DNA of 64,000 nucleotides from a virus (Duplodnaviria; Caudoviricetes): IMG/VR virus record IMGVR_UViG_3300020049_006862, positions 32,001-96,000 of that record; one strand, written 5' to 3'. This document shows, one piece after another, positions 1-64,000 of this stretch. The notes below the pieces were generated by a model. The model had not been told where the DNA came from and ran no database searches. It saw nothing but the letters and a program-made list of their open reading frames with translations. Both the position numbers and the translations under genes were made by a program. Every line of letters starts with the position of its first letter. Positions within the stretch are counted from its first letter, which is position 1.

Positions 1-2
1 AA

Positions 3-101
3 CCAACATCTCTTCGCTTCTCAAAGAAGGAGCTTGAGTTGCTGCATCCAGCACCCTCTGATGCGCTGATGGGAAATATCGATTACACAACATTTATGTA
101 A
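3..101 (+). CDS. 3' end of an upstream gene (partial, unknown product)
   Basis: Open frame PTSLRFSKKELELL...DYTTFM ending TAA at 99-101, directly followed by a terminator hairpin. Confidence 0.5.
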   Translation, partial: PTSLRFSKKELELLHPAPSDALMGNIDYTTFM

Positions 102-105
102 CAGC

Positions 106-142
106 AGAAAAGGGAAGGGGGCTAGTCTCTCTTCCCTTTTCT
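106..142 (+). terminator. Rho-independent terminator-like hairpin
   Basis: AGAAAAGGGAAG...CTTCCCTTTTCT inverted repeat with U-tract, between two genes. Confidence 0.7.
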
Positions 143-155
143 AATTTCTACTCCT

Positions 156-1130
156 ATGACTTTCACAGACTTTTATACACCATCAAAACAAGAGATCCTT
201 AACAAAGTAACCGAAGAATCTATCTTCGAACATTTCTTAAACATAGCAGTAGTTCCTGGGCTTATTAATAGCCCATTCAGGCCGGATTCAAATCCATCCT
301 GTTCCTTCTTACGACTTAGAAATGGTGTACTTTGCTTAGTTGATTGAACTAACTATAATTTCATAGACTGCTTCAAAGCAGTGGCTATGAAAAGGAATTG
401 CCATTACAATGAGGCAATAAGAGCTGTCTATGAAGCTATGGATCAGCTACGCCCGACTAAGATTGAATTCACAAATAACTCCGACAATTATTCACTTAAG
501 ATTAAGCTCAAGGAATGGGACGAGGAATCTAAAGCATATTGGCGCAGGTACTATATTAGTGATAATACTCTTACTAAATTTTCGGTATATCCTGTAAGAG
601 GAGCTTCTATGTCTAGACCAGAATATACTAAGTCTTGGAAATGGTCTAAAGAAGAGCCTATGTTTGCCTATCTTAGAATGAATGGCATCAAACTATATCG
701 TCCTCATTCTGATAAAAAAAGTAAGTGGCGTTCGTCTAATTGGGGAGACGCGCTATTTAATTATCACAATCTTCCGCCCAAAGGTGATGTTCTTATTATT
801 ACTTCTTCCGCTAAAGATGCTATGGTTCTAACCGAATGCGGTTTCCATGCTGTAGCCCCTCCTTCTGAGACAGTTAACATTCCAGAAGATATTGTTGCCG
901 AGCTTAAGTCTCGCTTCTCTCATATCTTTATCTTTATGGATACAGATGAAGCTGGCACTAAAGCCAATATTAAGTTATCCAATATTTTTAATTGTTCCTA
1001 TATTATCATACCTAGTAAATACCACAAAAAAGATATTTCTGATTTTATTTATAAACACGGCCCAGTCAAAACCTTTAGATGCCTAAAGCAATGGATGGTC
1101 CGATCAACCACGAAAAATTATGTCTATTAA
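156..1130 (+). CDS. DNA primase (DnaG-like; Zn-finger-like N-terminus plus TOPRIM), 324 aa, one TGA=Trp at 345
   Basis: ORFs 156..347 and 381..1130 join in frame through TGA (LVD-W-TNYNFIDCFKAV). Motifs SPFRPDSNPSCS, LIITSSAKDAM, FMDTDEAG resemble crAss-type primases. Confidence 0.88.
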
Positions 1131-1275
1131 CGAGGAAAGACTTGCTCAGGTTAAGTCTATGATGGAGACTATCCAAAGAGTCATTACAGATCCGGAAATG
1201 CCTGAATTTCTAAGAGAAGATTTGGAACGCCGGGTTGAAAATGCGCGAGATCTTTTAAATGATATAAAACTTTAA
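1120..1275 (+). CDS. Small hypothetical protein (51 aa)
   Basis: MSINEERLAQVKSMME...DIKL* fills the primase-UDG gap with tight spacing. Confidence 0.6.
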   Translation: MSINEERLAQVKSMMETIQRVITDPEMPEFLREDLERRVENARDLLNDIKL

Positions 1276-1277
1276 TT

Positions 1278-1928
1278 ATGCCTACTAATTGGTCTTTAAT
1301 CGAAGGTCTTAAACCTGCTTGGGATTGTTTTATAACGAAAATATATCCTGAATTCATACAAATGGATGCTCAGAAAATGTGCCCACCACCTCAGAAAGTA
1401 CTTAGAGCATTGCAGGAAACTGATATGGAGCAGATAAAAGTGGTAGTTTTGGGAATGGACCCTTATCATAACGGAGCTGCAACCGGGCTCTGCTTTCATG
1501 TAGAGGAAGGTGCTAAAATTCCTGGATCATTAAGAAATATTCAGAGTAAAATATACGAAGAGACTGGGCAAAAAGGAGATTTAGCTTCGTGGCCAGGGCA
1601 AAATGTGTTAATGTTAAATACGGCCCTTACTACTCAAAGAGGTGTGGCAGGAGCAAACATGAAATTATGGGAACCTTTTACTGAAGAAGTACTGAGGTAT
1701 TTGGATACACAAGACGATATCGTATGGCTTCTTTGGGGAGCTAACGCAAGAGACATAGTGAAGAGGATTATCAAGAATCCGACTCACCGATTTATCATTT
1801 CATCACATCCTTCTCCACTGAGTTATCATAAGCCTCTTGGGAAATATCCTGCTTTTAAGGATAGCGTTCCCTTTGGAAAGGCGAATAAGATCTTGGCGGA
1901 AAAAGGTAAAACACCTATACAGTGGTAG
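1278..1928 (+). CDS. ung: Uracil-DNA glycosylase, family 1
   Basis: Motifs KVVVLGMDPYH, ATGLCF, SLRNI, VLMLNTALT, LLWG, SHPSPLS. Confidence 0.95.
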   Translation: MPTNWSLIEGLKPAWDCFITKIYPEFIQMDAQKMCPPPQKVLRALQETDMEQIKVVVLGMDPYHNGAATGLCFHVEEGAKIPGSLRNIQSKIYEETGQKGDLASWPGQNVLMLNTALTTQRGVAGANMKLWEPFTEEVLRYLDTQDDIVWLLWGANARDIVKRIIKNPTHRFIISSHPSPLSYHKPLGKYPAFKDSVPFGKANKILAEKGKTPIQW

Positions 1929-2419
1929 CACTAGAACTTTCCCAACTTGCTAAACCGCTATTGTTTGACTATGAAAATATCAAGTCAACGGTTTGCGTGT
2001 TTGCGAACACTATCCTATTACACGGAGAAATGAAGAAAGGTGGAAGCCTTTACGAAGAGCTGTCCATTGGATATTTCTGTGACATTAACCAGAACATTGT
2101 TGTGGAGGGCTTGAAAACATCGAAAGATGGATTAAGCGCTTTTTACAACCCTGAGTCGGGGGCTTACGGAATTTGCCAGATTGCGCAGCGTAAGACTGAA
2201 GATCTCTACACTTGGATCGAGTTTCATGCCAAATTAGTAGAAAAATTCAAAGACAAAAACGTTGTTTTGTTTCCGATTAAAATTGACGATGAAACACATT
2301 TCGCAACTACTTTTGTTAACATCGTGGATAATTTTGAAGATTCTTTAATAATCCAAGAACTCGCAAAAGACTTCCCTGATAAGGAAACTATAACTAATCT
2401 CTTCACACTAAAATACTAA
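1922..2419 (+). CDS. Hypothetical protein, possible degenerate gamma-glutamylcyclotransferase (AIG2/GGCT-like)
   Basis: ILLHGEMKKGGSLYEEL resembles the GGCT N-terminal motif (hFVYGTLxxG..nh.lL). Lies next to ATP-grasp, GATase and amidoligase-like genes. Confidence 0.4.
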   Translation: MVALELSQLAKPLLFDYENIKSTVCVFANTILLHGEMKKGGSLYEELSIGYFCDINQNIVVEGLKTSKDGLSAFYNPESGAYGICQIAQRKTEDLYTWIEFHAKLVEKFKDKNVVLFPIKIDDETHFATTFVNIVDNFEDSLIIQELAKDFPDKETITNLFTLKY

Positions 2420-2421
2420 TT

Positions 2422-3228
2422 ATGCTTCTCGCACGAACTTCAGAGCACCAGCGGCATTTTGCCAAAAGATTGAATTCCGGAAAAATTACTGTGAATTTTG
2501 GCTCACCAAAAGTGATCAAAGGACCAGTATTGAATAAGACAGAAAACGTAGTGGCCGCCTTTGATCGGAACAAAGCGAACTTTCTTTTGAATTCCTATGG
2601 AATCAATGTTCCTAAAAGCATTAGGGCACAAGATTTGTTTAACAATGATCAATTGGATTTAAGCCGCTTACAAGTCCGCGGCTTTACATACCCAATCATT
2701 GCCAAAAGAAATGGGCTTTGTACTCACAGAGTCTCGATTCTGAGTAGCATAGACGAATTGATGCGAATTTGCCTTAGTGACAACGTTAAGGAAATCAGCT
2801 TGGAGCAGTACATTCGAAATTGCCAAAGTTATCGGATTTACACGATACCCGCTTTGAGCGGTAAGAGTGTGGATTATACTATCAACGGCCACCCATATCA
2901 AGATTCTTTGGGAATCCCGTTCGCTGTGAAACGTAATTTGGAATTGGCGGAAAACAGCAACATGTATAAAACTAAGAGTTATGAAGTGAACGATGCTCTA
3001 AGCATTGAAAGTATGCCGATAAGCTGGTTGTTGATGCTGCGGAGCGCGGTGAAGGCTACGAGAGTGCTGGGTTTGGATTTTGCTTCAGTTGACATGTTGT
3101 ACAATCCGTATTCTACGGAATACTTTGTAGTTGGAGTTGATCCAGATTGTCCATTTACCTCAAGCAAGGAGATCAACGATCAAATCGCTGAAGCCCTTGT
3201 TCAGGGAATCAAACTCATCCTGCCATGA
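2422..3228 (+). CDS. ATP-grasp (RimK-like) fold protein with degenerate active site
   Basis: GINVPK, YPIIAKR, EQYI..YRI and LGLDFASVD motifs present; expected ExN motif replaced by GVD. Ends at TGA in an ATGA overlap (3258 if read through). Confidence 0.7.
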   Translation: MLLARTSEHQRHFAKRLNSGKITVNFGSPKVIKGPVLNKTENVVAAFDRNKANFLLNSYGINVPKSIRAQDLFNNDQLDLSRLQVRGFTYPIIAKRNGLCTHRVSILSSIDELMRICLSDNVKEISLEQYIRNCQSYRIYTIPALSGKSVDYTINGHPYQDSLGIPFAVKRNLELAENSNMYKTKSYEVNDALSIESMPISWLLMLRSAVKATRVLGLDFASVDMLYNPYSTEYFVVGVDPDCPFTSSKEINDQIAEALVQGIKLILP

Positions 3229-4532
3229 TTACCGTATCGAAACATCAGAGTTCTCTAAAGGAGTCGAAGCTGTTTGAAAGGCTTGATCATTATATGCGAA
3301 AATTGGAAAATGATCCTTCTAATTTTTTAGAAAGAAGTCTGGCCAGTAAAAGAGCTGGAGGGAATCTGAAAATTATAAGAGAAAAAGCTTTTGAAACTCT
3401 TTTAGGCATTTTCGAAAGGGATGATATTTTCAAGCAGGTTACATGGGCAACTGAAGATGAGGCTAACTTAATCATTAGGACCAATATTCACAGAACATTA
3501 GGAGCCAGTATGGATGATAACATGCAGCCTTTTGAAGATTCAGGAATACTGTTTTATCAAGATGGTGTTGTAACGAACTACGCTGAACTCGCTAAGACTT
3601 ACGACATTCCGTATATACCAGGAAGACACTCAGATGCTTATGTTGTGTCTCAACTTTTCTTTAAGTTCGGTGAAGAAATTTTCCAATACTTAGAAGGAGA
3701 GTATGCTTTTGTTTGGACAGTTGAAGATGAGATCTTTACTTACAGTAACATCCCATTCTATATCTACCGGAACAATGAAGAATTCCACCTGACAACTTCT
3801 GTCGTAGTTAGTAATTTTCTACGGACTCTGATTCAATCCTTTCCTGAAGAAGAGCAGCTGAATTATGAAGTAATTGATGAGAAAGAACCGCTTATATGGA
3901 TACATACCGAACATAATGCTCAACCGGAATTAAGTCGCACCTACCCTAACACTTTTAATTTTCATTACTCAGGAATAGGAAATAGATTGTTAGACATTGA
4001 TTTCAAGGAGAACTTGACAATGAATGAACAAGGAGCTATAGTACCTGCGGTAGATAGCTTACCTGTTGTGTTGGAGAAAGGAAAGCTCATGTTTTGGAAT
4101 AAAGATAGATGGGTAGATTTATACACGTACATTACAGTATGTACGGACGAACCTGTCATTTATCCCCTTTATTCCGGGGCGAAATACGAAGTGAGTATTA
4201 CTAGGACTACGTTGAAAAAAATAGAAGCTTCCAACAATTGGGAACGAGCTTTATTTAATAAACTAAGCTTTGATCAATACCGGAAGTATTTTAAAGTGCC
4301 AGAAGTATTGCCTACCTATGTACATCCAGCAGAAGATGAAAAAGAATCATTGTTTGTACTTCTCATAAGAGCGCTTGCTAACTGTCCTCGTTACGAGGAT
4401 TCGTTTCAGCAAGGTATAGCTATCTTAGGAGTCGTGTTCAAAACGATGATGGAAAATCATGAAGATAAATCTGCTCGCCGAATCTACAAGGTACTAAAGA
4501 GATTACATGACTACATAAAAGACAAGCAGTGA
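3225..4532 (+). CDS. Class II glutamine amidotransferase-like protein, apparently inactive
   Basis: NMQPF...FYQDGVVTNYAEL...HSDA...LEGEYAFVW parallels the GATase-II pattern NAHPF...HNGxIxN..EL...DSE...GxYA; no N-terminal Cys. Ends at TGA in a TGATG overlap. Confidence 0.6.
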   Translation: MITVSKHQSSLKESKLFERLDHYMRKLENDPSNFLERSLASKRAGGNLKIIREKAFETLLGIFERDDIFKQVTWATEDEANLIIRTNIHRTLGASMDDNMQPFEDSGILFYQDGVVTNYAELAKTYDIPYIPGRHSDAYVVSQLFFKFGEEIFQYLEGEYAFVWTVEDEIFTYSNIPFYIYRNNEEFHLTTSVVVSNFLRTLIQSFPEEEQLNYEVIDEKEPLIWIHTEHNAQPELSRTYPNTFNFHYSGIGNRLLDIDFKENLTMNEQGAIVPAVDSLPVVLEKGKLMFWNKDRWVDLYTYITVCTDEPVIYPLYSGAKYEVSITRTTLKKIEASNNWERALFNKLSFDQYRKYFKVPEVLPTYVHPAEDEKESLFVLLIRALANCPRYEDSFQQGIAILGVVFKTMMENHEDKSARRIYKVLKRLHDYIKDKQ

Positions 4533-5635
4533 TGGAAACCTACAGAGACATAACTTGCAAACTCAGATCAACAACACCGTTTACCGTTAGCGGTAAAACC
4601 ATTACAGGCAGAGAGGGGAAGTTTGAATTCGACCCTTTGAAAGATGCAATGGTGAATGGTGTCTACGTAAAAGGTGTTACTCTCGAGCTACTTGAGGATA
4701 AGCCTTGGAACCACAATGTATATATGTATGCTGATCCAAAACTACATTTAAATATTGATCAGGATACAATTGACCGAAATAAGATGTTCTACTCCAGCCA
4801 GATTACTGGAAATCCTAAGTTTGTATACGATAAGCCTTACGTAACTTTGAAAAAAGAGTACGAAGGATTAAAGTATTTGACTGAAAAGATAACAACAATT
4901 TGGAGTAGTGGAGTGAATCAATTGTATCCGAACGAAATTCTGTACCGGTTAGGGGGACACTTAAACATAGACATTACTGGCTATTGCGTGAAAACAAAAG
5001 ATTATTATGATCCTACCATTTTTCAAGCGGTTCATCAGTTGTCTGAATTTATCCAGTCAAAAGGATCTTACCGGAGAAACTTCGTCAAAGTTCAAGGACT
5101 TACTGCCCACGAATTAGTCGCAGTTTACACAACATTTTGGAAAGTGCAGGACGCAATAAGAGAGTTTATTCCTCCTTCACTTTGCGCAAAACGGCAACCT
5201 TTCTTAGGAAACGGTCATGATGATTTAATCTTGAAAAGATGGCGTAAGCTGTCCGCTCTCGATTCTCAGTTTCCGCTCACCATCGACTCAGATGGTGCAG
5301 TGACATTTAGCTCCCACCCCGCAACGCCCTGTTGCTTTAGGACAATCGCCTGGCTAACTATCTGTTTAGCCATTGTCCAATACGCTAAATATCATTCTGA
5401 CGAAATCATCATATCCGTAGCTATGGGGTACAAAACTTCCCTTACTCGCGACATACTGAAGTGGGCCGAACAACAATGCACTACTACTGAAGCTACTGAA
5501 TTGCTTCAGAAGATAACTCGGTATGTTCATAACGAAAGTGACGAGCATATCCGAATATTGACCGAAGTACCTCTTCCACAAAGAATGAGATACTACGAAG
5601 ATAATTATTTTGATAAACCCTATAATGAAATATAA
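4529..5635 (+). CDS. Amidoligase (COOH-NH2 ligase)-like protein with degenerate motifs
   Basis: GGHLNI corresponds to CGxHVH; AVTFSSHPAT..FRTIAWLTICLAIVQYA corresponds to TxEFRxHxxT..KI..W..IC.A.V.YA; gene context agrees. Confidence 0.55.
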   Translation: MMETYRDITCKLRSTTPFTVSGKTITGREGKFEFDPLKDAMVNGVYVKGVTLELLEDKPWNHNVYMYADPKLHLNIDQDTIDRNKMFYSSQITGNPKFVYDKPYVTLKKEYEGLKYLTEKITTIWSSGVNQLYPNEILYRLGGHLNIDITGYCVKTKDYYDPTIFQAVHQLSEFIQSKGSYRRNFVKVQGLTAHELVAVYTTFWKVQDAIREFIPPSLCAKRQPFLGNGHDDLILKRWRKLSALDSQFPLTIDSDGAVTFSSHPATPCCFRTIAWLTICLAIVQYAKYHSDEIIISVAMGYKTSLTRDILKWAEQQCTTTEATELLQKITRYVHNESDEHIRILTEVPLPQRMRYYEDNYFDKPYNEI

Positions 5636-6014
5636 GAATAAAATCAGTGGAGGCTTCAGATCCGGACTTGAAGAATGATGCTCGGAACACCTACACAAAA
5701 ACGATATCAAATTCTGGTATGAGGGTAAAAAGTTTACTCTTGTACCAGGATTTGAATCGACTAGTCCCTCATTTGAAGTAGTCGGAAAAACTAAGAAATA
5801 TAAATCAGTTACTACTAAGATCCGTCCAATAACATATACGCCCGATTTTGTCGGGGATTCTTGAGTAATAGAGACTAAGGGATTTTTAACCCCTGACGCC
5901 AAACTCAAATGGAAGTTATTTAAAAAGTATCTAACTGATAATAAGATATTTTGTCTGTTATTCATGCCTAGAAATAGGAAGCAGATAGAAGATACAATTA
6001 ATACTATATTATGA
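5625..6014 (+). CDS. Endonuclease I-like / PD-(D/E)xK resolvase-type nuclease (missing from ORF track); TGA=Trp at 5676 and 5862
   Basis: FRSGLEE-W-C...YE...ITYTPDFVGDS-W-VIETKGF...LKWKLFKKYL. Third TGA (6012) lies in an ATGA overlap with the next gene; read-through would end at 6068. Confidence 0.85.
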
Positions 6015-7036
6015 AACACTGAGAAGATCCCAAAAGGTCAGAAATCTATTATCAAACTCCTGGAATAAGCAACTCGCTTCTAAAGCTGGTTAGCACTCCT
6101 CTACTTCTTCAACAGAAATTAAAAGGCGAGCATGTACAAGCTGACAAAGAACATTTTAGAGTAGGAAAGGCTATCGACTGTTTACTTACATCACCAGAAC
6201 TCTGAGAAGCAGAGTTTGATGTAGTATCAGCTGAACGTCCTTCCGGTCTCTTAGGCCTCTTTGCAGATAACTTGCCAGAAGGTCTAACACCTCTCTCCTC
6301 GCTCGAGCTATACGAAGAAGCATACAATGCTTCGGGCTTCAAGCTTCCACTAGAAAGAGTAGTTAACATCTTCTGATCTAAAGGTGATAATGTATTTTAC
6401 TATGAGAAAAAATACGAAAAATCAAACAAAACCATCTTATCACGAGGTGAGATGGAGAAGGTCGAACTTGCAGTAGATCAGCTAAAGAAGGCTGATTATA
6501 CACACAAGTATTTTTGGCCTGCTGATAACACACGATTGATTACTCAAGTACCCATATACTTTAAGTACAAAGATTTAGATTGTAAAGGCCTTCTTGATGG
6601 CATCGTTATTGATGACGAAAAGAAAACTATACTTCCGTATGATTTGAAATCGTCTTCTTGGGGAATTAGAAACTTCCCTCTCGTTTATAAAAGATTTAAA
6701 TACTATAGACAAGCAGCGTTTTATCAACACGCTGTTCTTAATCATTTTATTCCAGAAGAAAATTTACAAGGTTACGAACTATTACCATTCACTTTTATAG
6801 TGACTTCCTCGAAACGAGGAATACCGGAAATGCCTATTATCTATAAAGTAGAATCTCAGGACTTCAGATTTGGTATGCAGGAAATAGATGACGCAATAGA
6901 ACAATATAAGTGGCACGTAGAGAACAACTACTTTGACATGTCTAAGGAGCAGTTTGAAAACAGCTCCGAATATTGGGTTAGTTATTTTTCACCCTCGAAA
7001 GAGGATCAAATCTTTGAAGATGAAACAATCAGTTAA
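6011..7036 (+). CDS. PD-(D/E)xK exonuclease (RecE/ExoVIII-like), 341 aa; TGA=Trp at 6020, 6203, 6374
   Basis: Continuous frame from ATG 6011 (ISNSLLK, FRVGKAIDCLL) into track ORF 6452..7036 (KGLLDGIVID, YDLKS, YYRQAAFY). Confidence 0.85.
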
Positions 7037-7259
7037 TGACAAGATTCTTGAACCAATAGTAACATCTGCTTACTTTGGATTTTTTGCTTTCTGGATCGTG
7101 CGATGCTTTCCAACTAGATGGGATTTCGCCGCAAATCGATATAACGAACATATTGTATGGGGAAGATTTGGAATGGAAGCTTGCGGAATCGCATTCTTAT
7201 GCGTATTTATTTACGTAATAATTACTGTTTTTGAAGAAGCACACAAAAAATACAACTAA
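7020..7259 (+). CDS. Small membrane protein (two predicted TM segments)
   Basis: ATG 7020 in the frame of track ORF 6933..7259; two hydrophobic stretches. Confidence 0.6.
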   Translation: MKQSVNDKILEPIVTSAYFGFFAFWIVRCFPTRWDFAANRYNEHIVWGRFGMEACGIAFLCVFIYVIITVFEEAHKKYN

Positions 7260-7261
7260 CG

Positions 7262-7495
7262 ATGAATGGCTTTAGAACAACCCAGAAAAATTTGTCTCGC
7301 TTCATTAAAGAGCAAGGAGAGTTAATTCTTTGGTCTATGTACTCTTTAGTACCTATAGGCGTCAGTATGGCTATCTGCGACATGCGTGAATTGCATTTTG
7401 GGTGGAGGCTTGCTTTGTGTGCAGGTACATTTTGCTTGGCGATGCGCTTTGGGGCTGGAATTAGATGGATCGTTGTTAACAGAGAACGCGATTAA
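7262..7495 (+). CDS. Small membrane protein (two predicted TM segments)
   Basis: 77-aa ORF with two hydrophobic stretches, followed by a terminator. Confidence 0.6.
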   Translation: MNGFRTTQKNLSRFIKEQGELILWSMYSLVPIGVSMAICDMRELHFGWRLALCAGTFCLAMRFGAGIRWIVVNRERD

Positions 7496-7519
7496 AAATA
7501 TAGTGTAGGTGATGAGAGG

Positions 7520-7552
7520 AGGGGTAGCATCGAAAGGTGTTGCCCCTTTTTT
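7520..7552 (+). terminator. Rho-independent terminator
   Basis: GGGGTAGCATC-GAAA-GGTGTTGCCCC followed by TTTTTT. Confidence 0.85.
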
Positions 7553-7604
7553 ATTTTAGTTAACTTATTCCACTAAAGCTTTTTACTATTAAAAAAGAAT
7601 TATT

Positions 7605-8105
7605 ATGGAAAAAAAGAAATTGAATAAGAGTGCAGCCTTCGTGTTGCCTCGGACTGGTTTGGATTATACCAAGTTGGTAGGGTTGGGAATCGATAATACT
7701 TATTTGTTCTCGACAAATTCAACAGAACCAGAGATGCACGTAGTGGTCAGTTCTACACTGACTCCTGAACAAGATCAATGAATGAAAACTGCTGGAAAGA
7801 ACTATAAAGAAACACGCACTCATCAGGAGAAGCCTGTGTACGTATACTCTTTCACGGAGGAGGACCAAAAGAATATTGTGACTCCGTTTCTCAAAGGAAA
7901 GTATTCAGAAATTGATCGTGACTATGTAAAAACATTTGACCGTTGGCAAGTTGTTGACGGTTTCTACGAACCCTCTAAGACATACATGATCTTTACTAAA
8001 GATACTCGTCTGAAAGAAGATTGGGAACAAAAGATTGGAGTGGAATTCACAGATGAACAAGAGGTATGGTCTCGACCTTTAATCGAGAATGAAACCTTAG
8101 CCTAG
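7605..8105 (+). CDS. Hypothetical phage protein, 166 aa; TGA=Trp at 7779
   Basis: ATG 7605 (MEKKKLNKSAAFVLP...) is in frame with track ORF 7782..8105 across one TGA. Confidence 0.75.
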
Positions 8106-8166
8106 TTTGGAGCCGCCTCATTAGCGGTGATTTCTCTACGGAGGAATCTAAGGAGTATAAAAACAG

Positions 8167-8204
8167 AAGGGGTAGTACCGATTGTATGGTACTACCCCTT
8201 TTTT
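8167..8204 (+). terminator. Rho-independent terminator
   Basis: AAGGGGTAGTACC-loop-GGTACTACCCC followed by TTTTTT. Confidence 0.85.
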
Positions 8205-8237
8205 ATTCTAGTAAATTCACTTATAAATAAATCTATT

Positions 8238-9122
8238 ATGACAAAAACACAGCAAACTTGGAGAATTGTTTCATTGATTTGTGCTTCTAATCGAGAGAAG
8301 AAGCGTCCAGCATTGTTTTGCGAAGCGATATCTTTTTTGGAAGAAGAAGGATATGTGTGGGATCCAAAAAGATCGAAATGGTATACTGAACAGGATCTTT
8401 GCAAAGAAATTGTACGGCTAGTAATGCTTGGACAGGATGATTCAAGGAATAAGATCATTATGGATACCATTGTAAAAGCTTTGGATGAAGCCGAACAAGA
8501 AAGTAAAAATCTGGCGGACGCTATTCGGAGAAATGGTATTCACGTACTGCGACAAGAGCCGTATGCTGATCACGAAATCAACAGAGAACCTGTTGTTGAA
8601 AATCCGCCATACGCTGGGAACGTACTTACTACTGAAAATGTTTGGCCTTCTCTTTATCCGAATGCTCCTGAAGAACCTTACGTAGAGCCAGTTGTGGAAG
8701 AATCACCGGTAGAATACTACGAAGCAGCACAGATAAGTGAAGAACCGTTACAAATTTCGTACAAACCCGAAGAAATTATTGAAGTGGATGCTCGATTATT
8801 TGTTCGCACCAATAATATGTTGGGCGAGTTTTCAAAATGGATTATGTCTGCAGAACGTAACGTTCTTATCAGTAATCACGCATTCCTTCAGTCACAAGGA
8901 TTTCACTACGGAGACTGCGGATGGGAAAAAGTAGAAAAAGGGCCAGACAAAGAAGTCGAATCCCCGGCAGAAGCCTACTACGAGGTAGCAGATTCTGACA
9001 AAGAAATTAAATGGACGTTTGAAAACCGATATTTGAACTCTCAGTACTTGGGCGAACTCGACGGTAAAAGAATTTCACCGGAAGACGAGCTTGATCTGAC
9101 TCAAGAAACATTCACACTTTAA
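8238..9122 (+). CDS. Hypothetical acidic protein
   Basis: Track ORF 8127..9122; start moved to ATG 8238, after the terminator and an AT-rich leader. Confidence 0.7.
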   Translation: MTKTQQTWRIVSLICASNREKKRPALFCEAISFLEEEGYVWDPKRSKWYTEQDLCKEIVRLVMLGQDDSRNKIIMDTIVKALDEAEQESKNLADAIRRNGIHVLRQEPYADHEINREPVVENPPYAGNVLTTENVWPSLYPNAPEEPYVEPVVEESPVEYYEAAQISEEPLQISYKPEEIIEVDARLFVRTNNMLGEFSKWIMSAERNVLISNHAFLQSQGFHYGDCGWEKVEKGPDKEVESPAEAYYEVADSDKEIKWTFENRYLNSQYLGELDGKRISPEDELDLTQETFTL

Positions 9123-9132
9123 AATAAACACA

Positions 9133-9474
9133 ATGGCAATCGAACTTAAAGATTACGACAAACCATTCATCATTGTTCTTCCAGACCCGTTCTCAGAATA
9201 CGGATATTTGGTAGCATCAATCTTATTTCCCGTTGCTTGGGAAGATCCAGACCTGAAACCTGAAGGAGACAAAATTGCTCCTTTGGAAGAATGCGGGCAG
9301 ATTGAATACATGGGAAGAACGGACGAAGAGAACTTTGTACTTTATGCTCTCACTACACTTGATGAAGATCGAATTCCTCAAACCAACACATACGAAACCA
9401 GAGAAGAGGCTTTGGAAGCCGCTACGAACGTTATTCGTAACCTCGGTTACACTGGCGAAATCCTGGAGAAGTAA
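9133..9474 (+). CDS. Hypothetical protein
   Basis: 113-aa ORF with a TAATG overlap to the next gene. Confidence 0.7.
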   Translation: MAIELKDYDKPFIIVLPDPFSEYGYLVASILFPVAWEDPDLKPEGDKIAPLEECGQIEYMGRTDEENFVLYALTTLDEDRIPQTNTYETREEALEAATNVIRNLGYTGEILEK

Positions 9475-9824
9475 TGGACTTGGAAACAGCGTTAGCATCA
9501 ATTAACGATGAGAGTCTCTGGGACCTCGTGGATTACCTCGAATGCCAGACAAAGATAACTACTCCTCCAGCACTACATGCTTTAGTGGAATTAACCTACG
9601 GATGCGAAGAAATGAGCAATGCTTGGGACATTGCTCAGGAAGTTTTTGGAGAGCCGGTAGAAAATTGTAAATTTTGTCCTATTGTCCACCCAATGATAGA
9701 AAGATTAAAACCTGTAGTCATTGAATGGATAAAAACTGTAGACTGGGGATCTGAAAAAGAAGCATTTGAGCAAGAAGACGACGAAGAACGCGAACGAAAC
9801 GCATCGGAGGGCGGAACACAATGA
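9474..9824 (+). CDS. Hypothetical acidic protein (CxxC)
   Basis: 116-aa ORF; ends at TGA in an ATGA overlap (9857 if read through). Confidence 0.65.
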   Translation: MDLETALASINDESLWDLVDYLECQTKITTPPALHALVELTYGCEEMSNAWDIAQEVFGEPVENCKFCPIVHPMIERLKPVVIEWIKTVDWGSEKEAFEQEDDEERERNASEGGTQ

Positions 9825-9943
9825 AATATGGTCGAATTCCAATTTCACGAGAGCTAATTAGAAATAATCAGCTCTTTTTCGGGTTGATCTGGAATTACCA
9901 ATGGAATGACCTTCGAGAAGTTCAATTCTATTTAACCCAATAA
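9821..9943 (+). CDS. Small hypothetical protein (40 aa)
   Basis: MKYGRIPISRELIRNN...YLTQ* runs from the ATGA overlap to the terminator. Confidence 0.45.
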   Translation: MKYGRIPISRELIRNNQLFFGLIWNYQWNDLREVQFYLTQ

Positions 9944-9988
9944 AAAAGGGGTACCCTGGCGAAAGCCGGAGTACCCCTTATTTTTTTG
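9942..9988. terminator. Bidirectional terminator between convergent gene blocks
   Basis: A-tract, GGGTACCCTGGC-GAAA-GCCGGAGTACCC hairpin, T-tract; lies exactly where the + and - blocks meet. Confidence 0.85.
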
Positions 9989-9994
9989 ACCTAG

Positions 9995-12900
9995 TTAGGG
10001 TCGTATCTGAATATCCTGTTCTGTTGCATTCTCGATAAACTTATTGATATCGTAAGCAGCAGATAAAAGAACTATGTGTCTTTGTAACTGATTGATTCCT
10101 CGGAAATCTCCATCCTTAGTAAATGCTCGTTCATCTCCAGCTACGTAATAAGCAGAGCCTATAAACATATCTGAAAGAGCAGTAGATAATCCCCATGCTT
10201 GCCTTGCTGTTGCTGGCCAAGCATTGTTCGAAAGAGTATCCTTCATTACTGCGTACACGTTCCAACTCTGAGAGTAATTCTCCATAATTCTACGGTAATA
10301 TTTTCTCCAAGAGTTATCGTCGTCTGCGCCAGCAAAGAGTAGTAAGTACCCGCCCATAATTAATCCTATGGTGGCCATTGTAACTATAAAGTCTACAACT
10401 ACTTCTCGCTGATATTCGGAAAGCTCATCCCACTTGTATGCCTCGTTAGAATACTTATTAAGTCCAAGTCTAGAAAGAAGTTTAAAAGCTTTTGAGTCAG
10501 TAGGAACATCCCATCTAAGTGGGAGCAATGAACCTAATAATCCAGTAAGTACTCTCCATCGTCCTTCCATAACTCTGGCGTGCCAAGTATAAACATCCTC
10601 TGTTCCCTCGAGCTTTTTGTAGTAGCCCCAAGTCTCAATGGTACCTTTAGTTGCGAACATATTCTTAAGTAAGTTCGGAATGAACTTCTTAAACTGTAAG
10701 AACAGTTCACCTAAAAGATAGTACTCAAGATGTGTGCGTTCATCTGGACGATATCCACCATTGATATATTCGTATACATAATACATGCGACGTATTTCAT
10801 TAGTATCAAGTTCGCCAAGTTCTCTAAGAGAGCCGTCAGGATTTTGAATCTTACCTCTTATATGGCCATCTCAACGTACATCTTTGTAGGTAACGCCTGA
10901 AGCATCGACTACATCTTCTACGTTGTATCTATCCCATAAAGACTTACCAGCAGTTTTCATTCGTCTCATCTGTGCTGCCATAGTTATCAGAGCAATTCCT
11001 TCTTCTGGAATTCTGTGAAACATGTACATAGTAGAAGAGGAGAACATATGATTACGAGTAGTCTTATACTGAGTAGAGTCAAGCGACCAATCATAAGCAT
11101 TAGGCATGTAGTTAAACTTCTTAGCAAGAAGGAACATCTTGTTCTCTCTAAGTTTACCCATCATAGCATCTTTCTGCATGTTAAAGTATTCTTTACTGGC
11201 CCAAGCAACGTCTCTTACTGTAAAAGAAACTTGATCACCGTCTACACCAAACATTGGAGCACCAGTGCTAAGACTGCCTTTTAGCCCTTCTTTAAGAAGA
11301 ACCATGTAAGTAAAGACACCATTAGCCGTGCCAGCAAGAGGTTTTAGCCACATGATAGGGGCAGCCGCAGCTGACTTCAGGGATCGAATAGTCTTAATCC
11401 AGTTAATTCTATTCATACCCCCAAACTCGTTTCTGAGACCACTTTCTTGCCTATGTTGTAAAGGTTTAGTAAGTTGCCATTTACGTCCTCGAACTTGCAT
11501 TTCTATCGCTGTTTCTAAGTACTTAATAGTATTAGAGTAATCTACTCCAGTACGATTATCACCTTTAAGTTGTAGATAGAACTGCATAGCTTTACCAATT
11601 GTATAGATATTATCTAACTCATCTTTATAGATTAAGTTACGCATCATCTTATCAAATTGAGCTTCAGCATTGAGCGAATAGTTCTCAGAAGAATCTATAT
11701 ACTTGTTACCGAGATACTTGATAGGAATCGCTTCTACTTCATTGAAAGTTTCTTCGTACGTATCTTCTACATGAAGAGTGAAATTCTGTTTAATGAATTC
11801 CTCGCGATAAGACTTATTAAGTATAGTCCCATGTTCTTCAAGCATTTTATACGTTTTAGGAAACCACCCGTCGTAGTGCTCGTACTTTTCGTATCCTTTA
11901 AATAAACGCTGTTTGTTCGTCAGATCTAAGTTACTTAAGATAACATTAGAAACATCTCCTCTATCAATAGCTATACCAACAGTAGCAGCTTTCCCACCTA
12001 CTTTTGTAAGTTCAGCTTTATAGTGCTTGTTCATGTAGTCTACTAATTTGCGTCGAGTTTCCCACTCACCAAGTTCCGGGTAAGCTATTTTAGCTTGTGC
12101 CCATTCCTGCTCAGTAGTGCGCATCTTCTTACCTAAGTTCTCACCTGTTGATGCATCTATTCTATCAGTATACATCCATTCCCAAATCCGAGTAGAAGAA
12201 TATAAGTTCAGCTTCCCTTTTAATCCCGGAATATATTCAGTAATAGATTTACCGTGCGCTTTCTCGTAATCTGAGACAATGACATCACGCATTTCCATAA
12301 ATGGTCTCCATATCGCATTATATCTATCGTTAGCTTTCTGCTTTGCTTCCTTCAAGTTCTTATCAAAGTATTGGAGATAAGCTGATTTCATGTTAGCATT
12401 AGAGCCTAACCATAAAGACATAGTACTGATATCTTGAACACCTACTAAGCCGCCTTCAATCTTATCCTGATATTTAAGTATCTTGTCGAATAACTCGGCA
12501 GCTTTATTTACGTTAAGCGTTTTCTGTTCAGAGAATTGTTTCTCGTGATCATACAACACCAAAGCACGAAGTTGCTCCATATCAGTTTCAAGCTGAGCTT
12601 TGATAGCTCTATCTTGAAGAACACTCTTAGCGGCAGTAGTAGAGGAAGCATCGTATTCTTTAGGATCAAAAAGTTTTCTGAAGTTTTCTTTACTCATCTT
12701 AGATTGAAGGTAGTCGTACATCGACTTATCTCCTTTCTTCATTTCGTACTTCATTACCTTTTCAATCATCTCTAAGAACGGTTTAACTTCTACCTTAGCT
12801 CTATGGTCATACAACAGGGCATTCTCTTTAGAAGGAACCCAAGCTATCTTAAGATCTCTAAATCGTACATCTGGCTTTTCAGTCTTAAGTAAGAAAGCAT

Positions 12901-15900
12901 AAAGCATAACCTGCAACTTTGCCATATTACGAGGAGACTGGCTAATTAGCATATCTTCAGAAGAGCCCCAACGAAGGATCATATTGTTAGTTTCCTTGTT
13001 GAATCCCCAACCTGATTTCATCTCAATTAAAGAAAGAAGATTGTCTGGGTGATACACCATGATATCCACAGTACCAGCCATATCAAGTAGAGAAGAGTGC
13101 ACCGTGAATTCAGGCACAATTCTATCCTTGTCTTCTTCCGGCACCGCATCAAAAGTATTGACTCCCATCTTTCGATAGATGTCCTTGTAAAAGTCATTCT
13201 CCGTCACCCACTTGTAAGTGCCTTCAGGAAGATTTCCTTTAATCTCAAGATCAGATATCCTTTGTCGAATCTTAGCTTGTTCCTCTTCACTTTGAGTAAC
13301 TGCTAGCTGCATGTATGCGTGCATCAAAGAACCCTTAGATTGAAGTTCATTTTGCTGTCCGCGAAGGATTGCTTCATATTCTTCTTCTGTAAGATTAGTT
13401 CCCCGATCAGTATTTCTGCGTGTACCTTTCTCAGCTCCCTCAAACCATTTCGCCGCTTGAGTAGAGGCCCAGTCATAGGCATCATCAGTAAAAGGTCTTG
13501 GTCTAAAGAAGTTAAGAGCACCACTTACAGCTTCATTTATGCGAGTAAGTTGTTCACCGCCTTTGATATAAAACTTAGAGTCTTCTGAAGGAAGAGAAGC
13601 AGTATTCGAGTATTCTTTCAAATCCTGTAATCCAGGAGGGTCGTTAGGATTTCTCTCTACTGCGAAGTATACATCCTTAGTTTCAGAATCAGCTGTTTCT
13701 ACTTTATGTACGTATTCTTTGTAAGAGTTTCCTTTTGCGTCTACAGAATCTTTCTCTTCAACTTCAAGAACTCTTACAATACGAGCTTGAGTTCTAAAAA
13801 CATCTAAAGCATTATATATGTAGAATTTTTCTCCGACATCAATTTTTACTCTTAAACTAACATCATTAAGAGCGGGGTTACGTACCTGATGAGTCATGTA
13901 CTCAAAGCCGTAGCGTTCTTTCAGAGGTCTAACCTTGATTGCGAATTCAAAGTCCTCTATTCTAAGATCAGGAACCATAACATGAGTTTCTCTAGCAGCA
14001 ATTCGTTTGTACAAAGCGCGAGCTATTGGAATTCCTTCTTTTGTAACTCCGGCTACTGTACCCATTAGTACGTATAAAGTATTGTCTACTCTGCGCTCCT
14101 CACGATCTCTAAACTCGGTTCTGAACCATTTCATAGGTTCCGGCATCTCACCTTTTTCGTTGAGCTTAAGCTCAATTTCACGGTCAAAATAACCCACACC
14201 TTCTTCAAACCCAGCGTAAGGGGAATTAAACTTCTTGGTATTCTGAGGTCTTTCTACAAACTGAACTCTGTTTCTAGCTCTTATTGAAGTATCCGCTACC
14301 TGAACTTTCTTTATGTTAGTTATCATTAAGTTAAGTTCGAAGTTGTCAGCTATTTGGTCAATACGCTCGGTTCCTTTTACTACTAATAAGTTATATTGAG
14401 AATCTTGGTCAGTAATCTTATCGTAAGGGATCTTAGAAGAAAGAGAAGAACTCTTAAATTTCAAACCCTCAAAGATCATTGCAAAATCTACAATAGCATC
14501 TTGAATAGTAGTATCGTTTCCTTCAGGATCAAAAGTAAATTTCTTCGTCTCCTTATTCCAAACAAACTTCGATAGTTCATAGAAGTTTTCACGGAGCTCT
14601 TGGAGATCATCAAACAGCACTTTGCCTAAGCCTGTAAGCCTAGCTTGAGTTAAGTCTCCAAAAGAAGCTATCTCAGTAGATTCTACAAGTCTATTCAACT
14701 CTTTCAAACCAAGTCTAGAAGCTCTTACGTCTTCAGTCCTTGCAGCCGTAATATACTCTTTTAAGAGTTTAGCATAATACATAGGCCCATATTCGTAGCT
14801 CCGTGCAGCAGGATCATAGATCTTAGGGTCGTGGAGTTTCTCATACATAACAGCAGAAGCAAAGTACTTACTCAACTCTTCGAGTAAGGTCGCCTTGTCC
14901 ATTTTGTTTTCCCCCCAACTATCAAAGTGCGGCAGTAATCTGGTAACCATAGACATATACTTAGGCCCGTAGATCTGTACATTAGTAGAAATAGTATACA
15001 TCAAATTATTGTGTATATCTATAGAAGCCCCGATGTGAGGATTCTCTTGTACGAAAAGAGGAGCATCAAAAGCAAATGAATCACGGAGAACTGCTTTACT
15101 AGTGTTACCTTCAAAAGGAGATCTAGTATCAGAAGTAGGTAATTTCTGCTGCTGGATACCTGTAAATATTCCTCCAAGTTTGGTATCTAATTTTACGATG
15201 TCCGTAACAGTAGAAGGAAAGCTTCTAAGAATTTTTAAGGATGTAGCAAGTTCACCTATATCTTCACCAATCAAGTGCGCTTTCTGGTAAATCTCAAGAG
15301 CAGCTATTCGTTCAGCTATACTACCTTCGCCTTTAACTACTGCGGCAAGTCCAGTATCACTTAGTAAAGGAATCTCTTCCCCTTCTTTAAGTTGTTTTCT
15401 CAAAGCAGCAATCTGATCTTTAATTTCTTTCTGCTGATTATAAACATTAAACTTGTTAATGTCCTTAATCTCAGGAAGTTGTAAGATCTTAACTGCTTCG
15501 TATAACGGCATACCTAAAGCAAGCATAGCTACAAGAACATTACCTGTCTTAATATTGATACCCAGAGGATATAAACCTTTCTCTTTCAAGTTGTCAATAG
15601 CAAGGTTTACAAGTCCGTCTAAGTATTGCCAAGAAGAGTGGCCAGATTGTAGGTCTTCATTCTGAAGCTGGTTAAAGTCGAGTACTTTACCTCCTACTTC
15701 CATTTGCCAGGCAAGTTCTGGTTTAACGAAAGGTCTTCCTTTATCAGGAGAACCTGTTGCCAAATAACCTAGAGCTTTCATAGCATTAGCAAAAATACCT
15801 GTAAGTCTAGCACCATCTTGCATAGAAGCGAAGGCTGTGTACCTGTTATTAACAAGAGACAAGTCAGTATCAATTCCTAAACTAGAATCAATTCCATCTT

Positions 15901-18900
15901 GACGAAGTTTATATAAAGCAGATTCTGGATTCTCGGGATTATTAAAGACTGACATAGTAATAGGAACGAGAACTCGATCCCTATTCTTAGGATCAGTAAT
16001 AATTGAAAGAACATTCTCGATGATGATTGCCTTAGCAAACTTCTGTTGAATTTCTTTCCAAGCCTTTTCTACCAGTGCCCTTTCTTTCGTATTCCGTTCG
16101 TCAATACCAGCAAGTTTCAGATCGAAGTACATCTGATACTCACTGTATAGTTCTTTCTTAAAGACATATTTACCACCTTTCTTTTCGTAGCCTACATAGT
16201 CAGTAGCAATGTCCCCAAGTAATAATTTCTCACCTTTGGTGAATTTCTCACGAACTACTACAGTAAGAGTATCAACGTCAAAATCAGATCCGTGTAAGTA
16301 TACTACCTGAAACGGAACAATAATTACATTAGTGTCTTGAGAATCATAAATACCTACTACCTTAAGTGGAATAGCTGAGTGAAGTTCAGTCGAAGGGAGG
16401 CGGAAACCAAACATGTCAGCAGTAAGGAATATTTCTTCGCCGCGTCTAACAGCAGCTTCAAGTTCTGGATCAAGCATTCCTTTAGGAACAAAAGATTCAG
16501 CATAATAGCTGTTAGCTGTTTTGACGTATCTAAGTGGTTTATCTCTCTTAGGAAAATTAGGATTATTATACTTTCCAGTATACTCCTCTGCCTGAAGCAC
16601 AAGTTTAGCGCCTTTGAATTTCACAGCGACGGTAAACTTCTCCATGATAGCGGAGAGCTGTGAAATTACCTTAGGAGCTACAAGAGGATTCATAAATGAA
16701 ATACCAGCCTTAAGCAAGTCTTGTACTACTTCAGAACCTGGAGAAGTAAGGGAACTAGTCAACTTACGACGCAAGTCAGTTTCGTTAAACTCATCCAATC
16801 CTTCTCTGAATAAGAAGTTCAAAGCTCTGTATACTTCAGTAGCAGCTTCAGTGTTAGTTTCTAAGATGTTTAGGAAGTAGGTTAACTGGGTAAAGAGTGA
16901 CACCTTCTTATCCACCTTAGCTTTAGCATTGAACTGTAATTTGTAGTCAGCATTGTTCAAACTAAGAACAGAAAGAGGATTAGCCTCTACATTACCTAAA
17001 CCATCTACTGTATTCATAGCTCCTGCAGGAGGATTACCTACCTTCAAAGCACTATTAAATACCAGCTCATCCAGCTCATTCTTAGTCATGTACTCATTTA
17101 CCTTCTGGAATTCAGGGAAATTATCTATAAGTTCTTTTGAAAGGACTACAGAAGAATACTTAACATAAGCTGGTCGAGGTTCCATTACATTCTCTGAATC
17201 TTCACCGGCAGTTGTTTCTTGAATAGAGTTACCGAAATAAACTGGTTTGTTTACCTTACCAAGTCCGTAAGCAGCACCGTAACCATTGTGTAAATCAGCC
17301 CATCTTTGAGCAGACATAAATCCTTGAGCATCGGTAGATTTGAAATCTTCGAAGAATCCTAACATCTCTTCTAATCTCTCAGGAGTAATATCTGGAATCA
17401 GATCTTTTAAGAAAGCTTCAATAACAGCCTTACCCCTCTTACGGTCATTGATTACGCCCATTCTAAACTTCTCTTTCATCCCTCCAACAGACTCGCCCAC
17501 TAAAGGAGATTTACCTGGAGCAAGAATACCGGCCATACGCTTGACGATATCATCTTCACTTTTGTAAAGATTATAAGGTCCAGTGAATAACTGATTAAGG
17601 TGGTAAGAATTGACATACTCATTCATTACGAAAAGAGTGACCAATGGTTGATAGTACTTAGCTATTTCCTCTTCGTTATACTTAGGATTAGACTTCCTAA
17701 CAGCTATGGATTTAGGTAAAGTATCTGGAACTTTTAATTCCTGTCTGAGCTGCGCCCCGACAGATTTAATTCCAAATATAGAACCATATAATGCTTCAAT
17801 ATTAGGAGCAAATTCAGCATTGTTATCGAGAAGCTGATTCATGTATTCAACTGCCTTAAGCTCTAATTGAGACATAATGTTGTCTACCAAAGCGTCTTCG
17901 GTAGCATTTTCTCCTAGCTGTTCAACAGCTTTATCGTACAAAGAGAACATTAAGTTCTTCTTCTTAGTTACACCAAGAATAGAAGAAAGATTTAACGGAG
18001 TTTTAACCTGTCTTACAGCTGCTTTTAAACCTTCTTTTACTTGAGCCTTGGTTAACACGTTAACTTCTACACCTGGAATACGCGGCTTATCTGACGGCTG
18101 GTATAAGAAGTTTATATACTTACCATTCGAATTACTACGTAACATATCTAAAAAAGCAAAAGAGAACGCGCGCGATTCGAAGTGCGCAGAATTCTCATTA
18201 GTAAATGTCTTTACAGTGCCGGTAGATTTATTATTAGAAGAATCGTGCTCAGCGTGTCCGTGTATCTTGTTAATACCTTTAACAAAGATGTTGTTCGAGA
18301 AGAAATCAGTCTCTAAATGTTCAGGCCTATTTTCAGCCATAAACTCTAAACGACCAGTTGAACCTAAAACTTCTGAGTCTTTAGATTTAGTAAAGTATTC
18401 TACAATCTTATAAAAATAAGACGAAGCAGAAAACTTATACATAGAGTTCTTGTCACCATTAAGAATTGAAGTCGGTCGAAGAGAGAGGCTTTGTTCTTTA
18501 GCAAGCTTAGATAAAGCAGCCATGAGAGAGAAGGAATCATTCAAAAATTCATCTAAATCTTCAGCTGGTTTAAGCTGCATCGCTCTCTTAGTAAAGAAAC
18601 CAAACTCAGTAATAACATTAAGAACTGTAGAGTTCCTATTCATATTAGGTTTGATTGGTTCAAATACATCAGTAAGCTTAAACGCTTTGATATAAAGGTT
18701 AGCAGCTCTAGCTGGATCAACAGCTTTCAGTCTTTCGGCTTCTTTCACATCTTCAGAAAGAGCAACCGAAGCAAACCCTTGTTTAAGATGTATAGCTTCA
18801 AGATTAGCTCTAACATAAGAAAGATAAGATTTTTCTATACCATATCCAGATGCTTCTACATAGCTGAACTTCATTCCTGTCTCAGGATCTTTCTTACTCG

Positions 18901-21900
18901 GTACAGGTACGAAGCGCTTAACAGCAATCATATATCTCTTCTCAACAAGTGATCCAATACTATTCTTAAGTTCGCGCAAAGTGTTACGAGCATTAGCCGC
19001 AGCCATTTGTTCGTTAAACTCCTTAATATTAGTTACTATACCATCAGCAAGAAGCTTCTTATACAAAGACCGATAAGATCCGATGTGATTGTAGATGTAC
19101 TCAGCATTTTGAAGTTTAGGAGAAGCGTAGCTTTCGTTCACTAAGTTAGCATCTTTTACTACACGAATTCTAGAACCATTAAACTTAGACTCTATAATGT
19201 GAAATCTTACAGAAGGATTCTTTTGTGCTCCTTGAGCATCATGTACCAATTGATCTAACTTAGCCATAATAACCTTATCAAGACTTGCAAACTGTCCATC
19301 ATTTGCTCTCTTTTGCTTCTGCCAATTGTCTAAATTATTAAGATCAAAGTTTTCGAGAATAAGTTGAGTTGCTACTACAAAAGTATGCGATGGGTGAATG
19401 TACTTATCTTTTGAAGCAAGGTTAGAAGGCTTGAATGGATTAGGTAAGAAGCTTAGAAACTCTTTGATCGAATCACTAAGTCTAGCCTCTTCATCCACCA
19501 AAGATGAATCTTCAGTCTCATTCTTAAGTCCTTCAGAGTCTGAAGCAGTATCATTAAGAACAAAGCTTTCGAGTTCGGAGAAGAACTCAATTTCTTCTTT
19601 ACCTATTACTGATGCATTAGGATAAACAAGTTCTAAGAGAGTAAAGAACAGTTCTTTTCCTTCTTTATCTTGTTTAAGTAGCGCATCCAGTGCGGACAAA
19701 CTCTTATGCTCTATTTCAGTTTTACCCTCTTTACGCGCTAAAGTTCTTCTCTGATTCTTCAAACTATCTAAGGCAGAAGTAATCATCTCTTCTTTGGAAA
19801 GCATAAGCTTTGTTTCAGAGAGGAAGTTACCTTCTACGTGATTATTCAAGAAAGCATGAAGAGCATCGTACATCAAGTTCCGAGCAATGCGGAAGTTAAT
19901 TACGCTACCAAAGTTAGCTTGCATAAATGCGGCAGTCTTAACATTCATGTTAGGAGCACTGAACTTATAGTCTTCATTCTTTGGCATTTCGTTCAAGTTA
20001 TCTACAAAGCCTTTCCAATTAGCGTTTACAAAAGTAGTCAAGGCCTCAATACGATTACGAAGTAAGTCAACCATGATAGGAAGATCCTTTTCGTACGTAA
20101 TAAGTTCAGCTAACACCTTCTGCATTTCTATTGCACCTGCGTTACGGCCAATCATTCCTTTGTTAGCAAGCTGTACGAACAATTGATTCTTCTCTTCTAT
20201 GGTAAGAACCTTGTTCCACATAGAATTGATTACCTCAAGAAGTACTCCTTCATAGTATAAAGGAAGTCTGTTAATAGCAGCCTTGGCTAATGCTTGAAAA
20301 GGTTTCATAATCGATCTAAACTTAGAAGGGTCTGGTCCTTTGGGAAACTCTTGAGCATACTTGAATACATCTTTAGTAACTGATTCAGATGTAGTGGCTT
20401 CAGGGAATAGAGCCTGAAGTACAGTCTTACCTCCTTCAGGAGTATATTCACGTATCTCTTGAATAATATCTATTGCTGATTTCTCAAGTGCCCAGAATTC
20501 ATCGCCAGTTTGATCTTGAATCATTTCTTGTTGAAACTTCGCTAATTCAGCAATCTTTGTTGATTTTTCTGAATCGCTAAGATCGGTAGATGCTATTATC
20601 TCTTTAGCCTGTTCAAGTAAAATAGGATCTGTAAAGGTTGCTACTAAATCAAACGAAAGAGTAACTGGAGCAGTAGTTGTTGAAGGATCTAAGTATAATT
20701 TCAGAGCAGCTAAAGTCATGTCATAAACATTACTCTCACTTAAACCTAAGAATTCAAAAATAGCTTGTAATACTCTAGAAAGTAAATTACTATTCTTAAC
20801 AGGAATAGCTGATGCTACTTCAGCAAACTTAGGATTAGAAAGGTTAGCTACAAACTCTGCAATCGGAAATATAGCTTCATTATCCTTAGCTCCTTTAGGA
20901 ATCTCAGTACCTTGCATGATTGTCTCCAAATCAAGATTGTTAGTTTTTACGTACTGTAAAAATATGTCTCTCAATTCAGTTAAACGCTCTTTCAATTCTT
21001 GCTCTTTTTGAGTAGGTTTAGGATTCTGAAGAGCCTTTATAGTTGCTGCATGTGTTAATTCGTGAGCATAGATTTCTCCAAATTTTAAGAAAGACTTTGC
21101 CGGGTTATAAACAATTATAACATTCTTACCGTCCACAAATGTTACAGCCGAGAAATCCTCAGGCATGGAATTGACATCAAGAACAGGTGTCATGAATACA
21201 TTTGTAAAATCAGCCACAGCTAATGTTTTAGCTAATTCCTGCCCAGATTCAAGTTGAGAGGCATTACCTTCTGCCTTTACTTCTGCGTCGAATTGTAAGT
21301 TAATTAAAGTTTTTCCTCACTGAGACAGATTTGATTCTAGAAATCTTGCACCTCCTCCGATAGTCGTAATAATTGGCAACTCTCAGTTCTGAAAGTTAGA
21401 CCAGCCTTTGAGTTTTATTTCGATACGAATATCGCCTTTCCCTGTTTGAATATTTCCTAACTCTACATTAGGAATATTTCTCTCAAATCATTCAGTCAGA
21501 ATAGTCTTTAAACTTTTACCTTCGATTGGCACATAATCGAAGGTTACTTTTTTAGTATCATTGTCATATCCTATTTCAAAGAAGTCTTGTATTTCTTCTG
21601 GTATAAGCTCGTTCCCAACTTTGCTAAGTTCTTCCTGTCTTCTCCTTTCTATGTCATCTATTTTAGCATTATCTACTATTGGTTTAGCTATTGAGATAGA
21701 TCCTGAATAAAGAGTAGGATCAACCTGAGTTAAATTATTCTTATCGTAATTCTTACGTATAGGAGTAACAACTTTAGGTTTAGCTGGTTCAGAAGGAATA
21801 GTACTAAGACCTACAGTAGTAGGAGTAACTTTCTGAAGCCTTGAATGCATCAAAGAAGAAAGACGATCAATACCTTTAATGTTAGTTCCTTTTGCTACGT

Positions 21901-24900
21901 GACTCATATTAGAACCGGAGAAGTTAACTTCGTCTCTGTGAAGAGGAGTACGTAGCTTAGTACTTGTAGCAAGATTGACTAACGTTTCCGTATTGATCTT
22001 AGGAGTAGCTTCAGATTTAAATAAAGATTCTTCTAACTGCTTAATCTTCTGGTCAATGTCAACGTAATCTTCTTCCGCCACTTGCTTGCCTTTTACTTCA
22101 CTACTTAATCTTTCCATCATGCGTTTGATGATAAGGTTAGTAGGAAGCTTAACAGGTCTGCCAGCAGCTTTAGTTTTAGCAAGATCAAGATAAAGATCTT
22201 CAGCTTCTACTGGAGTTCTAACTCTATTAAGAATAGCTAATACTTCAGGAACAATATCTGAAATCAAAGCTTCACGAAGAGCGCTCCAATAATGGCCATC
22301 TGCCGCATTATCAGCGAAGAGAGATATACCAGTAATGACTTTGTTACGTCTAGTCCTAATAGCTATGTTCGGAACATTATCGTTAGCTCTAGCAACAGCA
22401 TTAATAGCAACTTGAAGAGGTGACTTAGAATAAGAGACTTTGAAGTCCTCGTAGATGTTGCCATCTTTATCAACAATAACATAATGCTTAGCGCCACCTT
22501 CTCCACGGTGATCCATCTCCTCAGCAAAACCTTTGTTGTGCGCATAAATAGACTGCTTACCACCGCCTTCGAATCTTGGATTATCCTTTATAAATTCATC
22601 AGCTTCTTTAGCAGTGAATCTTACAGGACCAGGTTCTACATGGTAGATAACATTGAGCATCTCTTTAGGAATGATGCTTGCCAGCATAAAGGCTTGTCGT
22701 TCATCTAAATTAATACCAGCTTTTTTAGCGGCTTCTATTACTAAACCTACAGCAGGTGCTTGAGTAACGTTGCGCTTATCCCCTTCTTTTTCAATACCTA
22801 ATACCTTAGAATACTCTTTCATGAAGTCATTAAAGATAACAGTACCAAGCTTGATCGGAGTTTCTGGCTGAATAACATTCGTAAAGAAGTTTTCCAGCTT
22901 CAGAAAGATATCAGTAGCTTTAGATATGGTCTCGATATAAGGATGATCAGGGGTCATAACATCTGGTTCAAGCTGTACAAATACAGATCCAGAGCCTTTA
23001 CCACTACTAACAACCATATAAGGAATACCTACTCTAGGTTCGAAAGGTCTCTTACCCGAAGTGTTCATTACCCTGTCCACAGTACGCATATAATCTTTCT
23101 TACTCTTATTAGAGTATATGATCACACGAGAATACTTAGCCATATCAGCTTCTATATTATCTGAAAGCGGAAGGTCTAAGGATTTAGCAATACCTAAGAA
23201 AGTATCGTGTAAGCTGCGATTAACACCAGGTTCTAAGTAACTCTGATACTTAACACCAATGTTATTAGATTGAGACAACTGTAATTTCTTAACGACTTTA
23301 CTTTCAACCAAATGGTTCATTGCGAATCCGTTGTCAGTATCGTTGATAATAATATTTCGCGTATCAGTTACTGCATCTGGATTTGGTGATAGCTTTGAAA
23401 GTGTAGGAGAGTTAGCAATATCTTCTTCTCCAAGAATACCTACTGTTATCCACTTACGATTCTCTCCATCATATACAGGTCTTTGCTCGAATTCAGTATC
23501 GCTAAGCCAAACTGTTTCGTACATAGGAGCAATAACATAGTATTCGTGAGAGAATCCTTTATTATTTCTTGGAGATTTTACAGGTACTATCCAAGCTTCT
23601 GAACCAGGTTTTACTTGACCATTAAGATTAATTTTAAAAGAAGGATGGCGTAATTGAATACTTTCTTCTCCTTCTGGAGTATCTATCTTAGTAGGTTCCT
23701 GTATTTCTGGCTCTGTATTAGGCGATGGTGGTTCAACTATTTCTACAACCTCATCCTCCGTTTCATCTTCAGCCGTAGCTGTAGGAGTTGGGGGAGGAAC
23801 AATGACTTCACCTTGTGCATTAGCTGTAGGAACAGGGGTAGGAGCTGCTGCCGCAACAGTAATGCCAGCAAGTTCTTTCAAAGCAAATTTTAAAGACTCG
23901 CGCTCATCATTCCATATCCTTAAGTTATTAGCTGTGTCTTCTGTTAAATTTTCTTTAGCATTTGCTCCAACATCAGTGATAGATGTCTCTACTCTAAAGT
24001 CAGGATTAAATAAAACTACAGCTTCTTGTGCTCTGCCAATAGCAGTGTACATAGTAGAGTTGTAATCCATCTGTTCAGGAAATACTTTTCCGAAAGCGTT
24101 ACCTTTATCTTTTCTAAGAAGAATATAAACCTCTTGTGCTTGAGGAGCTTGTGCCTCATAGTGGGTTAAGATCTTCAAATTAGGATCAGAATACCTTGCT
24201 CTAAGAGCTGCAACTTCTTGCGGAGTATTTACTATTACCATCCTAGTTCTTGAACTAGGTTTAGAAAGAATAGTATCCAAAGCATTCAGGGGAGCAGAGA
24301 CAACGCCGAAAAATCCATCTGTAGTCGGCATTGCTACAAGTTCTTCAGCAGCATGGGAGGCTACAGTATTGATCCCAGGAACAACAGATTGCTTATCCTT
24401 AAATGATAAGGCAGCATTAGCAACAGAATTAACTGAAGTCCTATAAATAACTGATACAGACGAGGTATCTTTTGTTTCAGGATTGGAAAAGGAACCTAGC
24501 AAAAGAGTAATTTTAGCCTCGGCTGTTTGCTGTGAAGGATCACCAATAGCAAGAATTTTAATAGAAAGCTTTTTGGCTTTATTAATTTTATCGATTTTAT
24601 TCATAGCACCCAGCAATTCTTGGTTAGTGGGGGCCATAGCTTCATCGATAACAATTAAAGAATACCCGGCGACCTTATCATCATCCATAGCAAGGAACTC
24701 AGCAAGAGTCTTACCGTCTTCTTTAGATGTGTGCCTAGCTGCTCCTTCTGATCCTTCTTTATTATAAGCAACAGCAAGGACTTTCATATCTTTATTAAGC
24801 TTTGACATAGCTTGAACTACTAAAGAAGCCACTAAAGAAGTTTTACCTGATCCAAGTACTCCTTTAATAATAGTAGTTGCCTGAACAATATCTTCTTGAG

Positions 24901-27900
24901 AGGCGCTAGTTAAACTAATAAGAGCTTCAGTAATAGCAACTAATTGTTGAGCAGAGGGAATGATTTGAGCTTTTGCAATGTAAGCATCAATTACTTCAGT
25001 AAGAGCTGCAAAGCTTTCAGCTGTAATATTGGAAGCTCCAATCCTAGCAATATCATCAGCTGCTTGCAAAGTAACAAGATGATTAGCTACTTCTTTAAGA
25101 CGCTCTAATAGTTCTGGCGGAAAATTATCTGGATTTTGTTCTAAGTTGAAAATGAGTTTAGATAAACTTTTGTCTCTTTCGTACTCGAACAAGATGTTAC
25201 CATCGTTTGCAAAGTAATGTTCAGAACCGACAACAGATGCCCTTAGAATATAAGGTCCGTACTTCCTAGGATTGTTAAACACTTTAGCGGGTGGGGGGAA
25301 GTTGATCGGTTTTGCTTGAATAAGTTTAACAGTAGAATTCCTAGTATTAGCAACTAGAGTTGGAATATCGAATGCCCCCTTCTTAATAAGATGAATAAGT
25401 GTAAACAAATTCCCCATAAAAGAATACGGAAACTTGAGACGCAGTTCAGCTATAACACGTGATACCTCTTCGTTAGGACTGTTCTTAAGCATCTGGGTTA
25501 CTACACTCTCAAGCATCTGAGATTCCATAGTATGAGCTGTAATCTGAATAGCTCCTCTTTTGTTGAGGTTATTTTCAATATCAGCAAGGGCATTAGCCAT
25601 CCGTTCGCTATAATTCTCTACGAGATCGGAAATAATTTCTTTATCCCGATCATTCATGTCAGTCCTATTAGCTGTTACTCTTCCTACTCTATAAATACGA
25701 GCGGCAAGCATTTGAGCTTCTTCTTGGCGAATAGAAGTGTTAGGATCATGGTTTTCAAGAAACAACTGAACAGGAGCTAGATACTGTGTAGCAAAAAGTA
25801 GAGGAAGTTTGTCCGCATCAATAGCACCCGCAGCATCAGTAACAGTGGCATCATTCTTTACTCCTCGGCTAATAAGATCTTTAATAGTAGATTCTCTTTG
25901 AGACATCTCAAGAATCATTGCGTTAGTCTCATCAATAGCTTCTTGAATTCTATCTAAGTCAAAAACGACATTTTCTGGGTCAGCGGCGTCAAAGAAATTA
26001 TCTAGACCTAAACCTTCTGCCTCTTCAGCTAATCCGAACTCTGCAATATTTTCAACAGTAACTTGCGGATTAACAGTTAAGTTCGATCTGAATATGTTAA
26101 GGTCACTAATTTGACTTTTAAGTCGGTCAACTTCTTTTAAAGTATTCTTAGCTTCTTCAGCTAACCTTACTCTAATATTAGAATCAGCTTCAAAAGCTGG
26201 ATTTAAGTTTTGAAGCTCTTCATTAGATAGTTCCCCAAGCATAATATTACCATTAGTAGGATCTAGTGCTTGTTCTAACAAAGCGTTGTCTAATGCTGCT
26301 TGACCAACTATTCTACCAGTTTCTTTCAGAATGGATTTAGTAGATCTAACAACAGCAGATTCTCTCGCTTCATACGAAGGAAAGGAATTTGAGATAGCAC
26401 TTATACCTATTCCTAAGTCTGGAGGATAATTAATTTCAGACGTACCTTTAGTGGCGGCCTCTTCGAGTAAGAGATAATCTATATCTTTACGTCTAGACTC
26501 TTCCTCTATGGTTTTATCTGTTTTAGCATCTAACTTCAAACCTTCGTTTAGCAAAGAAAACGTAGGCATCATCTCTTTCTCAAAAGCTTTTTTGAAGGCC
26601 TCGTAATTCTTACCATCATCTATGCTACTTAAAAGTTCAGTAGCTTCTTGGCGAAGAAGATCAGCTTGCTCTCCTTGAACTCCTTCTAATGAAGCAAGTT
26701 TAGCTTTGGTATAGAATCTGTTTCTACGCAAGAAGGGAACAAATTTTTTAGACACTGCGTCATCGCTGATTTGATCTCTAGTCATACGAGAAGAGTCATC
26801 GTAGTAGTCTTCAATAAATTGATTTGCCAAATCCGGATTCTCTTTGATAAACCCTTCAATACCTAACTGCTTAGCAGTTTCGCCGTTAATAACCCCATCA
26901 TACTGTATCAAATCTTGAAGATCTTCTTTCGAAAGTCCTCTTGAGGCAAGTCTATGAATATGAGCCGCAAGCATCATTTTTTTGCTGAAGTCCGCGTGAA
27001 CAACGTCGCCTTTAGACATAGCAAGATAAAACTCGTTAACTAACTTATTATTAGTTAGTGTAGCAATAACTGCCTCATTTACTTTAGCTGGATCTCTTTC
27101 TAATTCGCCATTAGTATTTAAAAATTGAGGAGTTTTAGTACCGTCTGGTAAATCAGTAACACCAAAAGTTTTAAAGTCGTGGCCGAAGTCCTCAGTCATA
27201 AGATTCTTAGAAACTTCGTTCTGACCTTTAAGAGTATTCCACTGTTTTTCAAATTGATTGACATTAGTCTTGAGTTTCTCGTTATCCCAACGAGTTTTCA
27301 TCAGACCCATACCACCACCAATCATACCGCCAAGCATAATAGCAGAAGCCGCTTCATCTTCAGCGCTTCCAGCAGGTGCAGCATAGCCTCCTAAAGTGGT
27401 CATAGCTTTTACAAAGTTGGCTGCATTTTTTCCAGCCTGGACTAAAGGTCCACTTACTGAGCCGTATTCTTTAGCATTACCTGAAGCAACTCTTTTCTCC
27501 CAGCTTTGAACTGCGCTTTGAATATTTTCTTCCCAAAGACCTTCTGAAGCAATGCCCATCCCAAAATTCTTAAGATAGCTTTCTGCGTTTGCTTTGTAAA
27601 GTTCTGAAGCAGACTTACCTTCTCTACGTGTTTGATCCCTTAGGGTCTTAACTTGATCTTTAGAGGCCCCATGAAAAATCTTCGATTGAAGAAAGTTTGG
27701 AGCAGTAAGAGCAATTAAGTTCCAGTTGTAAACACGAGCTGCGCCTTCTCCAGCTTTCATCTTCAATTGTTCCTGAACCTCAGGCGGAGCAGAAGCAAAA
27801 GAATTAAATCCTGCTGTTTTAGCGTATTCTTCTTTTAAAGTGTCAAAAGCTTCTTTGCCTTCAGCGCCAGCTTCACTCATTGTGTTATAGACCGTAGTCA

Positions 27901-28528
27901 AAGCTGTCTGAGTATTTAGACCTGTAGCTGTATTTACTTTAGTAAGAACATCGGCTAACTTTTTACCTTGTCCCATACCGTTAAGTAACTTGGTAGCAGA
28001 CCCTACTTTAGCAGTCAATGTGGAAGGAACATAAGCAGAAGCTAAGAAAGCTAAGGCATCATACCCATCTCTAGCCCAAAACTCTGCAGTTCCTGCACGC
28101 TCTAAGAAGTTACCTTCAGCATATTGCCTAGAAATATGTACTGGAGCTGAATCTTTAATTCCTTGTTCTAAAGAATTAAAAGCATTCACTATCCCATTAT
28201 CTCAAATATCATTTACTTTTCCTGGACCCATTGCCCATAGAGCGCCGCCTACATAACCTAGACCGGCACCTACTTTTGGCAGTATAGAAAGGCCTGCAGA
28301 AAACAAGCCATTCACATGTTTCTTAAGAGCTGACTGTTGCTGTCCTCGATAGTACATTTGTTCTATCTCAGGACTTAACAATGAACCTTCGTAGACTGCG
28401 GAAGAGATTCCCTTATCATACTTTCCCAATTGTCTAAGCGGAGAGAATCCTGTGCGTTGGGCAGCTACATTAGTTGTGGGTCTAAGGCCAGATAAACCCT
28501 GGCCCGGACCTCCATTATTTTGTGTCAT
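9995..28528 (-). CDS. Giant virion RNA polymerase polyprotein (6177 aa): SF1 helicase-like domain, zincin protease-like domain, two-barrel RNAP, PD-(D/E)xK nuclease-like domain, C-terminal TM segment
   Basis: Four track ORFs join in frame via TGA at 28202, 21488, 21383, 21317 and 10871. Motifs GVLGSGKT/IVIDEA/GDPSQ/YTAIGRA (~24.0-24.9 kb), HELTH (~21050), GSDFDVD (~16280), AGTVDI..IEMKSG (~13050). Confidence 0.85.
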
Positions 28529-28537
28529 ATTTTTTTA

Positions 28538-30430
28538 TTAGTTTGGTGTATACGGCGTGTAGTCATCGTACTCATCCGCATTTACATCTATTACTTTCTT
28601 ACCTGGCTGAGAAGCTCTGATGACTTCCGCAGCTCTTTCTCTCATTAATGTGTTCAATTGAGTATTAGCATTTACTCCTTCATGCGCTTCCAGTAAAACA
28701 GATTCGCCGTAAGGTAGTGGCTCCCTCTTCTCTATTTTCAATCCTGGATTTCTCGGATCTTCATTCATTAAAGATCTAATGATAAAAGGCTTTCCTTGAG
28801 CATCATACATTAACACTTCAGCAGGTTCTCCTGTTGTTAATGGAGAATGCAGTGTTTGAATGTCTTTCATCTGATCAGTCATTCTATCAGAAGTACCGAC
28901 ACTGACGTATTTCTTACCCCCAACTTCAAAGCTGTATCCAAGTTGTGGTCCTTGAGCAACGAGTCTTGATGGTCTGATTTCAGTAGCCGATTCTTGTACT
29001 GCTTTTTTCACTTTTGAAGAGGCAGAACCAACTAGTTGTCCTTTATCATTTACTTCAAAAATCTGAGTACCGCCACCTGCAAGTATTTGTCTCCAGTTAC
29101 CATTATTAGATTCAATAAATTGAGTTGGAAGATTTATATCAGTAGTATTCTGAGTTTCCATTTTCGAGCTCAGCTGTGTCCATTTATCGTACAAAGCTTT
29201 CTTACGTTCGCTATCTGTCTTATACTTATCAGAATTTTTAACTTCTCGGTTAAGTTGATCGTAATAATTTTTAAGAGCTGGATTCGTTGGCGCGTTGTTA
29301 GCAGAGTATTGGTCAAAATTAGAATCTCGTGCGTTCTTAGCATTAGCTCCAGTACCAATCATAAGTGGGCCCAATAAACCTGTAATAGGTCCACTAGCAG
29401 TCGAAAGCATACCAGCTGCTGTCATTGCATTAGCTCCTTTAGCTTCTGGATCTGGAAGCTTATGTTGTCCAAAGATAGTATTTTTAGAAAGGCCGGGTGA
29501 AGTATCCGGAATGAAATTAGACAAAGCGTTATCTTCTTCCTTAGCTTTCTTTCTGTAAGATTCTCTAAGATGAAGTAAGTACTCTGAATCATTCTTCATA
29601 TCATACTTAGTGGATACACTCTTGCGAGCAAAAGCATTGCCTAAAGTATTCCCATATTCATCTGCTATCGATTTTAGATCGTTGTCAGTCAAGTCTATAC
29701 CAATATGTTTATATTTCTGAAACATCATGTTTTGCCATTTGTCATCTTGCATAAGTTTGTCAGACACTACGCTTTTGACCAATGAATGAGGAATTTCTTC
29801 TGTCTTACTTCCACGAGTAACAAAGTATCTGCCATTAGTAGTTGTGATTTCTCCTTCACCAACAAAGGGTTTCAATTCTTTAGCGATATCTTCACCTGAC
29901 TTATAGGCATCTACATATTGAGCTACATCTTCCGGTACAAAGTTGTTATAAGAACCAGTTAGAGGATCTTTTGTACCAACTCCCTGATAATTTCCTAAGG
30001 TATACCCAGCTCAGTTTTGAAGCTGTGCTTGCTGTATCTCACCTTTTCTTAATCGCTCACGTTCGCGCCCAAGAGAATCGTCCCAGACCTTCTTATGTAA
30101 AGAAATTTGATATCCTTCTCCTCCAGGAGATAGATCTCTTTTGATTGTTCTTTTTAGATTGTTTAACTCTGGTAATATTTGAGAGTAGTCGCCATCATAC
30201 TTTGCGACTAAATCGTCTACTTTTGTTCTTCATCCTCCTACTTTTTCATCTGCTAATTTTCTATCTGCCTGTAAGGAGTCAATAGAAGTATCGTATATCT
30301 CGTCTGATGTTTCTCTTGAAACATCGAATCTTTTTTGACGAGATTGTAAAGCCATCATCAGCGGTTGTAAAGGAGTCTCTTCAAACTTAAACTCTACTGG
30401 TGCTGATTTATAAAACCTATTCCAACTCAT
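28538..30430 (-). CDS. Virion cargo/ejection protein, 630 aa; TGA=Trp at 30230 and 30011
   Basis: Track ORFs 30230..30430 and 28538..29875 join in frame; position just upstream of the virion RNAP matches crAss-like gene order. Confidence 0.7.
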
Positions 30431-31016
30431 TTTCTACGTATCTAAATTTATAACCAGCGCAACTACGTGAATTATGACAAAGATGATTCCCCATTGCCCC
30501 TACGCTAACTCCAAACTCTTTGGCTACATGCATAGCAGGTACTTCTCAAATTTTTATCAAATTATTATCCATATCAAATTGAGCTAGAGGTCTGTAAAGT
30601 GGATGATTCTTTCCTCTATTTCTGTAATTAGGTTTTCTAAGCTTTTGTTTATATTCTTCAGTCTTTCGTATTCCTTTGGTAGCCGACGTTATAGCTTCCC
30701 CGCGCGGAGTTCAAATAACTTTGTCTCTAAGATTATATCCATTTGTAATCATGTCGTGCACATCTAAATAATCTTGCTCGTATTCAAGAGCTTCTCCTGA
30801 AGATGAACACTCTTTTATAGTAATAAATTCAAAAGCTTCCGGATCTTTATTATAAGCATTTTGTAGATAATTATTACAATGACGATTTCTACTTAAACGA
30901 TTAAAATGCTCCAAATATCTTCTAAATAAATTTGAAGTTGAGCCCACATACTCCTTTCCATTAGTATTATTCCTTAATACATATACTCCAGGAACTCTAT
31001 TAATATTACTGACCAT
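30417..31016 (-). CDS. Free-standing GIY-YIG homing endonuclease with NUMOD1-like C-terminus, 199 aa; TGA=Trp at 30711 and 30546
   Basis: PGVYVLRN...EYVGST..LFRR..EH...GYN; after read-through QFDMDNNLIKI-W-E...AKEFG...CAGYKFRY. Confidence 0.85.
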
Positions 31017-32727
31017 TTCTCATGTATTTTGCTATATCTGGAAAGGCAGAAAGAATTAACTCTACGGCTTTCTTATTCTCATTTTGTGCTACTTTACCTC
31101 TTCCAACATTACCAAAACTAGTCAAAATATCCTGTATAGAATTATGATATGAGGCTTCATCCTGTTGACGAATCTGATCTGTTCCAAGCCTAGTAGCAAT
31201 GTTCTGTTGAGACCTTTGTCCTAACCTTTGCTCATAATTTACTTGAGCCTGTTGGTTCATATTAGCATACTGCGATAAGATATTAGAATTATTCTGATAG
31301 TTATTAGCAGCAGCTCCTTGCATATTGCCTAAGTAAGAACCTAAACCGGAAGCAGCTCCTTGAATGTCTGATCGAGCTTTGTTATATCCTAAAGCAGATT
31401 GTTGTAACTGATTAGAAGGATCATATCCTCTAAGAGTTACTGGTGCTGAGTTCTGATAAAGTTCTTGTTTGTCATACCCTCTCGCTAACAAACCAATTTT
31501 AGCAGCTAGCTCTCCATACTGGAGAAGTTCAGCTGCACCTACTTTTTGACCTAGTTGATTAGCACCAGGAGCATTAGGTTTCATTGCGGCATCAAGCGCA
31601 GGCACTTGTCCTCTAATGTTTTGAGGAGTTGTGCTTGTAACTGGTGGAATACCGGATCTACCTAAAGATCTAGGGTCCATACCTTGTGCTCTACGCTCAG
31701 CTCCACTAGGAATTGGTAAAGGCTCTGGATTAGCGTTAGTGTTTGTGTTCAACCATTCTCCCGGAACATACTTACCGTCACTAGAAGTTCCCATAAATTG
31801 TTCAGTAGCGTAATCGTTTCCGTATTTCTCCCAAGCCTTATGAGTTTCAGGACCATAGACATTATCCCACTGCTTACCCTTGAATCCAGCAAACTTCTGA
31901 AAATTTGCAACATTGAATCCATCCCAAGGGGCAGAGTATCCTTTGGCGTATGTACCGGAAGCTGGCGGTCTAGGATTGCTAGGGTTACTAAGATTTAGTA
32001 GAGAGCTATTCATTGCGCTTGCTGAGTTAGGTGCAGTCAATGCGTAATGAGCATTAGGTTCGTAAGGACCAGCTTGAGCTGAGGTAAGTCTATTTAATGG
32101 AAGCATAAGAGGATCTAAAGGTGGATCACCATAAACACCGCCGTAAGCCATTTTGTTCTTAGCTGCTTTCATTACACCTTTACCGTAGCTTTCAGCAAGC
32201 TTCATTAATTCGTTTAAGTTCATGAGTTGTTCTCTATTTTTCTGATTCCACTCAAGAGCTTTCGCAGCAGCAGGATCATTATATTTCTTTTGAGCATTAG
32301 CATCAGCTTTAGCAAGCTTCTTATCTTCATCCGCAAAAGTCTTACCTGTAATAGGATGCTTAAGCGTATCAGAAAATACATACTGCTGCCCGCCCACACC
32401 AGATATAGTTTCACCGTGATTGACGTAGGCTTGAGGAAGCTCAACTGAATCTGTAGCTCCTGGATTGGTAGCTTGTACCTGTTGAGTATTAGGTCCCAGC
32501 TGTTGAAGCTGGCCGCCCATAGCATAGCCATACTTAGAAGTATTAGGTCCTATAGGCTGGTAAGTAGCTGGGCTATTAATTTGATTACTAAGTAATCCTA
32601 ATCCCGCACTAGCTCCCATAGAAGCTAGAGGGCCAGCTCCAGGAATAAGTGAAAGAAGCGGAGTAAGCGCCTGCATAGTACTAAGGATACCACCTTCTTC
32701 ACATTTTTGTTTGTTTCTTTTTTTCAT
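31006..32727 (-). CDS. Virion cargo/ejection protein, 573 aa
   Basis: Gly/Ala/Gln/Asn-rich; VNHGETI..YVFSDTL..KTFAD motif; YAMGG/AYGG repeats; located between the muzzle and RNAP genes. Confidence 0.7.
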   Translation of the reverse strand: MKKRNKQKCEEGGILSTMQALTPLLSLIPGAGPLASMGASAGLGLLSNQINSPATYQPIGPNTSKYGYAMGGQLQQLGPNTQQVQATNPGATDSVELPQAYVNHGETISGVGGQQYVFSDTLKHPITGKTFADEDKKLAKADANAQKKYNDPAAAKALEWNQKNREQLMNLNELMKLAESYGKGVMKAAKNKMAYGGVYGDPPLDPLMLPLNRLTSAQAGPYEPNAHYALTAPNSASAMNSSLLNLSNPSNPRPPASGTYAKGYSAPWDGFNVANFQKFAGFKGKQWDNVYGPETHKAWEKYGNDYATEQFMGTSSDGKYVPGEWLNTNTNANPEPLPIPSGAERRAQGMDPRSLGRSGIPPVTSTTPQNIRGQVPALDAAMKPNAPGANQLGQKVGAAELLQYGELAAKIGLLARGYDKQELYQNSAPVTLRGYDPSNQLQQSALGYNKARSDIQGAASGLGSYLGNMQGAAANNYQNNSNILSQYANMNQQAQVNYEQRLGQRSQQNIATRLGTDQIRQQDEASYHNSIQDILTSFGNVGRGKVAQNENKKAVELILSAFPDIAKYMRNGQ

Positions 32728-35700
32728 TATCTATCGGTATATGAGAAGGAGATGCCCATGATCTCCGTATTAAGTTTATAGTTCTCAGGCTGCTCAAAGT
32801 AAAGCCTACAAATTAAGAAGTAATCTTTAAGTCTAGCGATTTCAAACTGACTAGTAGTAAGATCAGTATTAACTGGTATCTTATCTATAAAGTAATCCTG
32901 AGATATATCTGCCCAAGCAGAAGAATTAAGTGGGCCTGTATTATTGTGGTAATCTCTAAACATCGAAATGTTCCAATGATTAACCACTTTACGGGCAACA
33001 GCTTCTCCAGGTATTGCTGTAACAAACGAAAAAGGATTTGAATTAGTCTTTGTTGTTACGTCAATAAACCCCGTAGACTGGTACGTATTGTATGCCCACA
33101 ATTTATTTCAAGTTCTATCTACTATCTTACCGTTAAGGTATACTTGAGTGGGTATATCCAAAGCTGCATACTTCTTAAGTGTTCCTGGATCTTTAGCCGA
33201 AACGAATTCAACTACGTGAGGGTACTTAGTTAAGTAGTAAGTTTGATATGGTCCAAAGTTGTGAGTATAGATGCTATCCTTTGCTGAATAAAAGTTTATG
33301 TGCGAATTAAACAGATAGAATGGCAGGTAAGAGTGAAACGACGTTCATTTACCAAGGACAAAACTATATGAAATAGTGAAGCTTTTATTCTCAAAATAAT
33401 TAGTATCAGTGAAGGGTCTATATGTCTTTCCCCCTGAAGCGTTAGTAGTATAGAATCTTTCTCCATCCCATTGTACTCCATTGATTGGTAAATAATCTTT
33501 CTTGTGAAGTACATATTTTCGCAGCTGAGGGTCATAGCAAGCTGTGAATCCTATACCATTAATATCAGATGTACTCTTAATAGGATATTCAGTCTGGTAA
33601 TTAAGTAACATATACTTCTCCATCTGAAGAGGAAGATTCTCTTTGAAGAACTGTCTCATCCCTTTGTTGGATATTTCTTCTAACTTGTCAGAAAGATGAA
33701 AGATCTTTCCAGAGTCAGCAGAAGTATAGACTGTGCCGAATTCTGTTGAGATAAGAGAGAATCTTTCCTTGCCGCCGCCATAATAATAATCAGGTGTAGC
33801 AATTCTTCGTGGAGGAATTGAGAATACCTCGGCTGCCCCAACATATACTGATGCTTCAGAAGAGTTAAGTACTTGTGGATTAGTAGGCACTAAGTACACT
33901 GCACCAGAAGTCTTAGCATAGAGATTATCCTTGTCAGTGAACAACTCATTAATAGGACCATCAAACGCCGTGAGGTCTACAAAGTTATTTGTCTTTATTC
34001 TTTTGTACGAATCAAGAGAAGAGTCTTGAAAAGCTTTCTCTGATACGTAGATCCTGAAAGGATAAGAGTTGATACATGATCGACAATAGTCGTACGCAAG
34101 GGGTATCGTAAATCCGGTTTTCTCTATCGCAATCTTAGATAAATCATCATTATAAAGATAAGCTTCTAAGCAAATAGGGTTTTTAACTGTTCAAACATCT
34201 GAGCTAACTTGATCTGCACTTTTGTCTCGAAGGTATTCGATCAAGGTGCCCGTATGTGTATCATTGGTCGGAGAATAGGCAAGATCACAATCATTGCCTG
34301 GATATCTAAGTTCATAGTTTATTTGTGATTCTACATAAATATTATCGTACATAGATCCGTACAATATTCTATTATTACCTTGTTCATCTATATCTGCAAG
34401 ATCTACTACTCTAAAGTTAGATATGAAAATATCACCACCATAGTATTCTTGTGAATCCGTTAGAGTTCTAAAGTTAGATTCTATCGGAACATAATTAAGA
34501 AGAGTAAACATAGGGTAATCAAAAAGTAGTCTCTTATTTACTGCAAGATAGTGTCGAGCATCAAAATCATAATCATTTAGGGAATGAACAAATGCGTAAG
34601 CGTTTACTTTATTAAAGTAGGATTCATTGGTAAGCTTGTATATGAAGTCTCCAGTAGGAGCCTGCTGACTTCTTGCAGATACAAAGATACTCTCTGTATA
34701 GGGCATATACAAGTCTTGAGGCAAAGTAAAGTTAATATTAAAGTCCATAACCTTTGCTCTATACCTAAGTTCTCCTCCACCATCCCTGTCATACTCACCT
34801 TGTTTTAAACTTGAAGGTACATTTTCGTATCTAGCAACCATCTCAAAATAAGAACCGTTCAGGTATCTAGATGCTAGTGTTTTAGGAGACAAGAAGTTAC
34901 CGTATTCGATAGGAATATCACCTTCATCTAGAGTTTTGAAAATCAGATTATTCGTATTTCCTCCTGAACCAGCAGTAAAGTATCCAGAGATAACACCCAT
35001 ATCTAAAGTAGAAGAGTTAGCTTCGGTTCTTCTTGCTACATAAAACCTATGCCCAACGACATCAGTAGAGGGGTAGGTTATGTTCGCAAACTCTAAACCA
35101 ATGAGAGTAATCTCTCCGTCTCTGTAAAGTTCTACTAACCTTCTTGAAGGAGTTTTATGATATCTAACTTTACCAGTAGGGAATATCCTGACATTATCAC
35201 AATCCAAAGTAGAAGGATAATCTTGGCGAGATTCAAAATAGCCTAACTTACCTGTAGCATATGCGCTGTTATATATCTGCCAGTATTCATACGAAGTAGC
35301 AGAAGGGAGATGCTGCATATCTAGGTTGAGAGGATCATACGTAAGTACTACCCTGTCAATCAAGTCCGCCTCTCTTCCTGGAACATGAAACAGTGGGCTA
35401 AATGTTCCGTTAGCAAATATATACTGTATCGCTACTGCGTACACTTCGTCAGAAGCAAAGCTTTGTTTGTAAAAAGTAGTTAATGGGTTCTTTGAATTCC
35501 CTAAAGTAGTAGTGCTTTCGACTATTACATCAGAAGTAACAAACTCACTAGTGATATTGTTCGCTGATCTTTGAAATTCAGCATAGTCGTAGAAGTCCGA
35601 TTCAAGGTTTGCGACGTAAAGTCTACCGCCTGATTGCTCATGCGCAACTACTCTTTCGAGTACTGGAGAATCAATAACTACATCTTGAACATCTATCTGA

Positions 35701-36596
35701 ATAGGTTCAAAACTATTGATACCTGTAAACAAGTACGGAACTTCAGTGCCAGTAATAGCTAAAGGAGCAAGAGTATATGATTCAGAAATTTGTCCACTAG
35801 TATTAGCGCTGATTAAAACAGCAAGCTGGACATACGAGAAGGCTTGATCTAAATTCTCTAAGCTAAGATTAATAGACTTAGAAGTAAGAGGTCTTGCGCC
35901 AGATTCGTCAGCAGAAGCTATAATGTTTATAGCTCCGTCAATTCCGTCATAGAAAGAACCTAAGGCCTCATCATAGATGAGTACTGGCCGAGTTACATGG
36001 AAGAAGTTAGTAGGATTCAAATCTGAATCTAAATACCTAGCTGAGAATTGGTAAGCTCCGATCTTGAGTAAACCGCCCCCATCTGATACATTAGATATTT
36101 CGATCTTGGGCACGGATGAGGATATAGAATAATCGAATCTACGGCAGTCCCAATCTCCTGTGTCGAGTCGGTAACTCGTAAGGGAATCGATATTAATCCT
36201 CCTGTAGTTATTGTATGCATCAGTAAAGTATATTACACGTTCACATCCCTTAATAATTTTAAACAAACCTTTTACTTGGTGTGCCGTGTTAAAATTAAGA
36301 CATGGAGTATTTATAAGTGTAGAGTAGGAGCATGAATGGGGATCGAATATTCCTATCTCTGAATCTGTGTTGTCTGTAGAAAAGATGATGAATTTTCCGT
36401 CTTCAATTAAAATGTGACCTATAATAGTATACGGAATATTTGCACATAACGTATTCCCTAATTCATTAGAAACAGATACTTCCGCTGGAGAGGTATCCTC
36501 TACCACTGCGTTCAGGGCAAACCTGTACGTACCTTTCTCCTGAAATTTAGGATCAACGTCCTGATTCATCCCAGCATAAATATTAATAGCGTCCAT
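32727..36596 (-). CDS. Tail stabilisation/muzzle protein (P22 gp10-like), 1289 aa; TGA=Trp at 34191, 33345, 33108
   Basis: Three ORFs join in frame; GMNQD..Y..ALN..NELGN N-terminus, DEVYA and K-W-TSFHSYLP motifs typical of crAss muzzle proteins. Confidence 0.85.
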
Positions 36597-37479
36597 TTGA
36601 CATTTGATAAGGATTTATTTTAGGAGTTCCTAAATTTTGAAAGAAAGAACCTTTTTGATACGATCTAGGTACTAAAGCATTTCAAGTATTCTTGATATTC
36701 TCCATCTCATCTAGAGAAGGCATATTCAAATCTCCGATAGCCTTCATCTTCTGAAGATTATATTCTGACTTATGAAAGCGTACTAGAGCCTCAGACCCAG
36801 CTTCTTTCATAGATAGTCTCTTAAGCCAGTGCCGATATAAGACATAGTGCACGATGGCTTCTTTTAAATCCTCATTATCAGGAATAAGAAAATCGCCATT
36901 AGCATCTGATACCCTTCTTCTGTATGCAATTATAATAATGCCATCACGCAAAGTAGTAGTTAAACAGTTTCCTCTTTCTAAAGTATATTCGTGAGAGATG
37001 CAATTTGGTTGTGGATCATTAGTAAAGTAAGCTTCACCATAAACTGATATATCACAACCAATGCTTTTAAGATAATCATTGTTTGACAAACGCATAGGGG
37101 TTCAGCTAGACCTATTTAAATAGGTAGAGAACAAAGCTTTTTTAGCTAAGCTCTCTGGGAATTCCATATGACTGACAGCTGGGTTCCATGATTCATCCTC
37201 TAAACCTAAAGTTCTAATCATGTCTGTCAAGTCAGTTTCAGTTATTGCTTGTTTATAGGCTACGTGCAATAACATTTCTGTATCTGAAGGAAGCTGAGCT
37301 TTATGATTCTCTACCTCAACAACTTTGATACATGTTTCGTAGCGGTCGTAAACTCTAAACTTGAGAAAAGCTTTAGCAGCCCACTCATAGAATATAGTCT
37401 CGTTCCAGTGTTTTTCTTCGACCATCGTACTTAGATCGTACAGTACAGATCTAAGTGAGATCAATTTTCCTTGAGCCAT
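36583..37479 (-). CDS. Tail ring/tubular protein, 298 aa; TGA=Trp at 37102 and 36682
   Basis: Two ORFs join in frame; VENHKAQLP, LIPD, ENIKNT-W-NALVP motifs. Confidence 0.75.
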
Positions 37480-37936
37480 GATCAACTAATTTATTTATAT
37501 GATGTTCGTTATGTATCAATTTCCCCAGCTTTCTAGTAGCTCATCTTGCAGGAGTTAATTCGTAACAAACTGGTTCTCCAAATTCAGATATACGCACAGG
37601 TATTCATCTTCACTTGGCGACTCATTCTCTTTTTTTCATGGGATTCATTGGTGCCCATTCACCATCATCCTTTACTTGGTGATCTTTTCATTCTTTGATG
37701 TAGAATTGTTCACCTATTCAGGGTCGCATTTTTGTTATGATGTTCCTACCTAAAAAAGGAATTTCAACCATTCTACCTTCGAACAGGTTCTCACAAACCT
37801 CATTTCCAAACGCCTCAAGAACTTCTTTGTACAACTCTTTAGACACTTCTTCTTTATTCTCGTACACACTGTACGAATCAATAGCTGTTAAAGTATCTTT
37901 CGTTTGAATGTTATTCAATGTCTTGAACCACTTCAT
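37451..37936 (-). CDS. HU/IHF-like protein, 161 aa; six TGA=Trp codons
   Basis: YKEVLEAF...LFEGRMVEIPFLG is HU/IHF-like. The frame continues through TGA at 37718, 37688, 37622, 37610, 37604, 37541 to TAG 37451, filling an otherwise empty gap. Confidence 0.7.
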
Positions 37937-38612
37937 TTTGCCTAGAGTTATTCTCTTTATCGTTAGGAGCTGATAGATATCTTATAATACTTTCTTCAGC
38001 CATTCTTATCATCATTCTACCAAGCTCAGCATCAATTGGAAAGTTATCATTCATTGGATCGTAGCAAGGAGTGTCAGTCATCTCTTCTCCCATACAAGTG
38101 CAGAAGGTTGCCAGCTTATCAGGGTCTGCCCAGATGCCTTTCATCAATGCTACCTTAAGCTTAGGCTTATTAAGGATAACAAGTTTCTTGTTTTCAATCA
38201 ACCATGCAGCTTTAGGATCTCTATTAGTTAGAGAGTATTCTGCTAAATTATTAGAAGTAATAGTTCCTTTATCAATCATCTTCCCGTCAGGTAGTTTTAC
38301 CTGAACGGAACTTGAGGTACGAGCTACTAGGTCTTGGGGTATCTCACAAGTAGACCTATTAATTTTGCAATCAAAGATATCAGGTATACACGAACAGTCG
38401 TGGTACGTATGCTCCTCTAAAGGAACACATATAGTAATGTAATTTAGATCCGAGACATATTCTTCTCGCTCTAATTTTTGTTGTATTAATTGCGCTCTGG
38501 CTTGTTTCAAATGGAAAGCAATAAACTTATCAGTCAGCTGACTGTCATTTGAAGCAGCTCCCCTATTGATGGGGATCTTCACCGCGCGTACATATTCTTT
38601 TAGTGTGGCCAC
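37911..38612 (-). CDS. Tail ring/adaptor structural protein
   Basis: 233-aa ORF: RAQLIQQKL...ICVPLE..C.C..C...RS...P...FPID; expected position in the crAss tail block. Confidence 0.7.
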   Translation of the reverse strand: MATLKEYVRAVKIPINRGAASNDSQLTDKFIAFHLKQARAQLIQQKLEREEYVSDLNYITICVPLEEHTYHDCSCIPDIFDCKINRSTCEIPQDLVARTSSSVQVKLPDGKMIDKGTITSNNLAEYSLTNRDPKAAWLIENKKLVILNKPKLKVALMKGIWADPDKLATFCTCMGEEMTDTPCYDPMNDNFPIDAELGRMMIRMAEESIIRYLSAPNDKENNSRQNEVVQDIE

Positions 38613-38633
38613 AATAATAAAATTTTATAATAT

Positions 38634-38667
38634 AATATACAACATATAATAAACATATGCAAATGTA
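38634..38667 (-). promoter_or_regulatory. Putative promoter upstream of the tail/cargo/RNAP operon
   Basis: TTGCAT-N17-TATATT, overlapped by a Bacteroidota -7-like TACATTTG, in an AT-rich gap just downstream of a terminator. Confidence 0.5.
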
Positions 38668-38685
38668 ATTATAATTTACTTTAAA

Positions 38686-38727
38686 TAAAAAAAGGGAATA
38701 CTCTCTTTTGAAGAATACTCCCTTTTG
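38686..38727 (-). terminator. Rho-independent terminator
   Basis: GGGAGTATTCTT-loop-AGAGTATTCCC followed by a T-tract on the minus strand. Confidence 0.8.
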
Positions 38728-38733
38728 TTTTGT

Positions 38734-39042
38734 TTAACCTTTTCCTTCAGCAGTGCGAATAGTATCAATTTCGGCTTTTTCTAACTCCTTGTAAGGAATT
38801 TCGTTAATAACTTTCATCTCATTCTTTACTTCAGGGATCTCAATAGTAGCAGCGACTTTCTCTGCAATCTTATCAACGTTAGCGGGATCTTCGTTCACAA
38901 GAGCTAAATCCTCCTCAGTCAATTGGTATTCCTTAGAGGCTCCTATTTCCAGCATGTCATCATGATAGCAAACAGTAAAACCTCCTGCGATAGTCTTTCC
39001 TCCCTCGGATTCAAGCCATCCTCTTTTTAATGTGTATTTCAT
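38734..39042 (-). CDS. Hypothetical protein (possible tail-fibre chaperone)
   Basis: 102-aa ORF directly downstream of the tail fibre gene. Confidence 0.6.
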   Translation of the reverse strand: MKYTLKRGWLESEGGKTIAGGFTVCYHDDMLEIGASKEYQLTEEDLALVNEDPANVDKIAEKVAATIEIPEVKNEMKVINEIPYKELEKAEIDTIRTAEGKG

Positions 39043-39043
39043 A

Positions 39044-40909
39044 TTATCCTATTACTCAAACTGAGCCGTTATAAAAAACTTTACTTACAACAGCTCCTCC
39101 GCCGACGGCAGTTGCGCCATAGGTCGGCGTTAAACTGTCGCTGACATAACACGTATCTCCCACAACAGCAGGCGTAGGAAGTGTCCCTACTGTATATCCT
39201 TGAAGTCTTACAACTCTTGTAGAAATAACATCAGAAGCAGTAAATGTGGTATTAGCACTATCGTCCGCAAGACGAGCGCTTAGGCCAGCTGAGACTCTTT
39301 TAATGGCTGGAAAACTTGAGGTCGTCCCTCCAAATTGGAAAAGATTAAAGTCATTTCCAGCATTATTCATTACTGTAAAATTATTATTAGTTACCGATTG
39401 TAACTGACTTTTACCTGATATCTCGAATCGAGTAGCAATTACAATACCAGAAAATGTACCTCCCGCAGCAGTTAAGTTTGCGTTAGCACTATCATCAGCT
39501 AAACGCACTACTATACCTGTTCCACTTCTTTGAATAGAAGGAAAAGAAGATGTAGTTCCGCCGAATTGAAGGCGGTTAAAATCCGAAATTAAATGATCTG
39601 TTATTAATAGTACCCCACTTGATGGAGCTTCTAAGACAGTGCTGTTTGACCACCTTAGTCGTGAAGTAATGCCTGCGGTAATACCGCCTGTAATTGTCAT
39701 GCTTCCGGAACTATTCAAATTAAATCCTTCAGTCAAAGTGCCGTTTCGCATGAGGCTAAGACTATAAGTAGCATCTTCAGTAGCATCAACTGCATCTGAC
39801 CAAGTTATTGACTGTGTACCAGCAACTCTGTTAGTACCTGAAGCATTCTCAAGCTCGTACTCTTGACCTACTCCAAATCCTACTGCTGCAGTGCCTGAAG
39901 TAATATGGGATAATCTTTGGGCAAAAGTAACTGCGTTAGTTACTGCGTCAGAAGCTTCTACATGGAATAGGCGATCTGGAGAGGTAGTCCCTGCTCCTAC
40001 ATTACCATTTGCGGAGACTTTAAATCCAGACCCACCGCCTGAGTTTCCTGCAGCATAAAAAACTGATCCTATTCCTGTAGCTGCTGTTGCAACAATTAAA
40101 CCTTGACCGCTTCCACTTGTATTGAATACACGTGTAAGATAGTCTGAAGCAACAGTTCCTGAAACATCAAGCTTGTGTGAAGGTGTAATGGCGCCAATTC
40201 CGACAAAACCACTATTTAACACTGTCATTACTTGACCCGAATCAATACGACTTCCGCCAGTATTTCATGCCAAGTTAAAACTATTATCATCTGCGTTTAA
40301 TCCTAGTGACCAGCCAATAGTTGTTTGATTATCTTGATTAAAAGCCATAAACAAATCTGCGCCAGAACCTCCTAAGGTATCTTTAAATTGTAGCATGGGC
40401 GAATTACCCCCTCCAACAAGCGAAAGCTGTCTATCTGGTGTAGCAGTACCTATACCTAAACGATTAGTTGAATCGTTCCAGAAAAAGTTTGCGTTGTCTT
40501 GAGCGATAGTTGATCCATCAGAAAACAACACAGAGCCTGCTGTCAGTGCAGGGAGTGTAAATGTTCCTTTTGAATTTAGCTGTGTTTGAATATCAGACGT
40601 TACTCCATCTACATAGTTTAACTCAGTAGTAGAAAGTGTTGCCCCATCCAAAATGTTTAGTTCAGCAGCGCTGGCAGTAAGTCCCGTTATTGTATCCTGC
40701 TTAGCGTTCAGAGCTGTTTGTAAATCTGTTTGAGCTGAAAGGGTTCCTGTGATAGAACCCCATGTACCTCCGCCAGAAGAAGGAAGGGTGACGGTATTAC
40801 CGTCAGTAATGGAGAGTTGATCCCCACTTATTTTTAGGTTCTGGATACAAGCATCATCAACTGTTTCGTAAACACCTGTTATTCCTTTACCATTTGAATT
40901 ATAAATCAT
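39044..40909 (-). CDS. Tail fibre protein, 621 aa; TGA=Trp at 40265 and 39056
   Basis: WGSITGTLSAQTDL, ELNYVDGVTSDIQTQLN and repeated GIGTATP-type motifs; C-terminus YNGSV-W-VIG*. Confidence 0.85.
39240..39590 (-). repeat. Tandem ~40-aa internal repeat in the tail fibre
   Basis: DFNRLQFGGTTSSFPSIQR...RLADDSAN versus DFNLFQFGGTTSSFPAIKR...RLADDSAN. Confidence 0.8.
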
Positions 40910-41412
40910 TATATTAATATTTTACCATCTTTGTAGACGAGTATATCTTTATTCTCACCTATAAGATGAGTATCAGTACTTATTGTTTCGTAGTATAACC
41001 CATCAACTCATCCTTCAAGTTTCTTTTGAGAATCAATTTTAAAATCTACATCGGAAATTTTGTTTTTTCTTACCGCCCTTCTTTTCAGCGTTCTTACTTT
41101 CTCTGACGTGCTTGGATGAATTCATTCACCTTTAGAATAAGAACCTACTAATCAGATAGAACTTACTTGGGAATTATCCGCTATTATTTGTATAGCTTTT
41201 CTAATTGTAACTTTAATTGATTCTGGCATCTTGCGTATCCTACAAAATCTGCTTCATAAAGCCATAGCCTCTGTGTCAGGAAGTACAATAACTCTTTTGT
41301 TATTATATACTTCCTGATACTTAGCTATCATCCTTTTAAATCAAGGATAAAGATCCTCAATTATTGGCCCATTATATTTAGGGTATAATGTAAGAAATTT
41401 AGAGACATCCAT
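40909..41412 (-). CDS. Putative Pol-beta-superfamily (minimal) nucleotidyltransferase, 167 aa; all five Trp encoded by TGA (missing from ORF track)
   Basis: ATG 41412 to TAA 40909, overlapping both neighbours; VSSI-W-LVGSYSKGE-W...KISDVDF matches hG[GS]...DxD. Confidence 0.65.
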
Positions 41413-43636
41413 CGAGAGGTATATAGTTATTGCCACCACCCGAACCTACAAGATTGCAAGGTCCTGGATTAGGCACAGTGTTGGTTCCCATGAAGAGCCC
41501 ATTTCAAGTAACAGTAATAACTCCTCCTACACAACTATAGTTAGTATAAAAAGTAGGCAGTGAAACCCCCCGAATTCTGAAAGACCAGTCAATGTCTATT
41601 GGGGCTTCAAGTTTCATGTATTTAGCAAGACATGAACAATAACCTGCTGGAAATCCAGCACTATTACTTGATAATTCAGCAGCTGATGGGTGACTAAATA
41701 TAAAATTAGGTATTGCAAGACTTTGTAAAACTTCTACAACATTGGGATTATATTCTAAGGTTCTGAGTGAACTACATGGTGAAGACGCATTCCCTAAACT
41801 ATACCATGGAGAACCAGCACCACCTTCATTTGAAGGATAAGAAATAAGTTCTGGGCCACTTAGCTGCTCAACGCCATTTACTATGAACGAGGAAACTTCT
41901 GTATCGTCGTTTACAAACGGCCCGACATCATGTCTTAAAAGCATTGTACAGGCATCGCTGACTACTTCAACAAATACAGTAGTTTCTTGGGTACACGGAA
42001 CAATTCCTCCGACGTAAGTAAAACTATAAATGCCTGCAGGAACATTAGTAAAGTCGGATACTGCGTGCGAGCGTAGCGGGATATCGTTAGTATTACTTGT
42101 TATGGTTGATCCTGCCGTATAGTTTGTAGGTGCCCCTGAATTGACTATAAGCTGATTTACCGTAGGCGAGGAAAAAGCTATTCTTCAATAACCACCTTCA
42201 TCAGCACCTGTGAGAAGTGTAAACAAGTCAACTGTACATCCAGAAGTACATTGATACGCAGTGCCAGAAGTTCCGTACGAAGTTGTTCCAGGAGCATATG
42301 AGATCCGCATTGGAATCGAATAGCATGTTGTTTCTGGCGCACACTCCGCACATAAGTATGTTCCAGGTAAAGCTGCCGTATAACAAAATGTAAACGTGAG
42401 AGCTCTACCAACACCGAGAGCTGTGCCACCAACCCAGCCTGTATCCATGAAATTACCAAAATCGAATGTATCATCTATTCCAGAAGATAATCCGGTTGTT
42501 ACATTCTGATCCCAAGACGTTCCTATTGCTGCTGTGTACGAAGGTATTACTACTGAAGTAGCGACCGTCCATGATCCTGCAGTGCTAGGGCTTCCGCCTA
42601 ATTGATCTCACATATTCATAACCGGGTTACCACCGAGATAACCGTCTCGGAAATCGTGCCAACATTGAATACCAAACGTAGGTGGGGTCCCTGCTTCTGG
42701 TCCTGGACCTACAAGAACCTTAACATTAAGATTTCTTTCACACATTAAACCTGGAGAAGTAGTGTACTGAAATTCGTATTCCACGCCTTCTGTAGCATTG
42801 GAAAAATTAACTAATACTGAAACACTCGATGCAGATACTACATAACCCGGAGAACGAGAAACATAAGCTCCTCCATTAATGGATAAAATAACTGGGGAAG
42901 GTCCGATATAAGTTCACCTCCCATTTAGATGTCCTGGATCTGATCCAAGACCATCTATTAAATTTTGTAAGTTGACAGAACACACGGGATCTGTACAAAC
43001 AGAATAATAAGGAGCATATTTGATAACGCCTGGATCGTAGGCAGTAGAAACATTTATTGTTGCTGTTGCTTGAGAAGTACACCCAACACATTCTAGAGTA
43101 AATCCTCCAGCGGTAGGGGCTGTATTAGTATTAACAATTATATGTTCTCCAGCATCATTATCCGGTTGAAAATAGATACCGCCAAGAGTGGGTACAATAT
43201 CTGAACCGTTAGGCCCAGAAGGAGAAGAGGGATTTGTTATAGTTCCAATTACAGATGTGCCGCAGGAAGAGGCGCTAGTTCAGTTAGTTCTCAGGTCGAA
43301 AGCAGGAATATCTGAACATACGTCTATCTCAAAATCCCCGCCTGAACAAGGAACAGTCGATACTTGAACAGTAATTATTGCAGTATCTTCACAAGGGACA
43401 GTACCTGAATCATATTGGAAAGCGTAAAATCCTGCAGAGGTAGACCCTGAAACAGAAATAGAAGGGTTGTCACCAGTCATTACGACTGACGGCGCTGGAA
43501 CACCAGAAGGTGGGGAAGCAGGATTTGCTCCCCACGGTCCAGTTGATACAGAGGCATTGTAACCTAAGTACGTCCAGATACCACCACTGTTTGCAGTAGG
43601 GTTAAGATCAGTTCGTAAAAACTTAGTACAAGCCAT
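41399..43636 (-). CDS. Cys-rich Ig-like repeat virion protein, 745 aa; five TGA=Trp codons
   Basis: Track ORFs 43280..43636, 42185..42448 and 41504..41944 join through TGA at 43280, 42913, 42608, 42185, 41504; repeated G-x-W...Y-x-F-x-Y...C motifs. Confidence 0.75.
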
Positions 43637-43640
43637 ATTC

Positions 43641-44264
43641 TTAAGGTGTGTTACAAAGTGTTACTGCTCCGTTAGTTCCTGCATCACCAGTATCTACTAC
43701 GTTAATAGTAATGGTTACTGAATCTTCGCAGTTGGTACAACCTCCAGGAGTAGTTACGTCGCCATTATCTACGGTATAGGTAAATAAGTAAGTCCCTACT
43801 CCTTCAGAAGCCGAAGGTTGGAAAGTATCATCACTACCGGAAGCTGTGTTAGCTTCATGCCCAGAAGACATAGTTCCTGTGTTTGTCCAAGTTCCATCTG
43901 TATCTGGTAGAGGCGACACCCCAAGTAAACTATAAATATTATAAATGGTAGTGTCTGAGTCGCAATACGTATAGGTATTTGCAGTTCCAGCAACTGCACC
44001 ATCAACTACTGTCACGGTGACAGTGGCAGTATCACTACAAGGTACAGAACCTACAGTATAAGTAAATACGTATGTTCCAGAGGGAGTATCACTTACACCG
44101 ATTGTTACGGTGTGCGTAACCCCGATAGCGTTACCGTTAGAATAAGTAGCGGTCGCTGCTCCGTTTACAGAGAGATCAGTAGGTCCGCCAGAAGTAAGTA
44201 CCCAAGTTCCACCAGTGTCTGGTGTACCGCCTAAGTAATCAAAAAGAGTTATAGTACAAGCCAT
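43641..44264 (-). CDS. Ig-like repeat virion protein
   Basis: Two copies of LFDYLGGTPDTGGTW...GTYVFTYTV...C.D.ATVTVTV-like units. Confidence 0.75.
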   Translation of the reverse strand: MACTITLFDYLGGTPDTGGTWVLTSGGPTDLSVNGAATATYSNGNAIGVTHTVTIGVSDTPSGTYVFTYTVGSVPCSDTATVTVTVVDGAVAGTANTYTYCDSDTTIYNIYSLLGVSPLPDTDGTWTNTGTMSSGHEANTASGSDDTFQPSASEGVGTYLFTYTVDNGDVTTPGGCTNCEDSVTITINVVDTGDAGTNGAVTLCNTP

Positions 44265-44280
44265 TGCTTATATTAGTTTT

Positions 44281-44973
44281 TTAAGAGCCTATTGCTCCTA
44301 TGATATTGACATCGAATTGTCCTATGTTAGCGGGCTCTGCTCCTATCCTAATATACAAAGTAGTAAGGGAGGAAGGCCCAGCAATAGACACATGCGTTGA
44401 TGCAGTAGTGGATGAAAGCCATCCAGAAGAATTTAAAAGATCGCCAGAGGTACATCCATCGTACACCGCAATAGCTGGTTGAAAAATACCGTCTACGCCA
44501 TAAGCCGTACTGTCAACAGTAAAGTCAATTTCCCATCCAGTGGATGAAGAAGGAACTGCGATAGCGTACCAAAGATCTACAGCGGTAGAGGATACCCACG
44601 AGGTTGGTTGATCCATTCCTGAATCAGTGGCATCTACGTAAGGGCATGTACCTCTCATATCCCCGCCTTCAAACTGAGCTTCAAACTCGTCCTTAACTAT
44701 ACCAAGAGGAATAGTAACTGACGTTGCGCAGGCATTGTTAATGGGGACAAGTGATTGTAAAAACTCTATTGCTAAATCAGCTGTTACAGAACATGCGCCA
44801 GAAGTTACAGTGTATCTGTACGTGTAGGTTCCCTCATTCACCACTGAAGTAAAGTCGAGGGTACCGTTCCAAGCTCCCGGAGCTGCTGGATTACCAGCAG
44901 GCCCAGAAACAAATGTTCAGGTTCCTCCACTCATCTTAGTTCCTGTTAATTCATTATAAGGTGTGATTATCAT
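44281..44973 (-). CDS. Ig-like repeat virion protein, 230 aa; TGA=Trp at 44917
   Basis: ATG 44973; SGGT-W-TFVSGP is the same GGTW motif that neighbouring genes encode with TGG. Confidence 0.75.
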
Positions 44974-44974
44974 A

Positions 44975-46450
44975 TTATGAACAGGTTAAGATTGTTGTAT
45001 TATCCCCAGCACAAGCAATGTTAACAGTAACTGTTGCTGCATTAGATGTCTCACCAGTAGAGTTCATTACTGTGTAGGTAAAAGTATCAGCGCCAGTCTC
45101 TCCAAGAAAAGGAGTATAGATTACTGTACCGTCTCCTGGTACAACTACTGTTCCTTTTGTAGGGGTACTAACTATAACGATAGAATTGATGAGCAGAGGG
45201 GAGCCGTTCCCTAAATCGTTCGTAAGAACATCAATAGTTACTGGTTCTTCACAGGCCACACAATCCGTGTCATTATTAGCTGTAGGAGCTGTCGCACAGT
45301 CAAGAAGGATAGTAAACACGCTTGCTACTGCACAGTTTCCATTCGTATCGCATACTGTCCAAGAAAAAGAATCAGAGCCTGTTACAGCTGGAATCTCGTA
45401 CTCAATAATGTGATCTCCTGCCATGTTAGTAGTAAGAGTGATAGAAGAAGAAAGAGGTGTAGGAGGTGTTACAACTTCCCAAGTATCCCAGTCTATTTCC
45501 ACCGTTGGCTGAGTAACAAAAATAGCTTCTTCAATGTTTATTTCAAAAATATCTGTAACTACAGCGTCGCAATCAATTTGAAAAACCGCATCAGGTATTA
45601 CCAATGTGTCCATTTCTTCGCAAGCTATAACCGTAAAGACTATAGTTCCGAGAGTAGTTCTTAATCCTTCTACTGTAGCTACACTGTAAGAACCAATGTA
45701 AGTTGTAGGAAGGGTAGTAATAGGTGCTGTAAAAGTAGCTATATTACCTGTTGTTGTAACTGCGAAACCTGTTGGCAAATTAAATTGCAGAGTGCTCCAA
45801 TCAATTGTATAACTACAACCAACTGGGTAAGGTATAAATATTTCTGCGGAAACATACTCTGAAAGATCTCCAGGGCAGTACATGTTGACTGCTAAACTTC
45901 AAGCCTGTGGGACACATATAGGAATCGAAAAATTCTCAATTTCTACGCATCCTCTACAGTCGGTAATGATAAGAGTTAATAGGCTTGTTGCCGGATAAGA
46001 TGACAAAGAGCCGTTAAGAGTGAGAGCTATAGTACTTGAGTTATTACTCGTTGTAGTTGTAGCCGAACTGAAAACTGCTGTGTCGTATGACCAATCAAAA
46101 GTCAGAGAAGAGCAGCCAGTGGATGATCCACTACCAATAAAAGTATACTGAGCATTCTGAGTAATACTTCCGGTGAGAGAAGAGCAGACATTATTAAGTG
46201 GTACAGAGATAGTACGAACGCAGCCATTAGCGTCTGTCACTACTAATTGAGCTGTCGATGTTGTTAAACAAGTCTCATTAGTAAGTACAATGTTAGTACT
46301 AATAGTCGACATTGCGTCAGGAGCAGCGGCGGTGCCAACTGTGCCTGTAGGATTAGAAAAAGATACACACGTAGAGGAAGCAGTGAACACGTAAGAATAC
46401 GGCGCTTGACCACCTGAAATAGTGTATTGATAATTAGTTAAGGTAATCAT
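44975..46450 (-). CDS. Ig/cadherin-like (Big-type) domain virion protein, 491 aa; TGA=Trp at 45899
   Basis: Two ORFs join in frame; APTANND...IDVLTND...GTVIYTP...G.DTFTYTV...SNAATVTV; GGQAPYSY/VTDANGC motifs. Confidence 0.8.
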
Positions 46451-46451
46451 A

Positions 46452-46769
46452 TTACGATATTCTTATTACGGTTATAGTACCTCCGCATGTAGGTTCTGGA
46501 TCGACGACTGTGACAGTAATGTCACAATTGAGATTATCCAAAATACAACCTTCTACTGTAGGTAATTTTTTGATAGAATTTTCTATAGTACATACTAAAG
46601 CATCTACTACTTCACACTCTACTCTGTGAGTATAAATGAAATCGTAGTTAATAGCTCTCGCAATACTTAGACCTTTCTTAGCGCAGGACACTCCATACAT
46701 TTCTGCAAAGATATCCTCCACTACTCTGTCAAAAATATAACATTTTAATTTATTTGCATCCACAGCCAT
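46452..46769 (-). CDS. Cys-rich hypothetical structural protein
   Basis: Track ORF 46452..46931; start moved to MAVDANKLK (46769) to avoid a long overlap. Confidence 0.6.
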   Translation of the reverse strand: MAVDANKLKCYIFDRVVEDIFAEMYGVSCAKKGLSIARAINYDFIYTHRVECEVVDALVCTIENSIKKLPTVEGCILDNLNCDITVTVVDPEPTCGGTITVIRIS

Positions 46770-47271
46770 TGGTAACAGAAGTTGATGTCTCAAGCCCCAA
46801 TAGTTCTTGTAATTCAGCAAATATGAGACAGGCATCAGCGCAGGCGCAGTCCGAGCACGTGTTAACAAATGTAAGGGGGAGATACAAAGAGATTGCTTTA
46901 CAATCATCCAAGTTATCTGCCATGTACTCAATCAAACAGCATTTAGTTTCCTGATCAACAAAGACACAGACAGAATCTGATTCGTAAGAACCATCATCCT
47001 GCGTGACCTTTATTTTAATCGAGAAGATACCATCTGACAAAACATCTGTCATATCGAAATACTCTGCACTAAGACGTAGGTAAGGTTCTGCCACAAATGC
47101 TTCTAATCCGTCCATATCATATTCCATCTCAGTAACGTCTTCTCCACTACAATTGTAATTAAGAATCAATTCTATGGTGTAATCTGGGTTGGGAGAATCA
47201 TCGAGCCAGGTATTAATTAGTTCTGACGAAATATCTATGTAAGAGAAATCATCAGCAATTGTGTACGTCAT
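46750..47271 (-). CDS. Structural (tail hub-like) protein with Cys-rich C-terminus
   Basis: DGIFSIKI...C...C.DCAC..A...CGCK; acidic; in the structural block. Confidence 0.65.
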   Translation of the reverse strand: MTYTIADDFSYIDISSELINTWLDDSPNPDYTIELILNYNCSGEDVTEMEYDMDGLEAFVAEPYLRLSAEYFDMTDVLSDGIFSIKIKVTQDDGSYESDSVCVFVDQETKCCLIEYMADNLDDCKAISLYLPLTFVNTCSDCACADACLIFAELQELLGLETSTSVTNGCGCK

Positions 47272-47275
47272 GTTA

Positions 47276-47815
47276 TTATTTATTTTCTATGTTGACAGCT
47301 ACACATTTTGGAGCTGTCCTATTACCGCCAAAGTAAAAGTTAATGAGGTAATAATTCTTTTTGTACGGTATAAAGTAAGTCTTGCTAATGGTAAGTTTAG
47401 GATCTGAACCAGCCTCTATATTTTGAAAAGTAAAGTAGCAAGTTTTAGACGATTCATCTAAGTTAAGCTTAATACGAATTTTCGACCAAAGTGGAAACTT
47501 ATAAACCTCTTCCCCGTATATTCTCTTACCATCTCTATTGAAGTAGGGTGTGAGGTGTATCAATTTGGTCTCAGGATCGTAGCACCAACCAATCATAGCT
47601 GCTGCTTTATCCGGGTTCAGCCAGTTCCAAGACACTCCTAACAATTTAGACCAGTCCCATTGATCTGATCCATCCCCAGCAGTTTGCCAATCAGGAAATT
47701 CGTAAGCCATGTCGCCCAACAACTGTACATCCCAAGTAAGAGTCTTCTTACTTTTAGGAATAGGTAAATTGCGAGGAACACTATGGTGTAGTCCTTTTAA
47801 AATGTATCTTTTCAT
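47276..47815 (-). CDS. Hypothetical protein (Trp/Tyr-rich, lectin-like beta fold possible)
   Basis: 179-aa ORF: DWSKLLG...IGW...FYFGGNRTAP. Confidence 0.65.
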   Translation of the reverse strand: MKRYILKGLHHSVPRNLPIPKSKKTLTWDVQLLGDMAYEFPDWQTAGDGSDQWDWSKLLGVSWNWLNPDKAAAMIGWCYDPETKLIHLTPYFNRDGKRIYGEEVYKFPLWSKIRIKLNLDESSKTCYFTFQNIEAGSDPKLTISKTYFIPYKKNYYLINFYFGGNRTAPKCVAVNIENK

Positions 47816-48900
47816 TATGGGTATACTCTAATTTCAATTGTAAACGTGCCAGTTACATCTGTAAACAGAGTCCCGCCATCTACGGTTCTAATCTGTACAG
47901 TATTATTATCTGCTCTATACACACCAATTAGAAAGGGAGGCTGTCCGTAAGTATCTGGATTGTCGGAATAAGATATAAAACAAGTAGTTTTATTAGCAGT
48001 AAACGCTGCGCTTAAGGTTCCTGTGTATCTTCCAGTTACATCTCTCGCTCAAACAATTGGACCGCTGAGATCATTAGAAATAATCGTAGCGGTTGGATTA
48101 CTACTTCCGCTAAAAGCCAGCAAAGCTGTGTAGGAGAGATATGCAGCTCCGGCAGCATCTTCCCAAGTAGTTACCCCAGAACCATCAGTAGTTAAAACTT
48201 GATTAGCCGACCCATCGTTGGGGGGCAAAGTAAGTGTGTAATTAGAGGAAACAGATACTGGAGTCTTTATGGTTATTGTTTGTTGAGCTGCTGCTGTTAA
48301 AATTCTAATTTCGCCAGGATCTGAGCCGCCAAGAGGAGATATTGTAAATGTTCCAAAATTAACTGTACCAGTACCACCTACAGTAAATCTACCGCCATTT
48401 GCTGTGTACATTTGTACTTGATTAGAAGTAACTTCTACACGATCGGAGCCTATACCAAACGTTGAAATTTTTACTGCCGGTGAAGCTTTGTCTTGAAAAG
48501 ACAAGGCATCATCTCCATTCGCATATTGAATTGTGAAAGAAGGATTTGGGAAAGGTGACGAAGCTCTTTGCACCATTGTTGCAACTGCCCCAAGGGTAAT
48601 CGTTCCACTCCCCCCATATATTCCATTTCCATCGCCTCCAGAAATATCTTCCCAAGTAACTACTCCATCACCATCTGTTTGGAGAACTTGTCCTGCGTCA
48701 CCATCTGTTAAAGGAAGAGTGTACGCAGAAGGAACTTCATCTGGAAGGCCAACAACAATAGCATTAGTAAAATCTACTCGTCCGCGAAATTCTACATCAT
48801 CAGTATTCAAATTAACCACACCTTCGTTAGGTGGAGTATAAACTCTGAAACGAGAAGCGGGGGTAGGTTTGTTTTTCGAGTTAGTTACTACTCGTCTCAT
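47815..48900 (-). CDS. Fibre-like virion protein, 361 aa; TGA=Trp at 48049
   Basis: Two LP..DG..QVL.TDG.G..TWED repeats; read-through completes a YTALL...PTATI...IV-W-AR...G.Y.GTL...IEIRVYP domain and ends in a TAATG overlap. Confidence 0.8.
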
Positions 48901-49466
48901 TAGAGTACGATTTTAACTGCGCCTGCAGTGTGGTATAAGTCTCCAACTTGCAAACCGCCAATGTCAGCTGCAGAATTGTCCGCGAACTCCGGAACCCCTA
49001 CTAGATTAATAGCAGTCCTTCCTGCGTCAGAAGACACTTTAACAGCTGCTGGAGTGCCTGTATGGGAATTAGCAATCATCTGTACTGAGCCTTCATCTGC
49101 TGCGCTCATGATATTAATCTCAGCCTCGCCTAACTCATTAGTGTCATTTTCAGCGTCAACTTTGGTCTGCAGAGCAATCTCAGCTAATTGGGTACCGACT
49201 TCGGATACTATCTGGCTTTCACCAGTTACTGGGTTACCAATAAGGTTTTCGAATTCCCCGTCAGTCATAGTAGTCTGTGGAGTAGAAAGTTCGATAGCGC
49301 CGGAAGCAATTTTAGATGTAATCCAGTCTTCCATTCTGATGTCAGAAGCTGCTGCTGTGGCTTTGAACCCTGTTCTACGGCCTGCATTGAAAGGAATAGA
49401 AACGTTGCTTGTTGATCTTTTCAATCGGTCAAACTTAGTCCGATTATCTGTTGTATTAAAAATCAT
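48900..49466 (-). CDS. Fibre/decoration-like virion protein, paralog of 49472..51430
   Basis: Shares N-terminal and C-terminal segments with the upstream gene. Confidence 0.7.
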   Translation of the reverse strand: MIFNTTDNRTKFDRLKRSTSNVSIPFNAGRRTGFKATAAASDIRMEDWITSKIASGAIELSTPQTTMTDGEFENLIGNPVTGESQIVSEVGTQLAEIALQTKVDAENDTNELGEAEINIMSAADEGSVQMIANSHTGTPAAVKVSSDAGRTAINLVGVPEFADNSAADIGGLQVGDLYHTAGAVKIVL

Positions 49467-49471
49467 TTGTT

Positions 49472-51430
49472 TTATAATTTAATCCGGAGTTCTCCGGTTG
49501 CTGTTTGATATATTCGACCCGACGCGAGCCCAAGCACACCTGCTGCAGCTTCGTCTGCCGCAACTGGTAAATTAGTCGCATGTACCTCGTCATCCATCAT
49601 TACTATACCAGTAAAAGTTTTTCATCCGCCAACATTCTGAGTTGACGTAATGTCTACAAAGTCAGCGACATCTATACTAACATAAGTAGGTTCTTTTACT
49701 CTCTTAATAAGGAGAGATAAATCATTAGGATCGCCAGTAAAATTACTTACATCGTCAATTACTTCCCAGATAAAGTCTGGTGAAGAAACATCTCCCGTAT
49801 TTTTATAATAAAGAAGCGCTCCATTAGGAAGTCTGAGATCGTTTGAGGTGTAATTAGTTTCAAGCCATGTTACTATTTCTGCGTCAGTAGGAGCATTAGC
49901 GTCTGCAAAAGACGCAGGGGTAAGAGTAATAGACGAAGCGCCATAAGCAGTTTCTTCTACATCAATGCTTACTACAAGTTCTTTGATTCTGGTGGTTTTA
50001 TCACCGTCCCAAAACCAGCAGTTAGAAGGATTATAAGGATCAGAGCCGGAAGCTTGATAAGTTGGATTGTCAGATGTGCCAGTAAAGATAGTAGTAAATA
50101 TAGTTCCCGGCTGAGCGAGTCCTATAGATTCGTACGTATCCTCTACGATACCCTGCATAACATCTTCTCTAATGATTTTAGCGTCGCCATCTACTGCAGA
50201 GTTTATAGTAGAGGAAGGTACAGCTCTACGCGCAATCTCAAATTGTGGAAGCAAGTGCCATCCCTTATTACTGATACCATCTACACCATAGTAGTGCCAA
50301 TTTCCTGGGGAAGCCTCATCGTTCACAAGTATGAACGGATCAATGGAAGATCCATTACCTTCTATAGAATGATCTGAGAAACCTGTATTTCCAATAATTC
50401 CATCCACATATTCTTTGTCAACTAAAGATCTGTTTACAAAATCGGCAGAATAATCAGCAGCATACAATATGCCGGGGAAACTTCCACCTGTACCAGTTAC
50501 TGTTATAGAGTCAAAACTTATGTCCCAATCTGTAGCTGTAAGATTAACATTTCCCGCACTGTCTATATTGAAAGTATTTCCAGAAATGTTTATGTTTAAT
50601 TCATTGTCAGAAATAATACCGACTGATGTTTCAGAATCAATAGTAATTCCGTACTGAGCTACTAATTCAAGTGTATCCGGAGTTATAGACAGAACTGTAT
50701 TATCAGTGTCATATTGGAAGACTACAGCCGATAAATTTTTATCTTCGATAGCTATTACCGTATCACTGATACTGAGTTCTAAACTGTCGGTGTTAAACGC
50801 AAGTTCGTCATCTCCGAGATGTACAGTATTATCTCCAAGCAATTCTATGTCTACTGTGTCTCCTACAACTGAAAAAAGTCCTTCCTCAATAGTAAATACT
50901 GAGGTTCCAACAGTAAAAGAAAAGCCGGAAGCTGTAATCAACTGATTTATAGGACCTATCTCGAGAGAAATTTGAGAAGGCTGAATCTGGAAGGTGGAAT
51001 CCACCCCAGAGAAAGTAATTCTGTAATTATCTAAATCGACTGTTCTATTACCTGTTAGACTGCCGTTGTCTGTGTAAATAGACGTGTCTATAACAGTAGA
51101 AGCAGTAAAAAATTCTAAACCATCTTCGGTAGCATTTACTCGAAGTAATTGTCCTGTAGTACCGTAGGTTGGCGGTACATCAATAAGATCTATAAACGAC
51201 ACAACTGGATCTGGAGCTACAGGTAATACTATAGTCCCGTCTTCAATTGCGGAATTGATCCATTCCTTCAATTTTATAGAGTAAGAAGGATTACTCTTTC
51301 CTGAAGCAAAAGCTCGTTCAGTTCTAGGGATAAACCTCCCCATGTTTATGGGGAGGTAAATCTCAGAAGGTGAATTTTCCTTAAATGCCTCAATCTTTGC
51401 TCTGTTGTCAGGTAAGATGTAAGTAGGCAT
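49472..51430 (-). CDS. Fibre/decoration-like virion protein, 652 aa; TGA=Trp at 49622
   Basis: SFIDLIDVP..Y...LRVN..EDGLEF, IYTDNGSLTGNRTV, RSLVDKEYVD fibre-type motifs; read-through adds a 50-aa C-terminal segment. Confidence 0.75.
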
Positions 51431-51444
51431 AAAATGAGTTTTTG

Positions 51445-52809
51445 TTAGATACCGTTAACTTTGATTGCAGGTGAACCTACAGAAGCCAACCAAGCATTCA
51501 TGAATGCGTCAAAAGTTGTGATCGTGCCACTACCTGTTGGGATAGCAACAATAGTGCGAGCTGGGATACCAACTTGGTTCGTAATATCCAGTGCTTGAGC
51601 ATTTTCGCTCAACATGTTATACACTACATAATTAGTCGTAGTAGTATAAGGAGAAGGAAATTCGATAATTGGATCTTCAGTCGAGCGAAGAGTATACTTA
51701 CGTTGTCCGTGAGTAGCTTTCCACATCAGATCCAGAACACGTCCTGAACCTTCACCTTCAAACATTTGAACTTCTTCGTTCATATATTCAGTACCTACGA
51801 AACCTGATTTCAAGCCAAGGTTCAAACGTACTTTAACTTGAGGAATGTAATCAACATAAGCCAAAGGCATATCCAAAGCCATAACCATAAACAAATCTGC
51901 CACACCACCAGTAACAGTACCAGCAGTAGTAGTATCAATTGTCAAGATAGACCAGGTTACGTTAGCGATAACATCGCCGAAAGCGGCAACTGCTGCGGCG
52001 CGAAGAGTGGCCAATTGGTCAGCTGTGATTACCCAGTTACGAACGCCATTAGAGCTATTCATTACAGGGATAGTATCACCAGCAGTGATAGTATTAATTA
52101 CTACGCCATCGGAGCCAGTAGAGTCGATCAGAAGAGCGATTACTGGTTCTTGACCTTGCTTACGATTAATTGGAAGCGTCAGGCCCGCAGAATTGCGGTT
52201 AATGTTGAATGTTAAGTTCTGAAGCAGGTGATCAACAGGTTCAGCTGTACCTAAAGTGGTATAGTCAGGCGTCACATACGCAGGATCAAAGTGATGAAGT
52301 GCGTCTGGATTGTAGAACATGTGGTGACGTACACCTTGGTAAGCGATACCGAGAGTATACTCAGTATTGTCCAAAGCAGTAATTGCGCCAGGATCGCCAG
52401 CTGCAGCACCTACTACCCAAGTAGAGAAAGCCGGAGCTGCGTATACTTGCTTAGTTACATAGACGCCATTACGACCAAAGATGTCAGCTGAGCGTACATA
52501 TGGTTCGTTCCACAGCGGATAACGAGCACCAGGCATTTGTGCTGGGTTAGAAGAGTAAGAAGTGCCTTGGGCCAAGAAAATTGCGTTGGCTTCGGCAGAG
52601 GTTGGAGTAGTATCTAAAGCTACGTTCATAGCTACAGTGCCGCGGCCATCTGCGGCGAAAACGCCAATTTGATGATCTGCGAGGCGAACTGCTCCGGTAG
52701 CGGTATTATTGATGTGGTTCCCACCGCCAGCGGTGTTATACAGAGCTACATCAGCTGATACCAAGTGAGTTTCGTTTGCGCGGAGATTTCCGCTACGATT
52801 TGCGAACAT
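51445..52809 (-). CDS. Conserved structural protein (auxiliary capsid-like)
   Basis: 454-aa Ala/Gly/Thr-rich ORF, third gene after the capsid gene when the holin-like insert is ignored; EGEGSG motif. Confidence 0.6.
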   Translation of the reverse strand: MFANRSGNLRANETHLVSADVALYNTAGGGNHINNTATGAVRLADHQIGVFAADGRGTVAMNVALDTTPTSAEANAIFLAQGTSYSSNPAQMPGARYPLWNEPYVRSADIFGRNGVYVTKQVYAAPAFSTWVVGAAAGDPGAITALDNTEYTLGIAYQGVRHHMFYNPDALHHFDPAYVTPDYTTLGTAEPVDHLLQNLTFNINRNSAGLTLPINRKQGQEPVIALLIDSTGSDGVVINTITAGDTIPVMNSSNGVRNWVITADQLATLRAAAVAAFGDVIANVTWSILTIDTTTAGTVTGGVADLFMVMALDMPLAYVDYIPQVKVRLNLGLKSGFVGTEYMNEEVQMFEGEGSGRVLDLMWKATHGQRKYTLRSTEDPIIEFPSPYTTTTNYVVYNMLSENAQALDITNQVGIPARTIVAIPTGSGTITTFDAFMNAWLASVGSPAIKVNGI

Positions 52810-52830
52810 ACTATTAATAGTAATTGTTAA

Positions 52831-53526
52831 TTATTCGTTATCTCTATCTCTCATCATATGAAGCTGCGCAAGCGTAGATTCGTCGGAGGAAAGAGAAACG
52901 GCTTTATCCACTATTTCATCGTGAATAATAGCATCTAAATCCGAACTTTGTTCGGGATAAGTTATTCCATCAAGATAAGTATATGTCCCTAAAGACAGTC
53001 TTGCTGGTGTTTTTAAATATTCTACACGTAAAGTACCTATGGATTGCCCAGGCAGTGGATACATGTAGAGCGAAGAGCCCACGGAAGACGAGCTTCGTCC
53101 GAAATTATAAGCCACTTTTTCAGAAAAAGGACTTGAAAGATGATCGTCTAAATCATCATGTTGGACGAACGTCAAAGCAATATATTTATCACAGTCTGAT
53201 AGTCCTGCAGCCCCTCTTACGAAATATAAATATTCGTATTTAAGAGAGGTTAGAGGTACTTCTAATAGGCCATCATGAACAGTCGGAATTAATTCTGGTT
53301 GCTCTGGATACTTTATTAATAGTGATTTTAAATCGTCAGTTCTCTTTTGAGAAGCTTCTAGACCATCGCCAGACGCATTTCTATTTCCTAAGCGCGACTT
53401 AACCACCTTAGTAGTGGCCATATTAAGCAGCCAGTCTACTTCTGAATCTAAAAAATTCAGTTTAGTAGCTGATGCTACAGAATCCCGTTTAATGTGGAAA
53501 TCGTAATGCATTTCTCTAATAGTCAT
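52831..53526 (-). CDS. Head-tail ring protein
   Basis: MTIREMHYDF...EVDWLLN...E..QKRTDDLKSL...YLKTP...HDEIVDKAV pattern of the conserved crAss structural gene. Confidence 0.75.
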   Translation of the reverse strand: MTIREMHYDFHIKRDSVASATKLNFLDSEVDWLLNMATTKVVKSRLGNRNASGDGLEASQKRTDDLKSLLIKYPEQPELIPTVHDGLLEVPLTSLKYEYLYFVRGAAGLSDCDKYIALTFVQHDDLDDHLSSPFSEKVAYNFGRSSSSVGSSLYMYPLPGQSIGTLRVEYLKTPARLSLGTYTYLDGITYPEQSSDLDAIIHDEIVDKAVSLSSDESTLAQLHMMRDRDNE

Positions 53527-54509
53527 TATTCGATAATTTTAGAGTTTATCTCCTTAACTAGATCTTCAATAATGGTAGCTTTCTTTGGATTGAGAATAAA
53601 GTTGATAGCCTCCGCATAAGTTTCTCCAACAACTATTGGGCCTGTTGCCTTGTTGTAGGTATAACTGCCTTGCTTCTCATAAATGATGCGGCAATCTACC
53701 GCCCTTTTAAGCAGGTAGCGAGCTTCAATTTCATCGCGTCCAGTGGCTGTTTGCATTAGTACATATAACTCTTCGAACTTGTCCAAGTTCGAACCTTGAT
53801 TAAATGTTGTTTTGTCGATAAATGAGAAAAGAATGTTGTGTATTTGTTCTTTGGTAAGATTAGTTCTAGAACTAGCTTGATCCAAAACAATAACAAATCT
53901 CTTTTTCATTTCATCGGTCATCTCAAGTGAGTGCAATGCTGCAAAAGCTTTAGACTTGCGTTCATTCTTTTGGTACTTCAATGAATCTTCTTCACTTTCC
54001 AGAGCAATATACCATCTTGCATCCGGCCATTTATGCGCACGATATTCGGTTTCGGAGTTTGCAATAAACTTAGAATCCAGGTAGACATAATAAGCCATAG
54101 CATCATCGAATTTAGATAGATCTAAAACTGTGCAGCCGTCTTTTAATTTCCAGGATGTTCTTTGGAAGTAAGTCCATTTGTCTTCTGGTAATTTCCACTC
54201 CGCTCTTTGAAGAGGCCGGTTGGTCAAATAGCCCTTGGGCAAGCCCCAACGTTGCTCCTCACGATCTTGGAGAGTCAGACGATTGTTTTCAGTATCAGTT
54301 TTTTGAATTCCATTTTCTATTCAAGGCTTGTAAGATAGTCCATTTTTCAGACCACCGTGTTGAGGGGAATAAAAAGCCTGTACACCATCTTTGCAGTGAC
54401 CCATTTTAGTCTTTTTAAGTTTCTTCCCCGTAGAAGAGCTAATCCACTCTGATAAACCTGTTGCAGTTTCTCGAGGGACGCTGTAAATAAATACTTTACT
54501 GTTATTCAT
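53526..54509 (-). CDS. Conserved crAss structural protein, 327 aa; TGA=Trp at 54321
   Basis: ORFs 54321..54509 and 53526..54242 join in frame; LKDG.TVLDLS and G.T..EAINFILNPK motifs. Confidence 0.75.
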
Positions 54510-54520
54510 ATTAGATTTTT

Positions 54521-54877
54521 TTACTCCTTCTCTTTTTTGGAGTCCTCATCCGTAATTTCGGAGAGTATTTTTTGTGCTTTCTTTGCACTTATCACTGTAA
54601 GCTTCTTGACTATGGCTAATGCCCAATCAATTAAGTGCATACCTGTAAGTCCAACTAAGAAAGCTACACCATCGTTTAGTTGGTTATATTCTGCTTCTAG
54701 AACTCTAGAAGCTAAGTGACTTAGCGGATCAGTAAGGTATGCTGCCATAAGAGTACCGGAAAAAATATAACTAAAGGCTAACCAAAAGTTCATTTTTTGT
54801 TTACTCCGCAGCAGCATTACCGTACCACCTGCTGCGCCCGCTAGAGCAGCATTTAATTTCATGTTTAAGAAAAACAT
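54521..54877 (-). CDS. Putative holin-like membrane protein (three predicted TM segments)
   Basis: AGAAGG.V, FSGTLMAAYL, VAFLVGLTG hydrophobic segments; charged C-terminal tail. Confidence 0.55.
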   Translation of the reverse strand: MFFLNMKLNAALAGAAGGTVMLLRSKQKMNFWLAFSYIFSGTLMAAYLTDPLSHLASRVLEAEYNQLNDGVAFLVGLTGMHLIDWALAIVKKLTVISAKKAQKILSEITDEDSKKEKE

Positions 54878-54909
54878 AGCGGGGGAAGTTTTTTTAAACT
54901 AGCCTAGGG

Positions 54910-57900
54910 CTAGTCAAAATCATAAATCAATTCCGGGATTTGTTATCGTAAAGGCTTTTTATCCTCTACTTCTTACACTTCTTGTTCGTGTAAGTCCAGC
55001 ATATATTTTCCCTCTATAAAGAGGGTCGAGCACTCGTGGGAGAATTATATTTATTCATCTCCTATGCGTTACACTGTTTCTGAACCTTTCGTAATTTCAG
55101 AACTTAGCACGGTATTGGGAATCTCACCGTTCACCGTTTTTGCTCGATTTTTGACTGAGGCAAATTTCATAAGCCTGATTATATAGTTGTTAAATTCTTC
55201 GAGACTTGAATTCGATTTAGCCCTATTGCAGAATTTGCAAGATGGGGCAACATTGCCTTGAACATACCCTTTAGAAGAGTCTATTCTGTCAACGCCGTTA
55301 TGAGGTATTGAAGCTTGGCAATTTGTTTTCCTGTGTATCTGTGAAGGTTTGATACCACAGTAAGAGCATGGACTAACTATCAGAGAACGAAACTCATCTT
55401 GAGTTATTGTAAATTCTCTATTATCTTTTTTTGCACGGGCACGATAACGAACATATAAACCTCTAACATCACAATCATAAGGATCTGTGTAGTAAAATTT
55501 ATGTATATGTCCACAAGATTTGGACTTAAGATTTTTTACCGCGTCCCATTGCACTTTAAATATAGTGCCGCAAGAACATTTAACTTCCACTACAGGAATT
55601 TTATAATCTTTAAGTTTATCTTTTTTTAATGTGTATCCAGGAAAACTAAGAACTGTTAGTTCATTATATTTAAGTCCTATGAATTCTTTATAATCAGTCG
55701 TATTGTACATTTCGCTTTCAACGAAATTTTTAGGTTGTTTTTTTAATTTCAACATTTATTACAATAATTTGAGTTTTGTACATACCACAGCGTGTTACGT
55801 CTTTGATCCAGATACCAAAAGAGTCCTGTACAAAGATTTCGTAAGCACCGATTAAGCCAGCAACAGAAGCACCTTTAGCAGGGCCTGTTGGAGTCCAGGT
55901 ACCGTCGATGTGTCCCCAGCGGAAAGTGTTCTCAGTTTTCAGAACAGAGATGTTGTTGTCAACACCGTCAGAACCGAAGTCCAAGAAAGTCATACGCATA
56001 GAGTCAATTGGATACTCAGGGTATTGTGGGTGCATACGCTTGCAAGCTTTACGAGAATCGTAAAGTGGGTTACGCATAAGTGATACCTCAATACCTTCTG
56101 GGCCGTACATGGACCATTCGCATGAGCTCGTTAAACTCATACCGTACAGTTGTATCAATTCTGTACTGCTTTATGTTGCCATAAAGATTAGACTATATCA
56201 TCCTCAAAAATGAGGGTTCCCGTTTCGAGCCACTTGGCTCTACCATTATGTAAAGATTTTAAAGTAAGAGGTTTAATTCTAAGTTTGTGCTGCATAGAAT
56301 CCACTCTTCGGACATAAGGTTCTACTATTTTTATAAATTTTCTTGCTTCTCTAGTGCCACAACAAAGTTCGTAGTAAGCATTCTTTTTAACTTGATAAAA
56401 ACTAACTTTTCATACTTCATTAAAGTAATCTATAATTAATTGATTTTCTTCCTTAGATATGTTGGTATGAAGTCGGAGCATTGTTGCTCTTGTTGAACCA
56501 TCAGGATATTTTAACATCCCTAATGAGCCATCATCCATGTATCATATTGCAAGTCCTAAAGCATTGAGCTTATTTAACTGTTTGCGATTAGCAATTTTTT
56601 TAACTGGTCTATATAATATTTTTCTATATAGCTTAGTAAATTTATAAACGTTAGTTGTAAACCGATAAGCAGGAAAACCGTTAGATGTTAGAAATTTAAT
56701 TTCTGACGTTTTTATACCAGATTTTCTTAACAATTTAGCTTTCCATTCCAAGTAATCTTTCTGCTTTTCACAGTGCTGTACTCGGAGCTGTCCGTATTTA
56801 TCTAGGTTCCCATCTCCTAATATCATACTTAAGAATAAGTGTCGGGATTTTTCTTTAATCTTTGTCATACAAGTTCGAATACATATAGTATCGATTTTTT
56901 ATTTTTTAGTCGTTGAACCTTCCTCCTATAGGAGGCTTGGCTGCTGATTGTCCCGGAGGGAGATCCCAGCAATTAAAGAACTTTAATCACTACCACGGAG
57001 TAGAAATAGTGAGTGTACTGCGCACCAAAAGAAAGGTGGCGTGGGTCGCCATCGCCAGCAGAACGAGTGAAGTGGCTATCTACAGTCAAGAAAGAAGAAG
57101 CTTCGGAAGCGAGCATGTCGTGGAACATTATTGCAAAAATCTTCGAGTAGAATCGTTAATTCTACCCCGGCTTTTTTAAGCCTGCTATATATTACTATAT
57201 AGATGAGATCATATCATCCTCTTCAATTGAAGAGGTTTCCTGTTTCGGAGCACTTGCTCCTACTCCCTTTCGGGATGATCGTTGAGCGTCATACTTAGAA
57301 ATCCTTTTGCATTGAATTAAAAACTCTTTGACAGTTTGATCTCTTTTCATATAATTACAAACATTGCAACAAGCTACCGAATTATCATCAGTATAACCGC
57401 AAGTGTTATCCATTCTGTCTACTCCATTATAATATAATGGGTCTCCAGTTAGTTTATCTTTACGACTGTTTGATTTTGTTTTGCCGCAATAAAGGCAAGG
57501 AGAAAGTATTAGTTTGGTAAAAACTTCTCTTGAGAGTTCAAAAGAGTAGTTACGATCTAAAGATGCTTTCTTATAAGCATTATAGATGTATCTATATCTT
57601 TCGACATCTGTTCTGTTATCCCTATACGTTTTTACAGAACAAGAATTACAACCTACAAAACCCCTTTTATCAAAGTATCTTTGCTTATAAGCAAGATCTT
57701 TAGAAGTCATAGAAAGTTTTTTACCGCATGAACATTGTACTTCTCAAGTACCATGCCCATTATCTAACCACTTGGTTATTGTTAATTTTCCTAGTTTTTG
57801 TCCTAATTTCATTTGTATCATAATAAGTATTTTCGTTGCTGATTGTCCTCCTATTTCTAGGGTGGGAGATCCCAGCAGTTAAGGAAATTTTTCGACTTAC

Positions 57901-60022
57901 CTCACGATAAGAAGGGCCCAATGTGTTAAGCCTAATGTACCAGTGATCGCAGTTACTTTACGATTGTTAACGTTTTCACGAGAGAAGAAGATATCCATCA
58001 GATAATCTTTCAAGCGAGAAACAGTCAAAGCAGAATTGTAATATTCGCAATTATTATTATTCAGTTAGAGTCGTTAATTCTAACTCGGGAATGGTTACCC
58101 AGCTCATAGTTTCCTATGAGATTAGACTATATCATTTTCCTGTAGATGTTTATCTAAGGAAATTTCTCATTTCGAGTCACTTGACTCTACTCCCTTTCGG
58201 GATAGTCGTTGAAGGTTCCAATCATAAATTTTTTCTATATGCTTAAGAAAATCTTTAGGAGATTTAGTATACTTAGCTAGATTACAGTTTTGACAACAAG
58301 GTACTACATTATCTTGTATGTATCCTAAATTGTTGTCAAGTCTATCTATTCCAGTATAATTATAGGTCATTAGTGATGTTCTAATACAGGTATTAGTTGG
58401 TTTATCTCCACAGTATACACAAGAAGACGAAAACAATTTCGCTGCCTCCTCTAATGATAACGTAAATTCTAAACCTCTGTTTTTAGCACTTTTCCTATAT
58501 CTACAATATATAGTAGAATATTTTTCAGCACTGTTCATCTTTTGATCTCTTAAGAAGTCGTATCTACATTTTTGACATCCTGCAAAGCCTAGCTTTGCTA
58601 ATGACATACACGCTCTTGAAACAAAAGTAGTCGGGCCTTTAGCTGTATTTCCACAAGAACATTTTAGTATATATTGTCCTTTGTGACCTATTACAGTAAA
58701 TTCACCTATTTTAGTGCCTATTGGATATTTCATAATTTATTTTTTAGCTTCCCTGCTGATTGCCCCTATTTTTAGAATTGTTACAGTTTATTGTATCTAA
58801 AACTTAGCGGGGGGTCCCAGCAATTAGAGAAATTATTCGATTACTATTACTAGTAAAAGGGACCAAATATTAATCCAAGAATCTTTAAGTTGTTCGCGTA
58901 CACCTGGCAGTGTGTTGTTCCCTTTCGTTCGTTAAACGAAAGGCGTACTATCCAACTTTAAATAGTACTGCCTTATATTACTATAAGGATCAGGTCATAT
59001 CACCTTCCTATTAGGAAGTTTCCCGTTTCGGATTCACTTGAATCCTACGCCATAAAGGCTGACCGTCGAACGTTCCCTTTTCAGGGCTTCGCTGCTGATT
59101 GTCCTCTTCATAAGAAGTAGGAGATCCCAGACAATTAGAGAAATTTGCAATATTGTATTACTACAATATGGGGCCCAATTTGACCCGTTTTGATCCAGTA
59201 GCCTGACTGCGAAGGACGAGTTTGCTTGATACCTAACCAACCTTGATATTCCTGAGACATGTACATTTCAGAGTACATGCGAGATTCAGCCATAGGAAGG
59301 AAAGAGTTAACTTTCTTCATCTTCTGAGTGTGAGGATCAGTGTACAGGAATTCTACGCCCAATCGGCCGCCTTCTCTCCAAGCTTTGTCAGTGATCGTCA
59401 GTTTCTGAGCGAATTCACCAATTTGGCTTTCCAGTTTGAACAGGTTAGGAGATTGTTGTGTACCGAAGTATGGGTTAGCTTCTTGCTGAACAGAGGTCCA
59501 TCCTTTAGAAAATTCACGACCTACTTCCAAAAGTGAAGGAGGGCAGAAAACTGTAGGATTGTCACCTTGCAGTTCGAGGGTGTAGATGTAACCTGTGCCA
59601 TCTGGAACAGAATCACCGATGATAGCCATCGGGTAAGAGTTATCTTCACCAAGCAGAACATCTGGTTGTGCGTAATAGTCGATGTCCAATTTTACACGGA
59701 AACGTGTATTGTTTAAGCCCGGAGCGTCGTTGCCTGCTTCGAGATTCTCGAGAACAATAGCAATACGTTCTTCAGCTCCCTGCATAGTCCAGCGGAACAC
59801 ATCGCTGTTGATCATTTGAACATTGCCTGGGTTGATACCTTGAGCAGTCAGCAATTTACCTGTGAACAGGTCTGACTGAGAAGAATAAATTTTTGTGAGG
59901 GTGCCCATGAATTCATGCGGCTTGCCCGTGTCATAAGCAGCGCCAAGATAATTGGAGTCGATAAAATTACCCCCAAATCCTTGGTAGTGCTTGATAATCA
60001 TGTTACTTCTAGCGCTAGCCAT
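54910..60022 (-). CDS. Major capsid protein, 489 aa after splicing six exons: 60022-59183, 58907-58873, 58047-57929, 57133-57006, 56107-55784, 54933-54910
   Basis: Exons join in frame (IKTG|PGVREQLKDSWI|EYYN...TGTLG|SIMFH...FGAQYTHY|YGPEGIEV...DVTRCG|ELIYDFD*). Position follows portal and scaffold genes. Confidence 0.9.
54934..55783 (-). mobile_element. Group I intron 5 of the capsid gene (850 nt; endonuclease ORF in the P1 loop)
   Basis: 5' exon ends in U, intron ends in G; P1 CTGTGGT/GCCTCAG, P3 TCGAGC/GCTCGA, P7 GCATA/TATGC. Confidence 0.8.
55069..55755 (-). CDS. Intron-encoded HNH-type homing endonuclease
   Basis: CSCG, CSYCG, NGVDRIDSSKGY..GNV..C..CN.AK. Confidence 0.88.
   Translation of the reverse strand: MLKLKKQPKNFVESEMYNTTDYKEFIGLKYNELTVLSFPGYTLKKDKLKDYKIPVVEVKCSCGTIFKVQWDAVKNLKSKSCGHIHKFYYTDPYDCDVRGLYVRYRARAKKDNREFTITQDEFRSLIVSPCSYCGIKPSQIHRKTNCQASIPHNGVDRIDSSKGYVQGNVAPSCKFCNRAKSNSSLEEFNNYIIRLMKFASVKNRAKTVNGEIPNTVLSSEITKGSETV
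56108..57005 (-). mobile_element. Group I intron 4 of the capsid gene (898 nt)
   Basis: P1 CACTAT/GTAGTG, P10 TACGG/CCGTG, AATTGCTGGG...AATCAGCAG core, P7 GACTA/TAGTC, terminal G. Confidence 0.88.
56188..56868 (-). CDS. Intron-encoded LAGLIDADG homing endonuclease, 226 aa; TGA=Trp at 56542 and 56410
   Basis: SMILGDG, Q.DYL.WK and LGLAI-W-YMDDGS motifs. Confidence 0.88.
57134..57928 (-). mobile_element. Group I intron 3 of the capsid gene (795 nt)
   Basis: P1 GGCT/GGCC, P10 CAAT/ATTG, P3 TTTCCT/AGGAAA, P7 GATCA/TGATC, terminal G. Confidence 0.88.
57195..57821 (-). CDS. Intron-encoded HNH-type homing endonuclease, 208 aa; TGA=Trp at 57744
   Basis: GQKLGKLTI...GT-W-EVQCSCG N-terminus joins track ORF 57195..57710 (CLYCG, NGVDRMDN..GY..DN..ACC..CN.MK). 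Confidence 0.85.
58048..58872 (-). mobile_element. Group I intron 2 of the capsid gene (825 nt)
   Basis: P1 GGAT/GTCC, P10 CGAATAT/ATATTTG, P3 TTTCTC/GAGAAA, P7 GACTA/TAGTC, terminal G. Confidence 0.88.
58122..58733 (-). CDS. Intron-encoded HNH-type homing endonuclease (ends 58167 if TGA is a stop, 58122 if Trp)
   Basis: CSCG, CVYCG, GIDRLDNNLGY..DNVVPCC..CN.AK. Confidence 0.85.
58908..59182 (-). mobile_element. Group I intron 1 of the capsid gene (275 nt, no ORF)
   Basis: P1 GGGT/GCCC, AATCAGCAG core, P3 TTTCTC/GGGAAA, P7 GGTCA/TGACC, terminal G. Confidence 0.88.
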
Positions 60023-61046
60023 TAGTTACTTGTTGTTTTAAAATAGTCGCTCAATCGATAGATTTTTGTGCTTGTGTAGGATTAGAGCTGCCCCCTACTT
60101 TAGCTTTTACTGAAGAGACCTCGCCTAACTTACTTTTTAAGTCTTCGAGGGCTACTGATTTTCCTTTAGATGTGAATCGACCGAAATCAAATCCAGTCTT
60201 TGGATCATATTCTGATATGATGTCTGCTAATTGAGCCAGGTGATCGTAATTACTAGAAATAGTATTCAAAGCTCTAGTGAAATCTGTTGTAGTGATACCA
60301 TCACGCGTTACAGGATTAATCATAAATGCTTTTAACTTGTTTTTACGATCATCAGGAATACTAGGAAGTTTTTCTACTGCCTGTGTAATACTTTCCCGAT
60401 ATTGTTTAGCTGCAGCTTCCTCATCTTTAAGAAGATTGTCTTGAGCTGCTTTGTAAATACCTTTTAGTTCTTCGTAAGCTTCTTCAGCCTCATCAGCCAA
60501 AGATTCAGAAAGCTCTAAAGAAGATATTAACTTATCAATCTTAACGTCAGAATAATTTCCAGTCTTTTTATAATAATCTCTAAGTATCTCTTTTTGAGTA
60601 GAGACGTTATCCAAATCAACTTCTTCTAAGGCAGAAACTTTGGTTTGGCGAGCATAGAACTCATCAATATGTTTCCCGCCCGCCATAGCGTATTCTGCAA
60701 TAGCGTGAAAACTTGGAGGCAACGAAGAAATAAGACTTTGAGCTGCTTCTGCTCTAAGACTAGTTTTAGTCTTATTCAAAGATTCAGCAATAGTTTTTAA
60801 ATCTACCTTTTCAGGTTCTTCATCGTCTACAAGAATGTTTTGTGATTTTAGGAGATTATATATGTCTTTGTAATCTGTTTCGTCCTCATCACTGTCGTCA
60901 TCTGAAGGATCTTCCGGTTCAGGAGTAGGTACGGGATTATCGATGTCGTCTATAATAGGATCATCATTTCCTAGTCCAGAAAAGTCAGGATCGAGAATCA
61001 TCCCGAAGTCAAAGACATCATCTGGTACTATATTTTCGTTATTCAT
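60015..61046 (-). CDS. Acidic scaffold-like protein between portal and capsid genes (343 aa if TGA 60051 is Trp)
   Basis: Asp/Glu/Pro-rich N-terminus and helical core; read-through gives SID-W-ATILKQQ overlapping the capsid gene start. Confidence 0.7.
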
Positions 61047-63418
61047 TATTTTGTTGTTGTTTTAGGTTTAGATGCAGAGATCTTCTCTCGAGATTTCCTA
61101 TCTAATTCTTTTTGTTTAGAAGCTTGTTCAATCTTCCATTTTTCCATAGCCATGCTGTCTTCATGGATCATTGCCTGAAGCTGGAGCTTTCCTTGATCGG
61201 AATCGTTCGCTGCTGCGATAACTCTTTGGTTCATCATCTTCTCACGTTCGAGCTGCATCATAGCTTCAATCTGAGCTTGTTGTGCTTCTTGCTGAGCCCT
61301 AATTTGCTCCATCTGCTGCTCTTGGAATTTCTTCTCAGAAGCTTCAATATGCTTTTCGAGTTGAGTCGAAGACGTAGCTTTGTATAATTTAATAAGGTCT
61401 GAGAAGTTTGCTTTGTCATTTTGAATAAGCGGCTGAGCCAGATTCTTCAAATCACGGAACAGTGCTTCATCATCAACTAAAGAAGAGACAAAAACAGCGA
61501 TATCCGCATTTGTTAAATCATCAGGACTTAACTTCAAGGTTTGAATAGACAAATCATCCAGCACATATTGCTTAATAATCGACTTATTTCTCCAACAAGA
61601 GATAGCACACTGTACTAAACCATTCAAAACTTCTTCCCAAATTCTTTCGTGAGGATAAAAATAAACAGATTCAGTAATAGTAGCGCTCTGTAAGATATTA
61701 GCTTGAGCATTAGAAACAAGTTCAGCGGAGCTGATCTGCCCTTCACGCTGTCTAGTAATACCAGCAACATCAGAAATTTGAGCATCAATAGCATCTAAGA
61801 TGTTGATGTAATTTGCAATTTGCTGCGTATTAGACATATCTATAGACTGGGATACCATGCCTCTATTGTATGTACCTGCCTCTTCAGCATTACTAAGAGG
61901 ATTGAAGAATTCTATATTCATCTGTTTGAGATAATAAATAGTCTTCTCTAAACCAATTTTATCTGAGATTTGAGACATGTCAAACTTGTATACCTTACCC
62001 TGATCTGTAGCAATAAGCTTCTTAAACTTATCCATAACAATCAAGTACAGATACTGGAAAGGACGCATACGATCCATTAACGAAACATTAGGTCCGTTAA
62101 GATTATTGTAAACGCAGCCATAATAGCCGAGGCTTACTTCGTACGGATTGTCTAATGATCTGTACTGGTATTCTTTAGGGCCAATATGACAGTAAATATC
62201 GGAACCAATTTTCACCGCTTGCCAAATTTGTGGAATCCATTCCCATTCTAAAGAATAGTTTTCCCAAACATATTTAGTAATTTTGTTACCCCAATGATTC
62301 TTTTCTATTGTTTTTTCGGCGGTAGCCGGAACAACAAAATCCTCAGAAACAATGTCCATTTGCTTGTCACCATATTCGTTAGTGTAAGTAATGAATCCTA
62401 CTTTCTGTAAAGATCTCCATTCTACATGCACTACAGGAATATCTCCAAGCAGAGGATTGGAATAAGCGCCTTGAATGTCGTGGTCTCCAGAACCATTTAA
62501 GTAGTTATCGTAAACATCTCTGGTCCGAACTGGAGGTTCTTTTTTGTAGAAATCTGGAAATTCGTCCATTACTCCACTTAGAGAACCTTCTAATTTTTCA
62601 ATTTCCTCTTCCGTTAGGTCATCATGAAATTGATCTATGATGTCTGAAGCTACCATTTTAGCTTTATAACCAGCGAATAAACCTTTTTGAACATACTTTT
62701 CATCCATACCTTTATAATAAAAAGTATTTAGAGTATTGAGTATTTTTACAGTAGGTTCTCCATTAATTACGCCAACCCAGATCATCTCGTCGCCGCCAAT
62801 TAAACCGTGTTTAAATCCTTCATTCTTTTTCTCCTTCAGATTATCTTTTCTAATAAGATATCCTAAGATGTCTGAAGCTAATTTTTCTCGAGCTTCTTGA
62901 TAAGTAAAGGACATATAGTGTTCTAATTCAGCTGGATCTACGAGACCTTCTGTATTTACTTCTTCGTCAGATTGTTGAATCTTTTGTACTTCCGCGCTAA
63001 TTTGCGCATTTAAGTATTTTTTTAACAGCTCCTTTTTGTGCAATTCCTTAGATCTGATGCCGTCGGAGTTAACCAAAACTGTTCTGTAGCGAAAAGGTGT
63101 TTTTAATTCCTCTCCAGTCAAAATTCCGATTTTATTCGGAGTCTTGTTGTAAGGCATAATCTGATCTTCAAACTGTCCAACTTCTACGCCAAAAGGATTT
63201 AACTCACGTTCAAAATCTTTTTGATTAATTACGTTGTTGTACAGTTGGTAGTTAGCATACTTTCGATCATAATCTGTGTTACCACCAGGAGAAGGAGAGA
63301 AAGTATTAGAATATTGAACAATGTGATCAACCATCAGTTTTGCCCACGCAAAATCATCTTTACTTTTTTCCGCGTAGCTAAGCCGCTGCTTTGGAAAAAG
63401 CGTATTCATGTTCGTCAT
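61046..63418 (-). CDS. Portal protein
   Basis: 790 aa; FPKQRL, NYQLYNN, L.GEE, W.S..KVG, EWEWI..IW, SLMDRM.PFQYLY, GITRQREGQI. Confidence 0.92.
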   Translation of the reverse strand: MTNMNTLFPKQRLSYAEKSKDDFAWAKLMVDHIVQYSNTFSPSPGGNTDYDRKYANYQLYNNVINQKDFERELNPFGVEVGQFEDQIMPYNKTPNKIGILTGEELKTPFRYRTVLVNSDGIRSKELHKKELLKKYLNAQISAEVQKIQQSDEEVNTEGLVDPAELEHYMSFTYQEAREKLASDILGYLIRKDNLKEKKNEGFKHGLIGGDEMIWVGVINGEPTVKILNTLNTFYYKGMDEKYVQKGLFAGYKAKMVASDIIDQFHDDLTEEEIEKLEGSLSGVMDEFPDFYKKEPPVRTRDVYDNYLNGSGDHDIQGAYSNPLLGDIPVVHVEWRSLQKVGFITYTNEYGDKQMDIVSEDFVVPATAEKTIEKNHWGNKITKYVWENYSLEWEWIPQIWQAVKIGSDIYCHIGPKEYQYRSLDNPYEVSLGYYGCVYNNLNGPNVSLMDRMRPFQYLYLIVMDKFKKLIATDQGKVYKFDMSQISDKIGLEKTIYYLKQMNIEFFNPLSNAEEAGTYNRGMVSQSIDMSNTQQIANYINILDAIDAQISDVAGITRQREGQISSAELVSNAQANILQSATITESVYFYPHERIWEEVLNGLVQCAISCWRNKSIIKQYVLDDLSIQTLKLSPDDLTNADIAVFVSSLVDDEALFRDLKNLAQPLIQNDKANFSDLIKLYKATSSTQLEKHIEASEKKFQEQQMEQIRAQQEAQQAQIEAMMQLEREKMMNQRVIAAANDSDQGKLQLQAMIHEDSMAMEKWKIEQASKQKELDRKSREKISASKPKTTTK

Positions 63419-63426
63419 TGCTTATA

Positions 63427-64000
63427 CTATAAAAAATTGTCACTCGTTATACGAGCGTTCGGGAATACGAATTTATTAGCCGATATAAACTTGGTGATAT
63501 CATCCACAATTTTACTATCTTCTATAATTGTTTTCTTGTATTGATTATGGGTTTCTATTAACCCTACAATACACCCCATGAATCCCATTATGGAGTCAAA
63601 GTTGCCTTCTAAATTAAAGGCAGCCATTTCTTGTAACAAGGCCCTGTCTCAGATAAAATCTATATTTCTATATGTTCTATCGTCCCTCTCAAACTTAACT
63701 TCAAGTAGCCAGTCGCGTATGTACTGAATGCCTTCCATCTTCATAACTCTAGAAGACATCGGATAACCATAAGTTACCGAAGGCCCGGTCATAAAAGATG
63801 CTTTCTTATTAAAGATAGTAGTAGGTTGTTTACAAAGCAAGTCTAACCTCTTTATCTTTTCGAAATACTCCTTCACGTTACCACGAACATTTTCGAAGTA
63901 GATCTTTGCGTTACCATAAAACAAAGAAAGCTTGTGAAGTATATCGTTCACTATATGCCTTCCCGCGTAGGGCCTACCTCTATATACTGCAACCAATTCA
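63427..64000 (-). CDS. Terminase large subunit, C-terminal nuclease part (5' truncated); TGA=Trp at 63649
   Basis: VAVYRGRP...YGNAKIYFEN...FI-W-DRALLQEM..FN.EGNFD; directly upstream of the portal gene. Confidence 0.88.

Follow-up and report, generated by a model that had tools for sequence, protein, structure and literature searches.

Same-frame pieces of open reading frame (ORF) separated by TGA raise the question of whether TGA is a stop or a sense codon in this stretch of phage DNA and, if it is translated, as which amino acid and by which decoder. The window analysed here, the 64,000 nucleotides of IMGVR_UViG_3300020049_006862:32001-96000, belongs to the 110-kb contig, estimated to be ~66% complete, of a crAss-like (Crassvirales-type) phage. 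A single virion block holds the Crassvirales signature set of portal, MCP, TerL, muzzle and ring proteins, assigned from phrog_6547 (portal), phrog_11589 (MCP), phrog_6681 (TerL) and PF25731 and PF25729 (muzzle), with ring-1 and ring-2 identified by alignment to relatives whose genes match PF24228 and PF25702. The best GenBank matches of the portal are crAss-like phages at ~30% identity and the muzzle is closest to those of Flavobacterium and Cellulophaga phages (~29%); the phage therefore represents a distinct lineage.

In-frame TGA codons in both gene blocks

Gene models were bounded by TAA or TAG and placed on the coding strands, + for positions 1-9857 and - for positions 9995-64000. Once TGA was read through, 48 models were obtained, terminated by TAA (41) or TAG (7), and 59 in-frame TGAs were counted within them, of which 14 fall in the + (replication) block and the other 45 in the - (virion) block, so that the figure of about 50 given in a first-pass annotation was right or slightly low. 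At least one TGA is present in each of 28 of the 48 genes (Table 1), and TGA makes up 21% of TGA and TGG codons together, the remaining 79% of Trp codons being TGG. The comparison of coding densities proposed in that annotation gave 96.8% of the modelled frames with TGA read through versus 87.8% under table 11. The pieces rejoin across TGA without frameshift and without TAA or TAG, as had been claimed: the TAA/TAG-free run past the TGA ends of table-11 pieces has a median length of 261 codons, compared with 13 codons past genuine TAA/TAG stops (n=26 versus 31, Mann-Whitney P = 1.8e-6). Pfam and PHROG domains cross TGAs in the primase, the endonuclease I/DUF1064 protein, the DUF3799 exonuclease, the GIY-YIG and LAGLIDADG_2 proteins, the muzzle including its C-terminal domain, ring-1 and TerL, and the lengths of the muzzle and ring-1 proteins agree with those of their homologues only under TGA read-through.

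Table 1. Positions of the TGA-bearing genes and frames in the window.
Feature	Span	Strand	In-frame TGAs	Remarks
DNA primase gene	156..1130	+	345 (residue 64)	phrog_12622 match, residues 11-280, spans TGA
Two coupled genes, 2422-3258 and 3225-4553	2422..4553	+	3226, 4530 only	10 and 7 codons ahead of TAA
Endonuclease I / DUF1064-type resolvase gene	5523..6068	+	5676, 5862, 6012	Pfam and PHROG matches span TGAs
PDDEXK exonuclease (DUF3799) gene	6011..7036	+	6020, 6203, 6374	DUF3799 and phrog_412 span residues 11-327
Three small genes	7157..9857	+	7232, 7779, 9822	one TGA each
6177-codon TAA/TAG-free frame	9995..28528	-	28204, 21490, 21385, 21319, 10873	
GIY-YIG homing endonuclease	within 28538..31016	-	30713, 30548	GIY-YIG and phrog_314 span residues 4-196
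630-aa protein	within 28538..31016	-	30232, 30013	
Muzzle protein gene, 1289 codons	32727..36596	-	34193, 33347, 33110	
Ring-1 protein gene	within 36583..37936	-	37104, 36684	
161-codon gene	within 36583..37936	-	6 TGAs	2 TGG; invisible under table 11
Tail-region gene	39044-40909	-	40267, 39058	
Tail-region gene	40909-41439	-	5 TGAs	no TGG
Tail-region gene	41399-43636	-	5 TGAs	
Five virion-block genes	44281..51430	-	44919, 45901, 46934, 48051, 49624	one TGA each
366-codon gene	53526..54626	-	54548, 54323	
LAGLIDADG ORF between MCP exons	within 56188..58733	-	56544, 56412	LAGLIDADG_2 spans residues 15-178
Two HNH/EndoVII paralogues between MCP exons	within 56188..58733	-	57746, 58169	PHROG families
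343-codon gene, upstream of MCP	60015..61046	-	60053	12 codons ahead of TAG
Large terminase (TerL), C-terminal part	63427..63996	-	63651 (residue 116)	phrog_6681 match, residues 1-150, spans TGA

The genes affected include those for the primase, endonuclease and exonuclease in the + block and those for TerL, homing endonucleases, ring, muzzle, tail and giant proteins in the - block. The claim that replication, virion and intron endonuclease genes are affected alike therefore holds in that both blocks carry TGA, but not in the placement of the codon: among the 17 TGA-bearing genes of the + block, 12 have TGA as their first Trp codon (5.6 expected, P ~9e-4), a bias absent from the - block; the outcome of this test depends on the start calls. 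The codon is scarce towards the contig ends, with only three in-frame TGAs among the ~44 genes of genome parts 1-19.6 kb and 97-110 kb.

In the + block, the Toprim domain (Pfam) of the primase gene lies 3' of its TGA and a GATase domain is found in gene 3225-4553. The resolvase gene may in fact start downstream of two further TGAs, 5559 and 5586. In the - block, the 6177-codon frame is assembled across five TGAs from two giant ORFs plus a pair of flanking pieces; its colinear counterpart in relative L012 is a single frame of 3526 codons, itself containing two TGAs. Pfam crAss_MUZ (PF25731) matches the N-terminus of the muzzle and crAss_MUZ_C (PF25729) lies beyond two TGAs, the full length of 1289 aa comparing with 1237-1397 aa in homologues. 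Residues 3-300 of ring-1 (300 aa) align with residues 2-295 of the 294-aa L009 homologue through both TGAs, and the ring-1 gene has a 14-nt overlap with the muzzle gene in both phages. Counterparts of the 161-codon gene in L007 and L008 encode 149-163 aa. Read-through of 48051 and 49624 gives a 1-nt TAATG overlap and a 5-nt gap in place of gaps of 231 and 155 nt. No Pfam or PHROG family was found for the 366-codon gene.

The amino acid at TGA

Homologue residues were available at 26 TGA columns, of which 15 have a Trp majority, as the first-pass annotation had proposed, and five a Tyr or Phe majority; the other six have non-aromatic majorities (Arg at two, one of these Arg/Gln, and Lys, Gln, Leu and Ser), and none has a Gly or Cys majority. 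Summed over these columns, BLOSUM62 scores were positive for Trp (+147) and Tyr (+48) and negative for Cys (-55), Ser (-56) and Gly (-59). These alignments show the TGAs to be sense codons, standing where homologues have Trp or another aromatic residue.

Four of the five family-conserved positions named in the annotation as Trp were borne out. Of 55 homologues, 42 have Trp and 12 have Phe opposite the resolvase TGA at 5862; in the same set, 5676 aligns with Tyr in 44 and 6012 falls in a variable column with Ser as its commonest residue; in relative L015, at 62% identity, 5862 is TGG and an invariant Trp spelled TGG in the window is TGA. The muzzle TGA at 33347 corresponds to Trp in 13/13 homologues, 34193 to Trp in 7/10 and 33110 to Phe in 12/13, the nearest relative having Trp (TGG) at this last column. 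The LAGLIDADG TGA at 56544 falls opposite the Trp in the LAYWFMDDG motif of I-SceI. Trp is likewise found at exonuclease columns 6203 (Trp 20, Phe 11) and 6374 (29/31), at ring-1 column 37104 (4/4; 36684 is Arg/Gln), at 21490, 21385 and 21319 of the giant frame, which are invariant Trp (TGG) in three homologues translating with table 11, at 28204 inside the L011 alignment, and at tail columns 42916, 42610 and 42187 in standard-code L007, which has Leu at 43282. A GGT-W motif, said to be spelled with TGG in paralogues, was upheld with one qualification: 44919 is Trp in L007 and a paralogue with GGTW in TGG exists, but its alignment covers 42187 and not 44919. The NUMOD1 motif LIKI-W-E proposed at 30548 did not hold up, since Pfam gave no NUMOD1 in this GIY-YIG endonuclease and the column contains Asn, Asn and a gap in the three distant homologues aligned, in which neither 30548 nor 30713 is a conserved Trp.

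Candidate decoder and alternative readings

The window is free of tRNA genes, in agreement with the annotation, which had seen no suppressor tRNA there and had suggested a search of the rest of the genome. That search yielded a candidate tRNA with a UCA anticodon at genome positions 101332-101425 (- strand), ~5.3 kb past the end of the window on the same contig, but no RF1 or other release factor gene and no TrpRS gene in the 110-kb contig. The candidate adjoins a tmRNA in a genome part almost devoid of in-frame TGA. It is non-canonical, with an acceptor stem of 7 bp (A1-U72), G73, an encoded CCA, an anticodon loop CUUCAAA and a long variable arm; folding at minimum free energy gives a cloverleaf plus an extra arm, a structure whose stability does not exceed that of shuffled sequence (z = -1.2). 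It was missed by ARAGORN and by the general tRNA model, and no homologue was found in IMG/VR. The most probable reading (about 0.9, judged from sequence comparison) is that UGA is translated as Trp in middle (replication), late (virion) and homing-endonuclease genes, that genes terminate at TAA or, more rarely, at TAG, and that the decoder would be a phage UCA suppressor tRNA, for which 101332-101425 is the candidate. Such a tRNA would depend on the host TrpRS for charging and would be in competition with host RF2. By analogy with other recoded phages, full-length products of TGA genes might then appear only after the tRNA had built up, making recoding a timing gate. In-frame TGA is missing from the genes for the holin (54521-54877) and the portal and from the stretch of TerL beyond the window, which sits poorly with simple gating of lysis or late genes.

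It is conceivable, if rather doubtful, that TGA has a dual meaning, being mostly Trp but with a few gene-end TGAs still acting as stops or leaky stops with a TAA or TAG backup a few codons on, partial suppression then giving short and extended products. About six TGAs are candidates (3226, 4530, 9822, 39058, 60053 and perhaps 40267), located 4-12 codons ahead of TAA or TAG (11 codons ahead of TAA for 9822) or between possibly separate genes; 3226 and 4530 could be sense codons or retained or leaky stops, and 60053, which is followed by a tail with a gene-like coding score, could be a sense codon or a stop. TGAs of the + block are either the first Trp codon of their gene or close to its end, some genes of the standard-code relatives (L007, L011 and L013) terminate with TGA, and a paper on Zeta crAss-like phages reports stop codons with TAA shortly after (PMC12386605). 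However, every near-terminal TGA that could be tested had a genuine coding tail: the 33-codon ring-1 tail past 36684 aligns to homologues and the 15-codon tail past 58169 to the C-terminus of a paralogue, tight junctions are regained past 48051 and 49624, and short tails have coding-like codon usage. Overlap of a TGA with ATG or GTG is uninformative, because A, G or T before any TGA creates one. A dual meaning would supplement the Trp reading and not replace it.

Were UGA already a Trp codon in the host (table 4, as in Mollicutes), the phage would be following the host's code and would need no suppressor; this would agree with TGA in replication as well as late genes and with the absence of RF1 and TrpRS genes from the contig. 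Such a host is very unlikely given the predominance of TGG, the avoidance of in-frame TGA in two genome parts, close relatives with the standard code and TGA stops, and the UCA tRNA candidate on the contig itself; moreover, the nearest cultured relatives by portal and muzzle are phages of Bacteroidota (Flavobacterium, Cellulophaga and Bacteroides), in which table 11 is the code in use. The phage probably imposes its recoding on a host that keeps the standard code.

That TGA encodes some other residue, whether Gly, Ser, Cys or selenocysteine, is suggested by the body of the sole UCA tRNA candidate, which is class II or tRNA-Sec-like and whose long variable arm and G73 are what SerRS reads, by the ACA anticodon of the only other tRNA in the contig, and by Ser at column 6012; it is nonetheless highly improbable, with Trp, Tyr or Phe at 20/26 columns, strongly negative sums for Gly, Ser and Cys, and the TGA/TGG exchange with L015 at invariant Trp columns. 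Table 25 (TGA = Gly) was rejected on 0/26 Gly columns and the Gly sum. Selenocysteine insertion was also rejected, there being no Cys column and the candidate scoring 26 bits on the tRNA-Sec model, below the cut-off of 47. In bacteria the acceptor/T geometry of tRNA-Sec is as a rule 8/5, and that of the candidate is 7/5. An origin of the TGAs in faulty assembly or sequencing, or in the decay of genes to pseudogenes, found no support beyond the contig being a metagenome assembly and is scarcely credible: a second contig (JGI metagenome 3300020047), 99.996% identical over 22.4 kb, keeps all TGAs there, the genes hit include essential ones and are without TAA/TAG or frameshift, and related phages from other samples share the feature. 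In-frame TGAs are carried by relatives L008, L012, L015 and L009/L010.

Comparison with known systems

Translation of UGA as Trp through a UCA-anticodon tRNA, here a candidate, is shared with table 4 organisms. In Mycoplasma and Spiroplasma UGA serves as the principal Trp codon and recoding extends to the entire cell, whereas here TGA is a minority Trp codon and patchy between genes. Phages of Absconditabacteria and Gracilibacteria (table 25) resemble this phage in having in-frame TGA throughout their genes and differ in reading it as Gly, to which no TGA column here has a majority.

In the code-change model for gut phages, a standard-code region carries the suppressor tRNA, with or without a release factor and an aminoacyl-tRNA synthetase, and later genes carry the recoded stop (10.1101/2021.08.26.457843). 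Here, too, parts of the genome are nearly TGA-free, one of them with the UCA tRNA, and the TGA genes lie elsewhere; coding density rises by ~9 points, comparable to the increase on which recoding was called in that study. Unlike in that model, RF1 and TrpRS were not found on the incomplete contig, replication genes are recoded as well, and the holin lacks TGA, lysis genes being the most biased towards the recoded codon there (10.1101/2021.08.26.457843).

The stop reassignment that the first-pass annotation regarded as known in crAss-like phages is indeed published, with TGA read as Trp in replication genes and intron ORFs among others (PMC7886860, PMC12386605). In common with the Zeta, Beta and Delta groups (PMC7886860) and phage Lera (PMC12386605), this phage has a Crassvirales-type gene set (portal, MCP, muzzle, ring), TGA in muzzle, ring, TerL and replication genes where homologues have Trp, introns, an intein and homing endonucleases also carrying TGA, standard-code relatives at short phylogenetic distance, and a suppressor tRNA (here a candidate) overlooked by standard tools. 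It differs from them in the long variable arm of its UCA tRNA candidate, and from the Zeta genomes in having two tRNA-like genes in 110 kb, compared with 17-26 in most of those listed. The recoding is well supported and forms a new example of a kind already described in crAss-like phages.

Reading frames across in-frame TGAs

The source record is a linear contig of 110,204 bp with a CheckV completeness of ~66%; its genes lie on the plus strand up to ~9,860 of the window and on the minus strand from 9,995 to the window end. The plus block carries a primase, an endonuclease I/DUF1064 resolvase, a PDDEXK exonuclease and a GATase-containing module, and the minus block is a crAss-type virion module comprising portal, MCP, ring proteins, muzzle, tail genes, the C-terminal part of TerL and two giant ORFs. 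A divergent crAss-like lineage is indicated by the identities of the portal to crAss-like phages in GenBank (~30%) and of the muzzle to Flavobacterium and Cellulophaga phages (~29%). Close relatives were not found in IMG/VR using muzzle peptide patterns, a megablast search of GenBank phages with 25 kb gave nothing beyond chance matches of 36-40 nt, and tblastn with a 454-aa protein (51448-52809) gave no match. In JGI metagenome 3300020047, a second contig (109,924 bp) shows one mismatch to the window in 22,406 bases (24191-46596), which falls outside any TGA. The MCP gene (55730-60022, minus strand) is split and contains at least one group I intron (see the table); its first and last exons enclose one LAGLIDADG ORF together with two HNH/EndoVII paralogues, a third such paralogue stands directly downstream (55069-55755), and no middle exon was located.

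All TAA/TAG-bounded frames were listed on the coding strands and 48 gene models were then fixed, of which 41 end in TAA and seven in TAG. These models hold 59 in-frame TGAs (14 on the plus strand and 45 on the minus strand), distributed over 28 genes, which bears out the first-pass annotation's claim of about 50 across both blocks. Comparison of coding density in the gene models, as that annotation had proposed, gave 87.8% under table 11 (the standard bacterial code) and 96.8% with TGA read through; the table 11 coding fraction of the window is already 88-90%, so that the effect of recoding is hard to see by density alone. Beyond table 11 pieces ended by TGA, the median length over which the frame meets no TAA/TAG is 261 codons, as against 13 codons beyond pieces ended by TAA/TAG (P = 1.8e-6), and codon usage beyond the TGAs is coding-like. 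Across the whole window, a purine follows 45 of 53 sense TGAs and C a single one; TGG is followed by a purine at 153 of 225 sites, and real TAA/TAG stops by T at 24 of 48.

Pfam and PHROG matches span TGAs in the primase, endonuclease, exonuclease, GIY-YIG, LAGLIDADG, ring-1, TerL and muzzle genes. The muzzle C-terminal domain lies beyond two TGAs, and the protein reaches 1289 aa only when read through (homologues, 1237-1397 aa); ring-1 read through measures 300 aa (294 aa in the nearest relative, which shares with the window a 14-nt overlap of the ring-1 and muzzle genes). At 9995-28528 on the minus strand, ORFs of 108, 2233, 3448 and 263 aa share a single frame. A 1200-aa query over the middle junction, searched with HMMER against the whole library, retrieved three proteins (64%, 56% and 44% identity), all translated under table 11 and each with an unbroken 125-aa domain over all three junction TGAs; the alignment to a related phage sequence, L011, crosses the TGA at 28204, and a second relative, L012, has one unbroken colinear frame (3526 codons) that itself contains two TGAs. 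The shared frame and these alignments together define one ORF of 6177 codons. This ORF fuses what in L011 are separate TAA-ended genes (1536 aa and at least 2816 aa), and its layout is the same as that of the single L012 frame; PHROG and Pfam searches of it yielded an AAA_30/AAA_19 helicase-like domain only.

Annotation under table 11 thus splits the 6177-codon frame into four ORFs, fragments the muzzle, ring, primase, exonuclease and TerL genes and loses at least two whole genes (see the table), and functional reading of the window must therefore use TGA = Trp. The first of these lost genes has a weak nucleotidyltransferase match (E = 0.004); the counterpart of the second in L008, a recoded relative, has three TGAs and no TGG.

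Residues at TGA columns in homologues

Homologue residues were gathered at 26 TGA columns, as the first-pass annotation had suggested. Trp was the majority residue in 15 and Tyr/Phe in five, with Gly or Cys in none; of the remaining six, two were led by Arg (Arg/Gln at one) and the others by Lys, Gln, Leu and Ser. Summed BLOSUM62 scores were +147 for Trp, +48 for Tyr, +24 for Phe, -55 for Cys, -56 for Ser and -59 for Gly. In the same alignments only about half of the TGG columns have a Trp majority, and TGA is therefore at least as Trp-like as TGG. In the related sequence L015 (62% identity), the window TGA at 5862 is TGG and the window's invariant TGG-encoded Trp is TGA; the residue at 5862 was unclear in an alignment to T7 endonuclease I and became clear in the 55-sequence alignment. 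A PDB search with the exonuclease gave no match.

Most of the individual sites originally put forward as conserved Trp positions (56544, 33347, 5862 and 44919) do fall at Trp columns. The exception is the proposed NUMOD1 site at 30548: at this and the other GIY-YIG TGA (30713) no conserved Trp was present in three distant homologues, and Pfam made no NUMOD1 call there. In relatives, the position of the ring-1 TGA at 36684 (residue 268) is occupied by Arg (CGT, AGA) or Gln (CAA); since the alignment runs on to the C terminus, this TGA seems to have arisen recently and to be tolerated as Trp.

Features of the window and residues at homologue columns of in-frame TGAs
Feature	Position	Strand	Detail
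MCP exon 1	59135-60022	-	matches profile positions 1-263
MCP last exon	55730-56158	-	matches profile positions 381-494
Group I intron	58971-59192	-	RF00028
Holin-like gene	54521-54877	-	phrog_2359, no TGA
Gene invisible under table 11	40909-41439	-	176 codons, 5 TGAs, no TGG
Gene invisible under table 11	37451-37936	-	161 codons, 6 TGAs, 2 TGG; between ring-2 and ring-1
Muzzle column	34193		Trp 7/10
Muzzle column	33347		Trp 13/13
Muzzle column	33110		Phe 12/13; Trp (TGG) in 59%-identical relative
Exonuclease column	6203		Trp 20, Phe 11
Exonuclease column	6374		Trp 29/31
Endonuclease column	5862		Trp 42, Phe 12 (55-sequence alignment)
Endonuclease column	5676		Tyr 44
Endonuclease column	6012		variable
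LAGLIDADG column	56544		paired with Trp of I-SceI
Giant ORF columns	28204, 21490, 21385, 21319		all Trp
Ring-1 column	37104		Trp 4/4
Ring-1 column	36684		Arg/Gln
Tail protein columns	42916, 42610, 42187		Trp
Tail protein column	43282		Leu
Column	44919		Trp

A candidate decoder beyond the window

The window itself contains no tRNA, and neither RF-1, PCRF nor class Ib aaRS (TrpRS) domains were detected in six frames of the 110-kb contig, from which about one third of the genome is missing; the earlier statement that the window has no suppressor tRNA or release factor gene stands, and extending the search for RF1 or TrpRS beyond it added neither. The corresponding search for a tRNA(UCA) gave a candidate at genome 101332-101425 on the minus strand (L004:5332-5425, in a part of the record outside the window), ~5.3 kb past the window end; a tmRNA (genome 100470-100928), which scores 49 bits on RF00023 and exceeds the cut-off, lies ~400 nt away. 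The candidate is non-canonical and a weak tRNA-Sec-like Rfam match (26 bits, cut-off 47), undetected by ARAGORN and by the general tRNA model, and no homologue was retrieved from IMG/VR by exact patterns built on the anticodon arm with the T loop or on the D arm with the anticodon loop. As taken from the sequence and a minimum-free-energy fold, it pairs A1 with U72 in the acceptor stem ACGUCAC/GUGACGU and has G73 with an encoded CCA, a D stem of 5 bp with a 4-nt loop, the anticodon loop CUUCAAA, an extra arm (5-bp stem, 9-nt loop) within a ~29-nt variable region and a normal T arm. Identity elements for bacterial TrpRS include G73, the A1-U72 pair and the second and third bases of the anticodon, and SerRS reads a long arm together with G73; between these, the homologue columns argue for Trp, not Ser, as the residue that this tRNA would carry.

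ARAGORN reported on the whole contig only an odd tRNA with an ACA anticodon (genome 8416-8490, plus strand; L001:1501-1575, also outside the window), which at 45 bits is the sole canonical-looking tRNA of the contig and has an anticodon-stem mismatch and C73. An A34 anticodon is unusual for Cys codons, and a role for this tRNA as a wobble reader of UGA was rejected, as no Cys column backs such a reading.

Placement of TGAs and comparison with recoded phages

The ~44 gene models at genome 1-19.6 kb (plus strand) and 97-110 kb (minus strand) contain three in-frame TGAs, and the tRNA(UCA) candidate lies within the second of these parts. They fit the published proposal of a standard-code region carrying the tools of the code change (10.1101/2021.08.26.457843), and genome 1-19600 and 97000-110204 may be a standard-code, early-expressed part. 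TGAs show no position bias along genes over the whole window (KS P = 0.60), and an apparent placement bias, sensitive to the called starts, was seen only with the plus block alone (genome 19.6-41.9 kb), where 12 of 17 genes with TGA use it for their first Trp (5.6 expected, P ~9e-4; three of the 12 rest on TGAs no more than 20 codons from called starts); the minus block gave 5 of 19 (7.7 expected). No TGA occurs in the holin or portal gene or in most of TerL, whereas lysis genes are those most biased to the recoded codon in published recoded phages.

Six TGAs (3226, 4530, 9822, 39058, 60053 and 40267) lie 4-12 codons 5' of a TAA/TAG or between possibly separate genes, and partial or retained termination at some of them is conceivable, if unlikely. 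ATGA/GTGA overlaps at 3226 and 4530 were rejected as proof of termination, as one arises wherever A, G or T stands before TGA, and Pfam matches in the genes concerned do not fix their ends. Against termination, tails proved to be genuine in comparable cases at other sites: that after 36684 is aligned by homologues, that after 58169 is matched by a paralogue, and read-through of 48051 and 49624 brings back tight gene junctions. A structured form of recoding would place the long-arm tRNA(UCA) and tmRNA in a TGA-free 'code-switch' part, with replication genes gated at their first Trp, virion TGAs random and some end TGAs acting as leaky stops; we consider this composite scheme improbable, and under it one codon would serve a single genome as timed gate, as ordinary Trp codon and as weak stop.

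TGA = Trp recoding is itself established knowledge, and what might be new here are the tRNA shape, the block-specific placement of TGAs and the lineage. Among related sequences, L008 (nine in-frame TGAs in its muzzle gene), L009/L010, L012 and L015, which come from other samples, have in-frame TGAs, and the called genes of L007, L011 and L013 have none, with at least one gene each ended by TGA in L007 and L013; only some members of this clade are thus recoded. Use of TAG = Gln or TGA = Trp has been described in 243 crAss-like phages, most of which restrict recoding to late genes; code switches occur over short phylogenetic distances, and a Zeta-group PolB and its intron ORFs contain TGAs (Yutin et al., PMC7886860). 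In phage Lera, TGA = Trp affects the muzzle, two ring proteins, TerL, RNAP and helicase (Babkin et al., PMC12386605). The present genome adds to the recoded phages a divergent crAss-like lineage with structural genes nearest to those of phages of Flavobacteriia, recoded in replication genes as well as late genes. Earlier surveys found many recoded phages without a recognisable suppressor, some recoded genomes having none detectable (PMC7886860), and the tRNA(UCA) described here is a candidate for the 'undetectable, extremely divergent suppressor tRNA' which those surveys invoked.

Follow-up and report, generated by a model that had tools for sequence, protein, structure and literature searches.

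Uneven use of TGA as a tryptophan codon among the gene blocks of a crAss-like phage

Introduction

Why would a phage that reads TGA as tryptophan (Trp) admit this codon to some genes and keep it out of others? The question is raised by a 64,000-nt stretch of viral DNA, analyzed here as a whole and called the window, which forms the core of the genome of a divergent crAss-like phage that decodes TGA as tryptophan. The phage clade is environmental, and the portal protein is only ~30% identical to those of gut crAss phages. In alignments, TGA-coded residues match TGG or TGA of relatives at conserved positions; W5886 of a giant open reading frame (ORF) and W1084 of the muzzle protein are TGA here and TGG in all aligned relatives, and W65 and W122 of an exonuclease are further examples at conserved tryptophans. 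An initial annotation had proposed that TGA load is gene-selective and may act as a translational gate, in which the number of TGAs could set a gene's dose or timing.

Results

TGA use along the genome

TGA accounted for 19% of Trp codons genome-wide (84/451), and the window held 57 TGAs among 279 Trp codons in 48 genes. Third-position A was favored over G elsewhere at 67-71% (0.19 for TGA versus 0.67-0.71), and the use of TGA below this A3 preference everywhere indicates general selection against it. It was noted that TGA use is uneven: genes for DNA replication and nucleases often carry the codon, whereas the capsid, portal, and uracil-DNA glycosylase (UDG) genes lack it; the giant ORF and both genome ends are nearly free of it as well. 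At several gene junctions, TGA still resembles a stop.

The gene-selective load exceeded chance (permutation G-test; p = 5e-5 in the window, p = 2e-4 in the whole genome). Earlier counts of TGA over total Trp codons were reproduced for the portal (0/11), capsid (0/9), UDG (0/7), giant ORF (5/57), NTase-like ORF (5/5), HU/IHF-like ORF (6/8), GIY-YIG gene (2/2), and LAGLIDADG gene (2/4), while the exonuclease retained its three TGAs among seven Trp codons rather than six. The per-gene A3 bias that the initial annotation had named as a competing cause did not explain the pattern: in logistic models with per-gene A3/(A3+G3), a codon-adaptation index (CAI), and log length, residual heterogeneity persisted (p = 5e-4), and none of the three accounted for the unevenness. 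CAI, an expression proxy, accounted for little of the TGA variation. Three small ORFs carried much of the gene-level signal (p = 0.06-0.08 without them).

Through penalized segmentation, TGA density was found to shift by contiguous block, in about seven segments, and not gene by gene, so that the load is block-selective too. TGA made up 38% of Trp codons in the PolA-to-primase block, 80% (8/10) in the resolvase and the 5' part of the exonuclease, 45% in the GIY-YIG/muzzle/ring/fiber block, and 6-11% in the UDG block, the giant ORF, other tail and head genes, and both genome ends. The codon is concentrated in replication and recombination genes, the muzzle-ring-fiber block, and homing-endonuclease ORFs. 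The earlier division between TGA-avoiding structural genes and TGA-carrying nucleases, nucleic-acid binders, and toxic enzymes did not hold: PolA, the helicases, the primase, and the muzzle, ring-1, and tail proteins also carry TGA, the enzyme UDG has none, and the giant ORF is poor. Within blocks, the counts were compatible with a binomial (p = 0.10 for the replication module; p = 0.34 for the tail module without two small ORFs), giving no support to TGA number setting dose.

Replication and recombination genes

The replication features of the window lie on the plus strand. In the primase-like gene (156..1130; Pfam Toprim_2), the single TGA among eight Trp codons is the first of them, at codon 64, inside the region aligned to relatives. 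No relative has TGA in the UDG gene (1278..1928; Pfam UDG), the count being 0/16 across four independent recoded lineages. A four-gene block that includes a GATase (1922..5635) has gene bodies without TGA; its only TGAs, at 3226-3228 and 4530-4532, stand at extreme 3' ends and overlap the next start (ATGA / GTGATG), and are probably real stops.

The most TGA-rich conserved gene encodes a resolvase-like nuclease (5523..6068; endonuclease I / DUF1064 in Pfam, Holliday-junction resolvase in PHROGs), whose orthologs have 16/25 TGA across six lineages. The earlier figure of at least 2/4 agrees with a recount of 5/7 for the longest ORF; counting from M35 (5625), the probable start, gives 3/5, and the figure is 2/4 if the last TGA, which overlaps the start of the following gene as ATGA, is a stop. 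The three TGAs of the PD-(D/E)XK exonuclease (6011..7036; Pfam DUF3799) are its first three Trp codons. Its orthologs contain 2-4 TGA in 9/12 relatives; most recoded lineages have TGA at W65 and W122, and all have TGG at W301.

TGA-rich or TGA-free status was conserved in related recoded phages, as the initial annotation had suggested checking. Six recoded relatives showed TGA at 30-50% in replication genes versus 0-9% in structural genes (Fisher exact test; p = 2.6e-6 to 0.006), with p-values pooled over relatives being optimistic because the lineages are not fully independent. Gene ranks in the replication module were kept (permutation p = 2e-4; 1e-3 with relatives alone), with cross-lineage TGA fractions of 0% for UDG, about 20% for PolA, and about 65% for the resolvase. 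In each lineage, no conserved gene was richer in TGA than the resolvase-like and exonuclease genes, and ortholog-restricted counts gave the same pattern. Between two close relatives, TGA<->TGG flips (2/58) were roughly as frequent as the remaining synonymous A<->G changes (80/1334); the conserved densities thus reflect equilibrium and not frozen ancestry.

Structural genes and homing endonucleases

The features of this section are on the minus strand. The giant ORF (9995..28528; 6177 codons) has TGA at codons 109, 2347, 2382, 2404, and 5886. Its earlier identification as an RNA polymerase (RNAP) was not upheld, as no RNAP family match was obtained in any of the libraries searched; the only library matches were to an AAA_30 domain, and a single DFDVD motif is present. 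Five TGAs across such a length imply that decoding would be efficient when the protein is made, contrary to the suggestion of inefficient decoding.

The TGA-rich block delimited by segmentation (30013..43282; 27/60 Trp codons TGA) contains the GIY-YIG gene, muzzle, ring 1, the HU-like ORF, ring 2, a tail protein, the NTase-like ORF, and the fiber cluster; muzzle and ring identities come from Pfam crAss_MUZ, CrAss_Ring_1, and CrAss_Ring_2. The GIY-YIG gene (30417..31016; Pfam GIY-YIG) is homing-endonuclease-like and free-standing. Between ring 2 and ring 1, a 161-codon ORF (37451..37936) has positional homologs in all relatives, each with only 1-3 Trp; its HU/IHF label is weakly suggested by a Bac_DNA_binding match (E = 0.016) and a low-confidence AF2 fold (pLDDT 50). 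The NTase-like ORF (40909..41412), with a weak NTP_transf_2 match, has nine distant full-length homologs and a conserved GS...SDxD motif, and its TGA-coded W96 and W106 align with W/Y. A 745-codon fiber-cluster gene (41399..43636; TGA/Trp 5/13) had no family match in Pfam or PHROGs. The gene table and segmentation place a TGA-poor tail/head-proximal block at 43641..54877 (5/53).

The major capsid gene (55730..60022; Pfam Crass_capsid, PHROG major head protein) was resolved with an intact relative into five exons at 60022-59183, ~58913-58870, 58046-57930, 57134-57006, and ~56110-55730, with a group I intron match at 58971-59192 within the gene. Its introns bear the LAGLIDADG gene (56188-56868) and two HNH genes (57195-57821 and 58122-58733; TGA/Trp 1/2 each). 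All five homing-endonuclease ORFs together reached 6/11, compared to 37/202 in other structural genes (Fisher exact test; p = 0.01). The portal gene (61046..63418) has 0-1 TGA in relatives.

Discussion

Probable selection against a costly codon

The explanation that we prefer, at slightly below an even chance, is that TGA may be a costly, suppressor-dependent codon purged by selection from high-demand genes, a mutation-selection balance and not a designed dosage code. UGA decoding would need the phage tRNA and would compete with termination by host RF2, so each TGA would risk premature termination. Purifying selection would then purge TGA from genes needed in bulk or before suppressor tRNA builds up, and purging would be weaker in enzymes required at low dose, ORFs of mobile elements, and rapidly evolving tail genes. 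Because an aborted chain is cheapest near the 5' end, TGA could persist there. The final 20 codons of genes held 14 TGAs where about 6 would be expected, and several of these overlap the following start as ATGA, which suggests that RF2 still acts on TGA. The highest densities did not clearly surpass the value of about 0.66 expected from neutral A3 usage, at 54% for the first Trp codon (71-73% in genes with both codons) and 64-66% for the resolvase; the 8/10 resolvase-exonuclease patch has too few codons for this comparison.

Some observations run against the cost model. The portal lacks TGA and ring 1 has 2/6, though similar copies per virion are expected; UDG is an enzyme, yet TGA-free in all lineages. 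In structural genes the 5' gradient was absent and the first Trp was TGA in only 4/35 in this phage, which pure cost would not predict. The TGAs of the giant ORF argue for efficient late decoding, and the cost per TGA may be small.

A possible translational gate and other alternatives

An adaptive gate on middle genes is possible, though we consider it clearly under even likelihood: TGAs near the 5' end would hold back the synthesis of replication and recombination proteins until tRNA(UCA) accumulates, chiefly that of the resolvase and exonuclease, the conserved genes richest in the codon. It amounts to the published recoding gate moved from late genes to the replication module, and the concept has precedent (10.1101/2021.08.26.457843; PMC7886860). 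Of the 17 replication genes carrying both codons, 12 have TGA as their first Trp codon, against an expected 5.9 (p about 0.002), and nine of these 12 TGAs lie inside regions aligned to relatives; across six relatives the figure is 32/44 (19.4 expected). No comparable 5' effect was found for AAA/AAG, GAA/GAG, CAA/CAG, TTA/TTG, or AGA/AGG, and the alignment column that holds the early TGA of a given gene, such as the primase, differs between lineages. The tRNA(UCA) gene, found in this phage and five relatives, lies about 5.3 kb past the window end; the genome ends with the tRNA region are TGA-poor (9/114 versus 75/337; p = 4e-4), which would allow decoding to be turned on in the course of infection, as had been proposed. 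However, TGA fractions never clearly exceeded neutrality, genes with at least one TGA were no more numerous than under random allocation (a hand estimate from counts), UDG and the four-gene block are ungated within the module, and tRNA(UCA) was not detectable in three recoded relatives. In relatives, codon position accounted for the 5' enrichment as well as first-Trp status did; the enrichment tracked log codon position rather than the first Trp as such, which is the exact prediction of a termination-cost gradient. The initial observation is confirmed and its gate interpretation partly supported; selection against a slow codon in highly expressed genes, its own simpler alternative, is at least as likely.

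Mosaic ancestry, with blocks recombined from phages at different recoding stages or from standard-code sources and not yet equilibrated, appears unlikely. It would suit the changes by contiguous block, the TGA-rich mobile ORFs, and the muzzle and ring genes, which are TGA-richer here than their orthologs in the relative G001 (9/47 versus 4/74). Orthologs of the TGA-free 1922-5635 block and of most of the TGA-rich fiber cluster (39044-43636) were not found among the relatives compared, and tail-fiber genes are often exchanged between phages. However, the replication pattern and the TGA-free UDG, capsid, and portal recur at 35-50% protein identity despite ongoing TGA<->TGG turnover, which would have erased history alone, and A3 bias does not set the TGA-rich blocks apart. 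Chance, or an artifact of mis-called ORFs or starts or of table-4 readthrough of TGA stops, is a highly improbable source of the apparent TGA-rich genes, for although table 4 gives 6-12% spurious TGA tryptophans on non-recoded relatives, two of the five TGAs in ORF 5523-6068 precede its probable start with one possibly its stop, and much signal comes from three small ORFs, all three have homologs with W or Y at TGA-coded positions, and the ortholog alignments and small permutation p-values largely refute it.

Comparison with known recoded phages

For bacterial codon usage, the theory of position-dependent selection against nonsense (processivity) errors predicts tolerance of error-prone codons at 5' ends and their avoidance in highly expressed genes. 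This theory fits the replication genes here; it concerns ordinary sense codons, whereas the codon here is a reassigned stop with termination as a direct competitor.

Phages with contiguous blocks with and without in-frame stops in one genome were described with Mgcod (bioRxiv 10.1101/2022.06.29.495998), and, as in such blocks under different codes, some junctions here apparently still use TGA as a stop. Unlike in those phages, the blocks here are small and interleaved, and TGG outnumbers TGA even in the rich ones. Similar to the crAss-like phages of Yutin et al. 2021 (PMC7886860) and the zeta crAss-like phage Lera (PMC12386605), this phage belongs to the part of Crassvirales that uses TGA=Trp or TAG=Gln; further shared features are a code that changes between phylogenetically close phages, suppressor tRNAs that cannot always be detected, and conserved genes with introns and inteins. 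Recoding in those studies was recognized by stops within TerL, the capsid gene, and the portal, and was confined to parts with putative late genes; a capsid/portal screen of this type would miss the present phage, which has no TGA in either.

Borges et al. (bioRxiv 10.1101/2021.08.26.457843; Nat Microbiol 2022) reported TGA-recoded Agate, Jade, and Sapphire and TAG-recoded crAss-like, Lak, and Garnet gut phages, and proposed recoding as a translational timer. The likeness extends to a standard stop read as an amino acid in a presumed standard-code host, a genome recoded in part only with close relatives on the standard code, and a suppressor tRNA in the standard-code-compatible part. Their recoded codons are concentrated in structural and lysis genes, with replication genes standard or variable; in contrast, this phage and six relatives have them mainly in genes for replication and recombination, and capsid and portal here are free of them. 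The passages of that report consulted do not describe the 5'-proximal placement seen here. The gate idea is already published (Yutin 2021; Borges 2021/22), and what appears new is the 5' placement and a reversed module preference, since the pattern published for other recoded phages favors late genes.

Gene content and phage affiliation

The IMG/VR virus record of the genome under study (G000) is 110,204 bp long, with the window spanning its bases 32001-96000; coordinates refer to the window unless marked as genome positions. Plus-strand genes extend up to approximately 9857 and minus-strand genes run from 9995 on. Genes were called under table 4 (TGA read as tryptophan) by a codon-score dynamic programme blind to Trp codons, and four calls were patched by hand. 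The resulting set comprised 121 genes with 84 TGA and 367 TGG codons, with 57 TGA and 222 TGG in the window.

Crassvirales hallmarks were present: one structural block, adjoining the giant ORF (9995-28528, minus strand), encodes capsid, portal, ring, and muzzle proteins of the crAss type. Pfam matches included Crass_capsid, CrAss_Ring_1, CrAss_Ring_2, and crAss_MUZ, with CrAss_Ring_3_4 below the cut-off. The portal was approximately 30% identical to those of gut crAss phages (cr-phage portals) and 40-66% identical to many environmental contigs. A single portal sequence as query returned no related loci; these were recovered with a portal alignment as query, and twelve relatives' records (G001-G012) were taken in full. 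The major capsid gene (55730-60022, minus strand), which the initial annotation had described as split, is indeed divided into five exons by four introns with a group I intron match. Three of these introns carry homing-endonuclease ORFs (two HNH, one LAGLIDADG), and a fourth HNH ORF lies at 55069-55755, after the last capsid exon. In the Pfam/PHROGs annotation TerL was split into at least two pieces, a C-terminal part (63427-64794, minus strand) ending inside the window and an N-terminal ORF beyond it (65178-66701, minus strand). The latter contains an intein with Hint and LAGLIDADG domains.

Through Pfam and PHROGs, the replication module was found to hold PolA, an SF2 helicase, a DnaB-like helicase, an AAA_24 ATPase, a Toprim primase, and UDG, together with a resolvase-like nuclease (endonuclease I/DUF1064) and a DUF3799 PD-(D/E)XK exonuclease. 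No lysis genes were identified in G000 by the same annotation. The giant ORF (6177 codons) had no Pfam, PHROG, PDB, or phage-genome match beyond AAA_30, and no RNAP family match. This AAA_30/AAA_19 domain, a helicase-type P-loop at 24392-24904 (minus strand; residues 1209-1379), is the sole library-recognisable domain of the 6177-residue protein. One DFDVD motif occurs, at residue 4082, and the position beside the tail block would fit the tentative crAss virion RNAP label.

TGA as tryptophan and its uneven use among genes

Alignments to relatives indicate that TGA is decoded as tryptophan in G000. At conserved columns, in-frame TGA aligned with TGG or TGA in the relatives, including W5886 of the giant ORF, W1084 of the muzzle protein, W65 and W122 of the exonuclease, and others. 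Readings as Sec, Cys, or Gly were ruled out, as the alignments show Trp and the one tRNA reported by ARAGORN, a tRNA(ACA), lies far from the window. When recomputed from the sequence, the initial annotation's counts of TGA among Trp codons were all reproduced or nearly so.

TGA was unevenly distributed among genes (permutation G-test; p = 5e-5 for the window, p = 2e-4 for the genome). It accounted for only 0.19 of Trp codons compared to an A preference of 0.67-0.71 at other third positions, and TGA is thus disfavoured overall. Per-gene A3 bias (the share of A among A/G third positions), the codon-adaptation index built on head genes, and log length explained little and were rejected as the cause of the unevenness. 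The residual heterogeneity (p = 5e-4) shows that the TGA fraction is not wholly due to A3 bias, the outcome on which the initial proposal would have fallen. Without three small ORFs, which supply much of the signal, the gene-level p value was 0.06-0.08.

Homology indicates that all three of these ORFs are real genes. The ORF at 40909-41412 (5/5 TGA) has distant full-length homologs, a GS...SDxD nucleotidyltransferase-like motif, and W/Y at the TGA-coded W96 and W106, so that its TGA-coded positions are likewise supported by homolog alignment; a word-index search with this ORF found no homologs, and an exhaustive search found weak ones. The ORF at 37451-37936 (6/8) sits between ring 2 and ring 1, and each of the relatives has a positional homolog there. 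The ORF's tentative HU/IHF label corresponds to a Bac_DNA_binding match below the cut-off (E = 0.016, 15.9 bits), its AF2 model has a pLDDT of 50, and it had no PDB sequence match. The ORF at 5523-6068 (5/7) matches resolvase families. Antisense to this TGA-rich resolvase-like gene, a 229-codon open frame (217 codons under table 11) occupies 5366-6055 on the minus strand, where the plus-strand TGAs of the gene read TCA.

Placement of TGA at less conserved Trp sites, as expected under translational accuracy, was rejected, with Trp present in relatives at 41% of TGA compared to 45% of TGG sites. Among all called genes, the base 5' of TGA was A in 46% of cases versus 28% before TGG (p = 0.005), and the base 3' was C in 6% versus 16% after TGG (p = 0.03). 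This flanking-base bias may stem from decoding context or from local A-richness.

Block layout of TGA

A penalised multi-segment fit over the ordered Trp codons replaced a single binary segmentation, which yielded no split because the pattern alternates. TGA made up 9% of Trp codons in the genome below 22.2 kb and 38% from PolA to the 5' part of primase. Within the window, it fell to 6% at 516-5462 (the 3' part of primase, UDG, and a four-gene block), reached 8/10 at 5559-6374 (resolvase and the 5' part of the exonuclease), and was 8% at 6515-29737, including the giant ORF. TGA then rose to 45% at 30013-43282 (GIY-YIG, muzzle, rings, and fibres) and was 11% past 43534, a stretch that takes in the head genes and reaches the end of the genome; the capsid (0/9) and portal (0/11) had none.

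The axis of TGA use is the block or module. The initial annotation had opposed abundant structural proteins that avoid TGA to TGA-bearing nucleases, nucleic-acid binders, and potentially toxic enzymes, and this split did not hold: TGA occurs in PolA, the helicases, primase, muzzle, and ring 1 and is largely absent from UDG and the giant ORF. Within modules, counts were near binomial (replication, p = 0.10; tail, p = 0.34 without two small ORFs). Homing-endonuclease ORFs were richer in TGA than other structural genes (6/11 vs 37/202; p = 0.01). The genome ends were depleted compared to the middle (9 TGA among 114 Trp codons vs 75 among 337; Fisher exact test, p = 4e-4) and are compatible with the standard code. 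By analogy, these TGA-poor ends are presumed to hold early genes.

Conservation of TGA use in relatives

Counts for the relatives were taken from tblastn alignments read with table 4, in aligned ortholog regions only, because calling genes under table 4 produced spurious in-frame TGA in genomes that are not recoded. Six independent recoded lineages (G001, G002/3/12, G005, G006, G007, and G009/11) possessed 30-50% TGA in replication genes and 0-9% in structural genes (Fisher exact test; p = 2.6e-6 to 0.006). The non-recoded relatives G004, G008, and G010 had 0/33, 1/26, and 0/16 in replication genes and 0 in structural genes. By gene calls made here, G006 carried TGA at 25/100 Trp codons in its replication half and 0/121 in its structural half. 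It was noted that in-frame TGA in this relative (loci L108-L112) is restricted to one strand block, with no detectable tRNA(UCA).

Gene ranks in the replication module were conserved, running from UDG (0/23) through PolA (22%), the helicases (approximately 31%), primase (36%), and exonuclease (44%) to resolvase (66%). A stratified permutation supported this ranking (p = 2e-4; relatives only, 1e-3), the relatives being phylogenetically linked, which makes pooled p-values optimistic. The ortholog check proposed in the initial annotation, that TGA-rich status be kept across orthologs, was therefore borne out, as both ranks and module contrast recur in recoded relatives. Between G002 and G003, which share 90% identical codons, 2 TGA/TGG flips occurred among 58 shared Trp codons, and A<->G changes at other two-fold sites stood at 6.0%. 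These comparisons argue that the conserved TGA densities are not frozen ancestry. Muzzle, ring, and other tail orthologs possess more TGA in G000 than in the relatives, and recoding appears to have spread further in G000.

Position of TGA within genes

Among G000 replication genes with both codons, the first Trp was TGA in 12/17 compared to 5.9 expected (p about 0.002), and 9 of these 12 sit within regions aligned to relatives. This 5' test was post hoc for G000, and the relatives serve as replication; six showed the same direction, with 32/44 first Trp codons being TGA compared to 19.4 expected. Pooled, TGA was the first Trp in 42/78, and later ranks had 25-28%. By codon index, the TGA share was 54% (1-20), 28% (21-100), and 16% (101-400). 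In the relatives log codon position predicted the effect as well as being first, and in G000 being first was the better predictor. A general 5' ramp of A-ending codons was rejected, as five other A/G codon pairs had no such effect.

Structural genes lacked 5' enrichment of TGA. In those of G000 (9995-61046, minus strand), the first Trp was TGA in only 4/35 and the second and third in 32-36%, the reverse of the replication genes and a trend not seen in the relatives.

Decoding machinery and probable residual TGA stops

ARAGORN found no suppressor tRNA in G000. Three relatives encode a 94-nt tRNA(UCA) with a long variable arm, A1-U72, and G73; a match to its anticodon arm lies in G000, at genome 101383-101398. 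The corresponding candidate tRNA(UCA) lies at genome 101332-101425 (minus strand), approximately 5.3 kb beyond the window end, with the anticodon loop CUUCAAA and a tRNA-Sec-like fold match in Rfam (26 bits, below the gathering score). A covariance model built from the tRNA(UCA) sequences detected homologs in G009 and G011, giving five relatives altogether, and had no match in the recoded G005, G006, and G007. With relaxed thresholds, ARAGORN found no tRNA(UCA) in G000, G005, G006, G007, and G009.

The candidate is flanked by a GroEL-like gene on one side and small ORFs on the other, beside a tmRNA match, at the right end of the genome where TGA is scarce. This tmRNA-like RNA (genome 100470-100928, minus strand; 68470-68928 in window coordinates, outside the window; L141:171-629) scored 49.2 bits against an Rfam gathering score of 47, contains a long insertion, and adjoins both the tRNA(UCA) and the GroEL-like gene. 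ARAGORN's single reported tRNA in the genome, tRNA(ACA), also lies outside the window (genome 8416-8490, plus strand; L142:417-490). It has the loop UUACAAU, one G.G mismatch in the anticodon stem, and an Rfam tRNA match of 44.8 bits; such an A34 tRNA is of an unusual kind.

Under table 4 the stops were TAA (95) and TAG (25), with none TGA. The last 20 codons of genes held 14 TGAs compared to about 6 expected, several of them (at 3226, 4530, and 6012) in overlaps with the following start. At these ATGA or GTGATG overlaps (3225-3228, 4529-4535, and 6011-6014) the upstream gene's in-frame TGA coincides with the next start. At these junctions TGA is probably still a stop, though sense elsewhere in the same strand block, and it seems to survive as a stop codon in G000.

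Explanations for the distribution of TGA

From the initial proposal of a gene-selective gate, the selectivity of TGA beyond A3 bias and its conservation in orthologs stand, and the division into toxic and abundant products does not. The best reading, to which we give slightly less than an even chance, is that TGA is a costly, suppressor-dependent codon. UGA decoding would rely on the phage tRNA and compete with RF2, and selection would consequently purge TGA from genes needed in bulk or early. The codon would be tolerated in enzymes needed at low dose, in mobile ORFs, and in tail genes that evolve fast, and most of all near the 5' end, where an aborted chain may be cheapest. The observed TGA fractions attain the neutral A3 expectation and are not clearly above it, as tolerance, but not positive selection, would predict.

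An adaptive gate is possible but doubtful. Here TGA would act, in this environmental crAss-like clade, as a 5'-proximal translational lock on replication and recombination genes, opened by the phage tRNA(UCA). In the same doubtful reading, the lock would be strongest on the resolvase and PD-(D/E)XK exonuclease, with capsid, portal, and UDG left in the standard code. Such a lock would fit the frequent TGA at the first Trp codon, the place of the two nucleases at the head of the ranking, and the low TGA use of the genome ends around the tRNA; however, the data do not require it, and UDG and the suppressor-less relatives are left unexplained. Mosaic ancestry probably plays a part in the fibre cluster and in the four-gene block but cannot account for a pattern conserved across lineages, and we regard it as improbable. 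An artefact is very improbable, being largely excluded by the ortholog alignments.

Significance and comparison with known recoded phages

For annotation, reading under table 11 leaves PolA, the helicases, both nucleases (resolvase and exonuclease), and several tail genes truncated or missed. The clade combines recoded and non-recoded relatives with genes whose conserved TGA levels span 0% to 65%, and it offers a natural test case that could separate an adaptive gate from plain cost-driven codon avoidance. The current view takes stop-codon recoding in phages as a timer for late and lysis genes, and detection usually relies on stops within the TerL, capsid, and portal genes. Recoded phages escape such screens in a clade whose replication genes are recoded and whose capsid and portal genes stay in the standard code.

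PMC7886860 and 10.1101/2021.08.26.457843 already present translational gating by recoded stops, echoed in PMC12386605. The cases described in these papers are late structural and lysis genes that are recoded, with replication genes standard or variable. In contrast to the late-gene gate of the Borges and Yutin model, the expected excess in structural genes was not found in G000 (capsid 0/9, portal 0/11). The preference is reversed in the relatives, with 0-9% TGA in structural genes and 30-50% in replication genes, and a late-gene gate is therefore not universal. If the lock reading were true, middle genes would be the gated ones, opposite to the late-gene or lysis gate proposed for all other recoded phages. 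Partial recoding of phages is known; what is new here is that partial TGA recoding favours the replication module and 5'-proximal sites.

Follow-up and report, generated by a model that had tools for sequence, protein, structure and literature searches.

Genes and sense TGA codons of the analysed region

The window, i.e. the whole 64,000-nucleotide stretch of DNA that was analysed, originates from a divergent crAss-like phage, whose 110-kb contig (AT-rich, 39% G+C) reads UGA as tryptophan. The crAss-like core genes are present, as indicated by PHROG matches to the portal (2.9e-116) and the major head protein, and the portal is approximately 30% identical to those of crAss phages. DNA megablast against phage records revealed short, intron-like matches and nothing else. 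Long ORFs are regained when the sequence is read with code 4, e.g. one of 6177 aa (window positions 9995-28528, minus strand).

Genes were called by coding potential and then curated, which yielded 51 sense TGA codons in the window, the first at position 345 and the last at 63651, the very limits given in the initial annotation. Below, the coordinate of a minus-strand TGA is that of its first base as read on the minus strand, and the letter in brackets is the base following the codon (+4).

On the plus strand, single TGAs are found in the genes 156..1130 (345, A), 7605..8105 (7779, A) and 9474..9857 (9822, A), and three in the gene 6011..7036 (6020, G; 6203, G; 6374, T). The gene 3294..4553 carries TGA 4530 (T) six codons ahead of its TAA; this triplet overlaps the ATG of the downstream gene as TGATG and may be a residual stop that the TAA backs up.

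On the minus strand, the giant ORF (9995..28528) contains TGA at 28204 (G), 21490 (T), 21385 (G), 21319 (G) and 10873 (G), with a coding score on either side of every one of them. Two TGAs each are present in the genes 28538..30430 (30232, A; 30013, G), 30417..31016, which has no TGG (30713, A; 30548, G), and 36583..37479 (37104, A; 36684, A), as well as in a tail-protein-like gene, 39044..40909 (40267, A; 39058, G). A 1289-aa gene, 32727..36596, has three (34193, A; 33347, A; 33110, A), and a 745-aa gene, 41399..43636, has five (43282, A; 42916, A; 42610, G; 42187, A; 41506, A). The 161-aa gene 37451..37936 holds six (37720, A; 37690, A; 37624, G; 37612, A; 37606, A; 37543, G), and the five Trp codons of the 167-aa gene 40909..41412 are without exception TGA (41343, T; 41256, A; 41154, T; 41124, A; 41010, G).

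Further TGAs lie in two genes within 44281..46450 (44919, A; 45901, A), in genes within 47815..51430 (48051, G; 49624, A), in the gene 53526..54626 (54548, G; 54323, A) and in the gene 60015..61046 (60053, G), all on the minus strand. Homing-endonuclease-like ORFs amid the pieces of the major capsid gene (56188..58733, minus strand) carry four (56544, T; 56412, A; 57746, G; 58169, G). The portal gene (61046..63418, minus strand), which served as the marker for gathering relatives, is devoid of TGA. The last feature is a conserved gene of 455 aa that extends beyond the window; its 3' portion (63427..64000, minus strand) contains TGA 63651 (G).

TGA is enriched in genes for tail, fibre and endonuclease proteins; the portal and capsid genes have none. 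The early regions of the genome (1-19.7 kb and 98.7-110 kb) are almost without it. Genome-wide, genes stop with TAA (90) or TAG (25), and TGA is not a regular stop.

Reassignment of UGA and the phage tRNA

In alignments with homologues the commonest partner of TGA codons is W. TGA stands opposite conserved Trp residues of relatives, as at 54323 (KPW) and 63651 (FIW-DR), and the invariant Trp39 of the helicase is also written as TGA.

A tRNA with the anticodon UCA is encoded at genome positions 101,326-101,432 (minus strand), approximately 5.3 kb past the end of the window. Rfam alignment, sequence and fold reveal a CUUCAAA anticodon loop, a cloverleaf, the A1-U72 pair, G73 and an encoded CCA. 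The molecule has a long variable arm and is scored as Sec-like by both ARAGORN and Rfam, and a phage tmRNA adjoins it. A tRNA(UCA) of the same type is present in five relatives (G002, G004, G005, G006 and G008); an anticodon-arm search of viral contigs gave three matches, all to unrelated contigs. With default settings ARAGORN reported a sole tRNA, with the anticodon ACA (genome 8416-8490), which was considered as the UGA reader and dropped after tRNA(UCA) turned up. A search of the contig revealed neither a release factor gene nor a TrpRS gene. UGA is translated as tryptophan via the phage-encoded tRNA(UCA), with tryptophan as its putative amino acid.

The base following sense TGA codons

The initial annotation had claimed that sense TGA in the window is never followed by C and mostly by a purine (A 25, G 19, T 6, C 0), and that TGG-C does occur. 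Within the window these observations were confirmed with the curated gene set: the 51 TGAs are followed by A in 26, G in 19, T in 6 and C in none of the cases, compared with A 67, C 35, G 78 and T 30 for TGG. By the Fisher test, the two codons differ in C (p=3.9e-4), in pyrimidines (OR 0.30, p=0.005) and in A (OR 2.2, p=0.014). Beyond the window, 'never' does not hold, as the genome contains one TGA-C and C follows 10% of TGAs in relatives.

Genome-wide, the counts after TGA are A 36, G 26, T 8 and C 1 (n=71). C follows 1/71 TGA and 54/349 TGG codons (p=3.8e-4), pyrimidines follow 9/71 TGAs (p=8.7e-4 versus TGG), and purines follow 87% of TGA versus 68% of TGG. From the gene-specific first-position composition, 10.6 C and 25.7 pyrimidines would be expected after TGA, versus 1 (P=1.4e-4) and 9 (P=7.6e-6) observed. 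Outside the window the direction is unchanged (pyrimidine in 3/20). In this genome TGA makes up 24% of the Trp codons before A, 17% before G, 12.5% before T and 2% before C.

Specificity of the bias

Between positions -9 and +12, TGA and TGG differ only at +4 (p=0.002). Among all codons of the genome, TGA has by far the lowest share of C at +4 (1.4%; the next lowest is 10.5%) and of pyrimidines (12.7%; the next is 24%). Many codons have significant +4 biases, which fits the view that the skew is a sampling extreme without biology, one odd tally among many possible ones, codon-pair biases being common. However, the pyrimidine depletion after TGA stands after correction over 310 codon-by-base tests, and +4 alone differs both here and in the relatives described below.

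The skew could also result from context-dependent G>A mutation, or from inherited ancestral contexts, whereby TGA would arise before purines without translational selection; TGA is indeed one transition away from TGG, and the genome is AT-rich. Such dependence is nevertheless not seen in other NGA versus NGG codons (C at +4 in 14.5% versus 16.4%), and the other NNA codons are followed by C in 14.8% and by A in 29%, against A in 51% for TGA. Avoidance of a TGAC motif, another alternative raised in the initial annotation, was rejected. The tetranucleotide is not depleted out of frame (265 TGAC observed versus 238 expected genome-wide; 302 GTCA versus 298), and C commonly follows out-of-frame TGA. 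Neither of the two outcomes named in the initial annotation as refuting its reading, an equal +4 distribution after TGG or an even loss of TGAC across frames, was observed.

Relatives of the phage

Relatives were gathered with the portal gene as a marker. The single portal protein found none in viral contigs, so that aligned portal homologues were needed. In the portal neighbourhood of 80 relatives C was not depleted after TGA (13/121 versus 11.9%) and there was only a slight purine excess. These tests were run on homology-supported sites, on site-matched clusters, and on heavy and light users of TGA separately. An all-against-all test of code-4 ORFs used a frame filter, since conserved out-of-frame ORFs otherwise contaminate it. 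The portal-neighbourhood tests had suggested that the bias is restricted to this genome, which was overturned by whole-contig data.

Nine independent relatives were analysed as whole contigs with an identical automatic pipeline, after removal of one near-duplicate. Their DNA is saturated (approximately 68% identity across less than 25% of the length). The base after TGA is A in 43.2%, C in 10.1%, G in 37.0% and T in 9.7% (n=227), and after TGG 32.8, 14.9, 36.0 and 16.3%, respectively (n=1513). Pyrimidines thus follow 19.8% of TGA versus 31.1% of TGG (OR 0.55, p=4e-4), and purines 80% versus 69%. When TGA is compared with 49,518 other NNA codons, the OR is 0.54 for pyrimidines (p=1.3e-4) and 1.95 for A (p=1.2e-6). 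Again, TGA and TGG differ at +4 only (p=0.002). The skew persists at least 50 codons from gene ends and without sites near start codons. Its direction is the same in 8/9 genomes; G002 shows the reverse and G003 is almost flat.

The purine preference is weaker in the relatives than here and C is merely reduced in them, so there is no 'never C' rule. The more extreme scarcity of C in our genome (1/71 versus 23/227, p=0.02) may partly stem from its having been chosen as extreme.

These data bear on two of the alternatives. Although the absence of C was not reproduced, and the portal-neighbourhood test lacked C depletion, the recurrence of the bias outside the window and in 8/9 independent relatives (pooled p=4e-4) largely refutes a sampling extreme as the source of the purine preference; the zero-C claim is still likely to be one. 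As an account of the whole pattern we regard sampling as unlikely. The same skew in nine DNA-saturated relatives, together with the behaviour of other NGA and NNA codons, makes G>A mutation or inherited contexts very unlikely.

Mycoplasma phages and the amino-acid context

As a control, the annotated CDS of three Mycoplasma phages (P1, MAV1 and phiMFV1), whose hosts read UGA natively, were used. Their 151 TGAs showed no TGA-specific skew at +4 (pyrimidine OR 0.88, p=0.52; A OR 0.98 versus other NNA codons) in what is a small, AT-rich sample with a different tRNA.

This control is relevant to the possibility that the bias arises at the amino-acid level, i.e. that TGA sites lie in other protein environments than TGG-encoded Trp (e.g. 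newer, less conserved ones), where the next residue differs. The concentration of TGA in tail, fibre and endonuclease genes, its absence from portal and capsid genes, and the scarcity of Leu, Gln and His after TGA are all in line with it. However, the numbers expected from gene-specific composition are still 10.6 C and 25.7 pyrimidines, positions +5, +6 and -1 to -9 are the same as for TGG, indicating an effect of the nucleotide and not of the residue, and the Mycoplasma phages lack the skew. We therefore consider this explanation quite improbable.

TGA-C, TGA-T and possible residual stops

The sole TGA-C of the genome, TGA-CCT at genome position 29866, lies outside the window and encodes Trp39 of the crAss-type DNA helicase, as placed by aligning crAss helicases; no match in a PDB sequence search reached the helicase N-terminus. 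Other in-frame TGA-C triplets were discarded, as they belong to spurious ORFs or tRNA/tmRNA, precede a likely start or lie in a non-coding tail. Relatives likewise have TGA-C at sites of conserved Trp.

In a few cases TAA comes 3 to 6 codons after a TGA; of these four TGAs, three are TGA-T (window 4530; genome 8054 and 28553). The TGA-A at genome position 28290, just ahead of the ATG of the next gene, is a probable stop, judging from gene layout alone; a protein search with the gene ending there gave no match. As many as about four TGAs may be residual stops. No gene ends in TGA-C, and after true TAA stops the base is T in 44/90 cases, the opposite preference to that of sense TGA.

These sites raise the question of a true dual meaning, in which TGA would be a stop before pyrimidines and Trp before purines. 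The TGA-T triplets near gene ends and the stop-like site at 28290 could be taken as its traces; the latter, however, has A next, no gene end is TGA-C, and the helicase TGA-C encodes an invariant Trp. Moreover, TGA-T is found deep within the 6177-aa ORF and further genes, with coding sequence on either side. It follows that the meaning of TGA, which is a sense codon before A, G, T and C alike, is independent of context, and a dual meaning appears extremely improbable. Plausibly, it is the efficiency of read-through that depends on context.

Proposed explanation of the bias

Based on our observations, we suggest that the skew probably reflects selection on the 3' neighbour for suppressor decoding against termination, i.e. 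the classical codon-context effect. If the host uses the standard code, the phage tRNA and release factor 2 (RF2) would compete for each UGA. As suppressor decoding is known to profit from a 3' purine, TGG-to-TGA changes would be kept mainly where the next codon begins with A or G and purged where it begins with a pyrimidine. The zero C of the window would then be the far end of a graded bias and not a rule. We infer the competition with an active RF2 and assume a host with the standard code.

The four-base stop signal UGA-C is reportedly a weak RF2 signal in E. coli (attributed to Poole, Brown and Tate, 1995), which is at odds with the loss of C here; the loss would then have to come from the tRNA side.

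Selection for read-through-friendly contexts, proposed in the initial annotation, is in part supported by the restriction to +4, by the nine relatives, by the lack of skew in Mycoplasma phages and by the phage tRNA(UCA), whereas an absolute ban on C is not.

More tentatively, UGA may be incompletely reassigned, with the long-arm tRNA(UCA) opposing host RF2 throughout infection and the +4 base setting the yield of each site. The TGAs would then be graded attenuators, each tuning middle and late protein output through its +4 base, the adjoining phage tmRNA would handle failed ribosomes or products, and the few TAA-backed TGA-T near gene ends would be retained as leaky stops.

If the skew is indeed due to selection on the 3' neighbour, recoded stops of phages remain in competition with termination and are not plain new sense codons, which would support the idea of recoding as a gate on late-gene translation. 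The +4 signature (A > G > T, C) could separate suppressor-dependent recoding from native code 4, and could help gene callers to tell sense TGA from residual TGA stops. The skew also agrees with the contexts favouring suppression in laboratory code-expansion work.

Comparison with known systems

A +4 skew after recoded TGA was not found reported for recoded phages in our literature search; the classical context effect is already known. Text searches of PMC7886860 and 10.1101/2021.08.26.457843 did not bring up any study of the base next to a recoded codon. As summarised in PMC6266110 (citing Bossi and Roth 1980 and Bossi 1983), a purine at +4 aids suppression, and a C-to-A change gives 10-fold more supE suppression. 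According to that account, the effect resembles ours in involving the +4 base only and in favouring purines, A above all, over C/U. It was established with laboratory suppressors and reporters, mostly for UAG, whereas here we observe an evolutionary footprint, seen in sequence only, in a phage clade that naturally uses UGA as a sense codon.

Work on the four-base stop signal (PMC5373646) likewise shows that +4 modulates termination and that UGAA binds RF2 relatively weakly, and the TAA stops here favour T; that work concerns true stops, and ours sense codons.

CrAss-like and further gut phages reading TGA as Trp, as described in Yutin 2021 (PMC7886860), Borges 2021 (10.1101/2021.08.26.457843) and the report on Zeta crAss phages (PMC12386605), resemble our phage in several ways: TGA occurs in frame in their middle and late genes, a suppressor tRNA(UCA) is encoded, the early genes can be read with the standard code, and conserved genes contain introns. 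In contrast to what is described there, the tRNA here has a long variable arm and a Sec-like score and lies beside a phage tmRNA.

In the ambiguous codes of some ciliates (Swart 2016, as cited in PMC13092985) a stop triplet also occurs inside genes. According to that citation its meaning is set by nearness to the mRNA 3' end, whereas in our phage TGA remains a sense codon whichever base follows, and the bias is a matter of degree. Finally, in Mollicutes and their phages (table 4) TGA encodes Trp as in our phage, but the three Mycoplasma phages analysed have no TGA-specific preference at +4.

Phage identity and recoding of TGA

The window covers bases 32,001-96,000 of a single viral contig of 110,204 bp with a G+C content of 39% (positions marked "genome" follow the numbering of the whole contig). 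PHROG matched the portal and the major head protein, and the portal is ~30% identical to those of many crAss phages; these sequence matches place the phage as a divergent crAss-like one. Once TGA was read as a sense codon, long ORFs were rejoined from fragments, e.g. an ORF of 6177 aa (window 9995-28528, minus strand), which we take to be the giant gene (virion-protein or RNA-polymerase-like) that crAss-like phages typically carry, and in which TGA makes up 5 of 57 Trp codons. Where homologues were available, their conserved Trp residues faced TGA (for instance at KPW and FIW-DR sites), and Trp was the commonest residue aligned to TGA overall.

Genes were called with a coding-potential model trained on long standard-code ORFs, and both flanks of every TGA were scored. 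None of the 115 called genes requires TGA as a stop; the true stops are TAA (90) and TAG (25). TGA use in these genes is strongly regional across the contig, being almost absent from genome 1-19.7 kb (plus strand) and 98.7-110 kb (minus strand, including the neighbourhood of the suppressor tRNA described below), and present in the replication genes at 19.7-41.9 kb (plus strand) and the structural genes at 42-96.8 kb (minus strand). The portal and capsid genes have no TGA at all.

The major capsid gene is found in pieces (window 59135-60022 and 55730-56158, minus strand) within a split region (55069-60022), separated by several homing-endonuclease-like ORFs on the same strand (55069-55755, 56188-56868, 57195-57821 and 58122-58733) and accompanied by a group I intron at 58971-59192 (RF00028, 61.8 bits). 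A relative, L003, carries similar insertions. The segment at window 54939-55150 matches, at 79% identity, crAss-phage DNA (cr7_1 and cr131_1) that carries a large-terminase annotation, and exact copies of the segment's first 36-40 bases occur in several Staphylococcus, Clostridioides and Arcanobacterium phages; what is conserved here is probably an intron core, not coding sequence. Outside the window, four adjoining small ORFs of 76-88 aa (genome 28,304-29,245, plus strand) look like paralogues by eye.

Decoding machinery

A tRNA with the anticodon UCA was predicted outside the window at genome 101,326-101,432 (L005:2272-2380 in the numbering of the region beyond the window end; minus strand) from its cloverleaf fold and from Rfam, where the tRNA-Sec-like match (26 bits) stays below threshold. 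Its anticodon loop reads CUUCAAA and its variable arm is long; the acceptor stem spans 7 bp and opens with A1-U72, position 73 is G (G73), and the CCA end is encoded. Long-arm homologues with compensatory stem changes are present in five relatives (G002, G004, G005, G006 and G008). The tRNA adjoins a tmRNA (genome ~100,470-100,928, L005:1418-1876, minus strand; RF00023, 49.2 bits, with the gathering score at 47), as it does in two of these relatives, G005 and G006. Neither a release-factor gene nor a TrpRS gene was found in the contig.

With default settings, ARAGORN reported a single tRNA, also outside the window (genome 8416-8490, plus strand; Rfam tRNA, 44.8 bits), with the anticodon ACA; its anticodon stem contains a G-G mismatch, and tRNAs with A34 such as this one are uncommon.

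The base following sense TGA codons

The initial annotation had counted A 25, G 19, T 6 and C 0 directly 3' of 50 read-through TGAs (position +4). A rough longest-ORF set gave A28, G19, T7 and C0 in the window, and the curated set (51 sense TGAs, 345 to 63651) essentially reproduced the count, with A26, G19, T6 and C0. Curation removed four dubious ORFs and five TGA positions. Three of the positions belong to a non-coding tail (genome 28290, a probable stop, plus two later TGAs), and the other two precede the probable start codon of a different gene. The distribution after TGG in the window (A67, C35, G78, T30) differs by Fisher test: p=3.9e-4 for C, odds ratio (OR) 0.30 and p=0.005 for pyrimidines, OR 2.2 and p=0.014 for A. 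Genome-wide, TGA is followed by A36, G26, T8 and C1 (n=71), and TGG by A115, C54, G124 and T56. Under gene-specific first-position composition 10.6 C would be expected for the 1 observed (P=1.4e-4), and 25.7 pyrimidines for the 9 observed (P=7.6e-6).

The claim that C never follows a sense TGA thus holds within the window (0/51) and fails beyond it. One solid sense TGA-C lies at genome 29866, where TGA-CCT encodes the invariant Trp39 of a DNA helicase of the crAss type; Pfam places the start of its DnaB_C match there, and both the start codon and Trp39 were confirmed when three annotated crAss helicases were aligned with it. As all four bases are found after sense TGAs, the meaning of TGA is independent of context. 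The remaining in-frame TGA-C triplets were rejected as sense codons, falling in low-scoring antisense ORFs, in the tRNA and tmRNA interior, ahead of a probable start or after a probable stop.

Some TGAs very near the ends of genes may still serve as stops, with TAA as a backup. The candidates at window 4530, genome 8054 and genome 28553 are all TGA-T and stand 4-6 codons ahead of TAA, the first overlapping the ATG of the next gene as TGATG. The probable stop at genome 28290 is TGA-A; the ATG of the following gene lies 11 bases further on, and a 39-codon tail of non-coding appearance comes after the TGA.

Specificity of the skew

Avoidance of a TGAC-containing motif, which had been offered as an alternative explanation, does not fit the counts: TGAC occurs 265 times against 238 expected (its complement GTCA 302 against 298), and C commonly follows out-of-frame TGA. 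A context-specific G>A mutational process, the other alternative, does not account for the skew: C follows other NGA codons in 14.5% of cases and NGG in 16.4%. Nor does a general effect of A at the wobble position, since the other A-ending codons retain 14.8% C and 29% A at +4. Among all codons, TGA has the lowest share at +4 of both C (1.4%; runner-up 10.5%) and pyrimidines (12.7%; runner-up 24%), and its pyrimidine deficit survives correction over 310 tests. When TGA and TGG in this genome were compared at 18 positions from -9 to +12, a clear difference appeared solely at +4 (p=0.002). True TAA stops show the opposite preference to sense TGA, with T next in 44 of 90 (49%).

Relatives

Portal homologues are numerous, and their alignment was used to retrieve 80 viral loci, many with TGA at Trp positions. 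In these portal neighbourhoods C was not significantly depleted after TGA (13/121), heavy TGA users showed a weak trend only, and several relatives had TGA-C where Trp is conserved. One common automatic pipeline was then run on this genome and on the complete contigs of ten relatives; two of the ten are 96% identical to each other, so nine independent relatives were counted, the remaining ones sharing <25% of length at ~68% identity. In the nine, TGA (n=227) is followed by A in 43.2%, C in 10.1%, G in 37.0% and T in 9.7% of cases, and TGG (n=1513) by A in 32.8%, C in 14.9%, G in 36.0% and T in 16.3% (pyrimidine OR 0.55, p=4e-4). Compared with 49,518 other NNA codons, the OR was 0.54 for pyrimidines (p=1.3e-4) and 1.95 for A (p=1.2e-6). 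Here too the pyrimidine share is lowest for TGA among all codons and the difference is confined to +4 (p=0.002), with the same direction in 8/9 independent genomes. The skew persists at sites >=50 codons from gene ends, and also without sites having a start codon just downstream.

On these tallies, the purine preference, strongest for A, is a property of the clade, whereas the total lack of C is not, C being reduced in the relatives from ~15% to ~10%. This genome is the more extreme (C after TGA in 1/71 versus 23/227, p=0.02).

Interpretation

The initial annotation had proposed selection for contexts that favour read-through. The purine skew, its restriction to +4 and its recurrence in relatives agree with this proposal, an absolute ban on C finds no support, and competition with release factor 2 (RF2) is what we infer. 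The most economical reading is that competition between the phage tRNA(UCA) and termination at UGA shaped the +4 base: most of the TGG-to-TGA replacements to survive would be those in which the tRNA is aided by the base that follows. In E. coli, UGA-C counts among the weak RF2 signals; if so, the C deficit would be an effect on the tRNA side. UGAA has been reported as a weak RF2 binder (PMC5373646), and PMC6266110 gives a ten-fold rise in supE suppression upon a C-to-A change 3' of the codon.

Mycoplasma phages P1, MAV1 and phiMFV1, whose hosts natively read UGA as Trp, served as a control based on annotated CDS. After their 151 TGAs the +4 base was A in 46.4%, C in 13.2%, G in 28.5% and T in 11.9% of cases, and after other NNA codons 46.8, 9.6, 25.4 and 18.2%, respectively; no skew was detected in these three phages (pyrimidine OR 0.88, p=0.52; A OR 0.98). 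TGA thus acts in them like any other NNA codon, in a small control that differs in base composition and tRNA.

That crAss-like phages recode TGA is already known, and so is the codon-context effect itself. Our literature search found no report of a +4 bias after recoded codons, and text searches of the Borges preprint and the Yutin paper returned no analysis of the base after such codons. We rate the skew as a real, replicated footprint of a known mechanism: the TGA pattern of this phage matches the classical codon-context effect, whereby suppressor tRNAs read a nonsense codon more readily when a purine comes next.

Follow-up and report, generated by a model that had tools for sequence, protein, structure and literature searches.

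The window, by which we mean the whole stretch of 64,000 nucleotides analysed, contains four consecutive ORFs (A–D) that lie downstream of a Toprim DNA primase gene and are flanked by a UDG-superfamily gene and a RecE/exonuclease VIII-like gene:

156–1130, + strand: Toprim DNA primase (Toprim_2 in Pfam; PHROG primase on 381–1130; one TGA as Trp, code 4)
1278–1928, + strand: UDG-superfamily gene (PF03167, 1.3e-10; UDG g042 of phage phi14:2, 2e-19)
1922–2419, + strand: ORF A, 165 aa, no family
2422–3228, + strand: ORF B, 268 aa, RimK-type ATP-grasp homologue
3067–3147, + strand: residues 216–242 of ORF B, including the Mg-site strand (hhalign, HMM and MAFFT in agreement)
3225–4532, + strand: ORF C, 435 aa, GATase-II N-domain and C-terminal region
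3225–3839, + strand: N-domain of ORF C, residues ∼1–205, class-II (Ntn) glutamine amidotransferase fold
3840–4532, + strand: C-terminal region of ORF C, residues ∼206–435, no detectable relatives
4529–5635, + strand: ORF D, 368 aa, probable homologue of Amidoligase_2 (glutamine-synthetase fold)
6011–7036, + strand: RecE/exonuclease VIII-like gene (phrog_412, 2.8e-13 on 6452–7036; three TGA as Trp, code 4)

The GTG start of ORF A overlaps the TAG stop of the UDG gene, the TAA of A is followed 2 nt downstream by the ATG of B, and the B/C and C/D junctions are overlaps of ATGA and GTGA respectively. The start of A is ambiguous, being either GTG 1922 or an internal ATG at codon 37. Over the block each of the three + frames contains 59–81 stops, none of them inside the called ORFs, and the chance of such open lengths is P 9e-6 to 6e-14 (9e-6 for ORF A alone). 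Coordinates, start/stop overlaps and open-frame statistics all bear out the earlier note on this DNA, which described four intact, tightly coupled ORFs. The stops of B and C are both TGA, within ATGA and GTGA, and TGA is read as Trp in other genes of the same phage; such reading here would add 10 aa to B and 7 aa to C. The UDG gene has 7 TGG codons and 0 TGA. No convincing terminator was found inside the block, and promoter-like sequences in it were in no excess over shuffles.

BLASTP against Cellulophaga phage phi14:2 (NC_021806) matched the primase (1e-22), the UDG (2e-19) and the exonuclease (g046, 5e-9). Genes g037–g041 of that phage form a cassette encoding GGCT, ATP-grasp, COOH-NH2 ligase, GATase and amidoligase; it is preceded by the primase gene and followed by those for UDG, RusA and the exonuclease. 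Both phages belong to the Crassvirales, and in both the primase lies upstream, the UDG adjacent and the exonuclease downstream, with the order ATP-grasp, GATase, amidoligase in common. The two loci differ in that the UDG gene stands before the cassette in the A–D block and after it in phi14:2, in that the A–D block lacks the COOH-NH2 ligase and any recognisable GGCT, and in size, ORF C having 435 aa against 638 aa in phi14:2 and ORF D 368 aa against 515 aa. The cassette proteins are more diverged from those of phi14:2 than are the neighbouring replication proteins.

The cassette of ATP-grasp, GATase and amidoligase genes is found in hundreds of phages. Its prediction goes back to Iyer, Abhiman, Burroughs and Aravind (2009; cited in PMC10580990), and gene tables for the versions in LUZ24 (gp16–gp22) and phiEco32 (phi32_77–86) are given in PMC3890496. 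These podophage cassettes carry the same three enzyme families beside a primase/helicase gene as does the A–D block, and the profile matches of ORFs B and C to their families are significant. Relative to transcription, however, their order is reversed (amidoligase, GATase, ATP-grasp, GGCT, primase), and they keep the catalytic residues, the COOH-NH2 ligase and a gp17-like gene, which are substituted or absent in the A–D block. The cassette is recognised by a run of ATP-grasp, GATase-II and Amidoligase_2 genes next to a primase in a replication module, an arrangement found here. Because of the synteny with phi14:2, we read the A–D block as the diverged crAss-lineage counterpart of the known cassette, apparently composed of three recognisable genes and one unplaced ORF; its presentation in the earlier note as an undescribed system was overstated, since the cassette itself has been described and this is a degenerate form of it. 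Our literature search found no experimentally determined function, product or target for any version of the cassette, and no paper combining ‘crAss-like’ and ‘amidoligase’.

Family assignment of the four ORFs

ORF B aligned with the cassette ATP-grasps in hhalign at 80% probability (E 1.6e-6), rising to 85% once phi14:2 was added (E 1.6e-6 to 6.3e-6 across runs). A family HMM placed it first of 676 genome frames (E 7.9e-5), BLASTP against phi14:2 g038 gave 5e-5 to 6e-5, and the match to TIGR00768 rimK, at 7.6e-5, was far under the trusted cut-off. The 14 weak tblastn matches were mostly annotated as ATP-grasp or RimK-type (S6 glutaminyl transferase). ORF C matched GATase_6 in Pfam at 1.5e-7 (32 bits, cut-off 27) and GATase_7 at 3.7e-7, and residues 10–202 aligned with the cassette GATases in hhalign at 97.4% (E 1e-11). 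An exhaustive HMMER search with ORF C returned just two weak GATase matches, both confined to the N-domain, and hhalign of its C-terminal region with those of the cassette GATases gave P 0.35. No SSB-like acidic tail was present on C or D. PDB sequence searches with B, with C and with the amidoligase profile retrieved nothing relevant.

ORF D is probably an Amidoligase_2/glutamine-synthetase-fold protein, as judged from sequence and a model. In Atlas it scored 0.94 on features (191 shared) with a structural TM of 0.51 to Amidoligase_2 clusters, and 26 of its 30 nearest clusters carry Amidoligase_2. Six family motifs were collinear in two independent MAFFT runs, the best two BLASTP matches among 130 reference ORFs were amidoligases, and D directly follows the GATase, in the amidoligase slot of phi14:2. 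Against these stand the lack of any match in Pfam, PHROG or NCBIfam (PF12224 being absent even at E 10) and an hhalign probability of just 5–21% (P 1.1e-3). A shuffle test gave z 2.2–2.5. The AF2 model of D adopts a GS fold (Z 7.0–7.7) but was built with the family MSA, which makes it non-independent, and Foldseek of the model against the PDB gave nothing at E ≤ 0.001.

ORF A lies directly upstream of the ATP-grasp gene, the position held by GGCT in phi14:2. It matched nothing in Pfam, PHROG or NCBIfam, and comparison with GGCT failed in every form: P 0.07–0.8 by hhalign, z 0 in the shuffle test, z −0.1 by Smith–Waterman against the phi14:2 GGCT, and in MAFFT gaps opposite the LEGY motif, which holds the catalytic Glu. 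A PF06094 search of the genome found nothing, and an AF2 model made without an alignment (pLDDT 36) was too poor for use. Assignment of A to GGCT was rejected on these profile, shuffle, Smith–Waterman and motif tests. Two other candidates were discarded. RusA gave z 5.4 by Smith–Waterman against the phi14:2 protein, due to one lineage-specific K/E-rich string; z was about 0 against 18 other family members, hhalign gave P 0.05–0.14, and PF05866 did not match. A serpin match in Atlas (0.94), with just 160 shared features and recognition 2081, was taken as spurious. At the level of sequence, a relation of A to GGCT or to any other family is undetectable.

Sequence comparison thus identifies B, C and D as homologues of the cassette ATP-grasp, GATase and, more weakly, amidoligase. 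The assignments proposed in the earlier note hold for B and C and find weaker support for D (Atlas, hhalign and collinear motifs); neither the GGCT-like identity of A nor the reading of its YGTL motif as HGEM is backed by any alignment. If A and D were unrelated phage proteins and only B and C derived from the cassette, lost motifs in A and D would be meaningless. The lack of any support for A, the missing family matches and low hhalign probability of D, and the non-independence of its model all speak for such a misassignment; for D, the Atlas neighbourhood, the ordered motifs, the BLASTP ranking and the gene position speak against it, and we consider it very improbable.

Catalytic residues of B, C and D

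In phi14:2 the catalytic motifs are all intact (YGTL, ExN, Cys, HNG, GxExE, HxH and EFR), and MCG/CGL, HNG, ExN, GxExE, HxH and EFR are likewise present in the phi14:2 and podophage proteins; B, C and D carry substitutions in them. ORF B retains the Mg-site strand LGLDFASVD, including D224. The family VLEVNTAPG reads VVGVDPD, so that family E265 aligns with G238 and N267 with D240, followed by D242. Of the Mg-ATP triad (Asp, then Glu-x-Asn), therefore, the Asp is kept and Glu-x-Asn is replaced by GVD. We regard loss of catalytic residues in B as probable on this alignment; Mg could still be bound by D224 together with D240-P-D242, which shares a strand face with the lost bridging Glu.

Class-II GATases require an N-terminal Cys. 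MAFFT and hhalign agree that ORF C lacks this nucleophile, MCG having become MIT, and the first Cys in the translation is near residue 306. HNG reads QDG, with loss of the oxyanion Asn; GHNRYAT aligns with RTNIHRT, the Arg of GHNR being replaced by Ile; the Asp of VDSE is retained (SDAY). An in-frame Cys does occur 9 codons 5′ of the ATG, but to include it translation would have to start at TTG 3147 and read TGA as Trp; for comparison, the phi14:2 GATase has a 31-residue leader ahead of its Cys.

GS-fold ligases use EFR/HxH-type residues for metal and phosphate contacts. The alignments of ORF D agree that HxH reads HLN, with the second His gone, and EFR reads TFS, with Glu and Arg both gone. 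In family numbering the replacements are E33 to T51, H100 to N146, Y175 to L241, N179 to D245, E190 to T259 and R192 to S261. G49, E53, E56, D79, R83, R140, H144, R182, K240, G256 and F260 are retained. In the GxExExE of the phage family E33 is replaced; E53 and E56 are kept, and with R140, H144 and R182 these make up about half of the family-invariant residues, which amounts to a partial active site.

The substitutions listed in the earlier note for B, C and D are thus confirmed by alignment, and its statement that all four enzymes are dead needs to be narrowed: as aligned, C and D are clear cases of lost canonical catalytic residues and B a probable one, while A has no family against which to be judged. 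The ‘dead’ status of B–D is itself inferred by comparing them with GlmS/AsnB, RimK/Ddl and enzymes of the GS fold.

The same residues allow another explanation, that the proteins are active enzymes re-tooled for changed chemistry or substrate. In that case Mg-ATP would be handled in B by D224, D240 and D242, D would work with the Glu, His and Arg residues still present, and C would either be a subunit that binds substrate or ammonia without hydrolysis, or employ another nucleophile. This finds encouragement in the acidic D240-P-D242 adjoining the lost Glu of B, in the E53, E56, D79, R83, R140, H144, R182 and K240 of D, in the VDSE Asp of C, in the purifying selection described below, and in the high divergence of crAss-type cassette proteins in any case (the phi14:2 amidoligase scores just 24.6 bits against podophage amidoligases). 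It has to contend, however, with the absence of Cys from the first ∼300 residues of C and the alteration there of HNG and of the GHNR Arg, with the loss from D of the EFR Glu, the EFR Arg and one HxH His, and with the absence of the COOH-NH2 ligase and GGCT partners. We think re-tooling rather unlikely, while giving it appreciable weight.

Partners, distribution and selection

Family HMMs for COOH-NH2 ligase (PF14395), gp17-like protein and GGCT found no member in the 110-kb record, which is rated 66% complete (best E 0.58 and 1.1). Nor did the same 110 kb contain a second or active copy of the cassette, a check that the earlier note had proposed. Among 50,697 phage records there was no DNA match to the locus; among billions of proteins C and D retrieved essentially only themselves. 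Searches for related loci with ORF C and with the portal gave no relative, and that with the UDG gave two loci, both without the cassette.

The cassette is patchy in the Crassvirales: cr4_1, cr130_1 and crAss001 do not have it, and neither do three large relatives in IMG/VR, in which the primase is followed directly by RusA. This distribution, the disappearance of the COOH-NH2 ligase and GGCT, and the greater divergence of the cassette proteins than of their replication neighbours are what would be expected of decaying remnants, useless in this lineage and drifting towards deletion. Yet the block holds 3.7 kb of unbroken frames despite divergence beyond BLAST detection, translational coupling is still intact, and four studies yielded near-identical fragments, from samples of freshwater, wastewater and sludge. 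Moreover, changed codons in contigs of independent metagenomes, a partial list from contigs at depth 2–4, comprised 16 synonymous and 8 non-synonymous cases where 79% non-synonymous was expected (P 1.8e-6); in A–C alone 1 of 10 was non-synonymous (P 6e-6). R83 of D was conserved across a two-base change, CGA to AGG. The cassette genes are under purifying selection. Mostly synonymous variation and kept frames therefore argue against random decay, as the earlier note had argued from frame preservation; to the open-frame probabilities is now added the synonymous excess (P about 2e-6). We judge decay improbable.

The reading we prefer, at a probability of roughly one-half and by analogy with characterized enzymes, is that B, C and D are retained as pseudoenzymes. 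They would no longer perform the canonical chemistry, in which glutamine hydrolysis feeds an ATP-dependent amide ligation, and the three proteins, presumably still folding, would probably have kept their binding to the ligand or protein target of the cassette, or to one another, without modification. They would thus constitute a putative binding or scaffolding factor, produced together with the replication genes. More tentatively, and in our view less likely than not, the whole phage pathway of ATP-grasp, amidotransferase and amidoligase may have been converted jointly to a selected non-catalytic binding or scaffolding complex; its role might be to sequester the ligand or host target modified by the intact cassette.

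Lengsin is a glutamine-synthetase-fold protein kept without its ancestral activity. Its structure (PDB 2j9i) is one of those resembling the ORF D model, with Z 5.1. Being eukaryotic, the product of a single gene and related to D by fold alone, it offers a precedent for this fold as a non-enzyme.

If the pseudoenzyme reading is true, the target-binding role of a long-unexplained cassette would be separable from its chemistry, and the persistence under selection of genes of which at least two have lost catalytic residues would suggest a role beyond catalysis, in binding, assembly or decoy. This would be a rare case in which several enzymes of one pathway jointly became pseudoenzymes, and the A–D block would serve as a natural ‘catalytic-dead’ control against the intact cassette of phi14:2. 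Should the proteins instead be active, they would show how far the active sites of the cassette can drift.

Gene block and its genetic code

The four genes under study, A to D, lie on the + strand of the window, itself bases 32001-96000 of a 110,204-bp IMG/VR record:

A: 1922-2419, + strand, 165 aa, GTG start
B: 2422-3228, + strand, 268 aa, ATG start
C: 3225-4532, + strand, 435 aa, ATG start
D: 4529-5635, + strand, 368 aa, GTG start

The genes are tightly coupled: the start of A overlaps the TAG stop of a UDG-superfamily gene (UDG), two bases separate the TAA of A from the ATG of B, and the B/C and C/D overlaps are ATGA and GTGA, respectively. Given the composition of the block, the probability of frames this long being open by chance is 9e-6 to 6e-14; the earlier note was thus right to describe four intact, coupled ORFs.

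Translation with code 4, in which TGA is read as Trp, yielded + strand ORFs for primase, a nuclease and exonuclease. A–D are almost unchanged between codes, code 4 adding 10 residues to B and 7 to C, both of which terminate at TGA. Unlike neighbouring genes, UDG and A–D together (1278-5635) contain 21 TGG codons and no in-frame TGA; this block is perhaps translated ahead of a code switch, or of different history. In the flanks (156-1130 and 5523-8105; primase, nuclease, exonuclease and two small ORFs), one to five TGA codons each must be read as Trp. A strong 16-bp hairpin (AGAAAAGGGAAGGGGG...CTCTTCCCTTTTCT, 106-142) lies immediately 5' of the primase gene.

Relation to the cassette of phi14:2

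The window portal is ~30% identical to Crassvirales portals, and the presence of two giant − strand ORFs is also consistent with that order. These ORFs, of 3448 and 2233 aa (10871-28189), fuse under code 4 into a single 6179-residue frame (g-2_49671).

Linked genes for COOH-NH2 ligase, amidoligase, class-II glutamine amidotransferase (GATase), ATP-grasp and GGCT occur in LUZ24-like and phiEco32-like phages, where the function of the cassette is predicted only (PMC3890496; PMC10580990, crediting Iyer et al. 2009). Our reference set comprised nine such podophage-type cassettes. Of the crAss-like phages compared, the cassette was present in Cellulophaga phage phi14:2 and absent from cr4_1, cr130_1 and crAss001. 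The order in phi14:2 is primase, GGCT, ATP-grasp, COOH-NH2 ligase, GATase, amidoligase, UDG, RusA, exonuclease, and in the window primase, UDG, A, B, C, D, nuclease, exonuclease. The window primase (1e-22), UDG (2e-19), ATP-grasp (6e-5) and exonuclease (5e-9) match those of phi14:2 and, together with the similar gene neighbourhood, lead us to read the block as this cassette at the equivalent location, rather than as the undescribed system that had been proposed. 

Nevertheless, the two differ. The window block lacks the COOH-NH2 ligase, and an unrecognisable gene, A, occupies the position 5' of ATP-grasp that GGCT holds in phi14:2; one gene is without a family and two cassette partners are missing. 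The window genes are also farther from the podophage outgroups than those of phi14:2 (best scores 27.7 versus 59.7 bits for GATase and 37 versus 57 for ATP-grasp), and phi14:2 and all other reference cassettes retain the catalytic motifs that are replaced in B, C and D.

No cassette was found in three further large IMG/VR phage records, recovered by UDG and RusA searches, so that it is patchily distributed among these phages. Two phi14:2 relatives found via its RusA (L050 and L051, rated complete in IMG/VR at 119.9 and 120.2 kb) have RusA directly after primase and no cassette, which argues that the cassette was gained or lost as a block in that group.

Family assignments and catalytic motifs

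By its sequence matches, B belongs to the RimK-type ATP-grasps of the cassette family. It aligned with cassette ATP-grasps over 226 columns (hhalign 80%, E 1.6e-6; 85% once phi14:2 was included), matched TIGR00768 at 7.6e-5 and was the sole significant frame out of 676 in the genome with the family HMM. Its weak tblastn matches in the phage collection were mostly to annotated ATP-grasp or RimK-type genes. The N-domain of C belongs to the class-II GATases: C matched GATase_6 (1.5e-7), GATase_7 (3.7e-7) and, at 1e-4, AsnB-type NCBIfam models, while residues 1-210, compared by hhalign with N-domains from the nine reference cassettes and two remote homologues, scored 97.4% (E 1e-11, residues 10-202 covered).

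D is probably an Amidoligase_2, with modest support. It had no match in Pfam, PHROG or NCBIfam, but hhalign against a 57-sequence profile gave P 1.1e-3, Atlas features scored 0.94 (PF12224 on 26 of 30 neighbours; TM 0.51), and six family motifs were collinear in two MAFFT runs (shuffle z 2.2-2.5). The best structural neighbours of its AF2 model (pLDDT 57) have the GS fold (GS, GmaS, Dop, YbdK, GCL and PafA; Z 5.8-7.7); the model was made with the family alignment, whose rows these neighbours mirror, and is no independent proof. A showed no detectable similarity to GGCT or any other family in Pfam, PHROG, NCBIfam, hhalign and further tests; neither its proposed identity as a GGCT-like protein nor the reading of YGTL as HGEM therefore has support. 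That A and D are both misassigned, as their empty database searches might suggest, seems to us quite unlikely, given the Atlas and motif evidence for D.

Cassette motifs and their state in the window genes
B: VLEVNTAPG reads VVGVDPD (Glu to G238, Asn to D240)
B: LGLDFASVD retained, D224 included
C: N-terminal MCG reads MIT (first ~300 residues without Cys)
C: Arg of GHNR is Ile
C: HNG reads QDG
C: Asp of VDSE retained
D: GxExExE reads GVTLELLE (first Glu to T51; E53 and E56 retained)
D: RCSTHxHxD reads RLGGHLNID (second His to N146; R140 and H144 retained)
D: KYSALN reads KLSALD (K240 retained)
D: GSIEFR reads GAVTFS (Glu to T259, Arg to S261; G256 and F260 retained)

The alignments bear out the identities that the earlier note gave to B and C and the substitutions it read in B (ExN to GVD), C (N-terminal Cys gone, HNG to QDG) and D (HxH to HLN, EFR to TFS). 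Its claim that all four enzymes are dead holds in part: judged from these motifs, canonical catalytic residues are clearly lost in C and D and probably in B, while A has no family support. D240 and D242 of B, which share a strand face with the missing Glu, might still bind Mg, and D retains roughly half of the invariant residues. Enzymes re-tooled yet active are a less likely alternative reading of the block.

The frame of C 5' of its ATG (3147-3224, overlapping the end of B) reads TTG...TGA...SPCSGNQTHPA, a possible 26-residue leader with Cys at −9. This Cys, nine codons before the ATG, is reachable only from TTG 3147 with TGA as Trp. Against its use, the distance between I2 and the first conserved Arg matches the nearest homologues better, and polar residues follow the Cys where homologues are hydrophobic. 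In the phi14:2 GATase g040 (L017:7202-9118), a hydrophobic 31-residue leader, suggestive of a propeptide or membrane anchor, precedes the catalytic Cys (...NNVIS/CGLFGW). The C termini of several cassette amidoligases are acidic and finish on an aromatic residue (...WIDEVPF, ...DDDTANF and ...TEPDMY; L010:5968-6918, L011:5422-7125 and L004:2716-3891), reminiscent of the SSB C-terminal tail; window C and D carry no such tail.

Selection on the block

C and D are singletons without relatives among 5.8 and 1.8 billion proteins, and classical dN/dS thus lacks input. Among the public runs listed, ten, spanning nine studies, contain some sampled words of the locus, and variants were taken from contigs of four of those runs (four studies; freshwater, wastewater and sludge). 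The contigs, which are shallow, were mostly identical to the locus, with a few diverged by 3-12%. Changes were synonymous in A (one) and B (four); C had four synonymous and one non-synonymous (L283F), and D seven of each, all within one diverged loop, with R83 preserved despite CGA to AGG. In this partial variant list, 8 of the 24 changed codons in A–D were non-synonymous, against 79% expected (P 1.8e-6), and 1 of 10 in A–C (P 6e-6). Sequencing errors would have no bias to synonymous sites.

Purifying selection still acts on the genes. The dominance of synonymous variants and the intact frames argue against simple decay, in line with the earlier note, and we regard decay as improbable. No second or active copy of these families, for which the earlier note had advised a search, was found in the 110,204-bp record. 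On sequence grounds, the block appears to be a degenerate counterpart of the known phage cassette, and we put at about one half the probability that B, C and D are retained pseudoenzymes in a putative binding or scaffold role.
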